From assembly GCF_018143015.1 (NCBI RefSeq), contig NC_054741.1, forward strand, positions 72,036,687 through 72,100,686: a stretch of 64,000 bases of DNA, read 5' to 3'. A program made the position numbers and the translations under genes. The stretch comes from Lytechinus variegatus (Eukaryota). The notes under the pieces were generated by a model. It worked only from the letters and a program-made list of their open reading frames with translations, searched no databases and was not told the origin of the DNA. This document shows positions 1 to 64,000 of the stretch, piece by piece. The first letter of the stretch is position 1; every line of letters begins with the position of its first letter.

Positions 1-2035
1 CTCCTTTTTATTAAGAAAGGTAACATGTGGACAGATTGCTTAATGGAAAGGTCCTGTGAATATTGTTTTAAAGAAAACGGGTGCTAGATGCAAATGTGTG
101 TGTATACACTACCATGCATATGTATATATGCAAGTTGATGAATATATTAAGTGAATATTCAACAGAATATAAGCATTACAATTATATGATGTATTATTTT
201 AACCAATCCAAAATTCAATTTGTTCTTTGGTGGGATGATTTTAATACCAAAGCGGCTTCCAACACATGCATACAGATATAATAATCAATCTATGTTTACT
301 GTATTGGTTCAATTAACAGACATTTTTAACAAATTGGCAAACTGAGGATGGGATAAGTCATGCTTTTTATTTCAATGAACAAATTTTTTTTAGAATCATT
401 GACCTATTCATCATATTGAATCTCCCTTTTCTTTGATTATATTTTGCAGAGAGGCTATATACAAAAGTGCACAATAGTTTGCAAAGGTTTACAAAATCCA
501 TGAAAGTAACCACCTTGGAATTTCTATTGATATTGCAAAGCTGATGCTAGGTAATACAAATATTGAGGTCGTATGAAATGTGATGTTTGAATTAGAGACT
601 ATGAGATCGTTTTGTTACATTTTCTGACATCTACTGTATGTAAATATATTTAAATATTTTCTAATTCTTGTGCAACCATTTGACATGAAGTACAGATTTC
701 AAATGAATGTGCTTGATCATGTGTGCAGGCATTGTATATACAGTATACATATAAATTGCAAGTGGAAGTTAAGAAAAAGGATCTATTACTTTTTTTAAAA
801 AAAAGAACAATATTATACAATTAATGCACATTTATGAGTGTGTTATGACGATGCAGCACACTCGAGGGTATTTACAATTATGCGAAAGCAAGAGGCGTTT
901 GCGCCGAGTGCTTTTGCATGATATTGTGAATGCCCGAGAGTTGCTCGCATTGTCACTAACATCACAAATCTTAAAATGTGCATTAATTGTTTTATAAAAC
1001 GGGTCGGCAAAATGAATTTTTCCTGGAAATCTTGTTCAAATCCCTCCAACTTGTGTACAATCGCACAGACGAAGAGATCACAATACTGTCAATCATGACA
1101 TCACAGGCGTATCTACTATGCGCGCCTAAGTAAGCGCATCAAAATCCTAGCCAGCCTCTTACTGAACGCGTATCAGTTTTTACGTGCTATTGGAACTAAT
1201 GCTGCACAAAAATTGCACAGTGCTGCACGACTGGAAGGTTGCGCATAATTAAAGCATGAACACGTGACATGAATACACACTCACCATTGGCTACATCCTT
1301 GAACCCGTTTTATAACATCTAATAAACCACATTGTGTTATGCTTAGCTCGCCAAATAATGCATAATGTGAATTCTTAAACAAGGTCATGTTCAATTAATT
1401 TCTATTGATGATTATTACACACCAAATGTACTTGTGAATAGAAATTAATAACATGTATAACTTGATTATGTTCACAATTCTTTTGTCTTGAAAAACAATG
1501 CTTCATTTCTGTTCCACAATTTCATGTACAATGATAATGCTGAATTGATTTGTTGGTAACATCTGTTTGTTTCTAAGAAACTTTTGTATGGAAATCTGGT
1601 TTGCTTGATGAAAAAGGATATGATTGTATGAAGAATGATATCAAGAAATAAAACCATGAATTTAAGAAAAGGAACAGTCTTGTGAAATCTTCTCATTGAG
1701 GGGACATTACATGAAGCTTGCAGTCAGGGCCTCCATAAGACAAAGCAAAAGGTGCTTGACTGAAGGTACAATTGATTACATTGGTCAATATTTACAATCA
1801 AGCATATAAATCAATGTTAAAGCCAATTTTAAAGCTTGTGTTGTGGGTCCAATAATGGACCTCATAGTTTGAAAATGCAGCTATATTCATTCATGATGGT
1901 ATGGTTTAACCCATTTTATTTACATTGATATTGTACCCTTTGCCAAAAGCATGTGCATTGCTTTACTGAACCTTTGTGTGCATGTGCTCTAGAATCAAGA
2001 ACCCCTTTAGTTTACTATATCTGAATTTTCCTTGG

Positions 2036-2335
2036 CCCATATTCTGAAGGCAGGTTTAACTTAGACCATGGTCTCATTCTGTACTAAAATTATGGCAAGC
2101 CAAAAGTGTCAATTTTTTTCTTAAGTTGTATGCTTCTTATGTTTACTGTGCTCTTTCCTGATTCATCGATGGTGAAGACAATCATCTAGTTATACTTCCT
2201 ACACAATTATGAATGATTCGAGAGCCAAATGAGGTGAAATTTATCTCTATTGCTAGTGATTTATGTAACAATCGGCTATCCAAACTTAAACCACAACTTT
2301 AACTGGAGTTTAAGTTAAACCCGACTTCAGAATAT
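2036..2335. mobile_element. Small MITE (~300 bp), TIR atattctgaaggcaggtttaacttagacc
   Basis: The reverse-complement match to gtttaagttaaacccgacttcagaatata at 2305-2335 is near-perfect. Confidence 0.55.
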
Positions 2336-4924
2336 AACCACTTGGGTTTAAACTTTATACCAACCTTTGTGAATTCTAGCTCAATTTTGCAGTTGAAAGT
2401 TATTCTTTTTGCCTGAAGGAAAGTTGCTTGATCTAATTTCTCTCTTTTTTCAACTGGGAATAATTTTTAATAGCTGAGGTAATCTACATGTACATGTCTG
2501 GATATTGTTATTTTTGTATACACAGGTGACATGACATAACATTTAAATGTGATTTTGAGTGAGTCCATTCTCGTTGAATGTTTACACTAAAGAAAAACAC
2601 TACTTAATACATCAATTAACTTCCCTTCCTTATTTATTATGTTACAAAACATACACTATACATAAATTCGATATACATGGAACATACTACATGTATGTAA
2701 AATATTTGACAACATGATTATGACCACTTTACATATACCAATTCATTAATACCAAATTTCAAGTTTTTCATATTTGATAAATAATTTGAAATCATTTAAG
2801 TGATATATAGACACGTGATTGAAAATCTACAAAAACTTGAAACAAATATATACATGAATAAATATAGTTCATTGATATAGATATATTACAAAAAGCATTT
2901 GGCAAGCTAGTGAAATGTACATGTGATATGGTGATGAGAGATGAAGAAAACAAAGAGCAGTACAAAGAATTTCAGTGTTTTGATTATAAGTATAAATAAA
3001 TCAATTAATTGACTATAAAACAAATCAATATCTAAATATGAAATTAAGAACACATACTGCACAGGCAAAAACAAGATTTTTATTGGAAACTAGATTTGAA
3101 TATTCCAAAACAAAATTACCACTTAACAATGGTTATTTGCTTTCATTGAAACATGTAATTTAAGCAGGAGAGGAACATATCAACCTCACAATCGCAAATT
3201 AACAAATCTACTGAAATTATCATGAATTGTATGTATGTGATGTATATGAATCATACCAGAAAAATTGAAACATTCAAAGGTACATGTCTTGTAAAAATAA
3301 AAAAGATTATGAAATATATTTAAACCATAACAAAAAGTAAAGGAAATGCAATTTTATGCAGTCAATTTGAAGAGTTACTCAAATGAAACAAAATAAATGG
3401 AAATTGAGATATAAAAGTAACTCTACAATTTTTTGTTTATAAAGTGATAAGTCTGTATGAAGTCACAGCAAAAAACAACAACAAAACAATACTTATATGT
3501 CCTATCTATCAATATAGAACTAATAACATGATAAATACAAAATACATACACTTATGAACAGGTCAAGCACAAAGTCAATTAAATCTGATTGTTTGTAATT
3601 TGTTAAATGAATTGCAATTTAAATCACGATTTGTTCTCTTAACTCGAGTTTGCTTATATTCCAGCTCTTCCAAAATTATAAATTATTTGATTGTTGGATT
3701 TTCCTGAGAAAATATAACAAGGAAATGCATTGATAAAAAAATACATCTAACATAAGTCAAATCAATTAGGACATATGGAAATAACTTTTGAGTTAGAAGA
3801 ATATGTTTCTAGTCCATGCAACACTTGGTCTTATTCCTAAACTGTAATATACTTGAGTGGCTAAGCCTATTTGGTCTAATACCAAAATACTTTTGTGGTC
3901 TCAGCGTTACAACCACCACTTGGCCTACCTTCCACTTGCACCAGTTACCATTTTATGAAATGATCAAATGAACTAATAACTTGTCAACATACAGCATCAA
4001 ACAGAAGTGAGTCTATCCAACATTAATAAGCATAACTTTGCAGATTCTTTCAAACAAACATTCCATTATCGTTAAAAGATGATACATCTTGTCATGTCTC
4101 CTCCATTTTTTTTTTGTTTTGGTTCAAGATTTTGGTGAAGAACTGCACTGAAAAGTTGATGATTTTTTATGAGGGATATACTCACTTCTGTTGAATACTG
4201 TACTGCAACCATTTTATTCTACTACTAGATTTAATCATACTGATGGGCCAGTATTCAGTTAAAATTCCTGTACAGATTCAATTAGACCATAAAGATCACC
4301 TGCCTATAAGGGAAACTTCTTGTTTGATTTGAGATATTAACAGTCCTCCTACACAGGCTTCATGACAGAACTTTGAGTAGGGCAGAAATGTGCAATCCAA
4401 GCTAAAGAAAATGCTATTTATATACTACACATATAAAATGAAATTCCATTAAAATATAAATCTGGATAAATATATATTTTTTTCATTATTTGAGTGCAAT
4501 ATTCGGCAGTGGATGGACTGAAAATGAAATAAAATATACAATTCAAGGTGCATGACAGAATACGAATCAAAACCAAAGTCCAAGCACACAAGACAGGAAT
4601 ACCAAAATATTGCATAATACAAGTTCATTTTTCATATTAATAACATTTAGAAGCTGGCAATAAAGGAAACAGTGCAAGTATGCAAGCTTTCATAGTTCGA
4701 TGAAAATGATAAAAGCATACTCTATAGATGCTTGTTTCATGTAGTACAAGCATTAATTGCTTTCATGTGTCAATGGGAATATGAGGCAACAAATATTGCA
4801 GAGATGGGAATAATGTTTTGTATATAAGAACTATGGGCCAATCAAAATCTTTAACAAAACAGCTATGCTATGGGATTGTTCACACAACTGTTTGAGAGTT
4901 GACACACATACTAGCATTTAATGT

Positions 4925-5240
4925 GGAGCTGGTTTGGTCAAGTGGTTCTGACTCTCGCCTCTGAGTATGTGGGCCATGGGTTTGAATTCCAGTCGTAGTG
5001 TTATATTTCCTTCAGCAAGAAATTCATCTACATTATGCAACACCCAACTAAGGTGAGGTCAATGGGTACCCACAAGGTTGTATTCCTAGTGCCTATTTGG
5101 CAGCCCAGCTACAGCCAGGGTAATATGATATCTTATATTGAGTGGAGTGCAGTAGAATGCTTTCATATTTGCTGTGCTAAAGAAATGGATCCATATTTAC
5201 TCGACTTCAAAAGCTACACAAGACTTCAAAGAAGAATGTT
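4925..5240 (+). mobile_element. tRNA-derived SINE candidate. It has a tRNA-like head with A-box TGGTCAAGTGG and B-box GGTTTGAATTCC, followed by a ~240-bp body.
   Basis: The pol III box A and box B consensus motifs are seen at the canonical spacing. Body assignment is tentative. Confidence 0.45.
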
Positions 5241-5539
5241 GTGAAGTTGCACATACAAGATTATCCCTGTGCATTTCAGGATAATAGGGTGACATATCAT
5301 GCAAGGGGGGGGGGTTGAATAATGGACATCATACCCCCCCCCATCCTCTCAAGGTTGAAGGCAAATAAGATCAGTAGTAATGAATAGAATGTATCAACCA
5401 TAGCAATGACAAATCTGCAATACGAGTGACAATGACAAAATGTGATGACCAGTGATTGCTTCCTGATGCTGACTTCCAATACTGGAATAAAAAGTGAGTT
5501 GTCCATCTTGCTGCTTGGTAGCAGAAATTGAGTTGAGAA

Positions 5540-5570
5540 CTAGCAGAATTCTTCGCTGCCTGACAATTCG
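5540..5570 (-). CDS. Terminal exon of the coiled-coil protein (SELSGSEEFC, then TAG stop)
   Basis: Acceptor tatttttcag. Phase is carried from the previous exon. The in-frame TAG is at 5542-5540. Confidence 0.55.
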
Positions 5571-5912
5571 CTGAAAAATACATGGAAGAAAAAAGAAGAA
5601 AATTAGTAGAAATACAGCCAGTAAGTTTAAACAAGGTGAAATAAGTCAAGTGTGATGTCCTAATCAGCCTACATTGAATTATAATCTATGTATGGTATAA
5701 TCACATAGACTGATATTTTGACTGTCAATTACACTTTAAGTACATTTCATGCCACACTGTATAGATGATTAATGAAAAGGCTTTGAATTGAGGAAACACG
5801 TAACATATTGTTTGGCACTCCAAACAAACCAGTTGTTTGCAAACCATGTGTAACATTTTAAAGTGGCCCCAGATTTGATGTGCTGTAAGTTTATTATTTC
5901 ATTGACACCTAC

Positions 5913-6049
5913 CTTCCTTCAAAGTCCTGTTCTAGATGTTCTAATAGCTCTGGAGCTCTCTCTAACATGAGGGTATAGAGTTGGTCTAAATACTGTTTCT
6001 GCCTCCCTGCTTCCTCTAACTCATCTTGAAGCACATGAAGTATCTCATC
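5913..6049 (-). CDS. Coiled-coil protein exon (DEILHVLQDELEEAGRQKQYLDQLYTLMLERAPELLEHLEQDFEG)
   Basis: Acceptor tttgatag and donor GGAAG|GTAGGT. Confidence 0.7.
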
Positions 6050-6627
6050 CTATCAAAGATAAATACACACACATATCATATCAGATTTATTTACATGTGT
6101 ACCGCAAGCAAAATATAATATAATAAAATATAACATTTGAGGTATATCTAAATTTCTCTTTAACTATTTATATCTATTTAAATATCTATATACATGTATA
6201 TATCTAAAATAAAAGTTAAGAAACAGCAGTATGTTGTTCTTTTCTTTACTTTGTGTGTTTTATTTCAACTTCAACTGATTGAGGAACATTTTCATACCTT
6301 TTTGAAAAAAAAAATCTATACTGGTTTTTCCATCCATCCATCAATCAACCATCTATCATTTGATGATTTGATTAATTCTTCTTTTTTTCATCCAAATTTA
6401 CAACCATTCATTTATTGATTCATCAGCATTTACTTGTGATTATTAATTGATATTCATTAACATATTCATTCATCATCTAATTCTATTTATTTTTGTCAGT
6501 AGATTCATTTCCCATCTACGTTATAGTTGTTCATTTTTTTTTGTATTTACTCTATCTAGTAATTATCTTATTAATTGCATACTTTATGTCAATAGACATG
6601 GGCTTTACAACCGTTAAGCGTGCTCAC

Positions 6628-6786
6628 CTTATTGGCAGGCTTAAGAACTTCCCATAGTGGTGCATCATTATTAGCACTGGCAATAAGGTCATCTGCCTTT
6701 ACCTCTTCATTCCGATTGAGGTCAATAGACTTTAGCCTACTCAGGGCATCATCACGCTCCTTCACTATAGATGAGGTCTCTGAGTT
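6628..6786 (-). CDS. Coiled-coil protein exon (NSETSSIVKERDDALSRLKSIDLNRNEEVKADDLIASANNDAPLWEVLKPANK)
   Basis: Acceptor accatag and donor AAG|GTGAGC. The plus-strand ORF 6620-6925 is its antisense artefact. Confidence 0.7.
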
Positions 6787-6957
6787 CTATGGTACAAAGA
6801 ATACAGATTACAGAAAACTTCTTTTTATTGATACCACACATGTACAGAAGCATTCCCCCTATAGTCAACATATTTTCAAATACATGGTGTATATGACATA
6901 TTTCTTTGAAGCAATAATATCATAAATGAATCTAAAATATTCATTCAAATATATTAC

Positions 6958-7017
6958 CTTCTGTGCTAATTCAGCTTCCAGCTTTTTAAGCTTCTGTTCC
7001 TGTTGTCGTACCCTTGT
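6958..7017 (-). CDS. Coiled-coil protein exon (TRVRQQEQKLKKLEAELAQK)
   Basis: Acceptor tatacag and donor AAG|GTAATA. 20 codons. Confidence 0.65.
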
Positions 7018-7589
7018 CTGTATAAGTTAAATGAAAAGGTATATAAGTTTTGTGGAAATGGGTGAAAGTAGGTCAATACCTATTTCAAGAGAAATATTAT
7101 TGATATATCATTTGGTGATATACTTTATATTTGGATTCAAATAAGGTATTTTGCTTTCCTTATACTGACCAAGACAAGTCTGTCATGAGATTATATGATA
7201 AATAAGTTATTCATCAAATTAACAGCAAAGAATCATTCTCAAAGAGTTTTGTTAGATGCACAGGTCAGATATTTTTATAGTTAGAATTTAAAGAGAGGGA
7301 GAAAGATGAGAGGAGGATTATCATCACCTTTAACTATTGGGACTTTGCATAAAATATGCGAACCTGACCCCCTCATGTATGACCTTTCTGAAATGATTTC
7401 TCTGTTTTCTAGTTCATTTGAAAGTTTGCAATATTATCAAATTATCATGGCTTGAGCATGAAGTAAAATAAGACAAGAGAGGATGGATGGACAAAAACAG
7501 TCGATTATTTTCAGGAATAGCCTAATCACAATCAAGCAATCATAACTGAAATGATACAAGAATGTAAACAAAAAAAGACTAACACTTAC

Positions 7590-7712
7590 CTCTAATCTTT
7601 CCTTGTCGCCCTGCAATCGACTGATAGCATGATTTGATTGGTTGATGTTCCCTTCATGGGCCATACGCAACTCCTCTGATATTTCTTGATTCCTAGACTC
7701 TAATGTCTCAAT
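7590..7712 (-). CDS. Coiled-coil protein exon (IETLESRNQEISEELRMAHEGNINQSNHAISRLQGDKERLE)
   Basis: Its frame is anchored by ORF-track entry 7437-7670. Acceptor tgtatag and donor GAG|GTAAGT. Confidence 0.75.
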
Positions 7713-8032
7713 CTATACAATTCAAAACAAATATTAAGAGATACATTACAGACAAACTCGGGGAATCATAGATTGATATTGCAATTGAAATTTGAGAGTC
7801 TGTATTGAAACAGACATTTTATATAAAATGGCTTGTACTGAACCTAATTAAAGTGATAGGAGCGGTTGAAGACTTCTTTCATGCAATCCACAAACCGGTC
7901 ATTCAATATGATAAAATTATTATGATATATACAATAATAACATTTACAGCAGAGAATATCATTACATACATTTCATCTGAATTCTTGCATTCATTGATCA
8001 TGATTCTATATATGAACTAAAAACATTGTTAC

Positions 8033-8105
8033 CTTGTGGTGAAGTTGTTGCATTGTGACTTTCTGCTGATTAAGTTCCAGGACCTGATGCTCTAGAGGTC
8101 TCAAT
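8033..8105 (-). CDS. Coiled-coil protein exon (RLRPLEHQVLELNQQKVTMQQLHHK)
   Basis: Acceptor cttttag and donor AAG|GTAACA. Phase matches its neighbours. Confidence 0.65.
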
Positions 8106-8262
8106 CTAAAAGAACGCAACAGAATAATCAACTATTGATGGTTTGAGGTCAGTATACATGTATGCTTTTATGGTAAGATTTAGAAAATCATAGCAAACAT
8201 AAGGACATCGTTATTACAACCATTCTCTCCACTCCTTCCTCTAAAAAAACAAAAGCAAACTT

Positions 8263-8854
8263 AAAGGAGAATGAAACCATTGGAACAAGATAGCTTGTGT
8301 AAAAACAGAAAAATCAAAGAAACAGATCAACGAAAGTTTGAGAAAAATCGGACAAATAATGAGAAAGTTATGAGCATTTGAATATTGCGATTTCTAATGC
8401 TATAGAGATAGCAAATTGGCAATGCGACAAAGATGTGTGATGTCACTTGTGAACAACTCTCCCCATTACTTTAGTATATATTTCACTTGAATTGCCTCTT
8501 TTATCACATCTATCCATAGATCATGTGTTCTTTCTACATGAGGGCATGTAATACATATTTTTTTAGGAATACATCATGGATAAAGAGTTTGTATCATCAT
8601 AAGAAAAAGCAAAAAGAGACATTTTTTAGGGTATTTTATAGTCCACCAAAGGGAAAGTTGTTCATCAGTGACATCACACATCCTTGTCGCATTGCCAATG
8701 GGAGGACCTCCATAGCATTAGTGATTGCAATATTCAAATGCTCATAACTTTCTCATTATTTGTCAGATTTTTCTCAAACTTTCTTTATTCTTATTCTTTG
8801 ATTTTTCTGTTTCTACACAAGCCTATTTGTTCCAAAGGTTTCATTCCCCTTTAA
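8263..8854. mobile_element. Foldback MITE family 2, copy 1 (~590 bp, ~190-bp inverted arms), in an intron of the coiled-coil gene
   Basis: The arm 8263-8460 is the reverse complement of 8640-8854 (gacatcacacatccttgtcgcattgccaa...). ORF-track entry 8523-8747 is an artefact. Confidence 0.75.
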
Positions 8855-9060
8855 CTACCACCAGCTCCTCCTCCTCATCATTAAAATCATCATCACCACA
8901 CTACCACAAATATTATGATCAATGGCATTATAACCCCCACCACCACCACCACCAGCATCAACAGCAACATCTTCATCATGACCATTCTCCATCTTCACCA
9001 TCATTACTATGGTCACTACTACCACCATCAACAGCACCTCAGCTATCACAATCAAATCCT
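8840..9060. repeat. Imperfect (CAY)n / (CCA)n trinucleotide-rich low-complexity tract
   Basis: Read directly. It generates the spurious poly-His/Gln ORF 8725-9114. Confidence 0.7.
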
Positions 9061-9094
9061 ACTGCTTATTCCTTTCTCCTCTCTATTACCTTAC

Positions 9095-9313
9095 CTATGA
9101 ACTATATCTGTTAACCTCTTATTCTCCTGCCAGCATGACTCATAGTGTTCTGAAGCGGTGGCTAGTTGTCTGGTCAGTCTGTCCACCTCCATGCTAACCT
9201 GATCCCGTCCAGCCCGCATGCATACCAGCTGGGCTTTCTTGGACCGGTTCAACAAGGTGTTGACCTCTAAGACACTTGACCCCAACGTGCTGTGACCATT
9301 GACCTCTATGACT
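9095..9313 (-). CDS. Coiled-coil protein exon (RVIEVNGHSTLGSSVLEVNTLLNRSKKAQLVCMRAGRDQVSMEVDRLTRQLATASEHYESCWQENKRLTDIVH)
   Basis: Its frame is anchored by ORF-track entry 9091-9324. Acceptor ttgtacaacag and donor CATAG|GTAAGG. Confidence 0.75.
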
Positions 9314-9731
9314 CTGTTGTACAAGATTGTAAGGATAAAATTAAATTGCTAACTGAAAAAGGATCCTCATTCTACTCTAAATATAGCAATACCATTGTGT
9401 TGCAGTGATGGTTTTCATATTATGTATAAACATGTTCAGGCGATCATACTGGCAATTATCTTACAAATCATATTATCTTTTTTTATAAGACAGGTCTTGA
9501 TAATTGATCCATTTTTACATTGACATAAATAATATAAATTAAATAAATTAAATAGAATAAATTAATATAAAATTACAAAAACATAATTTTGAAGGAATTT
9601 TTAATAAAATGTGCAAATCAATGGCAATCTCAACAGAAAATTTCCAATATTAATATTACAAAATATTTCTGTAGCTCGAGGTGATTATATCAGAGACATT
9701 GTGACAAGTTTTATGAAAGTGGTATACTCAC

Positions 9732-9943
9732 CTATCACCGACACGCAGCACATCTGCAGAGCGACAGCTCTGTATGTAGACTCCGCTCTGAGAGTTTTTT
9801 TCAGCCACCTGAAAATGAAAACCCTGTGAGCTTGCACTAGCCAGTAGAGCAAACACTGAAAACTGCTGGTTATGAGGCAAAGTGTTGTAGAAGTTGAGAG
9901 CACCGCGGGGTGAGATGGCAGCCTTCTTCTTGGCTTCCTCGAT
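9732..9943 (-). CDS. Exon IEEAKKKAAISPRGALNFYNTLPHNQQFSVFALLASASSQGFHFQVAEKNSQSGVYIQSCRSADVLRVGD (a non-coiled segment)
   Basis: Acceptor cttttag and donor GATAG|GTGAGT. A 70-codon open frame with consistent phase. Confidence 0.7.
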
Positions 9944-10212
9944 CTAAAAGTCAAAAGTAAAAAAAAAAATGTAAAAGTGCTGTTAATGATCTGCCTTGTG
10001 AATGTACTCAATAAAATCCTTATACACTAGTGGCTTCTGTCTGCCATAAACAATTTTTGACAGTCAGGTACAACTCTATGATATTTTCAATATGTAGACT
10101 TAAATCTTGTAAAAAAAAATATTCAAGTCCTTGCCATTCCTTTATTTTATAAAGCATGCAGTGGTACATGAAAGTGGAATTCTTGAATATTATGAAATAA
10201 GAACAATTTCCT

Positions 10213-10840
10213 TGATTACTCTAATGTCCAAGTTTAATGAACTAGACCAATAAACTTTCAAAGTTATGATGGTAATTCAACAGATACCCCCGATTCGGCC
10301 AAAGTTCATTGACCCTAAATGACCTTTGACCTTAATCAAGAGACCTGAAACTTGCACAAAATTTTCAGTGATGCTTGATTACTATTATGTCCAAGTTTCA
10401 TGAATCAGATCCATAAACTTTCAAAGTTATGATGGGAATTCAACAGATATCCCCAATTCGGCCAAAGTTCATTGACCCTAAATGACCTTTGACCTTGGTC
10501 ATGTGACGTGAAACTCATGCAGGATGTTCAGTGATACTTGATTAACCTTATGTCCAAGATTCATGAACTAGGTCCATATATTTTCTTAGTTATGATGACA
10601 TTTCAAAAACTTAACCTCAGGTTAAGATTTCGATGTTGATTCCTCCAACATGGTCTAAGTTCATTGACCCTAAATGACCTTTGACCTTGGTCATGTGACA
10701 TGAAACTCTAATAGGATGTTTAGTAATACTTGATTAACCTTACAGCCAAGTTTTATTAACTAGGTCCATATACTTTCTAAGTTATGACGTCATTTCAAAA
10801 ACTTAACCTCAGGTTAAGATTTGATGTTGACGCCACCGCC
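10213..10840. repeat. Tandem array of ~3.7 copies of a 162-190-bp unit (cttgattaMcYtatgtccaag...ttcattgaccctaaatgacctttgacctt...) in an intron of the coiled-coil gene
   Basis: Unit starts near 10213, 10375, 10538 and 10728 share more than 85% identity by eye. Confidence 0.75.
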
Positions 10841-11004
10841 GTCGGAAAAGCGGCGCCTATAGTCTCACTCTGCTTCGCAGGTGAGACAAAAATGATACCA
10901 AATTTGACATTATGAATGATAGCAGGAAATGGAAGAGTTCATTATGCAGCAGTTGTCAATTAAATTCACTTCAGAATTAAAATTGCTCATCATCTTTAGG
11001 GTAC

Positions 11005-11128
11005 CTTTGCAGCTTGAAGTTGGTAGTCAGCAATAGCAATCTCCATGTTAGCTAGGAGTGTACTGTGATCATATTGTGCCTTTAGGAGAGCTACCTCGGC
11101 TAGAGTCACTTCATACATAGATGACGTG
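11005..11128 (-). CDS. Coiled-coil protein exon (STSSMYEVTLAEVALLKAQYDHSTLLANMEIAIADYQLQAAK)
   Basis: Its frame is anchored by ORF-track entry 10996-11193. Acceptor tttttttctatag and donor AAG|GTACCC. Confidence 0.75.
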
Positions 11129-11698
11129 CTATAGAAAAAAATACACATTGAGAACAACTGTGACATTATGTTCATGAGCATTTCTTCATGCATGGATTCA
11201 TGTTTTACTATTATATAGGAAGCTCTTTATTTCTCTTCCATGGTATAGAATCTTCTAATTAGGAAAAAATTAGCTTTCCTCTGTGTTAGGAGTGAAGATT
11301 TGAAGATTCCATAACATGGGCTAACAAATTTGCTCCAAAATACCAGAGAGTGCATATTCCTTCACATTTTAAACATCTCAAAGTTTCATGGCAGTTAGGG
11401 TAGCATGCTAATTCATAATTTCACACGTTATAAGAATTTCAGAGGTGCTACATATCTCCTCAGCCCTAGAATTGATAGATTGCAGGCAACATAATGTTTT
11501 TAAAGTATAATTTATAAAAATATAAAGAATTTTATCTTGCAAACTGGTCAAAGAAATTTCAAGGCACAAGTTTTGTTGTGTGAATATGCAATATGTACGA
11601 GAATTGCGTTGGAGAAATTTAACAATGTGATTGTGTTAAACTACTTAAACTTAAATTGGGATCTATTATTGATTGCTAATAAAATTGCAGGTCCATAC

Positions 11699-11831
11699 CT
11701 GTCATCCATGCTTGCTCCTAACTCTTCAACACTTTGTTTGATCTCATCAAGGTCTCTCTGTCTGTCTTCCATTTCTTGACTGGCTGATTCCAGTTCTGCT
11801 AATAACTCAAGAAGTCTCTCTGGAAGAGATT
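11699..11831 (-). CDS. Coiled-coil protein exon (ESLPERLLELLAELESASQEMEDRQRDLDEIKQSVEELGASMDD)
   Basis: Its frame is anchored by ORF-track entry 11641-11865. Acceptor ttttttcctccccaag and donor GACAG|GTATGG. Confidence 0.75.
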
Positions 11832-12668
11832 CTTGGGGAGGAAAAAAGAAAGAGATAACATGCACTACTGTTTTCTGGTTTCATTTTTCTTTTTATTCTT
11901 TTTGTAGCTATATTTCTTTTCATTTCATCTTCTCTTCTTTATATTGCTCCCTCAGAAGATAAACCTACATGTATACACAAGATAATTCAGTGATTACTAT
12001 ACACATAATCTACTCTATTACATTACCGTCTACACACTATTTATATAATGCACTCCAAAATTCTAAATTCTATCATCATTTAAACGTAATGGAACATAAA
12101 AAGCATACACATCTCATGTGCTAGTGTTTTAGTAAGGCATTTATCCCCATAACCCTCTAAGAGGACCTTAAGCTATTGGTCCCCTGGTTGCTTACCTCTA
12201 CACACAACCACAATTTTTTGATAAAAAGTAGCACATAAGAAATATTAGTTTGAAATTTATTAGTTCCCATTCCAGTGTACCAATAAAACTATTGAAAACA
12301 GCACAATTCAGACTGATAAATTCTGTGAAAGTAAAAACATTCAGTATTCTTTTTATAGTACAGTTCTCACAACATTGAAATTAAAATTCACCCCTTATAT
12401 CAGTGAAATGAAACTATGAAACCTGACTGACATGTTGCATTTCCTCATTATTAAATAAGGGTTCTGTTTCATAAAACTTCTTACAATAACAAATTTGGAA
12501 TAGCAGTTTAAAGCTACTGAAATCATTCAATTTGATTGGCTGATAGAAGACTTGTTAGAAATTGTGCATTTTTATTATCACAGTCTTTATGAAACGGAAC
12601 CCAGATTTGTCATGAGAGAAAAAATTCTGACCCTACTCAGCGATAAATGCTGACAATGGGAATCTTAC

Positions 12669-12780
12669 CTGTTTCAGGACATGATGCTAGTCTTTGTTCC
12701 AGTGTTTGTAATCTAGCATCTACATTCATCTGATGGTATGAGTTCCCAAGATCAGCTAGAGCCTCTTGTAATGCAGCCAG
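12669..12780 (-). CDS. Coiled-coil protein exon (LAALQEALADLGNSYHQMNVDARLQTLEQRLASCPET)
   Basis: Acceptor tatacag and donor ACAG|GTAAGA. Confidence 0.7.
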
Positions 12781-13479
12781 CTGTATAGTAACATACATAA
12801 AAATAAAAAAGGCAATACATTAGCATGCACAAATATGTCCTAAAGACAGGATCTTAACATGGGAATGACATTTTTGTTTATGATAAAAAAGCCAACTATA
12901 TTGCTGCTTTTTCTGCATTGTAATTTATGTGAGAATATGTTAAAAATATGAGCTTAAGACAGATAGGGATATTCACTTTTTATAATGTTATAATACCAAG
13001 TTGCTGCTTTCTTATGGCAAAACACTTTAGTATAAGAATAGGAATTTGGAAAATCATCAATCATTGAACACATTATCTTTTCTTAAATTTTCCTTTTTAA
13101 ACCATGGCAAATATTTACACTGTATTTATTTCTCATTTCTAACATTCTAGAATGTGTTCCAGAATATAAATAATTTCCTATGTCTATGTACATGGCTAGA
13201 ATAGAAACTGTCACAAATTCATCATTTCTCTAAAAGATTATTCGGCTTTTTATGCTAGCATCTCTCTTTTATTCAGAAGCATCTCTCTTTTATTCAGAAG
13301 GATGCCGTCAGCCTAGTTACTGGGCCTGAAAAACCGGTTAAAGCCCCATATATTCAGTACAAAATAGAGCCTGAACTGGAAGTAGCCAGAGCCTGAAATC
13401 ATGCAAAAGCCTGACTGGCATCTCTATATACATTGTTCAAATTAAACAAAAAAAGTCAAATAAAAAACTGCCAGCTCAC

Positions 13480-13551
13480 CTGTCTACTTTTTTCTTCTAG
13501 TTCTCTAGAAATATCTTTCTCACTGGAGTTGTCTTCTTCTACATCATTAAT
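13480..13551 (-). CDS. Coiled-coil protein exon (INDVEEDNSSEKDISRELEEKSRQ)
   Basis: Acceptor cccctcag and donor CAG|GTGAGC. Phase 0 in and out. Confidence 0.65.
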
Positions 13552-14911
13552 CTGAGGGGGTATAAGACAAATGTAACATTACATAATAAATTGAATTATG
13601 AATATGAGAAAGACTTGGAGTAAAGTGGGGATAGAGATTTATGAGCAGATCCAAAATCTAATAAATGAATTGGCACATAAGATTAAGAATTTTTTTTCAT
13701 TTTGTTTGGCACTTTTTTAAAGAGATGAAATTATCAATGCCCATAAGAGAGAGGTTGTCACTAAAATAATCATTATATTCCTTACAAATAATCTTACAAG
13801 CAAACAAGAAAAAAGTCACCAGACTTGTGTGTTGTTAAATTCCTATCTCTGCTGGACCTAACACTGATCATGTATAATTTATATTAAATTTATCACAATG
13901 AATTAATTTGCAAAAAAGGTACATTTCTATTTCAAATCATGCAATAATGATTAAGAGGTTAAGAGTAAAATTTGAATCTAGCTTTTTTTTTCTTTTACTT
14001 GAAATGTTTAAAAGCTACATGTAGATCCTCAAACTACTACAAATTATTATTATGCCATTCATTAGAATGAATAAAAGTTTCAAAATCACACAAAGTTCAC
14101 TTATTTTGATAAAAGTTCATGGGAAGCATATAAAAAAAAACCAATCTACCCAATGAAAAAAAAAACCACCAACAGAAATATTTGAAAGGTGGAGATATCT
14201 ACCTGTCAATCATTTGATGAAATTAATATCCTAAAAATGCAAAGCAGGTGTCACATGCCCACACCAGGACAGGGGTGTAAATTTCAAGTAGATTACTACA
14301 TACTAAGAGAGTACATTTCCAATCAAGGCAGGAAGGTAATCTACTATTTGGTTGGTATTTCCTGTCCAACACTCGATCATTGTCAATTACAGCATGGAAT
14401 GCACATTGGAAGAATGTGCATGTTCATGATGTTCAGTAATGACTTTCTTTTTAAATATCAGAACAGAGTACTGAAATGATGATGTCACAAAGTATTTTAC
14501 AATTATTTATTCATTAATTCATTCATTTTATTTTTAATATCATTGGTATTATTATTATTATTTTTTTTTTTTTTTTTTTGGGGGGGGGTTCTTTCAACAT
14601 TTTAGATATGATGTTCTAGTAAAGCATCATGAAAAAACCCCCAAAACCTATATAAAAGTTGATAGGAATCAGGATCATGGGACATAAGATGTGCTGGTAT
14701 AAATACTCATTTAGCCCCATTGAAATCAGTGTAAATTTGTCTGGTTCCATATAGTTACAAGGCAGATATACAATATCTTCAAGGTATTCATATGGCCATT
14801 CATCAGGTCGAGAAGGAACAGAACCATCATTCACTTCCAAAATTTGGAAACGGATTATAACAAGATTTCAAAAGAATATAACATGAAAAATATCTATGTA
14901 CTGCTACTCAC

Positions 14912-15025
14912 ATGTATTTCTGGAATAGGACTGATGTCCTTTACTTTGACTTGGGTTGGGGCTGGAGCTGCACTTGGTGTTGAGGTATCTTTACCTGGTA
15001 CTAAAGACTCCTCAATACTGGCCAT
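14912..15025 (-). CDS. Exon MASIEESLVPGKDTSTPSAAPAPTQVKVKDISPIPEIH; it could be the first coding exon of a separate coiled-coil gene or an internal exon
   Basis: The ATG at 15025 is preceded by a tttttgatag acceptor-like motif. Donor CAT|GTGAGT. Confidence 0.55.
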
Positions 15026-16742
15026 CTATCAAAAATAATAATCATAAAAGTATTACTTCCATAGAATATATACTGAGCAGAGACTGCTGAAGTATATATT
15101 ATACAATGCTATATAAGAGCTCTTGATATGCTTGTTAAACATTATTCATCCTATTCATTTGATCATAAACTAAGAATGGGAAATTTTTATTTTTACTATT
15201 AAACGATAATATTTCTGACTGAATACCAAACCATGGTATATCCATATGCTTTACATCAATATTCATATCAAAGTACTCTATAACTGAAAAACACATGATA
15301 AACAATGGATCATGTATTGTATGACAACTGAACACACTGATTTTTTTTTCAATTTGTAGGGTTAAGGAAATGGTGATTAACATATATCTATTTTTTATTA
15401 TAGGAAAAAAGCTAGGTTTCAAATTATACAGATTACAAAATTATAAAGATTGTAATGAGCAGGCATATTGAATGCCTAATTGGAGGATGAATATGAATAT
15501 AAATGTGTGACAGGATATAAACTTGGCCTATGCCCTCACATCGGGCTATTGTGTAACCCGACCATTTCATAAAAGGGCCTCCTAAATATCTTTAAAAGGT
15601 CCAATCCAGTTAATACCAGACACTTCGTGAAAGTTATAAGCCAATAGGGTTGGATAAACTGAACCCGAACTTTCAGAAATTTAAGGGATCCTTTTCTCAA
15701 ATGGTCGGTTACAAGATTGCCCGACTGGGTGCAATACCCTGATGTTATGGCACAGGCCTAAATTTGGATAGGGGCTTGGGCACAGGAGCATGAAAGAGCA
15801 AGGAAAATGAGCTAATGTAACATTATATGATTATGAAAATGTAATGAGATAACAATATTGAGTGCATTACTGCTGGATAAATAATATACTTTGAGACAGG
15901 ATATAAACTTGGCTGGGGGGCAGGAATTGAAAATAGCAAGGAAAATAAACCAAATTTATATCATACAAGCTTGCAAATGAATTAGGTGTGAAAGACTATG
16001 CAGTATAATGATTTACTGATTTACGCATGGATATACTGTAACAGGCATCGAAAGATAACAAACAGTCAAACACACAATATAAAACTCGCTGACCTTTCTG
16101 AAACAAAGTAAAAGAAAAATGAGTACATGTACATGGGAGCCACAAAGTCAAACTTCAACAACTATTGGGAAAAGTCTCTTTTTTTCTAAAAACTACCTTT
16201 CTAAACTGATTTTGATAAACATGTCTTCCTGTAAAAGTAGTACTATGAACAAGTACATGCAGAATAAGACTGTTATCTTTAATACTGATGAATGAAATTG
16301 ACAGTGATTCCCTAAAAATATCCTGTAGCAAGGAGTCTTGCTTTTCATTTTCTTTTACAAAATCTGAAAACACAGTGCTCATAAATATTTTTATATTTGA
16401 TATGCAACTACATGCTGTGGTAACCCTGGGTTGTATTTTAAAGCTAAAATGGCAACTATTCCAATAATGTTTGTTATACATGCACAGTGTAATTTAGGCA
16501 TGGTGTTGAAAGGTAAAATTCAGGAATTAATTGTTGGTAGGGTTAGAAACTGGGAGGGGGCATCTGATAAGCATGATGATAAAATGCATTAATGGAATGA
16601 CATGTAATCTACATTCAATCAGTAAATATGATGCAAATAAATTAACGATTAAAAATATAAATAATTTTGGGGGAAATATGTGCAGAAAATTATTGCAGTT
16701 ATATTCATACAATTGTATGCAAAATACAAAAAAAACACATTA

Positions 16743-17147
16743 GGGCCCAAATTCAAAAGCTGGTTTTGAAAACCAACAGTTGAACTCATGGTTTATGCAG
16801 ATTCCTGTATAAATTACACTTTATTAACATGTGTATCAAAAAAATTTCCCATGCGGATGCTCACTTTTGACACAGAGCACCAAATTGACGTCTGTTGCCA
16901 TGTTGCATAAGTACACTATTTTATTCAGGAGTCCACTGTTTTGAATTAATGAGTCTACTCTTTAAACAGTGGACTCAAATAAAATAGCATACTTACAAAT
17001 GGCAACAGCTGTCAATTTGGCGCAATGTGTCAAAAGCGTGCATTAGCATTGGATATTTTTCGATATATGCGGTTAATTAGAGGTAATTTATACAGAAAAT
17101 CTGCATAAACCATGGGTTTTAAAAACCACCTTTGTGAATTCGGGCCA
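16743..17147. mobile_element. Palindromic MITE (~405 bp) with ~70-bp TIRs (ggcccaaattcaaaagctggttttgaaaaccaa...catggtttatgcagatt)
   Basis: Both ends are reverse complements of each other, and the interior is palindromic as well (caggagtccactgttt / aaacagtggactc). Confidence 0.7.
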
Positions 17148-17769
17148 AAGACTCTTTAAAGAAAACATCAATTAATAACCTGCACATAATAGTGAAGTAG
17201 AAAAAGTAATTCATAGTTATTTCATTGGTTGATAAATTAACATTTATAAAAGCTGCAAAGGAACAATTAAACATGTGTTAGTATTTGGTAGGAATGGTAG
17301 GAATTGTGCATGAGCATCATTATTCAGAATGTCATGTCAATTTTTACAAATCACACGAACTGTATACATGTATGCAACATTAGCAGATTCACTAAGGGAA
17401 GGACCTAGGGGCCCCAGTCCAAATCCCCCGGAAGATGTTCTGCCAATGTATTTTACAACAAGCAACAAGCAATGAAGATCATTTGAATACATAATGCAAT
17501 GTATTAAAGGTTAGTAAATGTAAATGAAAGGGTATTATATAATACACTATTATTATATACTATTATTAAAGGCACCTATCGCAAGAACAGCCACAAAGCA
17601 AACCCAGCCTGCATTTTTATTGAAGGAGGAAGGAGTGAAGAATGAAGCACCATGATATATGCACAGAAATTAATCATGGATAATTTATTTTTCAGAATAT
17701 AATGTATTATATAAGTGGTTGGATCATCATGAATATTGATTATTGATTGATACATATTCACGAGCATAC

Positions 17770-17856
17770 CTCCTTTTCAAGTTTGGACAATTTTTCATTG
17801 TCGATACGTGATGAGCAAAGAACTTCAGAAGACCCGTAAGAAGACCCCAAGCTTAT
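17770..17856 (-). CDS. Candidate small exon ISLGSSYGSSEVLCSSRIDNEKLSKLEKE, linking the RA exons to the coiled-coil exons
   Basis: A clean 87-nt open frame with donor GAG|GTATGC and a weaker acceptor ctaacag. Phase 0 on both sides is compatible with its neighbours. Confidence 0.4.
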
Positions 17857-19305
17857 CTGTTAGAATCAAACCATCATAGTATTTAATAACCAACTCATCC
17901 CTACCACCATATTACATCATTCAACTCTAAAGGGATCAGATATCAAATAATACTTATTATCTGTGCATGTCGAAAAAGCTTAAGTATGTCTGTTGATAAG
18001 CATATTTTACGAACTAATAACAATATAAAGGGAACATGAAGTTGGTTCACAAGGGGTCAAATGTAATTTCAAGTCCTGTGTAATTTTGATTTAAATCCCA
18101 AAGAGGGCAAGATCTCATCAATGTGGTTGTGTGTTACCGTATATGTACGTATTTTTAAATAGGACCTTGAGCGAACTGCACTCATTGTGAAACGGCTCTC
18201 AGCCACTGATCAATCTAGTGTCTCTTTTAGAAGACCAATACCTCAGCCACATTTGCTCTACGGCAGCCATACGGTGAGTCAAAAACGGCCGTTTTAACAT
18301 TTTGTTGTTGTTGCACCAGCTACATACACTAGCAAGTGGTTTGAATAAAAACAAATAAAATGGCTGTTTTCGATTCGCCATACGGCCGCCGTAGGGGAAA
18401 TGTGACTGCAGTATTAATGTCATTTAGCAATGAAAAAAAAACCTCAAATATTTATCTGATGACTGATCCCCTCTTGCACAAGAGAGCAAACATACAAACA
18501 AATATTTAAAAAAAAATCATCTCCCCAAAACACTCCTTTTTCACAGCAGAGGCAACACTCGGTCAATTCTCTTCAGCATTGTCCACATATACATGTTTGA
18601 GAAAAATACCATAAAAGTACTCATGACTTGCCTTAGGACGATAAAACTTCAACATACACATGCAGGGGAGAGATAATGGCTAAAAGGTCAATAAAGTTCT
18701 GAGACATTGATATGTACAAGAGATGTACCATAAATCAATCTTATTACACAGTGGAACAATAAATCACAACATCAACCTGTTATCTCACAAAAAAAACAAG
18801 ATTAATATGCAAAATGAGAGAACACTGCATCAAAAGAGAAAGAACATGTAGAAAATTAAACAAATATAACAGGGGCTTGAAAGAGTATGCAATCTTGCAA
18901 ATTAAAAACACAGCAGTTGGTAAAATAAAACTGCTTCAAAATGATAGTACAAGCCTGCCCTAAATCATATACTATTACATGTAGTATTCATATTGCATCT
19001 TCTCTAATCACTTTCAAACTTGAGAATAAAATCAGCTTCACAAGGAAGACAAATTAAATGATAGGATAAATGATAGTGTAGAATTGAAAGCCATTACTCT
19101 ATTGATCCTTGGCTGAACTTAATAAAACATATACATGCATGCGTACATTTTATAGTGCACGTCTTAAAATGATTAGACCTTGATAGGACTTGAAACAATT
19201 ACTGAAGACAATTTTTATTGCATTTATCAAAATGAAATCATATACAAAAGCAAAGATGCAAGGTCATTAGAACAGGCAAAGATGGCCACGAGGAAGAGTA
19301 CTTAC

Positions 19306-19490
19306 AGCGGACATCTTGGAGCTAGCTCTTGACGTGAGAGAGTCCTGACGCTTGACCTTACGATCGCCAGCATTGGCTTCTTCTTCTTCCTGGGTTGTCC
19401 AATGAAGATCCCTGTTGCTACGGTCACACAACACAAAGGCATGTGAGTCAAGCTGAAGAGGGAGTGCTTCATCGTCCACATCACATACAT
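19306..19490 (-). CDS. RA domain 2, second half plus linker (DVCDVDDEALPLQLDSHAFVLCDRSNRDLHWTTQEEEEANAGDRKVKRQDSLTSRASSKMSA)
   Basis: Acceptor ctccttag and donor GCT|GTAAGT. It matches the afadin RA2 tail (ILDDDECPLQIF...). Confidence 0.75.
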
Positions 19491-19864
19491 CTAAGGAGGC
19501 GAACCAACAATGTAAACACAATTTATCATCTTTATCATTTTGAGTCACCACATAACACTTTCTCTATGTTTAGCATGTGTAAGAGCCAGTTATGTTATAT
19601 TAGCCACTGCCAGGTCCCTCTTGATACAGGGTCAGTCACGCTACCTGGTGATCTTCTGTACTCTGTAATTTCATTTTTTTAATGTGAGCTCAATACAGTG
19701 ATATCAAATCTAATCAAATCAAGAAAACTGAAACAAGATTCTATACCTCCTGTTTTATTTTCATTATTATCTTTGGACAATCTCAAATCATTTTAATTAC
19801 TTGTTGATATCGTGGTTATTATATGTGATTGAAAACTAACTAAAAAAACATAAAAAATATATAC

Positions 19865-20024
19865 CTCCATCCTTGTCCACTTCAAGAAGACAAAAGAGAG
19901 TTGGGTCAACATTCTTCATGTCAAACTTCTTGAGAGCCAAGATGACCACTTCAATGGCTGGAGTGGACAGAGATATACTGACCAGCTTGCCCTTAGGTGG
20001 CTGACCAGGGATTCTAAGGACGGT
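19865..20024 (-). CDS. RA domain 2, first half (TVLRIPGQPPKGKLVSISLSTPAIEVVILALKKFDMKNVDPTLFCLLEVDKDG)
   Basis: Acceptor cttttcag and donor GGAG|GTATAT. It aligns with afadin RA2 (TLRIYADSLKPNIPYKTILLSTTDPADFAVAEALEKYGLEKENPKDYCIARV). Confidence 0.75.
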
Positions 20025-20629
20025 CTGAAAAGAGTGAAACATAAAATAGGATAATTACAATCACTCAAATTCAAAGAAAATATTTTCAATGTTAGCAAAC
20101 TACAACATGTTGCAAGCTCCGTAATATTACATGAATAATTGGTATCAATATTATGACTTAGCCACCTTGCCAAAATCAGAGCTGCGTCTTTCCCACAGGA
20201 AATCAGCAAGTGGCTTTTCATTAGCAATTTTCACATGTCCTCATAGACAAAAAAGGGAATGGAGGAAAGCGGTATCATATGACATACAGCTCCACTATAC
20301 GGAACAGACTTTTGACAACGGGCCTATATTGGTAAATACTCTTAATCATAGAGAGTTAAACATGCCACAACACTAATAAACACATTGTAAGCAAAATCAG
20401 AGTTGGTTATAATAGGTCAAGGAAAAATAGTTTTCACAATAATTACTTCAGATATTAATTCTCTATTATAAGCAATAAAGTGGCAAATCCATTAACTCTG
20501 CACATTCCTCATTAACTTTGATTGAAACATGAAAGGCATACATTACAACTGGCACTAATCAATACCAAAATTACTGTATCTTAATGAACTTTCATCATAA
20601 TAATGGTAATGTATGAGGTTAAAGCTCAC

Positions 20630-20748
20630 CTTTATAGCACCACCTTGTGCAGTCTTCTGCCTGAACTCAAACCTATTGCTAGAGTGATCACTCCAACCAT
20701 GCTGAATAACAAGTGGGCAATCCATAGGCACAAGCTCTACATCATTAC
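20630..20748 (-). CDS. RA domain 1, second half (GNDVELVPMDCPLVIQHGWSDHSSNRFEFRQKTAQGGAIK)
   Basis: Acceptor tgtgcag and donor AAG|GTGAGC. It matches the afadin RA1 tail (LDIDEKPLVVQLNWNKDDREGRFVLKNE). Confidence 0.75.
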
Positions 20749-21184
20749 CTGCACATGGGGACATAAGAAAGTTAGGAATTTATTATTATTATTATTCTAC
20801 TACTCAGGAATATAAGTATTACATTATTTTTTTTTAATTACAGCTGGGTATTGTGTGCACCTGAAGTTGAGCTAATTTGACACCTAGAACCAACTCGGCT
20901 GATCCTGATTCAAATTTGAGTCACATTTTTAAGCGTGTGATCTACAAGATCAACTTTGAACTTGATTGATAGGCATCTGATATGCAATATAAAAACCTGA
21001 TTTTATCAACAAGCCAATCGGTGTTGCTGGAATGTTCTGATCAGGCAAAGATTAGGAGGGGCAACCAAGTGAGTGTAAACAATGGATTGACCCATAAAAA
21101 CTTTGTCTGAGAATGTTATGGTGCCATTGACAATATTAGCATCTTTCGGGAAAAGCAAGTCAGCAGTGTCTGCATACACCTTAC

Positions 21185-21331
21185 CCTTGTCTTTGCCATG
21201 AATTGTAGCCTGTAGTACCCTGTAGAGTCTTGGGTCCTCAATCAGATCCAGCTGATTTAAACATAAATTGATTAAATCTTGAGTTGTTGATTCCTCTGTC
21301 AGTTTCACTACCAGAGTCTTTGATCCACTCC
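21185..21331 (-). CDS. Afadin/canoe-type Ras-association domain 1, first half (SGSKTLVVKLTEESTTQDLINLCLNQLDLIEDPRLYRVLQATIHGKDK)
   Basis: Acceptor ttatag and donor AAGG|GTAAGG. The ORF-track frame anchors it. It aligns with afadin RA1 (KCIRVSSTATTQDVIETLAEKF...YSLYEVHVSGE). Confidence 0.75.
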
Positions 21332-21676
21332 CTATAATTATTTAGATGAAAAAAATAGATGTATATTATCCTTTTTTCCAAAACAGTTTCATGATCTATG
21401 ATTATGTGAGTATAAATGAACATTGATGACAACTCAATGTTCATTAGAAATTAATAACATATATACACAGTGGTTCATTGAAAATCAATAACATACATCA
21501 TTGACATTCTATATGTTACATGTATCTATATATTTCAGCGTACTTTTTCTCAAAAGGAAGTAATAAATTATTATATTACATGACCTATATAGATACTTAT
21601 GCGCGATTGGTCAGCACACCGTCACGTGACCATCCTAACAAGGATGATTATCGGTATCTTTCCCAACATGACGTAA

Positions 21677-21760
21677 AATATGTCATACCTCGGAATATAA
21701 CGCTGTGATTACGTCATACCTCGTGATATAACGCCGTTATATTCCGAGGTATGACTTCAC
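21677..21760. repeat. Perfect 21-bp inverted repeat (gtcatacctcggaatataacg ... cgttatattccgaggtatgac) with a ~27-bp spacer. It lies within a motif-rich segment (CCAAT/gattgg, CACGTG, TGACGTAA, TTACGTCA) about 70 bp upstream of the Crypton-like ATG.
   Basis: Reverse-complement identity was checked by eye. The tcatacctcg core occurs three times. Confidence 0.7.
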
Positions 21761-21823
21761 ATGAGCACATTTGGGCTGCATTCGCGCAGCGCGAAATTGG
21801 AAGAAACAAATTTTTTTGTCAAA

Positions 21824-23149
21824 ATGACTGCTTCAGCGAGTCGATTCACATCGCTTGGTGAGGAACAATTGGAGGAAATAATTGATTAAAAAGATGCCCG
21901 TTCAACTAAAAGGGTTATTACTTTGGCGGAGAATGTTCTCAAAGCTTACTGTGAACACAAAGGATTGACAATTCAGGAAACAATCACATCAGCTGAGCTG
22001 AGCAATATTCTTCGATCGTTTTATGCGGAGGTGCGTAGATCAAACGGTGAACTGTACAGTAAACGTTCGATGATAACGCTATGATATGGACTGCAGAGAC
22101 ATTTCAGCAAACTTGGTTTCAACGTCGTGAATGACCCGGAATTCAAAGAAGCAAATGACATGTTTCATGCTGTTCTTGTAAAGCTGAAGAAGGCAGGAAA
22201 AGGATCTGTTGATCACAAGGAACCGATCACAAAAGATGATTTTTTGAAAATTAAATCATCTTCAGCAACTGATGTGAACACACCGAGAGGACTTCAAAAC
22301 AAAGTTTTCATGGACATTATGATGCAGCTGTGCAATCGTGGGAGAGAAAACTTGCAGAATTTTTCTCAGAAAGATTTTGTCGTTGTAAAGGATTCTACAA
22401 ATGAGAAATATGTCTACCTCGCCACTGATAAATTAACAAAAAATCACCGTGGAGAATCTCTGGATGACTCCCGCAGTCAACAAGGAAGGATGTATCAAAC
22501 TCATAAACCGGACTGTCCCATTGAAACTTTTGAACTGTATATTTCTCATCTAAATCCTGTATGTGATTTTTTTCAGCGTCCGAAGATAAGTGTAGAAAAA
22601 AATCAATAAGTGTGGTACTATAATTCCCCCGCAGGCAAGAATACTTTGGGTGATAAAATGAAGAAAATATCACTTGAAGCCAACACATCAAAGGTGTACA
22701 CAAATCACTGCTTACGCGCAACGTCAATCCACGTCCTGGATGCTGGTGGATTTGAAGCGAGACACATCATGCCCGTATCCGGACACAAGTCGGAAAGTAG
22801 TATCAAACACTACTCTTATGTTGATGAAGCTAAAAAAAGATGCATGAGCAGATGCCTTTCATCTATGGGTGATGGAACAGCTGGTCCATCGACACAGACG
22901 AGGCCTACAGCACTGTCCACTTCTCGCATTCATCCTAGTACTGCTACTACAAGTACTAGGCCTACTAGTCCAGGACCAGAACAAAATCCTACAGCTCTCG
23001 TGCCAGCAGCAAACACCGAAGATGCATCGTCACAAAGTTCACAGTCCCAGTCTTCACCTCAAATAAATGTTGTCTCGAACAAATTAGCCTTGGACAAGAA
23101 GCGGCAGTACAATTTCTACAATTGTACGGTCAATTTTTACAACTAACAT
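21824..23149 (+). pseudogene. Crypton-type tyrosine-recombinase gene (KIAA1958/ZMYM-like architecture: N-terminal EEQLEEIID..NTKR..F.AY..H domain plus a C-terminal YR catalytic domain with H-x-x-R and GHKS...KHYSY). It is one ~440-codon frame interrupted by three in-frame stops (TAA near 21887, TGA 22082, TAA 22607) with no frameshift.
   Basis: The ORF-track pieces 22127-22609 and 22610-23146 are in the same frame. The upstream segments MTASASRFTSLGEEQLEEIID*KDARSTKRVITLAENVLKAYCEHKGLTIQE...SKRSMITL*YGLQRHFSKLGF share that frame. The conserved motifs WYYNSPAGKNTLG, TNHCLRATSIHVLDAGG and IMPVSGHKSESSIKHYSYV match the tyrosine-recombinase box II pattern. Confidence 0.75.
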
Positions 23150-23585
23150 TTGACTATAGATCTATACAGCAGCATCTCGATAGAGACTAGACTTATTCAA
23201 CATTGTGTTTACATTTAAAGCGTTGGAATTCGGAAAAATATCATATCCCTCGACAAAAATATAACTCCCCTCAAGGATCTCAAATGTTATATTTCCCCTC
23301 TAGGCAGTCAATATCTGTATGATATTATAGAAGAATTTTTAACATGAAATTTACCTATTGAATATCAAACCTGTAATGATAATGCAATGTTAATTTGGAA
23401 TATCATGGAAGAAATCAAACATACCTAAACAGAGCTCACAATAAGACGAAACCAAGTGAACCATACCCAGTTCTTAGAAAGAGAAAACATCTAGATATAT
23501 AATCATTCTGCGATATGCTGAATATATATGTGTATTGCAGAAATCAAAGACAAATCATCATCAATGTAAGATACAAAATGGATAC

Positions 23586-23683
23586 CTGTTTGTCCGACAT
23601 CTGTCCATACATGAATAGTGTTGCTATCTCTTGGACTCTTCTTCCAATTTGATGGGGAGATCACTTCTTTCAGCTTGAAGAGT
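23586..23683 (-). CDS. Exon (G)LFKLKEVISPSNWKKSPRDSNTIHVWTDVGQT
   Basis: Acceptor ttgttcatgtag and donor ACAG|GTATCC. Phase continues from the acidic exon and into the RA1 exon. Confidence 0.55.
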
Positions 23684-24025
23684 CTACATGAACAAGAATC
23701 ATACACATTCAGAAATAGCCTTTTCTTTCAATAGTGAGATTTTGTCTCAAAAATTTGATGGATTAATAAAGCATCTCTTCAGTGAAGAAAAACAGGTAAA
23801 AGATACATTAAATTCAACAAACTTCATATCTATAGATTTTCTAAAATGGTTAAATGGTTGATAAAGGATTCTTCTCTTTCCTCTACTTCTTTTGTGTCCA
23901 TCATCTACCAGTAAACGCTGTTTACAGCATGTGTCTTTGGAATTGGAAGCTACTATAATAACGCAATGGTGAAAAATCTAGAGACTTTCATAACATATTG
24001 ACATGATGAAGATCTGTATTCTTAC

Positions 24026-25064
24026 CCTCCTTTTTTCTTCTTTTCTTCTTTTTCACTCCCAGAACTTCTACTGCTCTCACTTCTTGTTGGCTTCACATCT
24101 CCTCGCCTGGGACTTTCCTCCTCTACTGGTATCTCAGTCTCAACCTTCCTTCCCTTTGTGGAATCCTTTTTGGCCCCATGCTCAGTCCCATCTACTGAAA
24201 CATTTGCTGGGATCACTGCACCTAGAGAATCACTGGAAGTTGTTCTAGACAAGTCTTTCTTGTCAACAGAGGTTTTTCTTGTCACAGGTTCTTTGGAGGA
24301 GCCTTTCAAGATATTGTCCTTCTCAACAGAACCTTGTTTTAGCACCTTGGCACTATTGGCAGTATTTTTGGAAGCATTATTTTCAACAGATTTCACATTT
24401 CCTGAGATATTATTAACTATCATGGCTGATTTCAGAGCTTCATTGCTCTGTTTTTTATTCATAAACTTAACCTCTTCTTCATCATCATTGTCAAAGTCAA
24501 AGTCGCTAGCTTCTGATTCTTTGCTGTCCTTATCAGCAGTCTTACTAGAGGGTATATTTTTCTCTGCATCTTTACTTGCTTGGTTTGCAGCAAGTTTGGC
24601 TTTCCTTTCAGTTTCTTTGATTTCTGCCAGAAGTTCCACAACTTCTTCTTCTTCCTCATCATCTTCATCGTCCCAATCACCATCAGAATCATCTGTTTCA
24701 TCATCAGCAGCATCCATCGTTCCTGTGACCTTCTTCTTATCAATCTTCTTCTCTGTATCATCTTCATCATCCCAATCGCCATCGGAATCATCTGTTTCAT
24801 CATCAGAGGCGTCCATCTTTCCAGCAACCTTCTTATCAACCTTCTCCTCTGTATCCTCTTCATCATCCCAATCATCATCGTCATCCCATTCATCCTTCAT
24901 TCGCTTGTTCTCTTCTCTGCTGTCATTCTTCTCAGGACTAGATAGTAGACTGTCGCGTTCTTCTGGTGGTAAGAGCTGGATGTCTTCAGGGTCATCTGAT
25001 TGTAACACACTTACCGCTGCCATGTATTTCTGTTTCTCATAGCCGCTGGTATGGCTGATAACAC
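24026..25064 (-). CDS. Large exon (about 345 codons) encoding a Ser/Asp/Glu-rich acidic region with tandem ~31-aa repeats (KKVAGKMDASDDETDDSDGDWDDEDDTEKKIDKK, twice) and multiple WDD motifs; C-terminal part EKEEKKKKGG
   Basis: The ORF track has a 391-aa open frame. Acceptor tttttaccag at 25064 and donor GG|GTAAGA at 24026. The nucleotide-level repeat is visible at 24640-24900. The plus-strand Ser-rich ORF 24158-25042 is its antisense artefact. Confidence 0.7.
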
Positions 25065-25353
25065 CTGGTAAAAAAGAATATGTAGAATTGTGTTTTGATA
25101 ATTGGTAGGAAAGTTTTAATGACATTTTCTCCAGTGGTAATATGCTCCAATAGAAAATCTGCACATGAAGACAAATATGATAACTGATCTCAAACATGCA
25201 TCTTAGTCCTCATATTTGTTCTGAATAAAAACCCTATCACAAACTATAAACCTTAGCTCAAAGTATTCTATATTAATTGAAATTCGAATATATCCATTAA
25301 ACCAACAGAGTCCCTGTAGTAGCCACAAAGCACTGTTATCATTGGAAACTTAC

Positions 25354-25455
25354 TCAAAACATCATCTCTTGCAGTAGTAGAAGATGGGTTGGTCAATTCG
25401 TAGAGAGTAGATAAGATTTTCTCTCTTTCTATTGAGGAATCTATATCCATTTCAT
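25354..25455 (-). CDS. Exon (D)EMDIDSSIEREKILSTLYELTNPSSTTARDDVL upstream of the acidic exon; the ATG of EMDID (aaATGG context) could be the initiator
   Basis: Acceptor ctccttacag and donor GTAAGT. Phase is compatible with the next exon. Confidence 0.5.
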
Positions 25456-25849
25456 CTGTAAGGAGACACAATAAGAAATCAAATTATTATCCATATAAAA
25501 TATACAGAGTAGCTAAAAAAGTTAAAAATATCATATTATCGCCATCCCAGGAATGTAAGAGATATGGACAAATTAAATGAAATATTGAATACTACATGTA
25601 TCATCAGGAAATCTTTAGCATCACTTTACAATTACATGTATTTTACAAAACCTAGCCAAAGGATTGTCCCTTATCCAAGCTATATACATGTATGCAGAGT
25701 GCAGGTGTGCTATAATTGGAACATGAGCAACATCTTAAAGCAATAAAGATTATCATTCATTAGGTCTAAGTTCAACAAATTAAAGTTAATGAACATAGAT
25801 CCAAACTTACTAAAACTAAAATCAATGTTTTTATTTCATTTTCCTTATA

Positions 25850-26700
25850 TTATTGTAACGATCCCGCAAAAAGGATCGTGACGTAAACAATAAGCCCTGC
25901 GCATAACTATTGTTAACTCATTATTCATAGCTGTCACGAGAACTCATTGAACCGTGAGTATTATGTCTTTCGGTTATTATTAGAAATTACTTGAGATCTC
26001 ATATTCCAAATCAGAAAATTATTAATGTATTAGCTAGTTTGTAAATGAGTCCTGAGTTTCTAATGAAGAAATGTTAGGAGATAAGTTGATTTGCATTTTT
26101 TATGATCGAATTGGTGTAGATATAGATTGAATAATTCATCGCTGGCTGTGTTTATGAACGTACATAATTCGCATAAGAGCACAGCCGGCGTATTTGCATA
26201 AGTGCGGATGAGCGTTTGGATGCACAGTACGTCCGATCGCAGCGCTGGCCGACTTTGATAGATTTTTGACTAATTCATATCTTTTTGAGTATTGATATGA
26301 ATGGTTCTGTATATATTTCAGTGCAAAAATATATATCCTTTTGGAAACGTATCGACTTATTGAATGTTTTGTAGTAATAAACGAGAAATTGTAAATAAAC
26401 TGGCTTCGATAAAGCACAGTTCGAGTTCTCTGTACATTATACGCTGCGCGTAGACGTGTGTGTGCTATCCAAACCTGCTCGGCGCACCGTTTTCACCTAC
26501 GTCCGCAATTTGTCCATATAAATAAGATACGTTTAGTCGCCGGGGCTGGCACAAACAACGGAAATCTGACTGCGGAAGGCTTGCCACGGGGAAGACTTGG
26601 AAAACTTGGAAAGGTAAACAGACACAGGAAACAAGCCTATTGCCAAGGCATATAGACGCTGGAAACCTCGATATGAATTGAATTAAGTCCCTATATTGAC
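25850..26700. promoter_or_regulatory. Isolated CpG-rich island in a CpG-depleted region (a TGACGTAA CRE, a cataaataag TATA-like motif and several CGCG clusters). It is a candidate promoter, possibly bidirectional, for the minus-strand acidic/RA gene and for a plus-strand transcript.
   Basis: The CpG density is visibly higher than in the flanks. Donor-like sites are present on both strands (aacc|gtgagt at 25951; gaaag|gtaaac at 26614). Confidence 0.35.
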
Positions 26701-27317
26701 CCGTATGTTTGAATATGAGAATTCCCAATAGAGGTCCAGATTAATAGAAGTATAGATCTTGCTATGATATAAATTTTCTTAATAATTATTTTGGGCGAGC
26801 GACCTGAAGTAAATAATCTAGGAATCAATCTCTTCGTATATATCGACGCCGGAATTAACAGACATGGAAACGAATGTCGAGACTGGGAAGCTGGAAATAG
26901 AAGTTTTTCTCTTAAGCTAGACGCCGGTTATAGATTTGGAAAATTCTTATACTTGGATGCCCAAAATAAGTTTAATAATTAGCCCTTATTTCTCTGATAA
27001 CAAAAACATCTTAGAGCTTATCTAAATATTAGACATTGTTTACCTGTAAGTGGCGAGTAAAGTACATGTATATATATATATTTATGCAATTTGAATAATA
27101 AAATGCACCATTTTTCTTTTTGCCATTGAAACTAAAATCTGAGTCACAAACCCCTGTGTCTTAATTTCTTTGCTGTGTACCCCCATAGTCATATATTTTG
27201 ATGAAACGACCCTTAATTGCAAATAAACTATAGCGAGCCGCTCTAGCATTTTCTTCCACTCTTTTATTATAATTATCTTGGAAACTGCATGCTCGGAAAA
27301 TATTGAGATAGACAAAA

Positions 27318-27429
27318 ATGGAAATAGAGAAAAGCTCAGGTGATCCACCACAGACTGAACACCATCCTGACGTAGAGGTCGGAATGGAAGAAATAAGCGA
27401 GAGCGGCGGCCGCTACATTATTATAAATG
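27318..27429 (+). CDS. Candidate plus-strand first coding exon MEIEKSSGDPPQTEHHPDVEVGMEEISESGGRYIIINVP
   Basis: Kozak-like acaaaaATGG and donor A|GTATGA. The downstream exons were not found. Confidence 0.2.
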
Positions 27430-27748
27430 TTCCAAGTATGATTCGATACTTAAAGCTCATTAAACAATGAGATTTCATTTGTTATCTGAATTGTTACTGA
27501 TTATGGAATTTGATACATAATGTGTATTAAACAGTTCTGAAAGTTTTTGAAGGACATAAAATCCTGGGAAGCCCCCAACAACATGTACAGGGATAAAAAT
27601 GACTACTGATGGGATTTATCAAAGGATATGGACTGTTATTCGATGGATCAATAAATTATATACTAGTATATATGAAAAAATTATAAGAAAGTTCAGTTGG
27701 GACAGGTGCCAGAAAGTAATTACTTTGGTTTAGACAAGAATTACTCAC

Positions 27749-27799
27749 CCAGCAAGGACATATCAATTTCCATTAGCTCTTTTCCAGAAATGTCATGAT
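27749..27799 (-). CDS. SAM domain 2 continuation (DHDISGKELMEIDMSLL); the remaining 3' exons were not resolved
   Basis: Acceptor ctttcag and donor CTGG|GTGAGT. It parallels the SAM1 exon structure (G.DIDG..L..L...DL). Confidence 0.6.
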
Positions 27800-27839
27800 C
27801 TGAAAGAAGTATATCAAATATATTTTAAATAATAGTCAT

Positions 27840-28075
27840 CAAATAGAGGATGATGTAGAGAAGGGGCAAATGAAGAAGGTGCATGTAGATGAAAGGACAG
27901 AGAGAGATGAGGTGAGAGAAGACACGATGTGGGAGAGAGTGAGGGTGAAGAAGAGAAATAAGGGCAGGAGACATAAGGGGAGGGGGGAGAGAGAAACACG
28001 CAGACTCACACACCCACACACACACAGAAGATAGACATGATGTGGGGAGAGGGTGAAGAGAAATAAGGTGAAAAT
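27840..28075. repeat. Purine-rich GA/GGA low-complexity block with (CA)n at about 28010-28024
   Basis: Read directly. It generates the spurious minus-strand ORFs 27814-28025. Confidence 0.6.
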
Positions 28076-29113
28076 GAAAGAAAATGTGGAATTAAATTTC
28101 CGGGGGATACACTTTGAAAAACATTAATCATCAGTATGTTTAACAATGTGAATACAAATTATAAGATTGAAAAGACACAAACAATGTTACTGGGATAACA
28201 AATGTCATTTATAGACCATCAGGGTGTCATAGAACAAAGAATGCGTACCTATTAGGGTGTATTCAAGGCTCCACATTAATTTTTTTGATCAAATCATCAA
28301 TTTCATATTGGTGGCCCACAAAGAAAATTTGGTGGCCTTGAAACAATAGAAAATATTACTATTTATCAACACTTTGGTAGCCAAACCGGGCCACCAAGTG
28401 TGGGCTTGTACAGAATTTCGGTGGTCCAACTCTCATATCTGGTTGCCCCGGGCCACTTCTTATGTTGAGCCCTGTGTATTTACATACATAAAAAAAAGAA
28501 ATCATTATGGATGTAATCAAATGTATATGTATAATGCACTGTCTACTTGCACTTACCTGCAATGTCACAATAAAAATTTGCCCCCCCCAAAATAAAAATG
28601 AGCGTGACTTTCGACTTCAAGATAACTCCACTTATCATTACATAAGTAATTCCAAAATTTTGATGTATTACTGAATGTTAACCCTTTTGTCTTTTCTTTA
28701 TATACATGTATATTGTAATCTGCAAGTTTTCAAAATGACTTTCAGCCTGATGGCAAAGCTGAATGAAATCCAATCTTTCACTATATAGTACATAACCATG
28801 GAAACCGGTTAAAACACTGCAGGAGAGGTAACTGTCCCATAAAGAGATAATCAAATTCAAAAATCTATATTTACAGGTTTCTTTAAAATGCATGCCATGA
28901 TTTGCTTTTTGTTTTGACTACAAGGTTTTGGCCATCCCGATTCCCTCCCACTTCTCACCAATAAATGAAAACACCTGGCAAGCATTCAGTTGTTTATATT
29001 TACATGTACATTGATTTGTCTGTAATTTTATCTTTATTAAACCCTACATTGTTTGTTGTTCAACAGTTTCATAACATCATTTGCAAACAGAGCTTTATTT
29101 TTTTTATACTCAC

Positions 29114-29248
29114 CAATGAAGTTTTGAGCTAGATGTCCCAGGTTTATAGAATCCAACCAATGTATGATATCTCTCTCTGTCCACTGAGAAACCCTTTTCT
29201 TGCTGAATGGAATGCTAGATTTTGGGATTGCATGTTCTGGGCTTGCTT
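29114..29248 (-). CDS. SAM domain 2, first part (EASPEHAIPKSSIPFSKKRVSQWTERDIIHWLDSINLGHLAQNFIG)
   Basis: Acceptor ccaatacag and donor ATTG|GTGAGT. The SAM signature W.E.D...WL.SI.L..Y...F is present. Phase matches the linker exon. Confidence 0.65.
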
Positions 29249-30037
29249 CTGTATTGGGATGAAAGAATTAAAAGGGAATGAAAACAAATGAAGTTTTACA
29301 GTAAAATCTAATAATAAATAGAAAGAAATGAAAGCAAAATGGTTTACTATTCAACTATAATCACAATATCTTTCATATTCTTATTGAACGTTTTAGAGAC
29401 AAACCAATAAATTTACAACTATACAACTTTTGATTGTTGGTTTGATCTGCAATTTTAGTCTCCTTGAGAAGAAGGAACAAAAATAAGAAATAACCAATTA
29501 AACTCCTTCAAAGAAAAGGACACAAAATGAGTCAATACATTATATTTTAATAAAAAGACAAATTATATTATACACTGTACATCATCAAAATTGATGAAGT
29601 ACATGTATATACAAATGTACATGTTCACTCTTTAATCTAATTATCAAAGTATGTTACATTACAGTATAAATATTATCGTTTTCACAAATTGTACAACTAC
29701 CACAGAATAAATGAAAAAGATCATAAATTGTACAACTACCCCAAATAGAGTTACCAATATCTTCTTTAAACAGAGCAGCTAAATCAGTTTTGAAACTACC
29801 CTGCATAGCATGTATTAATTACCATTATGTAACCAACTATGAGTTATGAGTCTCTAGCCAGAAGGTCCCATTGAGTAATGCACATGTACAAATATAATCC
29901 ATGCCTGGGTTTTGATTGACTGTTGAGCAATATCACTAGATACATGTATGTATAATTTAATTGACGGAAGGGAATGAATGTATGTATTTTATTAAATAGA
30001 GAAAGAATTTCAATAAGACGTGATTCTGATGACTCAC

Positions 30038-30386
30038 CAAATGATGAGTTTATCTTGCTCCCTCTATCATCAGAAGATTGTCCTCCATGTGATCCACTTC
30101 CTGACCCTGATGACTTCACAGAACTACCACTCAAGATAGAAGACAAATCACTATCTTGTCGTTTCCTTGGCTCCTTCTCTTTCATTTTCTTTTTTCCATC
30201 CTCCTTTCCCTCCTGTCTCTCTGTAATGTTGCCTTTGACCGATGATGTCATGGAGGGTTTTGAACCACTCTTGAGGGCAGAAAGGGAGGGTGAGGTGGGA
30301 AGGTCCGGGAAGAGATCTTCATCAGAGGTGTCTCCGAAATGTACTGAGCTGGATTCTTCTTCTTCTTCTCCATTGTGTTCAGCTTG
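30038..30386 (-). CDS. Ser/Glu/Lys-rich linker exon (QAEHNGEEEEESSSVHFGDTSDEDLFPDLPTSPSLSALKSGSKPSMTSSVKGNITERQEGKEDGKKKMKEKEPRKRQDSDLSSILSGSSVKSSGSGSGSHGGQSSDDRGSKINSSF)
   Basis: Acceptor ttttgtag immediately after an in-frame TAG, and donor TTTG|GTGAGT. The frame is anchored by ORF-track entry 29844-30251. The plus-strand ORF 29974-30573 is its antisense artefact. Confidence 0.65.
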
Positions 30387-31129
30387 CTACAAAATGCAAG
30401 CAATTAAGTATATGAAACTATATACATATTCATGTACGATAATCATGCATGTAAATGTACATAATACGGGGTTGAAAATACAACTTCAACTATGGACTAA
30501 TTTCTATTCATGGAAATTATGCATAATAGATTTAATTGCATTGCAAAAAGTAATAATGACTTTGGTCAGATGAAAATTAACATTTCACAAGTACTTGTAT
30601 GGTTATGCATTAAAGTTTAGCAAATAATAGATTTCTGTGTATGCTATGCAGGAAAAAATACAGTGATATGAAACCGAGGGAGTGTGGTTCGGGTGAGAGA
30701 GTAACAAAAAGCAATCAAGTCATATCTATAGCAGGGTGCTACATATTAAGCACTTGCCCGATTGCAATCAGGCAAATAAAAGTTAAAGTGGAAAAGTGCT
30801 TTGAAGTAAAGACCTAAACTACTTGCCTGAATTGGGCAAGCAAAATTCTCACAGTAGAATGATCAAAATTAGGGTCGATATGATATGATCTTGACCCTAA
30901 TTTTGGTCATGACAGGCAAGATAAAATTACTTTGGAAAAAGAATTGCAATAACAAAGTAGATCAGTTCATGTCAAAAGAGAGAAAAATGTCAATGGTTCT
31001 TTTGAAGAGGTAAATTTTTTTTTTCAATGATTTTTCAGGCAAGTGAAACAGATTTTTGGGCAAGTATATTCCAACTATTCAAAAATTTACTTGCCCGATC
31101 AAGCAAGTGCTTCTAAACAGTTATGTAGT

Positions 31130-31440
31130 ACCCTGTCTAAAGAGAAAAAAAGCAAGTAAAGGGTAGAAGAAAAAAATATAAAATCTAATGTAGGAAACTG
31201 AAAAAAGAAAATTTGACAAAAAAAGAAGAGAGGGTGGAATCTTACTATTAAATGGAAAGGGGAATGGACTATAGATAGATAGATAGATAGAGAGGGAGTG
31301 AGAAATAAGACAGAGAGAAAGAGAAATATAAAGTGAGGGGGATAAGAAAACACAGAGAAAGAAAATTAGATACATAAGAAAAAATGAGAATGAGAAAGAA
31401 CAAGAAAAAAGAGGAAGAAAAAATTAAAACATCCGAACAT
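31130..31440. repeat. Purine-rich low-complexity block containing (GATA)5 at about 31267-31290
   Basis: Read directly. Confidence 0.6.
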
Positions 31441-34308
31441 CGCTAAACATGGAGCATATTTAAAAGTTAAAACTTCTCCCAAAGAAATTCAAAGCTCCTT
31501 CATTTTGAGCCCCTGGGAATCTATCATCACATGTTCATACTATCATCTCTAATCCCATCCATTATAATTAGATATGGCTGGGAATGTGACATTCATGACA
31601 AGGTAGAGAGCCTAAAAATACCTTGTTTTTAAGAAACCCTGTCATAGCGACTGCTAAGCTGGGGCTAAGAATGACAATCCCAGTAAATCTATGATACATG
31701 AATCATTAGCTGTCTGTAGTTCAGTCAACTTATTAAAGAAACATAGAGAATGAACTACTTTAAAGTGAGTGTGATGCTAATAGATCATGCCTCAATACAT
31801 ATTTCCAGGCCTAGGACTACATCACAGAAATCTGAAAAGAAAACAGCTAACATTTGAAGATTTTAAAAGGTACTTTGAGCTTAGTAAACAAGAAAATAAC
31901 TTCTCATTAAAGCTCATACCATTCCAGCTGAATGATGTAAGATAAATTTGACAATTGTAATGACAGACTTTAATAATTAATAACCTGAGTTTTCAGAAAT
32001 GCATGTTTCTTCTACACTCTTTTTTTTGCTTAGCATTCTGTTTAATTTTTTGCATATATCTGATGATATCCTAGTAGTGAGGAAATCATCAAATAATCTA
32101 AAGACCAACTGTGAAGAATACTATATACATGTAGGGGAGAGTGGGGTAAATAAGGCCATCTTTTTCATAATTCCAATCATATCTTTGTAATGCATAGCAG
32201 TAGTAACATTATAAGATGTCTAATAATAGGTCTACAGTAGACCTGCATTATCCAATAGATATAAGAACTATATCAATCTCATTTTCACATTAATAAGCAT
32301 TAAATATTGTTGTCAGGGGACCCTATTTGCCCCATCAATATAGGGCAAATGAGGCTCCTCAATTTAGAACTATTTTGTGTTGCCATATTCAAAGTAAAAA
32401 TACTTCAGGTGGTTTGTCACAATCACTGAACATTGACTAACTATAACAATCACATGATTGATATCTACTTATTTTCCAAAAGGCCCCCATTTTAAGGATT
32501 TATTTGTTTAATAATCCTATCCAATATTATGAAGAAAAAAAGATTGTTGGATTGTTTTTTTAAACTACATGTATTAGAGTTATATTTTTCTACATGTTCT
32601 ATTGGAAATTGACACTTTTAGTGTACATGCATGTGTAGAGATGTCTACACTGCACTTTACTGTTTTAAAAGATGTAACCATACAGGGTTAATTATGTTTT
32701 AATCTGGGGGTCTCATTTGCCCCATCAGGCTTATTGAGTTCATAGGATTCTGGTCAGAAATTAAGAGGTAAAGTGGTGAATTTTTAGTACAGTACTGGCA
32801 AGCATAATGATGTCTGACAAAAGTAAATAAACTAATATGAAAGTTCATGCACATACTGTAACTGTACTGTAACTCTAAAGTGACGATGCCACTTTCAATA
32901 TTTCAATTCTGAGGTGCCACTGGGTTTCTGCTCCTCCTGGCTATTCGCATTGAACTATGAGACATTGTAAATGCTCAAAATGTTTGCTAAGGAACTGTCT
33001 CAAATACCACACAAACCACAATCACTTTTGGCACTGGAATAATTGAGCAGTACCGGTAAGCTAAAAACTCACTGGGGGCCTTATTTATCCCATGACCTCA
33101 ATTACCCCACTTTCCCCTACCTACTGCATATTTACATGTAGCATAAGGAGATCAAAGATGGAAATTAAAGTTTTTCTACATGTATCCTAAAGAAAGTTTC
33201 CTTTAACTATACATTGATGAGTATCATCAAAGTAAAATACAGAGTTTACACAAATGTACAAGAAAATATACTTTTCAAATTATACATACATACATACATG
33301 TATTAATAAAATGATTACAAATTTTCTTTGAAAAAATGATTACATGAACAATGTATCAAAATCTTCCTTTATTCATAATAAGCAAGAAAAAAGGGCGACA
33401 TTCACAACTAATTATGTTCTTTTCTTTTTAACAAAACCAAGCATTATTCTGTTATTTCTTTTGTGAAAACTGATGATAATTTTGTAAAAACAATTCAATA
33501 TTTAGATTTCTTTCAAGACGATGTCAAAATAGATATAATTTCCTTTAAAGCTTGTCTAGCATGTGAGTGTCAGTGAAAGTGGGAATTATGAAGGGGGGGG
33601 GGGGGCTTTTTCTTCACAAGGAATTGAGTGGAATCAATGGCAAAGCTTCTCAATTCTTTATACTTCCTCTTACACAGAATACATGTAGGATCTTTTTTTT
33701 TTATTGCATTCAAATTGCAATCCTGCCCATTGTGTCAATGCCCAGGGATGCTGAACATTCTTGTACATGTACTGGAATGTGCAGTAAATTACAGTAGAAC
33801 AGGGAAGTAAACATATCTTCTGCTCAACAATTTTCACGACAAAATTCACCAATCAGAGTAAAAAATACTAACTCATATAGGCCTATATTAGAAATAAGTA
33901 ATGAAAATGACTACATGTACATGTCATGGTTGCATTTGAAAAAAAAACAATGTCAATGATATTGTACTGTTGTGTTGTTGATGTATTTGTAAATACTTAA
34001 AGAATACAAACAGTTTACTTTTGTTTGTAACATGAAGGAAATACTGATTCCAATAGCTCCCCGATACAAGTTAATTTGTCAAGGGGAAAAACATCATTCT
34101 AATTGAAAATTCACTTGTACTAAAAAAATACAACTCCTTGATTTTTTTCTTTTCAAATAATGATGTCACTCTCAGTAATAATGACTCCAATTGCTTCATG
34201 ATGCAAAATAAAAAAGTAAGTCAAGGCTTACCCCCCCCCATCCCCTCATTACTCTTATTCATGTTTCTCTGAATTAATATGTATACAAAAAGCAAGATTA
34301 CTTAATAC

Positions 34309-34403
34309 CTGAGCATTTGATTCATGTGCAAGTTCTTGCTTCAGGTTTGTGATTTCTCTTAAAAGCTGTTCTCTAAGGCTCCCTTCCTCTACTTCCAAGT
34401 CAA
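34309..34403 (-). CDS. SAM domain 1 C-terminal part (IDLEVEEGSLREQLLREITNLKQELAHESNAQ)
   Basis: Acceptor gtttcag and donor CAG|GTATTA. Phase-compatible. Confidence 0.55.
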
Positions 34404-35214
34404 CTGAAACAAATAGAAAAGGAAAATAATAACAAATGTGAAAATGTTGATGCTGAATTTAGATTTTTATCTTTATTGTACATCATCTATCCACAACCTG
34501 TTCCAGTTTTTGGATCAAATGCAAATCCTTTGAAAACAACAGAAATATAATGGGGAAATTACTATAATTACATTTAGTAGAGTGGCAATAACTTCCATTT
34601 CCATCCTCAACAAATGTTTTTTCAGTTTCATAAATCCACAAAGATCCTGTATACAAATAATCACTTTATTTTCAAGGTCTTTAAATTCAATAAACATCCA
34701 GGAAGACCAAGACCTTGGATGAACTATTACATAAGTTGCCTCAATTCCCTTATTGGACATTTATTGAACCCCTTATTATATGATTTTCTCCACTGGTGCT
34801 GTAATATTGTGATGCACCCTACAGAAAAGTGGCCCTGAAAAAGGCTTGTTTTCAAATAAAGAAAAAAAAAATGCAGAAAATTAACTTGGTGGAATTTTTT
34901 GTAGCTTTCATTTTAATGACTTGCATACTGAAAGAGACCACAATCAAAACACAATAACATTAATTTAGTGAATTAGTTATTATCATTCTCAATTCTTTCC
35001 AAATTTTTTAGTCCAGAATTGCAGAAAGTACAAAAAATTAATGAAAGTTGGTTCATAAGGTCCAAATAGGTAAATACCTTTTTAAAAAGAAAGAAAAAAA
35101 AATAATAAAATGGAAAAACATATTGAGTAAGATTAAGTACATGTATAGCCTACATGTAATTGATTATTATATACACAGTAGAAATCAAATAGTGGTCAGT
35201 CATTCCATACTTAC

Positions 35215-35265
35215 TTAGATCTTCTTCAGTGACTTGGGAAATGTAATCCCCATCAATATCACAAC
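35215..35265 (-). CDS. SAM domain 1 continuation (GCDIDGDYISQVTEEDL)
   Basis: Acceptor ttttcccaatgatacag and donor GTAAGT. The phase-1 junction gives the SAM consensus F.G..IDG..L..LTEEDL. Confidence 0.65.
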   Translation of the reverse strand, partial: VVILMGITFPKSLKKI

Positions 35266-37199
35266 CTGTATCATTGGGAAAATAGGAAGCAACTTATAGA
35301 ATGACATTAAGAAATGACACAAACAGAAAGAAATACATGTATCTGAATGAATGAATTTGACAGAATTAGTACATGTCAAGTAAACAAATAATACAATAAA
35401 AATAACACAACCCAATTTTTTACACTGTAACCCCCCCCACCCCCAAACAACAGTCATTGTAGGAGGGATCAATGACATATTCTAGAGACTCCTCATAGCA
35501 AAAGTAAATATTAATGTTTTACTATCTAGATACCCAATCTACTCTCATCATAGAACTGGCATACATACACATGTAGCAATTAAAAACTTTAACCTTTACT
35601 GAAAATGAGCATATAGATCATAGATGTATCTTCTCGAAATTGATTTGTTTGTTCATCAATTTGAAAAACAACTTCCCTATAAAAGCAAGGAAACAAGAAA
35701 TAATTGATTTGGGAAGTATCTCATTTACTTCTGCTTCGCTTCAATAGAAGGATATTTCCTGACCTGAAAATTAGGAGATAAGGTAGAATTGGCCACTGAA
35801 TGAAGTTATTCATACCAAGTTCCACAGTTTGTACAAACTTCAAGGCCCTGTTGCGTAAAAGTCATAATATCATGGTAACAGTACCTTGCCATGCAATGGT
35901 AACTTGCATGAAATCCTTGATTCTGATTGGCTGTTTTTCAGTGTTACCATGGTAGTAGCCATTGGATAACTTTTATGCAACAGGGTCCTGAACTAATGAC
36001 TGTTGAGACAAATGAATGTAAATTTCATAAACCTGGTCACAATAGCAGTTAAATTACATTTGTAACTGAGCTAATGGACTAATGGTATTTCAGTGGCTAG
36101 CCGCAAATTTGTCACATAAATTGAACATTCATTCTATGCTTTATAATGAAACAGACACAGGGAATTAAAAAAAAATGGCCTATTGTACATACATCATGTA
36201 TAGTAAACCAAGGGCATAAAAAATATTTAGGACACAAAGCCATCATAGTTAAAAGAAAAAAGCAGGGTAATTTTTGCTGCTTTAAATTGGATTTGGGGAT
36301 TGATTTCAGTTGACCTGCATGATATAAATTTATATAAATTTTCAATTTCAATAAATTCTGCTGGTACTTCGTAATACACTTTTCAAAATGTACAGTTTAA
36401 CATTCTTTCTTACAATAAAACATGTAAAATGACAAATTCTAATCAATCTGCATAATTAGTTATAAACAACTTTTTGTTGATAATTATACTTGATGTCAGC
36501 AAGAAAATAATGTTAAAAAGTTACAGAAGAATAAATATGTATTTTTAACAGTGATGCACAAAGGAAATGTACGATTTTGAATGACATAAACAGTACAATA
36601 TTGATTAAAAAGGAATGATTTATCATTGACATCATTTGGATGATTGATCTGTTCTGAAAATTTTCAAGCGTGTTTAAAACATGCTTTACATTTACGTGTA
36701 TTTAACTTTCATTTCAAGCACAATACTTCAGTTAAAAATATTTTTTCCTTGAAAATCCTTCCACAGTTTTTCCAGCATGACACATACTTCTTTGAGCTTC
36801 TGGGTCTTAAAGTATTAGGATTATTTTATAGGGAACGGAAGCAAGATACAGACTGCCAGAAGACAATCTTGTTCCATCCATTTCCAGAATACATTTCATA
36901 TGACATGTACCGGTATGCAGTAATGAGTTGGGATAAAGTGTCAAATATTTTACATTCCAATAAATGAATATACTGACTCGGTGTATATATATCTATCAAT
37001 CAGAATTTGATTAGGTTGTGTGAATACAAGTTCAACACATTAAATCCCTCTTCCCCATCCCCCCCAAAATAAAGTAGGTGAAAAAGAAAAAAAATATGAT
37101 TGAAAAGGAGTATACTTTCTCTGGCACATGCATGTAACTCTAAGATGTTTTCTTCAATATCATGTTTGTAATGCCAATATTTTTTTCTATTTCTTCTGA

Positions 37200-38440
37200 G
37201 AATTAATCAATTAAGATAATACCAGTCTTCAAAAAAGGTGATAGTTCTTTAGCAAGTAACTACAGCCCTATTTCATTGCTTACAAACTTATCTAAAATTC
37301 TTGAAAAAATTGGTTCACATACGAACCATATAGATGTTTTTTTAAAAAGCACGACATCCTATTCGATACTCAATTTGGTTTTCGGGAAAAGAGTAGCACT
37401 TCCCAAGCAATACTTTTAGTTCAAACAGTTGCCAAAGCTTATGACAAGTCTTCAAATATGATTGGTTTGTTTTTAGATTTTTCAAAAGCATTTGATACAG
37501 TTGATCATAACATTCTTGTTTATAAACTTTCTCATTATGGAATTAGAGGGGAAACACTAAAGTGGTTCAAGAATTATCTAACCGGGCGTTCACAGTTCAT
37601 TTCACTTGATTGTAATATTTCTGAACGTAAACCTGTCCTTTGTGGAGTTCCACAGGGCAGCATTCTTGGCCCACTATTGTTCATTACTTACATAAATGCT
37701 ATTGATATGTCATCTACATTGCTTCAATTTATACTTTTCGCTGATGATTCTAATATATTTCTGTCGCACCCCGACCCAATTGCAATTGATGCAAATATTC
37801 AATGACGAACTAAAAATGTTTCGAATTGGATAACAGCTAACAAACTCTCTCTTAACCTCGAAAAAAACTAGCTACATGCTATTTAGCAACAAGATCACGA
37901 CTGTACCAAAAGATGAAATTTTAAATGATACTGTCATTCAAAGAGTGCGGTCTACTAAATTTTTGGGACTGATCATTGTAAAAATCATTGCTCGCAACAT
38001 TAGTGTCATTACAAAATTAAGTTCCTTCTTACCCCATTATATTTTGTTATCATTGTATCCAATGTTTATTTTACCTTACTTGAATTACGGAGTTGTTGCA
38101 TGCGGTAACGCAGCGAATTCTCAAATAGACTTTTTATTCTACAAAAAAGAGTAATTCGTATATTAATCATTAATCAAGGGCACATACAAATATTTTGTTT
38201 TTTAGAGTCTTGAAGGTTAAAGATTTATATTCTTTTCAACTCGGACAGTTAATGTACAAGTTTATCAATAAACAATTACCATTACCTTTTAATGATATGT
38301 TTGTAAAAAATGATACAATCCATAAGCACTTCACTCGCCAGGCGAGTTCCTTTCATTTACCTCTAAATAGAACATTGTTTACACAGAAGACATTTGTATT
38401 TACTGGTCCAAAATTATGGAATTCTTTTTCATAGGATATT
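37200..38440 (+). mobile_element. Decayed non-LTR retrotransposon reverse-transcriptase fragment of CR1/L2-like type. It is antisense within intron 1 of the SAM gene.
   Basis: RT motifs are present across shifted frames: PISLL..SKILEK, QFGFREKSSTSQA, FLDFSKAFDTVDHNILVYKL..YGIRGETLKWFKNYLTGRSQFISL, GVPQGSILGPLLFITYIN and FADD. There are multiple stops and frameshifts. ORF-track pieces 37458-37805, 37876-38154 and 38195-38434 fall inside it. Confidence 0.75.
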
Positions 38441-39075
38441 ATACAATGCAATTCAATACAAAATTTCAAAGGAAAAATTAAAAAATATCTTCTGAATTCT
38501 TATTTGATTATAATCGTTTCTTCACAAAGTAATGTAATTCAGAACTTAATATGTAAATATGTTTATTAATTTCTCTTTGTATACATGCTTAATCGTTTTA
38601 TGATTTCTGTATACAGTGTATACTTAAACATTTATTTTTATTATTATCTATTTATTTTTGTTTTCATTTGTTTATTTTTTATTCATTTTATATATATATA
38701 TATAAATTCTTTATTTCTCTATTTTATCTTATTTTTTACTCATAAAAAACATGTATGAAAGAGGGCCTTCACCCCACAAGCTATGCTTTTTAGTTGGTCT
38801 CCTTCTCTTTCGATTTCATAGTATTATTGTATTATAAAAATGATTTAAATGTTATATTTTGTAAATATGTATATTGAACTATCAATGTCAATGTAAAAAG
38901 ATTGAAAAAGAAAATAAATGAATTGAATTGAAAAAAATGAATTGCCAGCACAAAAAAAAATATTGTCAGGGTAAACTTCCCCTACAACAGTTATAGACCT
39001 TCAGATATTTTACATTTTCAAACAGTGTACAGTACATTGTTGAGCAATGAGCATGATAATATTGTCTTAACATAC

Positions 39076-39733
39076 CTTGGAAGATGTCAGCAAAGTACTC
39101 AAGATCACTGTCATTCAACCATTGCAGAATCTCTGCTTCTGACCAATCCTCAAGAGGCTTGCATGGATGAGTGCTCCTGTTTGCACTCTTTGACACATTG
39201 TTTGATTCTCCAGTAACATCAAAGTCCGCATCCACCCCTTCAGCTGAGGGTGAAGTGAGTCTGGATGCATTGGACAATTCAGAAGCAGAGGATCCAGGTC
39301 GACCAACCTGCTTCAGAATGCCATACCCAGGAGGTGGAGTGTAAGTAGCACGCAAAGATGGATGATCAGAGTTACTTGTCTTTGGCGTCAGGCGACTGTG
39401 GTCTGGAGGCACACGCAAAGAGTATTCTGGTGGTGGCAAAGATTGCACAAACTGGGAGGTGATCTGGCTGGAGTTGTTGCTGGGGGACGGCGAAGCTGAG
39501 CCATTGGAGATGAACGAGGTGGGGGTGTTTGTGAGGTGGGCTCGGTCAGTGACAGAGTGTGGAGAGTTGCTCCCTGATGTCTGGCTACCGCTGAGGATAT
39601 CAGTTTTACCATGCTTATTGGCCTTCTTGGCCTTGGGCGAACCTTTGAGGAGGTTGTTCAGAGATGATGAAAAACCTCCTGAAGGTGAGGAAGTGTTCTT
39701 GTTTTCCTTCTTTTTTTTCTTCCAGCCAAACAT
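39076..39733 (-). CDS. First coding exon of a tandem SAM-domain protein. It contains MFGWKKKKKENKN, a Ser-rich region, two PPxY motifs (PPPEY, PPPGY) and the start of SAM domain 1 (WSEAEILQWLNDSDLEYFADIFQ). The probable 5'UTR is spliced from 39752.
   Basis: ORF-track entry 38966-39766 starts at a TTG; the first ATG is MFGW at 39733, with an in-frame TGA upstream. An acceptor ttcttccag lies at 39752 and the donor is CAAG|GTATGT. The SAM signature W..E.L.WL..L.L..Y...F is present. Confidence 0.7.
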
Positions 39734-39959
39734 GATGGATTGTTGTTGATTACTGGAAGAATCCAATCACAGGGTAATGCAGATGACAGGGTTTCTCACA
39801 TGGTTTAATGCAGCTGCGATAATACTACCATCATACATGTATGTACATGTTCCTGGAAATGGCAATAAAAAATTAATTAATTAGTAGTACTCTTAAATTA
39901 ATAGCAACATTTATACAGTAATTACATAAACATTAGGCCTACAAAGATTGTCAGTGGAA

Positions 39960-39979
39960 TAGCAACATGAAAGAGGATG

Positions 39980-40015
<36 letters not shown>

Positions 40016-40260
40016 GGGGTGGAAAGGGTAAGATAAAATAACACTATGTAGCACAATGGGAGTGAAAGAACGGGGAAAATGGAGAGAGCTATGTACATGT
40101 ACTGTACAAAGATAAAGAGACAGAGAGTGGAGGATAGAGAGCAGTCTATTAAAGAATGATGAAGGAAGGGAGTGATACAGAGAGAGTGGGCATACAGCTT
40201 GTGAAGGAGAGGGGGAAGGAAACTGAAAAGTGAATGAAAAGGTGAGGGACAGTGAATATA
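39960..40260. repeat. Purine-rich low-complexity block including a (GA)n microsatellite at about 39963-40010. It lies just upstream of the first exon of the SAM gene.
   Basis: Read directly. It generates the spurious minus-strand ORF 39922-40398. Confidence 0.7.
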
Positions 40261-40918
40261 TAGCAGTTGATGTGTAATTATGTCATGAATAGAAATGCAG
40301 GAAATGATACTACAAATTTGGCTATCCATGTGCTTTTTAGTCAAGATTGTCAAATATTTGGAAGTTGGTACACAACACACTCTACATGTACATGCCAAAA
40401 ATATTTTTCATAATACTGTAAGTGAACTGGCAACTCTATGGCACTCTCCCAAACTTCTGCTTCTTTATTTTTCATTTTACTGTTAAATGTTCTTTTATCT
40501 CACAAATTGGAGCACAAAATATGTTTTGATTAAAGTTTTACCTAATCCAAATCTATCAACCACATGAAATATAAATAATGACATAAAGATCATGGCCATA
40601 AATTCATGCATATTTCGCATGAAATTTTATTTAATCACAGCAAGATATATGAATGTCTATGTTCCAGTTTATTTTGACATCATGGGAATGTTTTTTAAAT
40701 TAGATTTTAAAAGCATATGCACAGTGGGGTGCAGAGCCGATGACCAAAGACGTAATGTGACATCACATAAATTTGCGGATTTTCAGAGCGGAATTTTCAC
40801 GCTCATGGAAGAGACTATTTTGGGGCATTTCAATTGAGGATATCAAGAGAAGCCAGAAGATTTTTGTGTTTTTTAAATATTTTTATGAGCAGGTTATAAA
40901 AGATGTTGTCTTTGCCTA

Positions 40919-41678
40919 GATACCAGGGGCGGTATTCTGAACATTGTCTTTTCTCCATATTTTATCTTTTCTCAGAGATATGACAAAATTGGTATTCTGG
41001 TGGAGGTCATAAATTTTGTCACAAAAAATGTCATAAATTTTGTCATATCTCTTTGGTGCGCACCAAAAATATGCGGCTTTAGATGCGCGTAATCCTTTTA
41101 TACAAGCAAAAGATATGACAAAAGTTATGACAGGGGGGTAGCAGTCATAAATTTTGTCATATCTTTTATTACCAAATATCCCGATACCCTGCCGACTGAA
41201 TGTCAAGCATACATGTATAATGATATTATTTAGATTAGATTGTGGTATTAGTTCATCCATGACAATTTTCAAAATTATTTTTTCATGCTACAATTAGTTA
41301 GGCCATACATAATAATTCCTTCTGTTTTTCTGTTTTCCTTCTTTTTCTACTTCTCCTCTACATCCTTCACAGCTCCCTGTCTCTCTTTGTAATTAAGCGC
41401 ATCAATATTTGTGTAGTTGCGCAGTGCCAGCAACTGTATTTGGGATACGCCCTACCTGACACGGGGCCTTCCTATTGGCTAGAAGGGCTCCCACTGGGAA
41501 CTAACGATGATTTTGATTGGATTGCTTCCGAAAAGATGGGCGGGAACTTTAAGAGATATGACAGGGAAAAGACAATGTTCAGAATAGTGATTTGTGACAA
41601 TCATAGCGGTGTCACATCTCGGAGAGAAATGACAAAATGTATGACAAAAGTTATGACAGAGTTCTAGAATACCACCCC
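40919..41678. mobile_element. MITE family 3, copy 1. Termini ataccaggggcggtattctgaac ... gttctagaataccacccc. The interior is made of ATGACAAAA / TCATAAATTTTGTCA palindromic sub-repeats.
   Basis: The terminal inverted similarity and more than 10 ATGACAAAA-type motifs were seen directly. ORF-track entry 40916-41272 is an artefact. Confidence 0.65.
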
Positions 41679-42551
41679 AGATTTATGGATATTTCATATT
41701 TCCTTCCTATATTAAACCAAACTTTAGAGAAAAAGCAAAAGACTGTAGTGTAAAGACTGTTACACTACAGTGTAACAGTCTTTTAAATTAAAATTAAAAG
41801 ACTGTTAAATTAAAATCTTTTTCCCACTTATGAATTATGTTTGAAAAAAAAAAGAAATTCATTATCACACTTAAGTTAAGAAAAAAAAATGCCATACAAA
41901 CAAGACATACCCTTTCTTTGACATATTTTTTAAAAATTTGATTTACCCTAAAGCCTTGCAAAATCATACTTTTCATTGGAAAAAAGATACAGAGCTTTAC
42001 ATGTAGATACTATTGATTTTACAAGTCTTAAAATGTCTTCAACTTCTTTTAGCATGTGCTGTACAAAAATTTGTGGGGGAAAAGAAATAAAGAAATTTAG
42101 AGCTATTTAGAAATACATGTAGATCTAAATATTGTAGCCTATCTCTTGCAAAGAATAGCAAGTGTTGTACAATGTAGATCCAATTTCTTCTTCTCTTCCT
42201 CCCCCTCCTCCTTATTCTTCTTCAACTTCTACTTTAGAAATAGATTCTACAGTACTTCAGTAGAATCTTTCTACAATGTAATAATCTGCTATTGTTGGAT
42301 CCCAACGACTAATAGTTTTATGGTAAGGGGTCCTAAGGCTGAATGAAGCTATGGACCACTAAATCCATTGTCTCTAAAATCAAAAGCTACATAAAAAATT
42401 GTTTAAACAATAGAATTGGAATTGATGAAACAATCAAATACATCAGAAAAAAAGCACACTTGTATTTTTATTTTGTCATACAAAGTACAAAAGGAATAAT
42501 TTTCATACGTAAAAAAGACCCCCGTACATACATGTACATGTATACAATACT

Positions 42552-43144
42552 TAAAGGGGAATGAAACCTTTGGAACAAATAGGTTTGTGTAGAAACAGAA
42601 AAATCAAAGAATAAGAATAAAGAAAGTTTGAGAAAAATCGGACAATAAATGAGAAAGTTATGAGCATTTAAATATTGCAATCACTAATGCTATGGAGATC
42701 CTCACATTGGCAATGCGACAAGGATGTGTGATGTCACTGATGAACAACTTTCCTTTTGGTGGACTATAAAATACCCTCAAAATGTCTCTTTTTGCTTTTT
42801 CTTATGATGATACAAACTCTTTATCCATGATGTATTTTAAAAAAATATGTATTACATGCCCTCATGTAGAAAGAACACATGATCTATGGATAGATGTGAT
42901 AAAAGAGGCAATTCAAGTGAAATATATACTAAAGTAATGGGGAGAGTTGTTCATCAGTGACATCACACATCCTTGTCGCATTGCCAATGGGAGGATCTCC
43001 ATAGCATTAGTGATTGCAATATTTAAATGCTCATAACTTTCTCATTTATTGTCTGATTTTTCTCAAACTTTTGTTGATCTGTTTCTTTGATTTTTCTGTT
43101 TTCACACAAGCTATCTTGTTCCAATGGTTTCATTCTCCTTTAAG
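42552..43144. mobile_element. Foldback MITE family 2, copy 2
   Basis: Near-identical to the 8.3-kb copy over its whole length. ORF-track entry 42468-42680 is an artefact. Confidence 0.75.
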
Positions 43145-45242
43145 TTGAAAAAGAGCATGTAATTTATATCAGAAAAACAAAGAAATACATTAGAAAATCG
43201 TTCTGTACTCCATTGACTTCACATTATAAGACAATGACCACAATATGCGCGACTTAAACTGGAATAACTTAATAATTTCTAGATGAAAATTAGAGTTCTT
43301 GGTATCATTTGAAAGGTCTTTTTAAGAGCTTTCAAATGATACCAAATTTATTCATATTTGATGAATCTCATTTTTTTGTCACACATACCTACTTTAAGTT
43401 TAAGAGTAAGCAAATCAGTTCAAATATTCAAATTGTTACTTATTGCACTCATTCAATACGGACACTTGCGTCGCGTAACATTGGGGAAGAACAATATGAA
43501 ACAAGATGGCGGCGTAAACATCGGGCAAGTTTCTTCCTTCTTTGCAAGATATTTGTTCTTATTTTTTGATGAATTCTTGTTTAAAAATAAAATCCATAGC
43601 GTAGAAATGTCAGAAATGAAGTTGTACCCCATGTACATGATTTAGGGCTAGATCTTTTAGAAAGAAAGTAGAAATCTCGGGGGCAAAAGTTTCAGGTTTT
43701 TTGGTGGTATGAATAGAAAGGAACTTAGAAGGAAGACCTGGCTTCGTTGAGTAACCTTACGTTAGTAAATGATTTTTACTCTCCAGAAGCCTCCTGGCTA
43801 GATAAACCAAGGAAGTGAAGACTGAAGTTAATCACTGTTTTTGTCCTTTAAAGTTTAAGTTTATTTTTCCCGTTTTGGTGCATTTCAGGCCAAAACAAAA
43901 GTCCAGTTCTTTTCAGATTTTTATGAAATAAATATTTTAAAGCAAAAATCGATGAGCCCCGTCTGGGGAATTTGCTTTGTTAAAACTTAATCCCCTAATG
44001 GTGGCTGCACGATCGCGAGCCGTATGACTTCGAGGAGAAAAAAAAATGTAAAAAAAAAAATCCTCGAAACAGACAGAAAACACTGCTACCACCCTGCCTG
44101 TGGGGAATCTAGAGGTAGGACTATGGTATGCCAATGTTGTACAGAGCACACACTTTAAAAAATCATTAAAATATCACTTTTGTGACCAAAATTACTAATT
44201 TCCATACAGTTGCAATTTATTTTTCATTAGTAACTTGGGAATAATTTTGTATTCACCAGAGCGCTCAAAAACTTGAATTTTGGGCATATTTTTGGGTACG
44301 CCCTCTATTGGTGGAAAGTAATATGGCAAGAAAATTTTCATTTTTTAATCTCTATTTTTAATTAAGAAAAAAATGATTTAAAGAATCAAATTTAAATAAG
44401 AGCCAAGTTATATGAATAATAGGTGTAATGGAAACTGTCAGTGTAAAAAAATCAAGCATTTTCCCCAAAGAAAAAGAGAAAATAAGCCAAACATTGCCAC
44501 CCTTATTTTGCCACACATGGAGATATAACTGAGAACAAGGTTATATTATAACCTTGTTCATTGAATGAGTGCGGCTGCCAGCTGTCTACCCCAATCACAT
44601 GTAACACAGAAACATAAGACTCGGACTACACACGAGAGGACATTAAATCAAGTCTAGTTTTTATCACACGAAAACCACACTAAATATCAAGAATTAATCT
44701 TTAAAGGGTATTACCTGTAAGCAGTCACTCCAGAACTTAAGTTTTGCTTGTGATTTACAGGATAAAATCCGTATCATATACAGATTCACATGAAAATTCA
44801 CGTAGATATATTGTTCCCTAGCATCCGTAAACAACGGCGTCGTCACTTATTTTGAAAATCTTATGAACGCGTACGTTCACACTCGTATACGTACGGCTAC
44901 ATAACTGTATACTGCATGCACTGTCATTGCCTATTTTGGAGGACAGGCAGAGTACTGTGTACAAGATACTTTTTATATGGCCTCCTTTTTGTGTGTGTGG
45001 GGGCGGGGCTAGGGAATATGTTTTTTTTAATGACTTTTTATTGTGCAGAATCGTTTTGCTGACTATACATCGATTCCCTATAAACCCACACCTGGGAACC
45101 TAAATCGGAGGTAGGTGCCCGGGGGCCGGGGGGGGGGGCATATTCCGCAAAATTTTGACATGCAGTTTACCTACCTTTTTCAACTGAACTCAAATTCAAA
45201 TGAAATACTTATATTTCCAAGATACCCGGGTGGGGGGGGGGT

Positions 45243-45765
45243 GGCCACTTCCATTCACGAGTGGATACCATGCGCGACCATGGGGTCTCGATCGAAAAGC
45301 ACCCTAAACACGTAATTTCCATCTGAAAATGCACCCCTTAATAAGTCTGAAACCCTACCCTTAACAAGAATTGGAAACAAAACGATACTTAAGCTTGGCA
45401 AATATTCCCTGAAATGAACCCCTAAACAAGTACAGGAATGTTTTATTGTTACGGGTCCTTCGGTCGTCTGCTTTACCTTATTTGGTTTAGTACGACCCCA
45501 CCTTCTACACCTCGCGCAAATCGGACTCTAAACACGAAGTGTTGGGGCAAAAAGGACATCCTTTATAAAACATTTTAATTAATTCGACCCTAAACACGGA
45601 ATGTTCCTAGCGAAATAGATACCCTTTTTTCATTATTCTTGTGTTTTTGACACCCTTATCACGTTACGTACGTAACGTGCCCTATCGTGAAAAAGACATC
45701 CTTTTTACGTGTTTTTTTGGTCGCGCATGGTATCCACTCGTCAATGTAAGTGGCCCCTCTGGGCC
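45243..45765 (-). mobile_element. MITE family 1, copy 1 (~525 bp, inverted orientation). TIR ggccacttccattcacgagtggataccatgcgcgacca; it carries an internal 20-bp perfect palindrome cacgttacgtacgtaacgtg.
   Basis: Terminal inverted repeats are visible. It is co-linear with the copies at 48.8 kb and 58.3 kb and is flanked by poly-G runs. Confidence 0.8.
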
Positions 45766-48093
45766 AAGATATAAGGATGGAAGTAGGCCAATGGTCTAAA
45801 GAAAGCCGATAAGAATGATAAACGTATGCATGTGGCAATTTTACCCTGTCCAATGAACAAAAATCGAAGAATGATTAAAAACACAGATAAACTAAACGAA
45901 AGAACCCAGATATAACCACTAAACCTAATTATTGATCAGTAACTATTTCCGAACTTTCTTTCCTTGAACTTTGAAAAACCTATATACAGGCCTATAAAAA
46001 ACCGTTTCAAACCCAAGCTTGTCCATGAGACTAGCCTCTCATGTGGGTGTGGTTTAGATGATAATTTTAGAAGGTCTACACCAGCTAGGGAAATGTCACA
46101 TCAGAGGAGGATCAATTATCATAGGGAGGGGCGTGGCGGGGCCGGGGGGGGATCAACCACATTTCATCCGATCGGCTGATTGAATAATATTTGAATTCTA
46201 TGTTATAAAAATTATGTGAGCTATCTGAAAGACAACCCTATAGGCCTATACTCGCGTGGCAAGATAAAGCATATCGAAAGCAAGAGGAAATGAGTTGAGT
46301 ATATATGCAAAATGAAATTATACGATATGGATTGACAAACAGTCAATTCAGTCCTGACAGTGAACATTCAAAAAAGGCAATTTAGGCCTTTACAAACCGT
46401 TTCAGATAGAATCAATCGACACTCAGTCTCCGAAAGTCATGTACAAGTATAATACCCTTTCTCTCATTACTGCGGATGTCATGATATTTATCATATATGA
46501 ATTATATAAAAATATAAGACCATGCATGAGATGGCGCTCGGACAAAAATGACTCTGCGGGGAGTAAGAGTTTTCTCAAACCTGAATGTCAGTGAGCCAAT
46601 CGCCTCTATAGGCCTCAATCTCTTTTTGCCATCGGTTGTTTTTACGAATAATCTAAAGGTAACCTCCAGATAGAGGGATGAGAAGAGGGATGGGAAGGCT
46701 CCGGGGCGGAGGGGGGGGGAGGGGTCACTCTCAGGGGCGGATCCAGAATTTTCCAAAGGGGGGCAAATTTTTCGGAGGAAAATTTTGAAAAGCAAAAAAA
46801 TAAATAAAATTAAAAATTAAACAACATATCAAGGATAATTTGTACCGAAAAAAAAGGAAAAAAAAGAAAAAAAATATTTTCAACCACAAATAAAGGATAT
46901 TAAAAAAAACAGGTTTCAATCACAAATTAAGGATACTTCATACCGAAAAAAGGCCTTCAATTTCAAAAGAGCAGTTTTGATGGCATTTTAACATTACAAA
47001 TTTTAATTTTGCTTCTCAAAGGGGGGGGGGGGGGGAACGTGTCAGCTGTGTCCCCCCTGGATCTGCTAGTGGTTACTCTCTTTATGCGGCCTGCTCAGAA
47101 CTGAGGGTAAAAATATCCATTGGCGGATCTTCTTGAGGTGCATAAAAACTGGGGGAAACAAAAAAGAACGAAGGAAGGAAGGAAGAACTTATATAAAGAA
47201 AGATAGATTGATAGAAAGAAAGAAAGAAATATAGAAAGAAAGAAAATATCCCCATTAACATAAATACAAGAAAAAAAATATCCCCATTCCCCCATGATCG
47301 ACACCCATATATTCACTGTCATTTTTAATGTCGGTACCGATAAAGAATATGGGTTTATGACCCGGAAGGAAGGCCTACAATGAAAATAAATAAATAAATA
47401 AAATCCGCCCTATTTCTAGAACAGGGCGGTGCTACAGGTGGGGGCAGGAGTGCAACTTTTTTTTCAAGTACGTGAAAAAGGGGAAAACAAAATACTGAAG
47501 AGAAGTAGAGAGGTATTGGTCGTGTAACTCTTTATTACCCCTGTAATTTAATTGAGATAAATAAAGATCGTCTTCCCCCCCCCCCGTCAATAGGGTGGTG
47601 CCGCCGCCCCTGTTCTATTTAGCTTCAAAGTTCCCTTCTCATTCTCTATCCTTCAAAATAAATACAATAACGTCAACAAAGGGACTCGTGATCCCTCTCT
47701 CAATTATTATTTTTCTATTTCATTTTCACTTTTTCTTACTACCCTGAGCTGAGAAAAAACATTAGATTCATGCCCCGTGCACCCCACCCACTGACCTGCA
47801 TGCCCCCATGCCCACATCATGCACTTCTAGAGCGCTAGCGCGCGTGGAGCTTTTGCAGATCGTTACCATAGCTTTGTGACCTTTGACCCAAACAATAGTT
47901 TTTCACCGGTACCCCGTTTCTCTCCGAACGAAAGCAAGGCTTGAAGGAATAAGACGATTGTAATTGTTTACTACTTCATCATTTCACTCTATAAATCTAT
48001 GATTCTAAACTGATACTGTCTATGACATTTACAGTTTTGGTGAAAATCGGATGAAATTCCTCTGTCGGTGTATTAATTTGAACTTTTGAAGCA

Positions 48094-48100
48094 TATATAA
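48094..48100 (+). promoter_or_regulatory. TATA box (tatataa) about 120 bp upstream of the MORN3 ATG; the CpG-rich segment 47800-47950 lies further upstream
   Basis: The motif is seen in sequence at the expected distance from the first coding exon. Confidence 0.4.
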
Positions 48101-48219
48101 GAGACACTAAAAAATTCAGCTGCTTTTATCGGATTGCTGAACATCTTACCAGCCGAGCCCGCTGGCGTGGGTATCGTACAGTAAACCCTGTAGATCTAGC
48201 TGAACTCAACCAGGGAAAG

Positions 48220-48364
48220 ATGCCGTATCAGAAAGTACCAAAGAAAACGCAACCTCTGTGGCATGATTGGGACTATAAGGCACAGAAAAAAGGTGTCCGG
48301 AGTACAGTGTATTCTGTAAATGGAGATGAATATACAGGAGAATGGCTTGACAACAAAAAACATG
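48220..48364 (+). CDS. MORN3: MORN repeat-containing protein 3, exon 1 (MPYQKVPKKTQPLWHDWDYKAQKKGVRSTVYSVNGDEYTGEWLDNKKHG); donor GTGAGA
   Basis: Close residue-level match to the vertebrate MORN3 N-terminus (MPVSKCPKK..LWKGWDRKAQ..GLRS.VY.VNGD.Y.GEW.DN.KHG). The ATG agrees with the ORF track. Donor gt follows HG in phase 1. Confidence 0.88.
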
Positions 48365-48784
48365 GTGAGACAATAAAACTTTTAAAGGGAAAAATAATAG
48401 GTAGACCAAAACTATTATTAAGAGTAAAAAAAGTCAAAGGTTTTATGATTCTAGTACAAGTTGTAGTAAAAAAATTAGTAATGTTGGGGGGGGGGGGGGG
48501 CTACATGTAGATTGGACAAATGTGATACTGATAGGCTCAGGATTGATTGTTTGCTCACAACTTCAGTTATGATCAACTTGTAAATTGCAAAGAATTTAAA
48601 AACGAACAAAACCAAGTCTTATGTTACTGTTACAGATTTTTTTTCCAAATAGTACGGTAATTGATCTTCTGTGCTGCACTTGTTATTTCATTTTCAGACT
48701 ACCCTTTTAAAATTAAATGATATATACTTGTAAAGTTGTATTTCTCGTATTAAATGGCAGAGTGAATTATACCAAAGCCTGGGG

Positions 48785-49341
48785 GGCCATTGACGAGTGG
48801 ATACCATGCGCGACCATAAAAACATGTAAAAACGATGTCTTTTTTTTCAAGATAGGGCATGTTACGTATGTAACGTGATAAGGGTGTCAAAAACACAGAA
48901 ATAATAAAAAAAAAGGGTATCTATTTTGCTAGGAAAGCTACGTGTTTAGGGTCAAATTTACGGGGATGATGAAACAAAATGAAAAAATGTTTTGTAAAGG
49001 ATGTCCATTTTGCCCCAACACTACGTGTTTAGAGCCTGTTTAAATTCTGATTTGTACGAGCTGTGGAAGGTGGGGGCGTACTAAACCAAATGATGTGTAA
49101 AGATAAAACCGACGACCAACGGACCTGTGACATAATAAAATATCGCAGTACTTGTTTAAGGGTTCATTTCAGAGAATATTTGCCAAGAGTATCGTTTTGT
49201 TTCCAATACTTGTTAAAGGGTAGGGTTTCACATGCAATACTTGTTAAGGGGTCCATTTTCATAATATGGAAAATATGTGTTTAGGGTGCTTTTCGAGACC
49301 CCATGGTCGCGCATGGTATCCACTCGTCAATGGAAGTGGCC
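48785..49341 (+). mobile_element. MITE family 1, copy 2, in MORN3 intron 1 (left TIR slightly truncated)
   Basis: The termini ccattgacgagtggataccatgcgcgaccat ... atggtcgcgcatggtatccactcgtcaatggaagtggcc are reverse complements of each other. ORF-track entry 49063-49284 is an artefact inside the element. Confidence 0.8.
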
Positions 49342-50365
49342 CCCCGGGTACCAAAGCCACTCCCATGGCAGTATTAAATGCCCTGTTAACTGACTTCAAT
49401 GGCAATTCCCAGCCCCAGGTGATTGGCCTGAGAATACTGAGGACTAACCCCAAATTGTCACCCCAAATGCAATCAATAATAGCATCTTCTTTGGCTTGCT
49501 TCATCAAAAGCACCAATGCCAACTTCTAGCACCAGTAGCAAATAGTACCTAGCAGCTCATCAACCTTGTGACAAACACTGAGAGAATACCGGTACTGAGG
49601 AGTTCATTTGGGTGTGGAAACGACCCACAACGAATAACAACAACAAATGATTGGCCTAGTAAATTTTTGATGCCATTTTGAATTCCCCATCTTGTGCTGA
49701 CAAGAAACTTGCCCTCTGTTATATAATAGAAAAAGTGGCCTTGCCCTAAAACTGCCCTAATGCAATGGGAATGGAGCTTAGATGATGCTTCCATTATACA
49801 TTGTTCTTTTATGTTTTGGAGTAATCAGTATAGCACACCATACATGTACATGTATTAAAAGTCTTTTGTCAAATGAAATGCATAAATTCACAAGTATGGT
49901 TGGGAGCAGATTATAAAAATAATTTTTTTCTCTAGATTTCCCCCCAAGTCGTGCATTAAATAATTGCAAGTTGAAGTAGAACATGTGCTTTGTAACTGCC
50001 TGATAATTTTTTTATTAATGAAATATTGATCGCAAGTTCTCCAAATTACTGTCTTGTCCGCTTAAGCAACCTGTTTGGACATACAACAACTGGTATAAAA
50101 TAAATATTAGAGGAAATGTAATACTAGACTTCTTTTAATACAAAAAAGAACAACAAACATTGCCTATGCATGATTAAACCATGAGTATCTTCATGCTAAA
50201 GATCTCTGGTATTTGAAACATGGGAGAAATGTACAGTTCTTCAACCATCCTAACTTGGAGCTATTTATTTAATCCAAGACTAAAATGTGTGACAGATTAG
50301 TTCTCTTTTACCCCTGAAACCATACATCTGCATTTATTGTAATTAAATTGCTTCTTTCATTACAG

Positions 50366-50520
50366 GCAAAGGAACGTACAAGTGGAAGAAGTCAGGAGCT
50401 TTATATGATGGAGATTGGAAGTTTGGAAAGAGGAATGGGTTTGGAACATTAAGTACCCCCATGGAGGGAGGAGGCTACAAAAGAATCTACTCTGGTGGCT
50501 GGAAAAATGATAAACGACAT
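50366..50520 (+). CDS. MORN3: MORN3 exon 2 (KGTYKWKKSGALYDGDWKFGKRNGFGTLSTPMEGGGYKRIYSGGWKNDKRH)
   Basis: Acceptor ttacag and donor GTGAGT. MORN motifs Y-x-G-x-W are present. The exon aligns with the MORN3 stretch KGTQVWKKKGAIYEGDWKFGKRDGYGTLS. Phase is consistent with exon 1. Confidence 0.88.
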
Positions 50521-50897
50521 GTGAGTGCTCTAGGAACAGAAAACCATGAATGTTAACTAGATTCTTGAGTCAAATATTTCCTTGAATGTTTTTCTTATGA
50601 AATTCCTTTAAAACTTTAAGATTGAAAGACTGGAGAGGAAATTTAGGAATTGTGGCATATAGCTGAATAGATTATAGATGAGTGAGAGTTGATCCAAAAT
50701 GACACCTAGAGCTACATGTATTTCAACAGCTGCATATTAAAGATGAAATTGCAGAAGTTGGTTAAGTTACATGGAGTGAAACATTAATACCCAGAAATAT
50801 AGGAAAATTGTTTTTCTTATCTAAATCTTGGAAGATGAATGAAACTAATATCACAATCTAATCTAAATAATATGATTGAATGCTTGACATTTAGTCA

Positions 50898-51139
50898 GCA
50901 GGGAATCGGTACTAAAAGATATGACAAAATTTCACTACTGCTACAAGTGCTAGACCGTGTCATAAATTTTGTCATATCATTTGCTTGAATATTGTGATTA
51001 TGTGCAATTAAGAAACGCATATTTTTGGTGCACGCTAAAGAGAAGATTTTTATGACAAAAGTTATGACATCCACCAAATTAATGATTCTGTCTTATCTCT
51101 GAGAAAAGAGAAAATGATCAAAATACTGCCCCAGGGTAT
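50898..51139. mobile_element. MITE family 3, copy 2 (shorter), in MORN3 intron 2
   Basis: Shares its termini and the ATGACAAAA sub-repeats with the 41-kb copy. Confidence 0.6.
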
Positions 51140-51763
51140 GTTGGACTCTTTGAAATTTCTATCTTAAAAACATACTGTATAAAATTCTGGACAGTCATTG
51201 CTCCTTGCATCATGGTAATTAAGCAAACCATGCCTCTGAGAATTAATCATTATCCTACATCACAAGATCCTTCTCAACGCAAAAATTACATCTTGCAAAA
51301 CCAAGAAAGGAGTGTAAAATAAAACAGCTGTTCTCTTATACATCATCAAAAATTGTCAACATGTTATCTGTATGTATTAAATGCTCTGCCTCAATTCCTA
51401 TTTTAAAGCGAAATGTATGTAAAATCACAGTGAGCTTAATGTTCTACTGTATGTGTTTTATACACACAGTATATACCCCCTCTATTTTTCCTCTTTTTTG
51501 TATTGTGAATATTTGATGTTTGATTTGATTGTGTGCATGTATGTGATTGTATGATGTTTGAAATATGAATTGTTTTTATAACAAGGCTCCCTTGTAAAGC
51601 AGGCCTCTGGGGCTTGGAAAAGCTTTTTATGAGGAAAAGATTTATAACTGATAAAATTAAATCAACTTGTGTAAATATTTCTCAAAGGCAAAAATGAAAT
51701 GCAAAAAATCAAGTTTTACATGCAAACTTAATTTCTAATATTTCTTCTTCCAATTTTGTTCAG

Positions 51764-51923
51764 GGTTATGGAACAAATTTTTACTCAGCAGAAGAGTACT
51801 ATGAAGGAGAATGGTATGCTGATAAGCGCAGTGGGTGGGGTAGGATGTACTTTGCTGATGGAAGCACATATGAAGGAGAGTGGTACAATGATGAGAGGAA
51901 TGGACAGGGCATGCTCAGATTAG
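51764..51923 (+). CDS. MORN3: MORN3 exon 3 (GYGTNFYSAEEYYEGEWYADKRSGWGRMYFADGSTYEGEWYNDERNGQGMLRL)
   Basis: Acceptor ttgttcag and donor GTAGGT. It matches human GYGIQFFGPKEYYEGDW..SGWGRMYYSNGDIYEGQWENDKPNGEGMLRL. Confidence 0.88.
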
Positions 51924-54900
51924 GTAGGTTATTCTAATTGAACTATATATTAGTTTATGAATTATGGTTTCATTTCTTTGGTGCTTATTTGCTTAAAGTG
52001 ATGTGAATATCGACAAGTGTAATTTCCCAATTTGTTTATGTACAGTACTTTATCAGTATTTGTTTTGGAAAGTTATATTTTATTAATTCATCACATTGTT
52101 ACTTTAGTGATGTTAAAACATTATTTTTCATTTAAATCTGTCTATAATTTCTTTATGGCTGGGTAATAATATGTTGGAAAGTGCTTTAAGCTGTATTGGG
52201 AAGAGCGCTATAAACTAGCTATCATTATTATTTCTTTTATGCATCATGTCCTTATTTGTTGTTGATATGTATGATGTAAAATTTGCGTGAATTATTTGTT
52301 ATGATGGTCTAACATTGAATGGTCTTGGGAAGTCCCCCCTATCAATCAACCAAAACCAAAATTAGAAAGAGAGGAAAAGGAAAAGAATGATACTGATGTT
52401 TCAACCTCTAATTGTTCTTCTTTTCATCGTCAGAATATTTTCAGACATATGCCCCTGTAACATTTTTCTCCACTCTCTTCTCCCCTCATTTCTATTTTCT
52501 TGTCAGACTATTACTATTAATCTATTGCTGCTCATTGACACTGTGGGAAACTAAGATCACTCTGTATGCTTCAAATCTTTATTGCCATTGTTCTCTGCTT
52601 GTTTGTCTCTGTCTCATACTGTGATCTTGCTTGTGTAAGAATGTCTGCCCAATAGAATTGATTTAGCTGTACACCTTTGACATTGAAGACAGCCTGAATG
52701 TAACTGAGCTTGGTCCTGTGAGGCAAAACATGGCATGATTTCACAAACATTCCATTTCATACCAGTAATATTTCAAATTGACATAAGGATTTTTTTTTAA
52801 GCCAGTATTTTCATATTTCCCAACTTGAAATTTGAATGTAGTATCATTTTGGAAATTTGTAGTTGTTTGTTCATACAAAGTCATTTAATATTCTTTATAT
52901 AATGGTCCATAAAAACAGTCAGCCCCATTCAGTTTTTATTTTGAAGATATTGCTATATTACAAAATTCTATCAGGGTAAAACATTGTATTGTCTGTGCAG
53001 GGGCTAGTTTCCTATTTTTCATTTATTAAAATTTATTTGTGTACTGTTTGTTTTGAACCAAATGGTAACTTATATTTGTTTAATTCAGGGGGCTACTTCC
53101 TTCTTCAGCCCCCATTGTGTTTTTTTTTCAATCTTTTTTTAGTTGCTGTATAAGAGGTCAATTTCTTATAAATGAATTTCCGAACCTCTGCCAGCCTGAA
53201 GTGTCCTTTAAATTATTTGGAGGATGTGGAAAGTAGGCGCAGTAAACCAGGATGTCTAGGTCAGGGATAGAGAGAGGGTGGCTGGCAACAAAATAATTCA
53301 TTCAACAGAATAAACATGTTTACACTTTTCCACATTGCTTGGTCATTACTGCTTTTACAATGATAACAACCCTTCACACACTAAGAACAGGGAGTTGGAA
53401 GCTCCTGCTAAGAACAACAAATCCTTAACTTGGGCAGTCCTTGTTAACCATGATTTCAACTTTTATGTTTCATGAAAACATTTATTTGTTGTTGTGGTAT
53501 TTTACTTCTGAGATATAGTGAATACAAAAAATATTGTTACAAGAGCCTACATTTATCAAGCCCTCTATTTTTCAGCAATTTATCTTGTAGTAGATGGGAA
53601 TCATTTACATTATTGTAAATAATCCTGTTTATTGGCCACTAATATAATTGATTTGATACAGACTATGACATCAGTCATTTAATTATAAGCAGCATATGTT
53701 GCTACATGCATTCTGATATTAAGTGTGCTTTGGCATATATATGGAAAAATGGTTAGGATTTTTAATTCATTTATTCCATTATGAAAGATTTCTGCCTAAA
53801 TGAGACAGAAAATCGTGTACAACTCTTGAACGCACACACAGGTCACGGAGTGACCCTGAGTGCAAACAGCTGACTGTGTTACAACTTAGGGGTGATACAT
53901 TTTCACAATAGGGGTGATCAAACTCACTGGAGGGACTTTAATTCACTTATAACAAAGAAATGTGTACTACAGTACTCCTGTTGAATGCTCTGATGAAAAT
54001 TATATGAGTTTCACATTCATTTGAACGGGAGGACAAGATTATTGTATATATCGAGTGCATTATGCATAAATCATACTACCATTGCGACCCCTGCCTGGCC
54101 GATGGTTCAGGCATGACGATCCTGAGTGACGTCACCGATAGAGACCTCAAATGCCAGGAGAGCCTATTCGACAACTAACTTCATCTAAAAAACACGTATT
54201 GAAGATAACATCCAATGGGGAATGGCTTTCATTTTCATGAAATATACATTCCATTCTTCAATAAATCTTTCACCCCGTCGTTAACTGCCCATTCATTCTC
54301 GAGCAATGGGGGAATGAATACAGAGTGTCTCAAAGTTTGTGTGAAAAAAGGTGCATTTTCCATAGAACTTCTGCCAAAAAGCAATGCGTAAGGGAAAGAT
54401 TAGCCCCAAAACACGAATAGATGAGTTAATCAAATGGGATGAATCATGAAAATCAGTGAAATATAGTTTCTCCTGTACTCATTACTGAATACCCCGACTT
54501 GATACGATTAATTTTTCCCCCTCTCCATCAACTTTTAAGAAAAAGGGTGCATATTTTCATAAAAATATCATGTGTTATATCGACGGACGCCCGTGCGTAC
54601 GAGCAGGAGGAAGTCAAATGTCTCGTATTTTTCATAATGAGCAACAATGGGCATAATGTAAATGACTGACTGATATTAAGATAGGCTTTTACAGTTTATC
54701 GATCTAATGATAGTCTTTAAGATATCAGAGTGTATGTTTCAAAGTAGTCAATATTACATGTAGTAACTTTGGTTGTCATTCAGAACCAAAATCACCATTC
54801 CAGCTACTCTTGTAAATTGTACAAACAGGAATAGGCCTACATACATAACTGTCCTACACATATCAAGATGTCTACAATGAAAAAAAAATGTCATGATAGC

Positions 54901-55305
54901 ATCAATAATTCTTGAGGTAGGCAGAATTTCTTGTATTGCAGCTGCTTTGCCCATCGAGCTTTTGCAGACATGGTATGTGACAAACCTCAATGTCTGTCAC
55001 CTTTTTTATGGAAGGTTATGACTTATATTTAGTCTAAAACTTCCCAAGTATTGCTGGTTACATATTAAGAAAAGATATGGTATATTGTACTTCTCAGTTT
55101 TCTCAGTATTTCTTTTTTTTTCAATAAAGTTAATAATGCTATTGAAAAAGGTGAATGATTAGGATCAACACTGAACATTTATGTCATTAATTGTCAGCAA
55201 TGGAGGAGATCTTCCATTTCAATCTTATATGTACACCACTCTTGTTCTGAAGGAAATCTAGTGGTGATTAATCTGGCAAGTCTGTTCTTGGTTTTTCTCA
55301 TTCAG

Positions 55306-55490
55306 CGACAGAGAATCGTTACGAGGGCATGTGGAAGGATCACAAGAAGAATGGACCAGGGAAGTTCTTTTACTTGGACAAAGGTCAGGTCTATGAGGGT
55401 GTCTGGGTCAATGACATTGCCAAGTGTGGCACCATGGTAGACTTTGGCAGAGAGGGAGCTCCAGACCCAACTCAGTATCCCATTCCAGAG
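55306..55490 (+). CDS. MORN3: MORN3 exon 4 (ATENRYEGMWKDHKKNGPGKFFYLDKGQVYEGVWVNDIAKCGTMVDFGREGAPDPTQYPIPE)
   Basis: Acceptor tttttctcattcag. The frame is anchored by the ORF-track ATG at 55329. Donor GTATGT. Near-identical to the human MORN3 C-terminal region (NRYEGCWERGMKNGAGRFFHLDHGQLFEGFWVDNMAKCGTMIDFGRDEAPEPTQFPIPE). Confidence 0.88.
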
Positions 55491-55893
55491 GTATGTCTTA
55501 CACTATATGTGTCACATCTGTAATTGTGTTAATAATGTAGAAGCAAACAAAAGTAATAGGCAACAAAGGCTTACACAACACACACCTGTCCTTTTGACAC
55601 TCTTCTCTCTTCTTCTTCCTCCTCCTTTCCTTCTGAAAAAAAATTTTGGCTGCCCCCTGCTAACACTGCCCCTGGATTATGATAATTATGATCATGGCCA
55701 TTAAACGAATAATTATATAACAGGGTAATGATATTTTAGTGGTTTGGTAGATAGGGCATATTTTGCAAATTAGATAGAGTATATATTGTTTATCAAATCA
55801 AGATAGAATTTTCTTTGAGCACTCATATGATCTGTAGAATAATTTCAATCATGATGGCACTCGTATATCTCTTCCTATTCTGTTTCATTTCAG

Positions 55894-55962
55894 ATCAAAC
55901 TCGCAGATGCAAATGGCGTACTCCAAGAAGCAGAAGATATGTTTTTACCCGACAGTGATTGA
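55894..55962 (+). CDS. MORN3: MORN3 terminal exon (IKLADANGVLQEAEDMFLPDSD, then TGA)
   Basis: Acceptor ttcatttcag. It matches the human C-terminus VKILDPDGVLAEALAMFRK. Coordinates may be off by 1. Confidence 0.82.
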   Translation: MKLADANGVLQEAEDMFLPDSD

Positions 55963-55982
55963 GGATGTAATTACAGTATCAA

Positions 55983-55988
55983 AATAAA
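55983..55988 (+). terminator. AATAAA polyadenylation signal about 20 nt after the MORN3 stop
   Basis: Canonical hexamer downstream of the TGA. Confidence 0.5.
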
Positions 55989-57103
55989 CATTCTAATATA
56001 CAGCCAACTGGTATTGTAATTAAACAACTGAGAACTGGATGATTCTTTAAACTAGCATATTTAAATTTTGTTCTGAGAGGAAATGTCCAAGCATTTAAAA
56101 ATTGATGAATTATGAACCAAGAGAGATATCAATTATAGCTCTTCTTTTGTTTACAAAACCTGGATTCTGAACATAATATAGTTGTTCTGAACATTCTAGC
56201 ATAATGAAATAAAATTAATGAAAGTTCATTGTTGAGTTGTTACAGACTGCCATTAGATTAAAATATAACCTATTGTGTAAAGTCTGATAAGTTGAAAACA
56301 CATTTTCCCCAAAATACATCATATTGAAATATGTGTGATATGAATTTTATTCATGGACTAATAGCACTTCAAACTTATTTGTGGGGGTAAATTTACTATT
56401 TATAAAGAGCACTATTTATATATTACATAACTTACTGAATAGCAATTCTTCAGAAATAGGGGCCCGACAACTTCAAATCCATACACAAATTGCATATGTA
56501 ATTGTACACTGCTAATTTATGAGGAATGCTATTCATGAGGACCATTGTGAAGAATTGCTATTCCTAAATGAATAATGGGCAGTGTTGTAAATACCTCAAA
56601 ATTACAATATTCTTTAATAATCTGTTTATATTGTATTTGTAAATATGTGTACATTATATTTTGTAAGAAAACTGCAATAAAAAAGGAAAACATCAATACA
56701 ATGATTGCTCTGAAATTTTTATTGAAGTAGTTTAAATCCATGATGCTTGTTATTCTGTGAGAAGAGTGTTTTTTAGAAGAAAATATTGTAGTATTTTTCA
56801 TCCAGACTGCTAGCAATTTTCCATGTCATAAACATATTCTAAATCACAGTGATTAAGAATACTTCCATACAGGCTTGGAATAGTGACCAGTAAGATCTAT
56901 ATCCTGAGGATTCACTTTTAAATTGTTTTAGATTTAATTCTAAATCCAGATTTCTACTGGTCACCTTCCATGGCTGGTCTAGATCTATTCAAATCTATGA
57001 AATGTATCGTGTATTGATAACAAAAAGAGGAAATGTGCTAACAATCTTTTAAAATGCTGCATTTTTATTACATTGAACAAGGAATGAAAGTTTGTTGATG
57101 TTT

Positions 57104-57839
57104 AACCCTATCTAGGCCGGGGGGCCTCGGAGGCCCCCTCAACAAATGGTGCGATATTTTCGCCGTGCGAAATTTTTTGACCGCGCTGCTCGCTGACTTT
57201 TTACTTTCAAGTCTTACGCAACTTTTGAGACCAATTTCGCTTCAGATGGGTACATGGTTACGAAATCATGCAACATTATGTAAGTGCATGTCAGACCGAA
57301 AATTGCTCAAAAACGTGATTTTATATACAAAGTCAATGCAAATTGTGTTTTCAACCAAAATTTATAATTGTATGATTATTTTTAGTTTTGCTAGTCTAAA
57401 TATATTCATTTTATGCTTTTTATGATCACAGAAGAGTCCCCAACAGATTTCATTGAAAAAAACAATGAAAAACAAAAGTAAAAAAACAAAGAAATACATA
57501 AGAAATTCCAAAAAACAATATAATACATAAGAAAATTATTTAATATCACGATTTTTGTCATGTACACTTGCTAAGGACACCACAAAGAGTTTCTATACCA
57601 AAAATTAGAACATTTGGAGCTTTATTTAGGGAGTTAGAGGAAAAAGTATGACTTCGCATACTAATTACGCATAAATTAGCATAATCGCTTCATAGCGATT
57701 CGCATGAAATAAACTACTGTACAATCTTGTAGATTATGTCCCAGGCAACCCGCGTGCCAATTTTCGGCGCGATCGCGCGGTCGACGGCCGAGATCTTAGG
57801 GGGGGGGGAACTCCAAAATACCCTGGCCTAGATAGGGTT
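57104..57839. mobile_element. TIR element (~735 bp) with 15-bp TIRs aaccctatctaggcc and CpG-rich subterminal inverted segments
   Basis: aaccctatctaggcc at 57104 pairs with ggcctagatagggtt at 57825. There is a G10 run at 57801. Confidence 0.65.
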
Positions 57840-58251
57840 AATAAACAAGCTTCCAAATTGATGTTTATATTCTAAGGACTAGTAGGGACAAGTCTTCTAT
57901 TTACGAAGTTATTCATGATTAATTTGTGGTTTCTCATACCATACGTTTTCTTAGAACCACAATAGCACATTACATAGGCAGGGGCCGCGGAATGGTTTTC
58001 AAAGGGGGGGGGGGCTGACCATGCCAAAAATCACAATCATATGGTCATTTACACGTTTTTGGAAAGGGGGGGCTTCAGCCCCCCCCCCCCTACCCGGTTC
58101 CACGGCCCCTGATAGGTACTAATAAGAGAGAAAAAGCAAAGTTGAACATTTTGTATAAAAGAAACATTTGTCTGCACCGCTGATTTTCTGCAGTTATTTA
58201 AAACTCTCAAGTATGATGAAAACGACCAGACCTCATTACCCGGGGGGGGGG

Positions 58252-58777
58252 GGGCCACTTACATTGGCGAGTGGATACCATGCGCGACCAAAAAAACACG
58301 TAAAAAGGATGTCTTTTTCACGATAGGGCACGTTACGTACGTAACGTGATAAGGGTGTCAAAAACACAAAAATAATGAAAAAAGGGTATCTATTTCGCTA
58401 GGAAAATTACGTGCTTAGGGTCGAATATGTGGGGATGATAAAACAAAATTAAAATGTTTTATAAAGGATGTCCTTTTTGCCCCAAAACTTCGTGTTTAGA
58501 GTCCGATTTGAGAAGTTGGGGTCGTACTAAACCAAATAAGGTAAAGCCGACGACCGAAGGACCCGTAACAATAAAACATTCCTGTACTTGTTTAGGGGTT
58601 CATTTCAAGGAATATTTGCCAAGAGTATCGTTTTGTTTCCAATGCTTGTTAAGTGTAGGTTTTCACACGCCAATACTTGTTAAGGGGTGCATTTTCAGAA
58701 AATGGAAATTACTTGTTTAGGGTGCTTTTCGATACCCCATGGTCGCGCATGGTATCCACTCGTGAATGGAAGTGGCC
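58252..58777 (+). mobile_element. MITE family 1, copy 3
   Basis: Same TIRs and internal sub-repeats (gtgtttagggt-type ~45-bp units). ORF-track entry 58454-58720 is an artefact inside it. Confidence 0.8.
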
Positions 58778-61700
58778 CCGGCCCCGGGCCTCATTATAAA
58801 GGTCATACAATTTATCATGAAAAGGAACCGTCTCCCACCAACAAAATAATGTGAACTTGGCATTTTAAACACTTTGCATTCACAAAATGATGTGTAACTA
58901 ACTAAATAATCGGTGCAAAGAGCGCCGAAGTGCGAGCTGAAAATAGGAACATATCCCGGGGAACATAAAAGGAATGGTTGTCAGGAATTCGTGAAGATGA
59001 TAGTCCTGAATGCGAGCGTGGAGTGCGGGCTGAAATCATGAAAATGATTTTTGCATGTATATTGATATAAAGAACTGGATACTTAAAGCACGATTAATCC
59101 ACTTGAACAGAATCTCCCCCATATCTTCCGTTGACAGGGGGCCGGGGCCGATTTGTAAATTTCATTTTAAGCACATTTTGTATCCAGCCGTCAATTATGA
59201 TCTTCTGTCCCTATAGAGCATAATTTGTACTCGAACCGCACGAGCTGCATCCCCCCCTCCGTCTAGGCGCAAACTTAACTTAAAATGAGTAACTTTGATA
59301 GACCTATTATCTCATCTTGCGTTAGCCACTTCAGTCCCCGCCCCTAGCACAAGCATGTTGCGGATTCACTTACTTAAAGGTCCGGGGTACACCGGGATGG
59401 AAACATTATATCAAAATAAAAAGAGTAAATTTCACAGAGCAAAGGCTGAATATGTAATCAAAATCTAACGAAATAACGAAATTATTGAATTTTAAGTTCA
59501 GCAATATTTTGTGAAAACGGTATATCACGTCGTTGTGAAAATTCATCAGTATTGCTGATAATTACATATCCACACTTTCATTTTTTTCTTATGTTGTTGA
59601 AATAATAATTACCTCCTATTTTCACACATGTGTAAATGATTTGCCTCCCCGATATAATAAAATAAGTTGGAGCTGTTAATATATTGTGATAATTTTTTTT
59701 TATATCCAATTTAGTTCTTGGAGGACAAAATTTGAATAAATATAATTTCATATAAAATACAAATGAAAGAACAAGTGATATATGAATTAAGGTTATTATA
59801 TATTGTTGTTGCCGTTACCTTTCCTGTTTTTGTGTAACCATCTTCTGTTCGTTTGATTTGCAATCATTTAATAATCCTTATTTGATTTTATAATTGATAT
59901 AATACGAACACTTAAAAATATCAATGCTGACTGAAATAAATGGTGATGATAATGATGATGATAATACAAAATGTAAAGAAAACCATATGCCTTTATTAGT
60001 ATTTCATTAGGCTTTCCACAAATTAATTATTGTCTGGGCGGATAAAACTTGAATTGGCGGACAAAAAACAAAACAAAAAGATCAATTAAGGATATGATAT
60101 CAATTTGCTCATTGAATATTCATGAAACATATATTTCACCAAAACGCAATGTCATTACCTTGTTATTCTTTGTTCGATTTTGATCAAATTTTCAGTGTTC
60201 TGTTTGTCTGATTTTTCTTTATTGGTTCAAATATTATTTTCAGCCTGTATCAAGTACCCGATTTAATTGCTTTTAATGGCCTTGGGAATTTCGTTTATGC
60301 TGATAGCCCTTGGAAAGCTAAAACAATATGTGAAATGCTCAATTGGGATAGTAGCAGCAACCCTTATAAAAAAATTGAATGGTATACCATTGACTACCAT
60401 TTATTATACACCATTGATATACCATTGGTATATAACGGTTTATGATAGGGGCCGGGGCAGAATAATTTCTCTTGGGGTATGAGGGGGAGAGGGCAGAAGC
60501 GGACAAGAAAGCATTTCATTTTTTTAGTTTTCGAAATTTTGGGGGTTGGGCAATGCTTTTGACAGAGGGGGTCAGAAGCCCTCTTGCCCCTTCCCTTGGT
60601 GGCGGACGCTACCGAGTGCATTGTGTAGGCTATTTGGGTGCAAAGCACGGAGGGGGAGGGGAATATAAATGGGCAGGCCAATGCATAAGTGATTTATCAA
60701 ATTCACTTGTCAAATCTTCAAAAAAATTTTTGCATGCATGCCTATTTCTTTGTTTTCTTTATTTTGTTTTAAAAGAGAATTAAGTGACCCTTTTTGTGGG
60801 GGGGGGGGGGGGCTATCCTCGGCACCAGCTCTGATGCAGTTACTCGTCACGAACAAAATACAACAGAACGAGTGGGTCTGCTCAACTTGTACCTCCTCTC
60901 GCTACTGAGCGACCCGTCGACGTTCTATTTCCGGTAATTCTAAAGGCTATCAAAAGAAGATGTAGAAATGTAAAATCTCACTCTGAGCTAGGTCTCAATA
61001 TACCCGGGCTCAAACTACTTCACCTTCTCTCTGAGTGCCTGATTATGAAAATAATTTCAAGTTTATAGGCTCACATGTTCTTATAAAACCCCAATATTAA
61101 AAAAAATCTCTTAAAAGAGCCCCCTCCCAGTATTTCACATCCATTTTTAGTATTCACTTCAAATTTGGTATGACTTGCAAGTGGGCGTGCATCCATTACA
61201 TGTATCTATTTCCGGGGTTATACTTTTTCCCTTTCATTTGTAAGAAGAAAACATACATTTTACCTTTCATTGTTCGTTCATCACATATTTATGAGACTAG
61301 ACGTAAAAGAAAAAAAAACGATTCATACCACAAAATTTCAATCAAATATCAAATTGCTTTAGTTCAAGATATTTATTGGAGTGGAAAAGACCTTTGACCG
61401 ATCTCAATATTTTTTTTCATGAGATCATTCGCGAAGTGCTTCGGCGCGTGCATGATATGCACCAATGGTATACGTGTACTATTCTTACACACCTCTTCCA
61501 TGACAAAATCTGGCTGTACCATCAATCCGGCATATGAGGAAACCCACTGCAAATCGTGACAAATTAATAACATTTCCGTTTTTCCTCTATCATTCAGAAG
61601 AGTATATAATTCTAATGGGTAAGTCTCCTACGAGAATTCGTGTCTGTTTTGCCTGAATTTTGCGTACACTTAATATAATACCGACTTAAGATAGGCCTTT

Positions 61701-61813
61701 TATCCAGAGGTGTAGTCATTTCTCGGACATACAATTCATCGCGAGCAAGATTGCTCGTTTGTAATGGAACTGAGCATGCGCAGTTAGGCCATAACAACAC
61801 TGTCTACCCAAAA

Positions 61814-61975
61814 ATGGCAGACAGTGGAAGATGTGACCATAATAGTTTAACACATTTCGGGGTGGACAGGAATAGCGTTGTACTTCTTTTAGCCAAGGCA
61901 CTTAAACAAGAGAATGCTGATGTATTTCTAGAAGTGTATGACAACTTGATACCATCTAGTCTTCCTACTGAAGAG
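61814..61975 (+). CDS. Candidate first coding exon MADSGRCDHNSLTHFGVDRNSVVLLLAKALKQENADVFLEVYDNLIPSSLPTEE
   Basis: aaaATGG context. A GCATGCGC (NRF1-like) motif lies ~40 bp upstream. Donor GAG|GTAAAT. The downstream exons lie outside the window. Confidence 0.3.
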
Positions 61976-62339
61976 GTAAATTTTGTTAAACAACAAGGAT
62001 AAAATTTTCAGTTCATTCCCTCCACACAGTCATGTCAGTAGGACCCAACACTGCACTGCACTGCACTGGCACTCAGTGGCAGTTAGGAATTAGGTAGGCC
62101 TAGGCTAGTATGTGTGTGCACAGCTCACAGGCACAGCTAGCATTCTTACCTTACCGCAAATACTGGAAGAATGCTGAATTAGCAACCAGGCCAGGGCACT
62201 CGACCAAAAAAGTGGTCATGGTGGTGGGGGTGTGTGCTGCGGGCGAGACAAAAAATGGGGGCCTTGGTCGTGGAGTGGGCGTATACTATAAGTTATATTG
62301 ATAGGACTAGGACTCTAGCTAGGCCTAGGCTAGGAGGGT

Positions 62340-63830
62340 TCTTGGAACTAGCCGGGAGGCATCGGGAGTAAAAAACATTTACGGTACTTCGTGGCTTACT
62401 CCCCAATGTGACGCCTGGATGGAATTGGATCTCATATATCTCTGTGTAGGGATGAGATTCCCACGATCAAAGTTGGGCTAAATCAACACTGGCCCGTTAC
62501 GTTTGGAGCCCAAATTCAGGTGGGCCCAAACCATATTACCCCCCGTTATAGTACTAAATTTCATATTTTATTTCATATGTTATTAAATAGTACGATGGGG
62601 TGTCCAAACTTTGCGCACTTTTTCAAAAATATTCATGACATCAGGCTTAATTTTGTTCACAAATTATTCATAATTTATACAAAACCAATTCAAGAAATAG
62701 TTACCACATTGACGGCAAGATCGTAGACTATAAAATCATGGACGATAATGTAAAGTAGGTCAAGGGGTTTCGCTGGTATCGCGATCTCAAAATTCTATTC
62801 CGAATGCGGGCTGTGCTGGAAAACCGTTCAGAAAAAGTGTGACCTAACTTCGCGCGCCAAAGCTTTTGTGGAGATTTAAACAAAAACTCAAGCTCAAAAA
62901 GTGAAATATTTATATCAGATTGATGGCAAAAAGCTATGGAATCGGTTAGAACCACATTTAAATCACATTTTTGATGATTTCTGCTTGCAAAATGGTGATA
63001 TCATGATGCTTGTTGCTTTCTTCAAAAGGGGCGCTAACGGTGACAAATTTGCCGATCTTTTGCCAATATTTTCATAAATACTGAACTCATCCTAAAGAAA
63101 CTTTCACCCAAGGGTAATTTTAGGTCGCTTTTCACGTTGATGATGTCAGATTTTAAGGATACTGGCTAGTTTTTGAGATAATGACCGTCCGCGAAGTATG
63201 GACACACGCGAAGTTTGGACTCACTGCCATACTAAATTTGAAAAAAACAAACCACGAGCGTAACTTACCCAGTCTGTTTACGTCACCATTTTAGAATCTT
63301 TCGTTATCGATACCAAGATACCACGCGTGTAGAGCTGCAGTCTAAGATTTAAAAAATACTTGCATCGGCTAATACATATTACGAATCGTAAAATATTTGC
63401 AGTAAAAAAATATCATTTCGCACGTGTTATATTTTTTGACCGAAAAAATGATTTTTACGATTCATGATATTTATTGGCCGATTCAAGTATTTTTTAAAAT
63501 CTAAGTTGGCAGATCTACACGCGTGTGGCATTCTAAATGGCAGATAAACAGACTGCTCTTATGTTTTTTTCAAATTTAGTACTATTTATGTAATAAATAT
63601 AATGAAATTTAGTACTTATGGGGGGTTAATATGGTTTGGGCCCATTTACGTGAATTTGGGCTCCAAACGTAATGGGCAAGTGTTGATTTAGCCTAACTTT
63701 GATCGTGGGAATTGCATCCCTACACAGAGATAAATGGGATCCAATTTCAGGCATCATTGGGGAGTAAGTCCACGAAGTAAATGTTTTTTACTCCCCAGAC
63801 GACTCCAGGCTACTCGGAACGGGCTTTGGA
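62340..63830. mobile_element. Long-inverted-repeat (foldback-like) element (~1.5 kb). The ~200-bp arms at 62365-62560 and 63605-63800 enclose a non-coding interior that contains a second ~75-bp-arm palindrome centred near 63420.
   Basis: The arms are reverse complements (gatcaaagttgggctaaatcaacactggcccgttacgtttggagcccaaattcaggtgggcccaaaccatattaacccccc versus the right arm). The inner palindrome is ccacgcgtgtagagctgcagtctaagatttaaaaaatacttg... Confidence 0.65.
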
Positions 63831-64000
63831 ACTACAATGTTTGTGAATACTGGGGTCCGTGGACCAAGCCGGCTTGGAACGGATTGCCAGCGTGTGAGTA
63901 CGTATGCATCCCTATGGAATGGGTATACATGTACGTGTATGATGCAGCTAGCCCGGCCACCGGGTGCGCTCTCGCAGAGGCGATTGTCGGATGGTGTTCT

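What the first reader, a model, noticed from the sequence alone, without database searches (positions are those of the whole stretch)
5540..25455. Possible single ~20 kb gene: acidic repeat region, two afadin-type RA domains, then a long coiled-coil with no FHA/DIL/PDZ
All hand-mapped minus-strand exons from 25455 down to the TAG at 5540 have mutually compatible splice phases, including the three inter-block junctions 23586->21331, 19306->17856 and 17770->15025. Random exons would match all three junctions only about 1 time in 27. The two RA domains align specifically with afadin/canoe RA1 and RA2. Canonical afadin then continues with FHA, DIL and PDZ domains, which I do not see here. Instead about 520 codons of coiled-coil follow. 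Upstream there is a 345-codon acidic exon with DDETDDSDGDWDDEDD tandem repeats. This is either a novel RA-coiled-coil architecture or two or three tightly packed same-strand genes (an acidic protein, an N-terminal afadin fragment, and a coiled-coil protein starting at MASIEE 15025).
Basis: partly seen in the sequence, partly recalled or inferred. Interest (0 to 1): 0.6.

Follow-up and report, generated by a model that had tools for sequence, protein, structure and literature searches.

The report
One sea-urchin SAM–RA–PDZ scaffold gene

Summary
The hand-mapped exons and all three disputed junctions are real. They are part of a larger minus-strand gene: 27 coding exons, ATG 39733 to TAG 5540, 1,614 codons, all introns GT-AG.

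The model is collinear with Strongylocentrotus purpuratus RefSeq LOC589102 (85% identity). It also aligns end to end with single proteins from a sea star, a brittle star, crinoids, a hemichordate and amphioxus. A sea-cucumber protein aligns too, but lacks part of the C-terminal coiled coil. The one-gene reading is therefore right, and "MASIEE" is internal.

The architecture is richer than reported:
- two SAM domains upstream of 25455
- an urchin-specific acidic insert with a 99-nt tandem repeat
- two RA domains, whose only solved relatives are afadin, Radil, Rasip1 and Grb7
- coiled coil, then a genuine PDZ domain (exons 9943-9732 and 9313-9095), then coiled coil
- a probable Rab11-FIP-type Rab-binding helix and an invariant C-terminal EEFC

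No FHA or DIL domain is present, so it is not afadin. Its central coiled-coil/PDZ module is homologous to arthropod proteins that NCBI names "sprt" (hhalign 99.8%). No functional study of the family turned up.

Most likely it is an oligomeric scaffold linking Ras/Rap-type GTPases to Rab-dependent trafficking or PDZ ligands. That function is inferred, not shown. It is a solid gene model of modest novelty.

The parts
39076..39733 (-). Coding exon 1. ATG at 39733 (MFGWKKKKK...), then a basic/Ser-Pro-rich N-terminus and the first half of SAM domain 1 (...DWSEAEILQWLNDSDLEYFADIFQG).
   Evidence: Open frame and donor TCCAAG|gtatgt. The N-terminus MFG-KKKKK is shared with orthologues. 82% identical to S. 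purpuratus LOC589102.
35215..35265 (-). Coding exon 2, SAM1 continued (CDIDGDYISQVTEEDL).
   Evidence: 94% identity.
34309..34403 (-). Coding exon 3, end of SAM1 (IDLEVEEGSLREQLL...).
30038..30386 (-). Coding exon 4, acidic/Ser-rich linker between the two SAM domains.
   Evidence: tblastn to S. purpuratus P0008, 78% identity.
29114..29248 (-). Coding exon 5, start of SAM2 (VSQWTERDIIHWLDSINLGHLAQNFI).
   Evidence: Pfam SAM_2 E 2.6e-22 at residues 404-463.
27749..27799 (-). Coding exon 6, SAM2 continued (DHDISGKELMEIDMSLL).
25354..25455 (-). Coding exon 7, end of SAM2 (DEMDIDSSIEREKILSTLYELTNP...).
   Evidence: Acceptor ttacag|AT and donor TGA|gtaagt. Aligns to the SAM2 C-terminus of all orthologues.
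24026..25064 (-). Coding exon 8 (about 346 codons). It holds the conserved SGYEKQKYMAAVSVLQS motif, an urchin-specific acidic/disordered insert of about 330 residues, and the conserved EEKKKKGG.
   Evidence: The insert is absent from non-urchin orthologues. 71% identity to S. purpuratus, with a gap of one 33-residue repeat unit.
24658..24880 (-). Tandem repeat inside exon 8: 99-nt unit (33 codons, ...MDA-DDETDDSDGDWDDEDD...), 2.3 copies, 85% matches.
   Evidence: Tandem Repeats Finder.
23586..23683 (-). Coding exon 9, conserved LFKLKEVISP motif and the first strand of RA1 (TIHVWTDVGQTG).
   Evidence: 97% identity to S. purpuratus.
21185..21331 (-). Coding exon 10, core of RA1.
   Evidence: Pfam RA.
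20630..20748 (-). Coding exon 11, end of RA1 and the RA1-RA2 junction (...FEFRQKTAQGGAIK).
   Evidence: Pfam RA.
19865..20024 (-). Coding exon 12, RA2 first half (PKGKLVSISLSTP...FCLLEVDKDG).
   Evidence: Pfam RA. Afadin RA2 (1wxa) aligns to this segment.
19306..19490 (-). Coding exon 13, RA2 second half and a Ser-rich linker.
17770..17856 (-). Coding exon 14 (29 codons, phase 0/0): ISLGSS...RIDNEKLSKLEKE. A cassette exon that is skipped in annotated isoforms of other species.
   Evidence: Present in S. purpuratus isoform X1 and absent from X2. The same segment is absent from Anneissia isoform X2.
14912..15025 (-). Coding exon 15, starting MASIEESL. This is an internal, conserved motif, not a translation start of a separate gene.
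   Evidence: Acceptor ttgatag|ATG. Motif conserved in orthologues and arthropod relatives.
13480..13551 (-). Coding exon 16, coiled-coil region 1.
   Evidence: Long helices in the AF2 model of the Patiria orthologue.
12669..12780 (-). Coding exon 17, coiled-coil region 1.
11699..11831 (-). Coding exon 18, coiled-coil region 1 (ESLPERLLELLAELE...).
11005..11128 (-). Coding exon 19, coiled-coil region 1 (conserved AELEYK-ALEES-LVAL-type segment).
9732..9943 (-). Coding exon 20, PDZ domain first half, including the GFHF carboxylate-loop equivalent and ...GVYIQSC...LRVGD.
   Evidence: Pfam PDZ, sub-threshold. Family profile against PDB PDZ domains, E down to 2e-10. AF2 and Foldseek PDZ fold for the family.
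9095..9313 (-). Coding exon 21, PDZ second half (RVIEVNGHST...AQLVCMR) and the start of coiled-coil region 2.
   Evidence: As for exon 20.
8033..8105 (-). Coding exon 22, coiled-coil region 2.
7590..7712 (-). Coding exon 23, coiled-coil region 2.
   Evidence: 95% identity.
6958..7017 (-). Coding exon 24, coiled-coil region 2.
6628..6786 (-). Coding exon 25, end of coiled-coil 2 and the conserved PLWEVLK motif.
5913..6049 (-). Coding exon 26, the most conserved segment: DEILHVLQDELEEAGRQKQYLDQLYTLMLERAPELLEHLEQDFEG. This is the FIP-RBD-like helix.
   Evidence: 100% identical to S. purpuratus. Pfam RBD-FIP 14.7 bits against a cut-off of 23.3. The top four PDB hits are Rab11-FIP3 RBD. Mollusc homologue P0065 passes the Pfam cut-off.
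5540..5570 (-). Coding exon 27, SELSGSEEFC followed by the stop codon TAG (5542-5540).
   Evidence: EEFC is invariant in all 7 aligned proteins.

Best explanation
The region 5540-25455 is the 3' two-thirds of a single minus-strand protein-coding gene of a sea urchin. The gene has 27 coding exons from ATG 39733 to TAG 5540 and encodes 1,614 residues. It is the orthologue of S. purpuratus LOC589102.

Domain order of the product:
1. basic N-terminus
2. SAM1, acidic linker, SAM2
3. an urchin-specific acidic, repeat-bearing disordered insert
4. tandem afadin/Radil-type RA1-RA2
5. a conserved KLSKLEKE-MASIEESL motif, half of it in a cassette exon
6. coiled coil, PDZ, coiled coil
7. a FIP-RBD-like helix and an invariant C-terminal EEFC

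Shown here: the gene structure, the orthology, and the SAM, RA and PDZ domain identities.

Inferred from the known roles of these domain families: the protein is a multivalent cytoplasmic scaffold.
- It would self-associate through the SAM domains and coiled coils.
- It would be recruited by GTP-bound Ras/Rap-type GTPases through the RA pair.
- It would bind C-terminal peptide ligands through the PDZ domain.
- It would possibly engage a Rab11-type GTPase through the C-terminal helix.

Together this would couple Ras/Rap signalling at membranes or junctions to vesicle trafficking or cortical organisation.
For: Gene structure:
- A continuous 4,845-nt CDS with 26 GT-AG introns.
- Every exon is 71-100% identical to XP_030847644.1, with 85% identity over 1,577 aligned residues.
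- End-to-end alignment with single proteins of Patiria, Amphiura, Antedon, Anneissia and Ptychodera. The Apostichopus protein aligns too but lacks part of the C-terminal coiled coil.
- Branchiostoma has the same SAMx2-RAx2-PDZ order. Lingula has SAMx2-RAx2 by Pfam and a PDZ-like segment seen by eye in its C-terminal sequence.

Domains:
- Pfam SAM_2 E 2.6e-22 and RA E 2.2e-14 for the window protein; SAM and RA are found in 7 of 7 orthologues.
- The PDZ family profile hits 190 distinct PDB sequences at E<=1e-3, the best single-domain hit being NHERF2 at 2e-10.
- The AF2 model of the family PDZ has pLDDT 88.9. The 50 top Foldseek PDB matches listed are PDZ-domain entries, with query TM-scores of 0.64-0.81.
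- The RA profile hits only afadin RA2 (5e-5), Radil (1e-4), afadin RA1 (7e-3), Rasip1 and Grb7 in the PDB.
- C-terminal helix: the top four PDB hits are Rab11-FIP3 RBD. Five of the six C-terminal peptides scanned (the window's and five orthologues') give full-length sub-threshold Pfam RBD-FIP matches. The C-terminal profile retrieves proteins that pass the RBD-FIP cut-off. The Pinctada homologue passes it at the equivalent position.
- The AF2 model of the Patiria RA-to-C-terminus shows two beta-grasp domains and long helices.
Against: - No transcript data for the source species could be examined, so exon use and transcript ends are inferred from homology.
- The window's own PDZ (18 bits against a cut-off of 23.2) and FIP-RBD (14.7 against 23.3) segments are below Pfam thresholds as single sequences.
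- The PDZ region was poorly modelled in the long Patiria model (pLDDT below 50).
- The FIP-RBD assignment rests on marginal E-values (0.02-0.3).
- No binding partner, localisation or phenotype is known for any full-length member. All functional statements are extrapolated from domain families.
- Shorter annotated isoforms exist (Branchiostoma X2, 937 aa), so internal promoters cannot be excluded.
Confidence: 0.85

Rival explanations
1. Two or three tightly packed same-strand genes: an acidic protein, an RA-RA 'afadin fragment', and a coiled-coil protein starting at MASIEE (15025).
For: An older S. purpuratus annotation covered this gene with three partial, overlapping models: XP_011673031 (935 aa), XP_011673032 'glutamic acid-rich protein-like' (680 aa) and XP_011673033 (803 aa). 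Exon 15 happens to begin with ATG. Shorter relatives lacking the RA part exist in molluscs and arthropods.
Against: The blocks are contiguous in single proteins of echinoderms from five classes, a hemichordate, amphioxus and, for most of the domains, a brachiopod. The current S. purpuratus RefSeq model merges them. The Met of MASIEE lies inside a conserved motif that spans the exon 14/15 junction. There are no in-frame stops, and all junctions keep phase. The old 680-aa model has RA2 sequence placed before SAM2, which suggests an assembly or annotation artefact.
Confidence: 0.05
2. A divergent afadin/canoe paralogue that has lost FHA and DIL. On this view it works like afadin, linking Rap1 to adherens junctions and actin.
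For: A tandem RA1-RA2 followed later by a PDZ matches the afadin order. Afadin, Radil and Rasip1 account for four of the five solved structures hit by the RA profile; the fifth is Grb7.
Against: No FHA or DIL match in 7 of 7 orthologues. Two N-terminal SAM domains, long coiled coils flanking the PDZ and the FIP-RBD-like/EEFC C-terminus are not afadin features. In the exhaustive profile search, the RA-only hits I looked up were SAM-RA-RA proteins of cnidarians, a Capsaspora RA-ArfGAP-ankyrin protein and unnamed metagenome proteins. None was named afadin. The central module is homologous to arthropod sprt proteins instead.
Confidence: 0.07
3. A decaying or non-functional locus: a pseudogene or a chance chain of ORF fragments.
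For: The introns carry transposon debris: a Crypton-like ORF and foldback elements. The acidic insert is fast-evolving (71% identity, copy-number change).
Against: A 1,614-codon frame with no stop and all introns GT-AG. Conservation is graded by domain, reaching 100% in the last two exons and 90-97% in several RA, SAM2 and PDZ exons. This is the pattern of purifying selection.
Confidence: 0.02

Closest known systems
Strongylocentrotus purpuratus LOC589102 'uncharacterized protein' (XP_030847644.1 isoform X1, 1,588 aa; XP_030847646.1 isoform X2, 1,559 aa), with its counterparts in Patiria, Amphiura, Antedon, Anneissia, Apostichopus, Ptychodera and Branchiostoma
   Same: Collinear over all 27 exons at 85% identity. 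Same SAM-SAM-RA-RA-coiled coil-PDZ-coiled coil-EEFC order. The exon skipped in isoform X2 is window exon 14.
   Different: The window protein has one extra 33-residue copy of the acidic repeat, and its sequence differs throughout by about 15%, so it probably comes from a different species. The roughly 330-residue acidic insert is confined to the urchins.
Arthropod proteins that NCBI names 'sprt' (gene symbol of Drosophila sprite, CG30023), e.g. Cloeon dipterum XP_065347113 and Cherax XP_053633109
   Same: The central module is homologous: MASIE motif, coiled coil (AELEY-L-EE-L), PDZ (GDRLLEVNG) and the following coiled coil. hhalign gives 99.8% probability, E 1e-29, over 332 columns. The C-terminus ends in aromatic-Cys (QWC/NWC against EEFC).
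   Different: No SAM, RA or FIP-RBD was found in the arthropod proteins examined: Pfam for two of them, sequence read by eye for two others. They are about 650-750 aa. I did not compare with the D. melanogaster sprt sequence itself. The only functional statement found is that sprt is listed among 'genes required for cell motility' (PMC12355558).
Afadin / Canoe (and Radil, Rasip1)
   Same: A tandem RA pair whose nearest solved relatives are afadin RA1, afadin RA2 and the Radil RA domain, with a PDZ domain further downstream.
   Different: No FHA and no DIL. Two SAM domains lie upstream. The PDZ is embedded in long coiled coils, and the C-terminus is different.
Rab11 family-interacting proteins (FIP-RBD, Pfam PF09457)
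   Same: A C-terminal amphipathic helix reading ..RQKQYLDQLYTLMLERAPELLE.. aligns over the whole RBD with FIP3 (..RLQDYIDRIIVAIMETNPSILE..). It follows a coiled coil, as in the FIPs.
   Different: Below the Pfam cut-off in the window protein. No C2 or EF-hand domains. YLD replaces the YID of the FIP3 sequence in the alignment. About 17 further residues follow the helix, ending in EEFC.
Mollusc SAM-PDZ-coiled coil-FIP-RBD proteins (Pinctada KAK3084309, Octopus XP_052826614, Patella, Mya, Saccostrea) and cnidarian SAM-RA-RA proteins (Nematostella LOC5513712, Pocillopora XP_027058251)
   Same: Each carries a subset of the modules in the same order. The mollusc proteins end in EEFC or EQWC, and one has an above-threshold FIP-RBD.
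   Different: The molluscs lack the RA pair. The cnidarian proteins gave no PDZ match, and their match to the profile was confined to the RA region. All are unnamed predictions.

Membership tests
Afadin/Canoe family | Two N-terminal RA domains in tandem | tested here: met
   Pfam RA, two stretches, E 2e-14. The PDB profile search hits afadin RA2, Radil and afadin RA1.
Afadin/Canoe family | FHA domain after the RA pair | tested here: not met
   No FHA match at E<=1 in the 25455-to-TAG part of the window model, nor at E<=0.1 in the full model or six orthologues. The model is collinear with the RefSeq orthologue, so no exon is missing.
Afadin/Canoe family | DIL (dilute) domain | tested here: not met
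   No DIL match.
Afadin/Canoe family | PDZ domain | tested here: met
   A PDZ is present, but it is flanked by coiled coils rather than following a DIL domain.
Afadin/Canoe family | C-terminal proline-rich / F-actin-binding region | not tested
   No model of that region was available. The C-terminus here is a coiled coil plus a FIP-RBD-like helix.
LOC589102-type SAM-RA-PDZ scaffold (unnamed orthologous group of invertebrate deuterostomes) | Full-length collinear alignment with members | tested here: met
   85% identity over 1,577 residues to S. purpuratus; 34-39% to Patiria, Ptychodera and Branchiostoma over 1,200-1,270 aligned residues.
LOC589102-type SAM-RA-PDZ scaffold (unnamed orthologous group of invertebrate deuterostomes) | Domain order SAM-SAM-RA-RA-coiled coil-PDZ-coiled coil | tested here: met
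   Pfam on the window protein and six orthologues, and on P0019 and P0020.
LOC589102-type SAM-RA-PDZ scaffold (unnamed orthologous group of invertebrate deuterostomes) | Invariant C-terminal block PLWE-LK...RQK-YLD-LY--ML--AP-LL...EEFC | tested here: met
   Invariant columns in alignments A1 and A3.
sprt (sprite)-like coiled-coil/PDZ proteins of arthropods | MASIE motif - coiled coil - PDZ - coiled coil module | tested here: met
   hhalign 99.8%, E 1.2e-29, 332 columns.
sprt (sprite)-like coiled-coil/PDZ proteins of arthropods | Orthology to D. melanogaster sprt itself | not tested
   Only proteins that NCBI labels 'sprt' in Cloeon and Cherax, plus unnamed insect homologues, were compared.
Rab11-FIP (FIP-RBD) proteins | C-terminal FIP-RBD (Pfam PF09457) above threshold | tested here: inconclusive
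   Window protein 14.7 bits against a cut-off of 23.3. Five of six C-terminal peptides scanned score 11-15 bits over the whole model. The top PDB hits are FIP3 RBD, E 0.1-0.3. Homologue P0065 scores 23.7 bits, which passes.
Rab11-FIP (FIP-RBD) proteins | N-terminal C2 (class I) or EF-hand (class II) domains | tested here: not met
   No such Pfam matches.
Rab11-FIP (FIP-RBD) proteins | Binding of GTP-Rab11 | not testable with these tools
   Needs a biochemical assay.

The most novel reading that the evidence does not exclude
The gene represents an ancient bilaterian scaffold family that has never been studied functionally. On this reading:
- the full form (SAM-SAM-RA-RA-coiled coil-PDZ-coiled coil-FIP-RBD-EEFC) is kept in echinoderms, hemichordates, amphioxus and brachiopods;
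- it is reduced to the coiled-coil/PDZ core in arthropods (sprite) and to SAM-PDZ-RBD in molluscs;
- no vertebrate was found among the hits I could name;
- it physically bridges Ras/Rap-GTP (RA pair) and Rab11-type recycling vesicles (C-terminal helix);
- the invariant C-terminal (F/W)-Cys acts as a regulatory tail, for example an intramolecular PDZ ligand or a lipidation site.
Probability: 0.3. Interest if true: 0.5.

Novelty: new member of a known kind. Interest (0 to 1): 0.3.

Why it matters
For the genome scan, this settles an annotation question. The locus is one 34-kb gene, not three. An earlier S. purpuratus annotation made exactly that split, so the corrected domain map is useful.

Biologically, the family is conserved from brachiopods to amphioxus, with partial forms in cnidarians, molluscs and arthropods. 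It combines two kinds of small-GTPase-binding module (RA and FIP-RBD-like) with SAM and PDZ modules. Every member I could name is labelled uncharacterized, hypothetical or with a generic name. If the Ras/Rap-to-Rab bridging idea held, it would be a new effector class, and sea-urchin embryos would be a tractable system to test it in. As it stands, it is a well-supported but ordinary gene of unknown function.

Tried and rejected
- Crude read-through concatenation of the PDZ exons gave no Pfam PDZ hit. Only the properly spliced sequence did.
- The profile search with the 79-residue C-terminal block returned only short metagenomic fragments and no named proteins. Its use was limited to linking the block to FIP-RBD.
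I reran it with orthologue segments only.
- The AF2 model of the 792-residue Patiria RA-to-C-terminus had low overall confidence (pLDDT 61.6) and did not resolve the PDZ. A dedicated PDZ alignment was needed.
- Literature searches for the domain combination, LOC589102, CG30023 and sprt/sprite found no functional study. The only hits were a table entry mapping sprt to PARD3B and a statement that sprt is a cell-motility gene.
- I considered and rejected an extra exon at 14867-14619 (LEVNDGSVPSRPDEWPYEY...). It is absent from every orthologue and its splice phases do not fit.
- The flanks (1-5,500 and 40,000-64,000) show no long ORFs and were not pursued.
- The source species could not be identified, because no eukaryotic nucleotide collection was available.

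Full report
**What the window is.** The sequence is AT-rich (about 35% G+C) and carries short, intron-separated open frames on the minus strand, so it is eukaryotic. Translated pieces are 82-90% identical to Strongylocentrotus purpuratus proteins. The window therefore comes from a sea urchin closely related to, but probably not identical with, S. purpuratus.

**Checking the observation.**
- I listed all stop-free minus-strand stretches and scored candidate donors and acceptors.
- Twenty-one exons from 25455 to the TAG at 5542-5540 join in one frame with GT-AG introns.
- The acidic exon is 25064-24026 (1,039 nt). Tandem Repeats Finder reports a 99-nt unit in 2.3 copies at 24658-24880.
- Pfam finds two RA domains (E 9e-15 on the spliced product).
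- Pfam finds no FHA or DIL, but it does find weak PDZ matches at residues encoded by 9943-9095.

**One gene or several.**
- A search with the RA-to-C-terminus product returned single proteins of 1,264-1,378 aa from Patiria, Amphiura, Antedon, Anneissia and Ptychodera that cover 99-100% of the query. Two Apostichopus models cover 68%. All of them also carry SAM domains.
- tblastn of these proteins on the window placed SAM-encoding exons well upstream of 25455, at about 39.2, 35.2, 30.3, 29.2 and 27.8 kb.
- I located the remaining exons and the start codon, MFGWKKKKK at 39733. The assembled model has 27 exons and 1,614 codons with no internal stop.
- It aligns end to end with the orthologues. 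The Met of 'MASIEE' falls inside a motif, KLSKLExE|MAxIExSL, that is conserved in the echinoderm orthologues and spans the exon 14/15 junction.
- The exhaustive profile search and cluster look-ups then showed that the current S. purpuratus RefSeq has one gene, LOC589102, with isoforms of 1,588 and 1,559 aa. An older annotation covered the same gene with three partial, overlapping models of 935, 680 and 803 aa.
- My model is 85% identical to isoform X1, and all 27 exons are represented.
- Isoform X2 lacks exactly the 29 residues of window exon 14. The same segment is missing from the Anneissia isoform X2. Exon 14 is thus an annotated cassette exon in an urchin and a crinoid.
- The single-gene reading is therefore strongly supported.

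**Domains.**
- SAM and RA. Scanning the window protein and six orthologues gave SAM (two copies) and RA (two copies) in all seven.
- PDZ. Sub-threshold PDZ matches appear in five to six of the seven.
  - A profile of the whole family hits solved PDZ domains at E about 2e-6.
  - A 26-sequence profile of the PDZ segment alone hits 190 distinct PDB sequences at E<=1e-3, with NHERF2 at 2e-10.
  - An AF2 model of that segment has pLDDT 88.9. The 50 top Foldseek PDB matches listed are PDZ-domain entries, with query TM-scores of 0.64-0.81.
  - The GLGF-loop equivalent is GFHF in the window protein (read from the sequence).
  - The 'no PDZ' statement is therefore wrong.
- RA subtype. The RA1-RA2 profile finds only five solved relatives: afadin RA2, Radil, afadin RA1, Rasip1 and Grb7. 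This gives modest support to 'afadin-type'.
- C-terminal block. The last 80 residues are the most conserved part of the protein (100% identical to S. purpuratus in exons 26-27).
  - Their profile's four best PDB hits are all the Rab11-FIP3 Rab-binding domain, but at marginal E-values of 0.1-0.3.
  - Five of the six C-terminal peptides scanned (the window's and five orthologues') give full-length Pfam RBD-FIP matches of 11-15 bits.
  - The profile retrieves two fragments that pass the RBD-FIP cut-off.
  - The Pinctada homologue passes it at the equivalent C-terminal position.
  - I regard a FIP-RBD-like helix as probable, not proven.
- Overall fold. An AF2 model of the Patiria RA-to-C-terminus, at low overall confidence, shows two beta-grasp domains, three long helices, a poorly resolved PDZ region, two more long helices and a terminal helix.

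**Distribution and relatives.**
- Full-length architecture also occurs in Branchiostoma. Lingula has SAMx2-RAx2 by Pfam and a PDZ-like segment that I saw by eye in its C-terminal sequence. Ciona keeps RAx2 and PDZ.
- A Tubulanus (nemertean) protein keeps one SAM, the PDZ and a match to the C-terminal part of the profile, with no RA match. Molluscs have short SAM-PDZ-coiled coil-RBD proteins ending in EEFC or EQWC. Cnidarians have SAM-RA-RA proteins.
- Arthropod proteins of 650-750 aa, some labelled 'sprt' by NCBI, match the central module. hhalign between the deuterostome profile and ten arthropod sequences gives 99.8% probability and E 1e-29 over 332 columns. The aligned region covers the MASIE motif, the coiled coil, the PDZ and the next coiled coil.
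- No vertebrate protein appeared among the hits I could name.
- The roughly 330-residue acidic, repeat-bearing insert is confined to the urchins. It differs by one repeat unit from S. purpuratus.

**Function.**
- Nothing functional is published for the full-length family in the library searched.
- For sprt I found only a list entry and a statement that it is a cell-motility gene (PMC5730423, PMC12355558).
- From established knowledge of the domain families: SAM domains and coiled coils mediate oligomerisation, RA domains bind GTP-loaded Ras/Rap proteins, PDZ domains bind C-terminal peptides, and FIP-RBD helices bind Rab11-class GTPases as parallel dimers.
- On that basis the most likely role is a multivalent scaffold that links Ras/Rap signalling to membrane trafficking or cortical organisation. 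This is inference only.

**Verdict.** The single-gene interpretation is right. The boundaries and the 'no PDZ' claim are wrong. The architecture is already present in public annotations as uncharacterized proteins. The locus is a new member of a known but unstudied kind, and interest is modest (0.3).

Noticed in passing
window 22127-23146 (+ strand), inside intron 9 of the minus-strand gene: An ORF of about 339 codons broken by one stop at 22607-22609. The merged translation passes the Pfam DUF3504 cut-off (35.6 bits against 29.7) and weakly matches Phage_integrase. This looks like a decayed Crypton-like tyrosine-recombinase element.
   Followed up: partly
window 8258-8857 (intron 21) and 42548-43146 (upstream of the gene): Two copies (about 87-98% similar over the aligned pieces) of a roughly 600-bp element with internal inverted arms of about 205 nt. 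It resembles a foldback or MITE-like transposon.
   Followed up: no
window 10283-10822 (intron 19): A tandem array of three units, each about 163-192 nt, at 75-86% identity.
   Followed up: no
window 17770-17856 (exon 14): This 29-codon, phase-0/0 exon is skipped in S. purpuratus isoform X2, and the same segment is absent from an Anneissia isoform. Skipping removes half of the conserved KLSKLEKE-MASIEESL motif, which suggests conserved alternative splicing.
   Followed up: partly
window 5540-5570 (exon 27) and homologues P0052, P0032, P0065, P0082: The protein ends in EEFC in all seven aligned deuterostome proteins and in the one bivalve homologue whose sequence I read. It ends in QWC or NWC in the octopus homologue and two arthropod sprt proteins. 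This conserved aromatic-Cys C-terminus has no explanation yet.
   Followed up: no
protein P0008 (S. purpuratus XP_011673032.1, old annotation): This 680-aa model places RA2 and MASIE sequence in front of SAM2 and the acidic exon, which is the reverse of the genomic order seen here. It probably reflects a mis-assembly or mis-annotation in the older S. purpuratus release.
   Followed up: no
window 45582-45757 and 58251-58426: A pair of 176-nt inverted repeats, 97% complementary and 12.5 kb apart, upstream of the gene. Probably two copies of a dispersed repeat.
   Followed up: no

What the first reader, a model, noticed from the sequence alone, without database searches (positions are those of the whole stretch)
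21824..23149. Crypton-like tyrosine-recombinase copy inactivated only by three nonsense codons
One ~440-codon frame carries the DUF3504-like N-terminal domain and the YR catalytic box (H-x-x-R, GHKS, KHYSY). It is broken by TAA, TGA and TAA with no indels. Each stop could arise from a single C->T transition (CAA->TAA, CGA->TGA). That suggests a young insertion decaying mainly by CpG/C deamination, or conceivably a read-through-dependent gene. The element sits in an intron or upstream region of the RA-domain gene, between 23586 and 21331.
Basis: partly seen in the sequence, partly recalled or inferred. Interest (0 to 1): 0.55.

Follow-up and report, generated by a model that had tools for sequence, protein, structure and literature searches.

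The report
Dead Crypton transposon copy in intron
This is a decayed copy of a known kind of jumping gene (a Crypton, moved by a tyrosine recombinase) sitting backwards inside an intron of a sea-urchin gene; it is ordinary, and its three stop codons are about what random decay predicts.

Summary
The sequence facts hold. Window 21824-23146 (+) is one 440-codon frame ending in TAA. It is interrupted only by TAA (21887), TGA (22082) and TAA (22607), and it has the two-domain tyrosine-recombinase fold with all catalytic residues.

It is the coding part of a ~1.76-kb CryptonA-type DNA transposon remnant (about 21558-23320). The remnant lies antisense in the 2254-bp intron 21332-23585, which splits the RA domain of a SAM+RA host gene.

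A paralogue at an unrelated Lytechinus pictus locus is 91.6% identical, including both non-coding ends. That copy, one further DNA copy (L002) and the annotated L. pictus protein P0002 all carry CAA/CGA/CAA-type sense codons, so the three stops are private C>T changes.

"Inactivated only by stops" and "mainly CpG deamination" are overstated:
- The copy has 40 private substitutions. Of these, 15 are C>T or G>A, 8 are at CpG and 21 are at A/T sites.
- Several substitutions are replacements at conserved residues.
- There is an in-frame 3-bp deletion.
- A 267-bp deletion removed half of a conserved 3'-terminal palindrome.

Neutral decay predicts about 1.5 stops, so three is unremarkable (P=0.19). 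Read-through is not supported. The only mildly new item is the conserved 3' palindrome of echinoid Cryptons.

The parts
21558..23320 (+). Whole remnant of the CryptonA-type element (about 1763 bp). The 5' boundary is uncertain by about 16 bp (21558-21574).
   Evidence: DNA similarity to the paralogous L. pictus copy L001 9740-11738 (91.6% identity) starts and stops here. The flanks are unrelated.
21558..21823 (+). 5' non-coding part of the element. It looks like a promoter and may hold recombinase-binding sites. It contains CACGTG and ACGTCA-type sites.
   Evidence: Conserved with L001 and, from 21728 onwards, with L002. Function is inferred only.
21682..21755 (.). Three copies of the 21-nt motif GTCATACCTCGGAATATAACG. 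Two are direct (21682, 21713) and one is inverted (21735-21755). The last two form a palindrome.
   Evidence: 3 matches in 64 kb, 0 expected by chance.
21824..23146 (+). Tyrosine-recombinase reading frame: 440 codons plus a terminal TAA, interrupted by three nonsense codons.
21887..21889 (+). Nonsense codon 1: TAA, from CAA (Gln22). Not at a CpG.
   Evidence: L001 and L002 have CAA. P0001 and P0002 have Q.
22082..22084 (+). Nonsense codon 2: TGA, from CGA (Arg87). A CpG transition.
   Evidence: R in all 13 aligned homologues. L001 and L002 have CGA.
22564..22565 (+). Site of a private in-frame 3-bp deletion.
   Evidence: L001 has GAG and L002 has GAT between these bases.
22607..22609 (+). Nonsense codon 3: TAA, from CAA (Gln262). 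Not at a CpG.
   Evidence: L001 and L002 have CAA. P0001-P0004 have Q.
23229..23230 (+). Breakpoint of a private 267-bp deletion in the 3' non-coding part. It removed the left arm and loop of the terminal palindrome.
   Evidence: L001 11381-11648 is absent from the window. L002 shares the start of that segment, so the segment is ancestral.
23230..23320 (+). Surviving right arm of the 3'-terminal palindrome. It ends in AGTCAATATCTGTAT at the element boundary.
   Evidence: 97% identical to L001 11648-11738 and 85% to Diadema L003 6423-6520. The full palindromes fold at -47 and -49 kcal/mol, z about -11.
23586..23683 (-). Host-gene exon encoding the first part of the RA domain (...NTIHVWTDVGQT). 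The donor GT is at 23585-23584. The 5' end of the exon is approximate.
21185..21331 (-). Next host-gene exon, continuing the RA domain (GSGSKTLVVKLTEESTTQDL...). The acceptor AG is at 21333-21332. The 3' end of the exon is approximate.
   Evidence: The Pfam RA hit (24.4 bits, cut-off 21) spans the junction.

Best explanation
The region is a dead copy of a CryptonA-type DNA transposon. This kind of element is a single intronless gene for a tyrosine recombinase with short non-coding ends. It is thought to excise as a circle and reintegrate by site-specific recombination.

The copy inserted in antisense orientation into an intron of a sea-urchin SAM+RA-domain gene, most likely in Lytechinus. It makes up 78% of that intron. 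It has since decayed without selection.

Shown:
- The fold and the catalytic residues.
- Dispersed paralogues that share the non-coding ends.
- The three stops are private C>T changes, and the copy carries other private damage.

Inferred:
- The transposition mechanism, taken from the literature on Cryptons.
- That decay is neutral. dN/dS on this lineage is 0.53, which fits partly active-phase and partly dead-phase history.
- That CpG methylation of the gene body accelerates part of the decay.
- That the copy can no longer move even if recombinase is supplied in trans, because half of its 3' palindrome is gone.
For: Protein:
- Pfam hits to DUF3504, QRICH1 and Phage_integrase.
- 278 homologues, the best from L. 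pictus at 88% identity.
- A profile match to XerA aligns H-x-x-R and H...Y.
- The AlphaFold model (pLDDT 70.6; the core is mostly above 80) matches Cre/Tre, XerA, IntI and QRICH1 over about 350 columns, E about 1e-6.
- R172/R174, E175, K206, H295, R298, H321 and Y330 are all retained.

Mobility:
- L001, inside an HDAC-gene intron on L. pictus CM073228.1, is 91.6% identical over 21558-23320, and its flanks are unrelated.
- Further copies are P0002, L002 and Diadema L003. Each copy seen as DNA has different defects: L001 a 27-bp deletion removing H-x-x-R plus a 2-bp frameshift, L002 frameshifts, and L003 at least three frameshifts.
- Long-range dN/dS is 0.11 against L002 and 0.07 against L003, which shows the protein was under selection while the family was active.

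Decay of this copy:
- 40 private substitutions: 12 synonymous, 20 replacement and 3 stops within the frame.
- 1.5 stops expected, P(3 or more) = 0.19.
- CpG transition rate 10% against 2% at non-CpG C/G sites, Fisher p = 0.002.

Location: GT-AG intron 21332-23585 with the RA domain spanning it. Host exons lie on both sides.

Literature: CryptonA elements occur in sea urchin, encode only a tyrosine recombinase, and DUF3504 derives from them (PMC3212892; PMC13465315).
Against: - Only three other DNA copies could be reached, so copy number, the consensus sequence and the exact termini are not established.
- No unambiguous short direct repeat flanks the copy.
- No empty orthologous site was obtained.
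- The species of the window was not determined directly.
- No Repbase comparison was possible.
- dN/dS of 0.53 with 35 changes does not by itself separate neutrality from weak constraint.
Confidence: 0.9

Rival explanations
1. It is a functional gene expressed through stop-codon read-through or recoding of TAA/TGA.
For: The frame has no frameshift over 440 codons and keeps all catalytic residues. dN/dS on this lineage is 0.53, below 1.
Against: - All three stops are derived and private to this copy.
- TAA terminates the frame exactly at the conserved C-terminus of homologues.
- Host exons in the window are open under the standard code.
- Three stops fit neutral expectation.
- There are private replacements at conserved residues: R178Q, H168Q and S317P.
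- The stop contexts (TAA-A, TGA-T, TAA-G) are not known read-through contexts. This last point is from my own knowledge.
Confidence: 0.02
2. It is a pseudogene of a domesticated Crypton-derived host gene (of the KCTD1, ZMYM, QRICH1 or KIAA1958 kind), not a transposon copy.
For: NCBI names for some homologues read 'zinc finger MYM-type protein 2-like' or 'KIAA1958-like'. The fold also matches QRICH1, PDB 9hjt.
Against: - The catalytic residues are complete, whereas domesticated DUF3504 genes lack them (PMC3212892).
- There are no fused host domains and no introns.
- Similarity to the paralogue extends through both non-coding ends and then stops abruptly at unrelated loci.
- Every close copy seen as DNA is independently broken.
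Confidence: 0.04
3. The stops come from enzymatic cytidine-deaminase (AID/APOBEC-like) editing of the element, not from ordinary mutation.
For: All three stops are C>T on the coding strand. Sea urchins encode AID/APOBEC-like deaminases; this is from my own knowledge and was not checked here.
Against: Private changes show no strand bias (7 C>T against 8 G>A). They do not cluster, and 21 of 40 are at A/T sites. C>T at CAA or CGA is simply one of the common routes to a stop: 22 of 272 possible C>T changes in this frame make one.
Confidence: 0.03
4. The copy is dead as a coding sequence but can still be moved in trans, as a non-autonomous Crypton.
For: The 5' non-coding part, with its three 21-nt motifs, and the terminal 91 bp of the 3' end are well preserved. 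Non-autonomous Cryptons are known (PMC3212892).
Against: The 267-bp deletion removed the left arm of the 3' palindrome. That palindrome is conserved between Lytechinus and Diadema and is therefore probably needed in cis. No intact source of recombinase from this family was found; every close copy seen as DNA is defective.
Confidence: 0.08

Closest known systems
CryptonA elements of animals (e.g. Crypton-1_SP of Strongylocentrotus purpuratus, CryptonA-1_OL of medaka; Kojima & Jurka 2011, PMC3212892)
   Same: - A single intronless gene for a tyrosine recombinase that matches DUF3504, with the complete catalytic set.
- No reverse transcriptase and no C-terminal GCR1_C domain.
- No terminal inverted or long direct repeats linking the two ends.
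- Dispersed copies in an echinoderm genome.
   Different: - This copy is dead: three stops, missense damage and two deletions.
- Full-length relatives carry a 100-200-nt palindrome at or near the 3' end. The 2011 survey, which reported no terminal repeats in animal Cryptons, does not mention it.
Domesticated DUF3504 genes (KCTD1, ZMYM2/3/4, QRICH1, KIAA1958)
   Same: Same fold and the same Pfam families (DUF3504, QRICH1). The structure search hits QRICH1 in PDB 9hjt.
   Different: Those genes are single-copy host genes with extra domains, and they have lost the catalytic residues. Here the residues are kept, there are no extra domains, the copies are dispersed and the frame is broken.
Cre, XerA and integron-integrase tyrosine recombinases
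   Same: Two-domain fold and the R...K...H-x-x-R...H...Y active-site layout.
   Different: Only 10-13% sequence identity. The host is eukaryotic. The protein has an extra ~85-residue disordered tail followed by a short conserved C-terminal motif.
Glomhoppers (fungal CryptonA subfamily; PMC13465315)
   Same: DUF3504-encoding elements that retain the catalytic residues. Many copies are truncated or decayed, and terminal repeats are poorly defined.
   Different: Different host kingdom. Many Glomhopper copies have introns. The relationship was not tested here.

Membership tests
Crypton (CryptonA group) DNA transposon | Encodes a tyrosine recombinase as its only protein (no reverse transcriptase, no second gene). 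| tested here: met
   One long frame in the 1.76-kb element. Pfam finds only DUF3504, QRICH1 and Phage_integrase.
Crypton (CryptonA group) DNA transposon | Catalytic residues of tyrosine recombinases are retained (R-H-R-Y tetrad plus K, E and H). | tested here: met
   R172/R174, E175, K206, H295, R298, H321 and Y330 are present and conserved in the aligned homologues. H-x-x-R and H...Y align to XerA. The fold matches Cre at E about 1e-6. The assignment of the first Arg rests on motif analogy (R-x-x-E).
Crypton (CryptonA group) DNA transposon | Protein matches DUF3504 and lacks the GCR1_C C-terminal domain of fungal Cryptons. | tested here: met
   DUF3504 scores 34.7 bits against a cut-off of 29.7. 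There is no GCR1_C hit.
Crypton (CryptonA group) DNA transposon | Dispersed copies at non-homologous loci with shared ends. | tested here: met
   L001 is 91.6% identical over 21558-23320 and has unrelated flanks. P0002, L002 and L003 are further copies. Total copy number is unknown.
Crypton (CryptonA group) DNA transposon | No terminal inverted or long terminal repeats. Short (4-6 bp) direct repeats at the ends in some groups. | tested here: inconclusive
   No repeat links the 5' and 3' ends. No clear short direct repeat was found, and the 5' boundary is uncertain by about 16 bp with only two flanked copies.
Crypton (CryptonA group) DNA transposon | Groups phylogenetically with curated CryptonA consensus sequences (Repbase). 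| not testable with these tools
   No Repbase or Dfam library is available. Support is indirect: an S. purpuratus homologue at 37% identity (P0106) and the literature (PMC3212892).
Domesticated DUF3504 host genes (KCTD1/ZMYM/QRICH1/KIAA1958) | Catalytic tetrad lost, fused host domains present, single conserved orthologue. | tested here: not met
   The tetrad is kept. Pfam finds no zf-MYM, BTB or other host domains. Copies are dispersed and independently broken.
DIRS/Ngaro tyrosine-recombinase retrotransposons | Reverse transcriptase and RNase H genes, with split or inverted terminal repeats. | tested here: not met
   The element is only 1.76 kb with a single recombinase frame and no RT match.

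The most novel reading that the evidence does not exclude
Echinoid CryptonA elements carry a conserved long palindrome (about 100-200 nt) at or near their 3' end, and it is the cis-acting recombination or recognition site of the element.

Evidence so far:
- It was found in all four full-length loci examined. These are the window's family in L. pictus (L001) and in Diadema (L003), a 53%-identical Diadema family (L004) and a 37%-identical S. purpuratus family (L005).
- The arm is 85% identical between Lytechinus and Diadema, although synonymous sites of the adjacent gene are saturated.
- No palindrome of that size occurs elsewhere in the 64-kb window.

Animal Cryptons were reported to have no terminal repeats, and their recombination sites are unknown. 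The window copy would then be a natural deletion mutant that lacks one arm.
Probability: 0.35. Interest if true: 0.45.

Novelty: new member of a known kind. Interest (0 to 1): 0.15.

Why it matters
The finding itself matters little. It is one more decaying transposon copy in an intron, and the number and type of its defects fit ordinary mutation.

Two by-products have modest value:
- The copy gives a clean, polarised local mutation spectrum for a gene-body intron in a sea urchin. CpG transitions run about 5-fold faster than transitions at non-CpG C/G sites.
- Comparing copies exposes a conserved 3' palindrome and arrays of about 20-nt motifs in the 5' non-coding part. These are concrete candidates for Crypton recombination sites, which have never been defined experimentally in animals.

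Tried and rejected
- **Other copies in the window.** None were found by tblastn, blastn or motif scans.
- **Host-gene orthologue, wanted to look for an empty site and to name the species.** The first protein search was swamped by low-complexity words and returned only an S. purpuratus model. The second returned nothing.
- **Exact look-ups of window ORFs.** Neither was on record, so no alleles or assemblies of this locus were obtained.
- **Metagenome scan with a 3'-arm pattern.** No matches.
- **PDB search with the reconstructed ancestral protein alone.** No hit. The alignment profile gave only a weak XerA hit, so I turned to structure prediction and fold search.
- **Rfam scan of 20500-24500.** Nothing found.
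- **Deaminase hypermutation.** Rejected, because the private changes show no strand bias.
- **Alternative genetic code.** Rejected, because host exons and the element's own terminal TAA behave normally.
- **Horizontal transfer between Diadema and Lytechinus.** Not needed, because synonymous divergence is saturated (dS about 2.6).
- **Short target-site repeats.** An 'ATATTA' core and a 'TATCTGTA' repeat in L001 were examined, but neither is consistent across copies.

Full report
**1. Observation**

The + strand frame starting at 21824 runs 440 codons to a TAA at 23144-23146. It has exactly three internal stops: TAA at 21887-21889 (codon 22), TGA at 22082-22084 (codon 87) and TAA at 22607-22609 (codon 262). 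The other five frames carry 18-35 stops.

Pfam finds three domains:
- a QRICH1-type N-terminal domain at residues 54-119 (30.4 bits, just under the 30.8 cut-off);
- DUF3504 at residues 151-283 (34.7 bits, cut-off 29.7);
- the C-terminal half of Phage_integrase at residues 267-334 (20.4 bits, below the cut-off).

One small correction: DUF3504 is central, not N-terminal.

**2. What the protein is**

A database search gave 278 homologues. The best are two Lytechinus pictus proteins (P0001 at 88% identity, and P0002). Next come Diadema, other urchins, sea stars, oysters and corals. The window is therefore from a sea urchin, most likely Lytechinus. The species was not determined directly.

A profile of 14 homologues hits the archaeal recombinase XerA. 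That match aligns H-x-x-R and H...Y.

An AlphaFold model has mean pLDDT 70.6. The core is mostly above 80, and residues 352-434 are disordered. It matches Cre/Tre, XerA, the integron integrase and QRICH1 over about 350 columns at E about 1e-6.

R172/R174, E175, K206, H295, R298, H321 and Y330 are present in the window copy and conserved in the aligned homologues.

**3. It is a mobile-element copy**

P0001 is encoded at an unrelated locus, inside an intron of a histone-deacetylase gene on L. pictus chromosome CM073228.1 (locus L001).

DNA similarity between the window and L001 is 91.6%. It covers window 21558-23320. This takes in 266 bp upstream of the ATG and 174 bp downstream of the stop, after which similarity ends abruptly on both sides.

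Further copies are:
- P0002, available as protein only;
- L002, a 1.5-kb contig at 80% identity;
- L003, from Diadema setosum, at 73% DNA identity.

Every copy available as DNA is broken in its own way:
- L001 lacks 27 bp including H-x-x-R and has a 2-bp frameshift.
- L002 has frameshifts.
- L003 has at least three frameshifts.

Over longer distances the protein was under strong purifying selection. dN/dS is 0.11 against L002 and 0.07 against L003. This is expected for a transposase during the active life of a family.

The architecture is a single intronless recombinase gene with no reverse transcriptase and no repeat linking the two ends. This matches the CryptonA group described in sea urchin and other animals, from which DUF3504 host genes derive (PMC3212892; PMC13465315).

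**4. The three stops**

In a three-way DNA alignment, L001 and L002 both have C where the window has T at 21887, 22082 and 22607. The changes are CAA>TAA, CGA>TGA and CAA>TAA. P0002 also has Q, R and Q at those positions. The stops are therefore private and derived. Only the middle one is at a CpG.

**5. How the copy has decayed**

I polarised changes with L002 as outgroup over 1352 sites. The window lineage has 40 private substitutions (3.0%), against 19 for L001.

| Class of private change in the window copy | Count |
|---|---|
| C>T | 7 |
| G>A | 8 |
| C>T or G>A at a CpG (subset of the two rows above) | 8 |
| Changes at A/T sites | 21 |
| All private substitutions | 40 |

There is no strand bias between C>T and G>A.

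Per site, CpG transitions are about 5-fold faster than transitions at non-CpG C/G sites (10% against 2%, Fisher p = 0.002). They are still a minority of all changes.

Within the frame there are 12 synonymous changes, 20 replacements and 3 nonsense changes. dN/dS is 0.53. With the observed spectrum, 1.5 stops are expected, and P(3 or more) is 0.19.

Some replacements hit conserved positions: R178Q, H168Q, S317P, E124A and F62I.

The copy also has private deletions:
- 3 bp after 22564, in frame;
- probably 3 bp near 22962;
- 267 bp of 3' non-coding sequence at 23229/23230.

So the frame is not inactivated only by nonsense codons, and decay is not mainly by deamination. The lack of a frameshift is unremarkable given so few indels.

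CpG observed/expected is 0.92 in the element. It is 0.33 in the flanking intron and 0.47 in the whole window. This supports a relatively young insertion in a CpG-depleted, and presumably methylated, gene body.

**6. Location**

On the minus strand, an exon ends at 23586 with donor GT at 23585-23584. The next exon starts at 21331 with acceptor AG at 21333-21332. The phases match (...VGQT|GSGSK...). A Pfam RA hit (24.4 bits, cut-off 21) spans the junction. A SAM domain is encoded upstream.

Further exons of the same gene lie on both sides. The element is antisense to the host gene and makes up 1763 of the 2254 intron bases.

**7. Rival readings**

- **Read-through or recoding.** The stops are derived. 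TAA ends the frame at the conserved C-terminus. Host exons use the standard code.
- **Pseudogene of a domesticated DUF3504 gene.** The catalytic residues are complete, there are no added domains, the non-coding ends are shared, and copies are dispersed and independently broken.
- **Deaminase editing.** There is no strand bias or clustering.
- **A copy still mobilisable in trans.** This is unlikely, because half of the conserved 3' palindrome is lost.

**8. Seen along the way**

*3' palindrome.* Full-length relatives end in a long palindrome:
- L001 11546-11738 and L003 6311-6520 fold at -47 and -49 kcal/mol, with z about -11.
- The right arm ends exactly at the element boundary (AGTCAATATCTGTAT).
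- The arm is 85% identical between Lytechinus and Diadema, although synonymous sites of the gene are saturated (pS 0.73). This argues for a cis-acting function.
- More distant families also have a palindrome 0.6-0.7 kb downstream of the gene. L004 has 98-nt arms and L005 (S. purpuratus) has 46-nt arms.
- No such palindrome exists elsewhere in the 64-kb window.
- Kojima and Jurka reported no terminal repeats in animal Cryptons (PMC3212892). A text search found no paper linking Cryptons with such a palindrome.

*5' motif arrays.* The 5' non-coding part holds three copies of a 21-nt motif, two direct and one inverted. The Diadema copy has an analogous array of a different motif of about 20 nt.

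**9. Verdict**

This is an ordinary, decayed member of a known transposon class. The sequence facts are confirmed. It is partly overstated on "only" nonsense codons and "mainly" deamination. The read-through idea is unsupported.

Main limits: only three other DNA copies could be examined, no empty site was found, and no Repbase comparison was possible.

Noticed in passing
window 23230-23320; L001 11546-11738; L003 6311-6520; L004 6007-6206; L005 5914-6009: Every full-length echinoid Crypton locus examined has a long palindrome (46-98-nt arms) downstream of the recombinase gene. In the window's family it ends exactly at the 3' boundary of the element. The arm is 85% identical between Lytechinus and Diadema although synonymous sites are saturated. 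The window copy keeps only the right arm.
   Followed up: partly
window 21682-21755; L003 3596-3976: The 5' non-coding part has three copies of a 21-nt motif (GTCATACCTCGGAATATAACG), two direct and one inverted, near CACGTG and ACGTCA-type sites. The Diadema relative has five copies of a different ~20-nt motif (TTTGCCGGTTCGTAATGC) in both orientations at the equivalent place. These could be promoter sites or recombinase-binding sites.
   Followed up: partly
window 23099-23143 (residues 426-440); alignment A1: After an ~85-residue disordered Ser/Thr/Pro-rich tail, the protein ends in a short motif (F-[YH]-x-C-x-V-x-[FI]-Y). The motif is conserved in homologues down to 37% identity and is modelled as a small beta-hairpin. 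Its function is unknown.
   Followed up: no
window 21558-23320; L001 10001-11341; L003 4001-7437; L004 4001-5341: All four of these Crypton copies lie antisense inside introns of host genes: the SAM+RA gene, a histone deacetylase gene, a cytochrome P450 gene and an unnamed gene. This may reflect annotation bias, because same-strand intronic copies are less likely to be called as genes.
   Followed up: no
window 37458-38154 (+): Two adjacent open frames (MIGLFLDFSKAFDTVDHNIL... and following) look like a fragment of a non-LTR retrotransposon reverse transcriptase. This is judged by eye from the motif; no search was run.
   Followed up: no
window 57134-57694; 8295-8382; 60148-60232: These stretches are 73-76% identical to parts of the unrelated L. 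pictus locus L001 (6746-7270; about 17077-17165 and 17504-17591). They appear to be other dispersed repeat families shared between the two loci.
   Followed up: no
window 14912-30344 (-): The S. purpuratus protein model XP_011673032.1 (P0121) joins exons homologous to window 19919-14912 ahead of exons homologous to 30344-24043. That is the reverse of their order in the window. The model also ends by reading into the intron at 24022, so it looks chimeric or mis-assembled.
   Followed up: no

What the first reader, a model, noticed from the sequence alone, without database searches (positions are those of the whole stretch)
45243..58777. Three-copy MITE family with 38-bp TIRs, an internal 20-bp perfect palindrome and poly-G flanks
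The copies at 45243-45765 (inverted), 48785-49341 and 58252-58777 share the TIR ggccacttccattcacgagtggataccatgcgcgacca. They also share internal ~45-bp sub-repeats and the perfect palindrome cacgttacgtacgtaacgtg. Every copy abuts a G/C homopolymer run (cccgggggggggggggccactt...aagtggccccccggg). That may be part of the TIR or an insertion-site preference. Three copies in 64 kb implies a very abundant family. One copy sits in MORN3 intron 1.
Basis: seen in the sequence. Interest (0 to 1): 0.5.

Follow-up and report, generated by a model that had tools for sequence, protein, structure and literature searches.

The report
Ordinary MITE family, 8-bp target duplications

Summary
Three copies of one 540-570 bp element lie at 45225-45763 (inverted), 48778-49348 and 58239-58788.

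Each copy is bracketed by a perfect 8-bp direct repeat that differs between copies: CCAAGATA, TACCAAAG and CCTCATTA. These target-site duplications lie outside the G runs.

Every end therefore reads TSD | CCC | G-rich tract (6-17 nt, variable) | CCACTT(A/C)CATT(G/C)RC | GAGTGGATACCATGCGCGACCA. The last 22 nt are identical in all six arms. The poly-G is an unstable homopolymer inside a 39-56 bp terminal inverted repeat. It is neither a flank nor a target preference.

The interior has no coding capacity and no Rfam match. It carries 4-6 same-orientation copies of a 12-nt motif (YKTGNTWAGRGK). The 20-bp palindrome is perfect in copies 1 and 3. In intronic copy 2 it carries two C-to-T changes at CpG sites.

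This is a non-autonomous cut-and-paste DNA transposon. The superfamily is unassigned. The 8-bp TSD fits hAT, P, Merlin, MuDR and others, but the CCC...GGG termini do not fit the hAT consensus.

No autonomous partner and no further copies could be found, because the collections I could search lack the source genome. Copy number is untested.

G runs are in excess across the whole window (34 versus about 7 expected). Interest is low.

The parts
45217..45224 (.). Copy 1 left target-site duplication CCAAGATA
   Evidence: Perfect 8-bp match to 45764-45771. It cannot be extended on either side.
45225..45763 (-). Copy 1, a full element of 539 bp, inverted relative to copies 2 and 3. It lies about 2.5 kb upstream of the MORN3 ATG.
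   Evidence: blastn and MAFFT; termini CCCGGG...CTCTGGG.
45225..45280 (+). Copy 1 TIR arm (B end), 56 nt: CCC + GGGTGGGGGGGGGGTGG + CCACTTCCATTCAC + invariant 22-mer
45718..45763 (-). Copy 1 TIR arm (A end), 46 nt. The G tract has decayed to AGAGGGG.
45660..45679 (.). Perfect 20-bp palindrome CACGTTACGTACGTAACGTG in copy 1
45764..45771 (.). Copy 1 right TSD CCAAGATA
48770..48777 (.). Copy 2 left TSD TACCAAAG
   Evidence: A 10-bp match, TACCAAAGCC, is present. The first 8 bp are taken as the TSD, which gives the same CCY...GGG termini as the other copies.
48778..49348 (+). Copy 2, a full element of 571 bp, in the first coding intron of MORN3. It is the most diverged copy.
48778..48816 (+). Copy 2 TIR arm (A end), 39 nt: CCT + GGGGGG + CCA, then a deletion of about 6 bp, then TTGAC + the invariant 22-mer
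48858..48877 (.). Degenerate palindrome CATGTTACGTATGTAACGTG in copy 2, with two C-to-T changes at CpG sites
49304..49348 (-). Copy 2 TIR arm (B end), 45 nt, with a G6 tract
49349..49356 (.). Copy 2 right TSD TACCAAAG
58231..58238 (.). Copy 3 left TSD CCTCATTA
   Evidence: Perfect 8-bp match, not extendable.
58239..58788 (+). Copy 3, a full element of 550 bp, about 2.3 kb downstream of the MORN3 stop codon
58239..58290 (+). Copy 3 TIR arm (A end), 52 nt, with a G13 tract
58329..58348 (.). Perfect 20-bp palindrome in copy 3
58345..58723 (+). Span holding six same-orientation copies of the motif YKTGNTWAGRGK in copy 3, starting at 58345, 58410, 58491, 58587, 58676 and 58712
   Evidence: 16 matches in the window, all inside the three copies and all in the element's own orientation, against 1.0 expected. 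The pattern was derived from these copies.
58740..58788 (-). Copy 3 TIR arm (B end), 49 nt. The G tract is interrupted (GGGGCCGGGG).
58789..58796 (.). Copy 3 right TSD CCTCATTA
48220..55962 (+). Context: MORN3 coding region. Exons are 48220-48364, 50366-50520, 51764-51923, 55306-55490 and 55894-55962, giving 237 aa.
   Evidence: tblastn with echinoderm MORN3 proteins and a GT-AG splice model. The protein is 85% identical to Apostichopus japonicus MORN3.

Best explanation
This is a family of non-autonomous class II (cut-and-paste, TIR) DNA transposons, that is, MITEs, in an echinoderm genome.

Each copy is an independent insertion. A transposase supplied in trans by an unseen autonomous element would bind the terminal inverted repeats. 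The most likely binding site is the 22-nt block GAGTGGATACCATGCGCGACCA, which is identical in all six arms. The transposase would cut at the CCC...GGG tips and integrate at target cuts staggered by 8 bp. Repair of those cuts produces the 8-bp duplications.

The G tract is a homopolymer inside the TIR, between the CCC tip and CCACTT. It changes length by replication slippage and decays by point mutation after insertion.

The interior is non-coding filler built from degenerate direct repeats of a TTACGTG/CTTGTTTAGGG-type motif. The 20-bp palindrome shares its TTACGT core with that motif, but its origin was not resolved.

Shown here: the copies, TIRs, TSDs, position of the G tract, lack of coding capacity and reiterated motif. 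Inferred: trans-mobilisation, which block the transposase binds, and slippage. The transposase superfamily is unknown.
For: Three copies lie at unrelated loci with different flanks.

Each copy has a perfect TSD of exactly 8 bp. All three give the same termini, CCY GGG...CCC RGG. A chance 8-bp match at one fixed pair of boundaries has probability about 1.5e-5.

The TIR arms are 39-56 nt, and the inner 22 nt are identical in 6 of 6 arms. Folding copy 3 as single-stranded DNA pairs the two termini into one long stem (z = -7.8).

The G tract always lies between CCC and CCACTT. Its length differs between the two ends of the same copy: 17 versus 7 nt in copy 1 and 13 versus 10 nt in copy 3.

Nothing suggests coding or RNA function. 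The ORFs have no Pfam domain at E of 0.1 or better; the single listed match is at E = 0.69, far below threshold. A 92-aa element ORF had no relative among 5.8 billion proteins. There is no Rfam match.

The reiterated motif occurs 16 times, only inside the copies and always in the same orientation.

The copies are relatively young. Copies 1 and 3 are 96.7% identical by substitutions. Element CpG o/e is 0.95-1.23, against 0.47 for the window.
Against: No autonomous partner or DDE transposase ORF is present in the window. The only mobile-element proteins are a Crypton-like tyrosine-recombinase fragment and a non-LTR reverse transcriptase.

No empty site or excision footprint could be examined.

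Three TSDs are too few to define a target preference.

The termini do not match the consensus I recall for the commonest 8-bp-TSD superfamily, hAT (YARNG), so the mobilising enzyme is unidentified.
Confidence: 0.9

Rival explanations
1. The element is specifically a hAT-derived MITE, mobilised by a hAT transposase.
For: The TSD is exactly 8 bp in 3 of 3 copies. From my own knowledge, hAT is the commonest source of 8-bp-TSD MITEs in animals; one example is Mar in Drosophila (PMC3517528, listed).
Against: The termini are CCCGG or CCTGG, not the hAT YARNG (CAGNG or TAGNG) signature. The TIRs are 39-56 bp, whereas hAT TIRs are usually 10-25 bp. None of the three TSDs fits nTnnnnAn or nnnTAnnn in either orientation. 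The hAT consensus features are recalled from memory, and three sites is very few.
Confidence: 0.25
2. It belongs to another superfamily compatible with 8-bp TSDs (P, Merlin, MuDR/MULE, Zisupton or Novosib), or to a lineage not yet described.
For: Merlin generates 8-bp TSDs and MuDR generates 4-10 bp TSDs (PMC10045372). Long TIRs are more typical of Merlin and MuDR than of hAT (my own knowledge). The CCC...GGG tips match none of the usual hAT termini.
Against: As I recall them, Merlin and MuDR termini begin with G or GG and P termini with CA. None begins with CCC. Nothing here gives positive evidence for any particular superfamily.
Confidence: 0.6
3. The poly-G runs are the insertion target: the element prefers to land in G/C homopolymers.
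For: G/C runs are very common in this window, 34 of 6 nt or more against about 6.6 expected, so such targets would be plentiful.
Against: In all three copies the 8-bp TSD lies outside the G tract and contains no G run. The G tract is separated from the flank by the conserved CCC tip, and it is present on both ends in inverted orientation, as a TIR component should be.
Confidence: 0.03
4. The copies are exapted cis-regulatory or structural modules, or a hairpin small-RNA precursor, and not inert transposon copies. Candidate elements are the G-string, the ACGT-rich palindrome and the TTAGGG-like motifs.
For: The copies flank MORN3 and sit within it. G-strings are reported cis elements in sea-urchin promoters; this is from my own knowledge, and a G-string paper on the arylsulfatase 5' flank appears in the reference list seen. 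A transcript of the element would fold into a long hairpin.
Against: The palindrome and CpGs decay freely in the intronic copy. G-tract length is not conserved. There is no Rfam match. No expression or chromatin data are available.
Confidence: 0.05

Closest known systems
MITEs, that is, non-autonomous TIR (class II) DNA transposons with 8-bp TSDs, such as hAT-derived MITEs like Mar of Drosophila (PMC3517528)
   Same: Small size (about 550 bp), non-coding, terminal inverted repeats, 8-bp TSDs of variable sequence, several diverged copies in and near genes, and reiterated subterminal or internal motifs.
   Different: The termini are CCCGG/CCTGG, not YARNG. The TIR is long (39-56 bp) and contains an unstable G homopolymer. 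The internal motifs all point the same way, not inverted at the two ends.
piggyBac superfamily termini (5'-CC...GG-3', TTAA TSD; PMC10045372)
   Same: The element begins with CCC and ends with GGG.
   Different: The TSD is 8 bp of variable sequence, not TTAA. A genuine piggyBac-type MITE with TTAA | CCCTATCTAGGCC lies nearby at 57106-57837 for contrast.
Merlin / IS1016-like transposons (8-bp TSD; PMC10045372)
   Same: The TSD is 8 bp, and the TIRs are comparatively long (TIR length from my own knowledge).
   Different: As I recall, Merlin and IS1016 termini begin with GG. Here the tip is CCC. No transposase is available for comparison.
Tandem-repeat-containing MITEs of marine invertebrates, such as the 'pearl' elements of bivalves (recalled from my own knowledge, not checked here)
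   Same: A MITE body built from reiterated internal repeat units between TIRs.
   Different: The repeats here are degenerate (60-76% identity) and irregularly spaced, and TRF finds no array. No sequence comparison was possible.
Sea-urchin 'G-strings', oligo(dG) tracts described as cis elements and factor-binding sites in sea-urchin promoters (my own knowledge; one such title is in the reference list seen)
   Same: Runs of 10-15 G near genes. The window holds 12 runs of 10 nt or more against 0 expected.
   Different: The runs here are parts of transposon termini. No regulatory role was tested.

Membership tests
MITE / non-autonomous class II TIR transposon | Terminal inverted repeats at both ends | tested here: met
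   Arms of 39-56 nt, with an inner 22 nt identical in 6 of 6 arms.
MITE / non-autonomous class II TIR transposon | Target-site duplication of fixed length flanking each copy | tested here: met
   Perfect 8-bp TSDs in 3 of 3 copies, each with a different sequence.
MITE / non-autonomous class II TIR transposon | Small size and no coding capacity | tested here: met
   539-571 bp. The ORFs have no Pfam domain at E of 0.1 or better, and a 92-aa element ORF has no homologue among 5.8 billion proteins.
MITE / non-autonomous class II TIR transposon | Multiple dispersed copies (high copy number) | tested here: inconclusive
   Three copies at unrelated sites in the window. The genome-wide count cannot be tested, and scans of metagenome, GTDB and viral contigs found no relatives.
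MITE / non-autonomous class II TIR transposon | An autonomous partner sharing the termini | not testable with these tools
   There is no DDE transposase ORF in the window, and the source genome is not in any searchable collection.
hAT superfamily | 8-bp TSD | tested here: met
hAT superfamily | Termini matching 5'-YARNG (consensus recalled from my own knowledge) | tested here: not met
   The six tips read CCCGG (four), CCTGG (one) and CCCAG (one).
hAT superfamily | TSD bias nTnnnnAn (Ac/hobo type) or nnnTAnnn (Buster type), recalled from my own knowledge | tested here: inconclusive
   None of CCAAGATA, TACCAAAG or CCTCATTA fits in either orientation, but there are only three sites.
piggyBac superfamily | TTAA target-site duplication | tested here: not met
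   The TSDs are 8 bp and are not TTAA. The defining feature is quoted in PMC10045372.
piggyBac superfamily | 5'-CC...GG-3' termini | tested here: met
   CCC or CCT at the left tip and GGG at the right tip in all copies.
Merlin / P / MuDR / Zisupton / Novosib | Match of terminal positions 1-11 to a classified family with the same TSD length (Repbase rule, PMC4455052) | not testable with these tools
   Repbase and Dfam are not available here. The rule is quoted.
Known RNA families (Rfam) | Covariance-model match | tested here: not met
   No match inside any copy at E of 1 or better over 44000-60000.

The most novel reading that the evidence does not exclude
The combination of piggyBac-like CCC...GGG tips, a TIR of about 50 bp and a strict 8-bp non-TTAA TSD could mark a cut-and-paste transposase lineage not yet catalogued.

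Because its TIRs carry G10-15 tracts, the family, together with other G-run-bearing MITEs in this window, could be a main vehicle that seeds 'G-string' motifs around echinoderm genes.
Probability: 0.08. Interest if true: 0.5.

Novelty: new member of a known kind. Interest (0 to 1): 0.15.

Why it matters
Its main value is for annotation. The three copies should be masked as one MITE family with corrected boundaries and an 8-bp TSD, and the G runs at their ends should not be read as target sites or regulatory elements without further evidence.

There are two smaller points.
- The family shows that part of the striking G-homopolymer excess of this region is carried by transposons.
- The contrast between the CpG-decayed intronic copy and the two CpG-intact intergenic copies fits gene-body methylation in this animal.

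If the termini turned out to belong to an uncatalogued transposase lineage, that would be of moderate interest to transposon specialists.

Tried and rejected
1. I looked for further copies or an autonomous partner. Exact TIR patterns of 23 and 19 nt were scanned in metagenome contigs and a 21-nt pattern in GTDB genomes and viral contigs. The only hits were 11 bacterial-looking contigs (GC 44-67%) that share just the 19-22 nt seed and nothing more. I rejected these as chance or unrelated.
2. I used the longest element ORF (92 aa) as bait, hoping to recover spurious 'proteins' called on other copies. No candidate was found.
3. I tried an exact look-up of the reconstructed 237-aa MORN3 to name the species. 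The species therefore remains 'an echinoderm', closest to a holothurian at 85%.
4. A literature search for the TIR and palindrome strings gave 0 papers. A search for suGF1 also gave 0. The Yuan & Wessler and Bao et al. classification papers are not held.
5. A tandem-repeat reading of the interior is rejected, because TRF finds nothing at score 30 or more.
6. An RNA-gene reading is rejected, because there is no Rfam match.
7. Poly-G as target site is rejected on the TSD positions.
8. Local hopping or clustering of the three copies is not significant (P about 0.12).
9. I checked whether other elements share the same tip. CCCGGGCCACTTC at 28447 and CCCGGGGGCCGGGG... at 45118 share only 13-14 nt and have no partner arm. 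I left them as unexplained coincidences.
Full report
**Observation**

Reading the three stretches, aligning them and running blastn of copy 3 against the whole window confirm one repeat family with exactly three members. Copy 1 is inverted relative to copies 2 and 3. No other fragment of the family occurs in the 64 kb.

Counting substitutions only, copies 1 and 3 are 96.7% identical. Copy 2 is about 90% identical to either. The lower blastn figures (83-88%) come from 6-13 indel events per pair.

The 21-mer GAGTGGATACCATGCGCGACC occurs six times, once in each arm. It occurs in none of 100 dinucleotide-preserving shuffles.

**True boundaries and the poly-G question**

I scanned all boundary combinations for flanking direct repeats. 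Each copy gives one clear answer:
- Copy 1: CCAAGATA at 45217-24 and 45764-71.
- Copy 2: TACCAAAG at 48770-77 and 49349-56. The match runs 10 bp, and the first 8 bp give termini consistent with the other copies.
- Copy 3: CCTCATTA at 58231-38 and 58789-96.

In copies 1 and 3 the repeat cannot be extended by a single base on either side. The target-site duplication is therefore 8 bp, and the elements are 45225-45763, 48778-49348 and 58239-58788.

Lined up on the invariant block, all six ends read TSD | CCC (CCT once) | G-rich tract | CCACTT(A/C)CATT(G/C)RC | GAGTGGATACCATGCGCGACCA.

The G-rich tract is 17, 7, 6, 6, 13 and 10 nt long in the six ends. It differs between the two ends of one copy, and it is interrupted by T, A or CC in three ends.

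They sit at a fixed position, inside the TSD. The poly-G is part of the terminal inverted repeat, which is 39-56 nt long, not 38. It is neither a flank nor a preferred target.

**Interior**

No ORF in any copy has a Pfam domain at E of 0.1 or better. A 92-aa element ORF finds no relative among 5.8 billion proteins. Rfam finds nothing inside the copies.

The body contains degenerate direct repeats of 27-37 nt (60-76% identity), mostly spaced 31-89 nt apart. TRF reports no array.

The common core is a 12-nt motif, YKTGNTWAGRGK, for example CGTGTTTAGGGT. It occurs 16 times in the window: six times each in copies 1 and 3 and four times in copy 2. It always lies in the element's own orientation and never outside the copies, against 1.0 expected. 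The pattern was derived from these copies, so the count shows reiteration, not independent significance.

The 20-bp palindrome shares its TTACGT core with this motif. That would fit a local inverted duplication of the motif's 5' part, but the alignment does not decide it. The palindrome is perfect in copies 1 and 3. In copy 2 it carries two C-to-T changes at CpG sites, so it is not maintained after insertion.

As single-stranded DNA, the element folds with its two termini paired into one long stem (z = -7.8). This is expected of any TIR element.

**What it is and how it works**

The features found are TIRs, fixed-length TSDs of differing sequence at unrelated loci, small size and no coding capacity. 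Together they define a non-autonomous cut-and-paste (class II) transposon, a MITE.

The mechanism below is inferred, not shown:
- A transposase from an autonomous relative binds the TIRs. The 22-nt block that is perfectly conserved in all six arms is the best candidate binding site. From the per-copy divergences, I estimate that about 4-5 substitutions would be expected over those 132 nt, and none is seen.
- The element is excised at the CCC/GGG tips.
- It is inserted at target cuts staggered by 8 bp.
- The homopolymer then changes length by slippage.

**Superfamily**

An 8-bp TSD is compatible with hAT, P, Merlin, MuDR, Zisupton and Novosib. Merlin (8 bp) and MuDR (4-10 bp) are stated in PMC10045372. 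The rest is from my own knowledge.

The termini do not fit the hAT YARNG signature, and the three TSDs show no hAT-type bias. The CC...GG tips recall piggyBac, but the TSD is not TTAA.

Repbase classifies non-autonomous elements by TSD length plus terminal positions 1-11 (PMC4455052). That comparison cannot be run here. The window contains no DDE transposase. It holds only a Crypton-like tyrosine-recombinase fragment and a non-LTR reverse transcriptase. The superfamily stays open.

**Context**

A 237-aa MORN3 gene model with canonical GT-AG introns spans 48220-55962. Its protein is:
- 85% identical to Apostichopus japonicus MORN3;
- 82-84% identical to the Acanthaster and Amphiura proteins;
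- 81% identical to a crinoid protein;
- about 75% identical to non-echinoderm proteins.

The host is therefore an echinoderm whose own proteins are not in the collection.

Copy 2 lies in the intron between coding exons 1 and 2. Copy 1 lies about 2.5 kb upstream of the ATG, and copy 3 about 2.3 kb downstream of the stop codon.

The 'very abundant' inference cannot be tested. Scans of metagenome, GTDB and viral contigs found nothing beyond chance 19-22-mers. The spacing of the three copies is not significantly clustered (P about 0.12).

**Wider pattern**

G/C homopolymers are in excess across the whole window. There are 34 runs of 6 nt or more against 6.6 expected under a first-order Markov model, and 12 runs of 10 nt or more against 0 expected.

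Only four of those runs belong to this family. Others sit in different repeats, including a piggyBac-type MITE with G runs just inside its TIRs. The poly-G feature is a property of this genome's repeats in general, not a peculiarity of this family.

**Verdict**

This is a real, correctly recognised but ordinary MITE family. The added facts are:
- the exact boundaries;
- the 8-bp TSD;
- the G tract lies inside the TIR;
- the palindrome is not conserved in all copies;
- the superfamily is unassigned.

Interest is low. The only route to novelty would be termini that belong to an uncatalogued transposase lineage, or a demonstrated role in spreading G-strings.

Noticed in passing
whole window (for example 33593-33605, 47021-47035, 48486-48500, 60798-60812): There is a strong excess of G/C homopolymers: 34 runs of 6 nt or more against about 6.6 expected under a first-order Markov model, and 12 runs of 10 nt or more against 0 expected. 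Only four of these belong to the MITE family studied here.
   Followed up: partly
window 5305-5342, 47021-47057, 58066-58090: Three 'G run - short loop - C run' structures: G10-N19-C9, G15-N16-C6 and G7-N6-C12. They could form hairpins, and their origin is unknown. They might be junctions or centres of other repeats.
   Followed up: no
window 57102-57841: A different, piggyBac-type MITE: TTAA | CCCTATCTAGGCC ... GGCCTAGATAGGG | TTAA, with the element at 57106-57837 (about 730 bp). G runs of 6 and 10 nt lie inside it, next to or close to the 13-bp TIRs.
   Followed up: partly
window 8258-8857 and 42548-43146: Two copies (95% identical, opposite orientation) of a roughly 600-bp element that is itself a long imperfect palindrome (76-80% self-complementary). 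This looks like a foldback-like MITE. Similar self-palindromic repeats lie at 811-996, 16744-17146 and 63322-63525.
   Followed up: no
window 45225-45763, 48778-49348, 58239-58788: The element is CpG-rich (o/e 0.95-1.23) in a CpG-poor window (o/e 0.47). The intronic copy 2 has 9 private CpG-to-TpG/CpA changes among 37 private substitutions, whereas the two intergenic copies have none among 7-8. This fits gene-body methylation, although subfamily differences could contribute.
   Followed up: partly
window 22085-23143 (+): Two adjacent ORFs (174 and 178 aa), interrupted by a stop codon, with a weak Phage_integrase match (E = 2.8e-4) and a tyrosine-recombinase-like C-terminus. This is probably a Crypton-type or Crypton-derived fragment.
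   Followed up: partly
window 37207-38431 (+): A fragmented non-LTR retrotransposon reverse transcriptase (RVT_1, E = 1e-22), broken by stops or frameshifts.
   Followed up: partly
window 28447-28459 and 45118-45138: Two short sequences resemble the MITE tip but have no partner arm. One is CCCGGGCCACTTC, the tip without its G tract. The other is CCCGGGGGCCGGGGGGGGGGG, which lies 85 bp upstream of copy 1 and resembles copy 3's right tip. They could be chance matches or relics of related elements.
   Followed up: partly
window 58410-58723 (and the equivalent positions in copies 1 and 2): The reiterated internal motif contains the hexamer TTAGGG, or the variants TTAAGGG and TTAGAG. To my knowledge TTAGGG is the telomeric repeat unit of deuterostomes. 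This is probably coincidental.
   Followed up: no
window 40959-41260 versus 50835-51115, and 62349-62577 versus 63587-63812: Two further inverted repeat pairs (73% and 84% identity) belong to other, unidentified interspersed families. One member of the first pair lies in a MORN3 intron.
   Followed up: no
window 19270-39766 (-): Minus-strand exons with weak SAM (29040-29267) and RA (21009-21341) domain matches, plus long serine-rich and acidic ORFs (24025-25209, 38969-39766). These suggest one or more large multi-exon genes upstream of MORN3.
   Followed up: no
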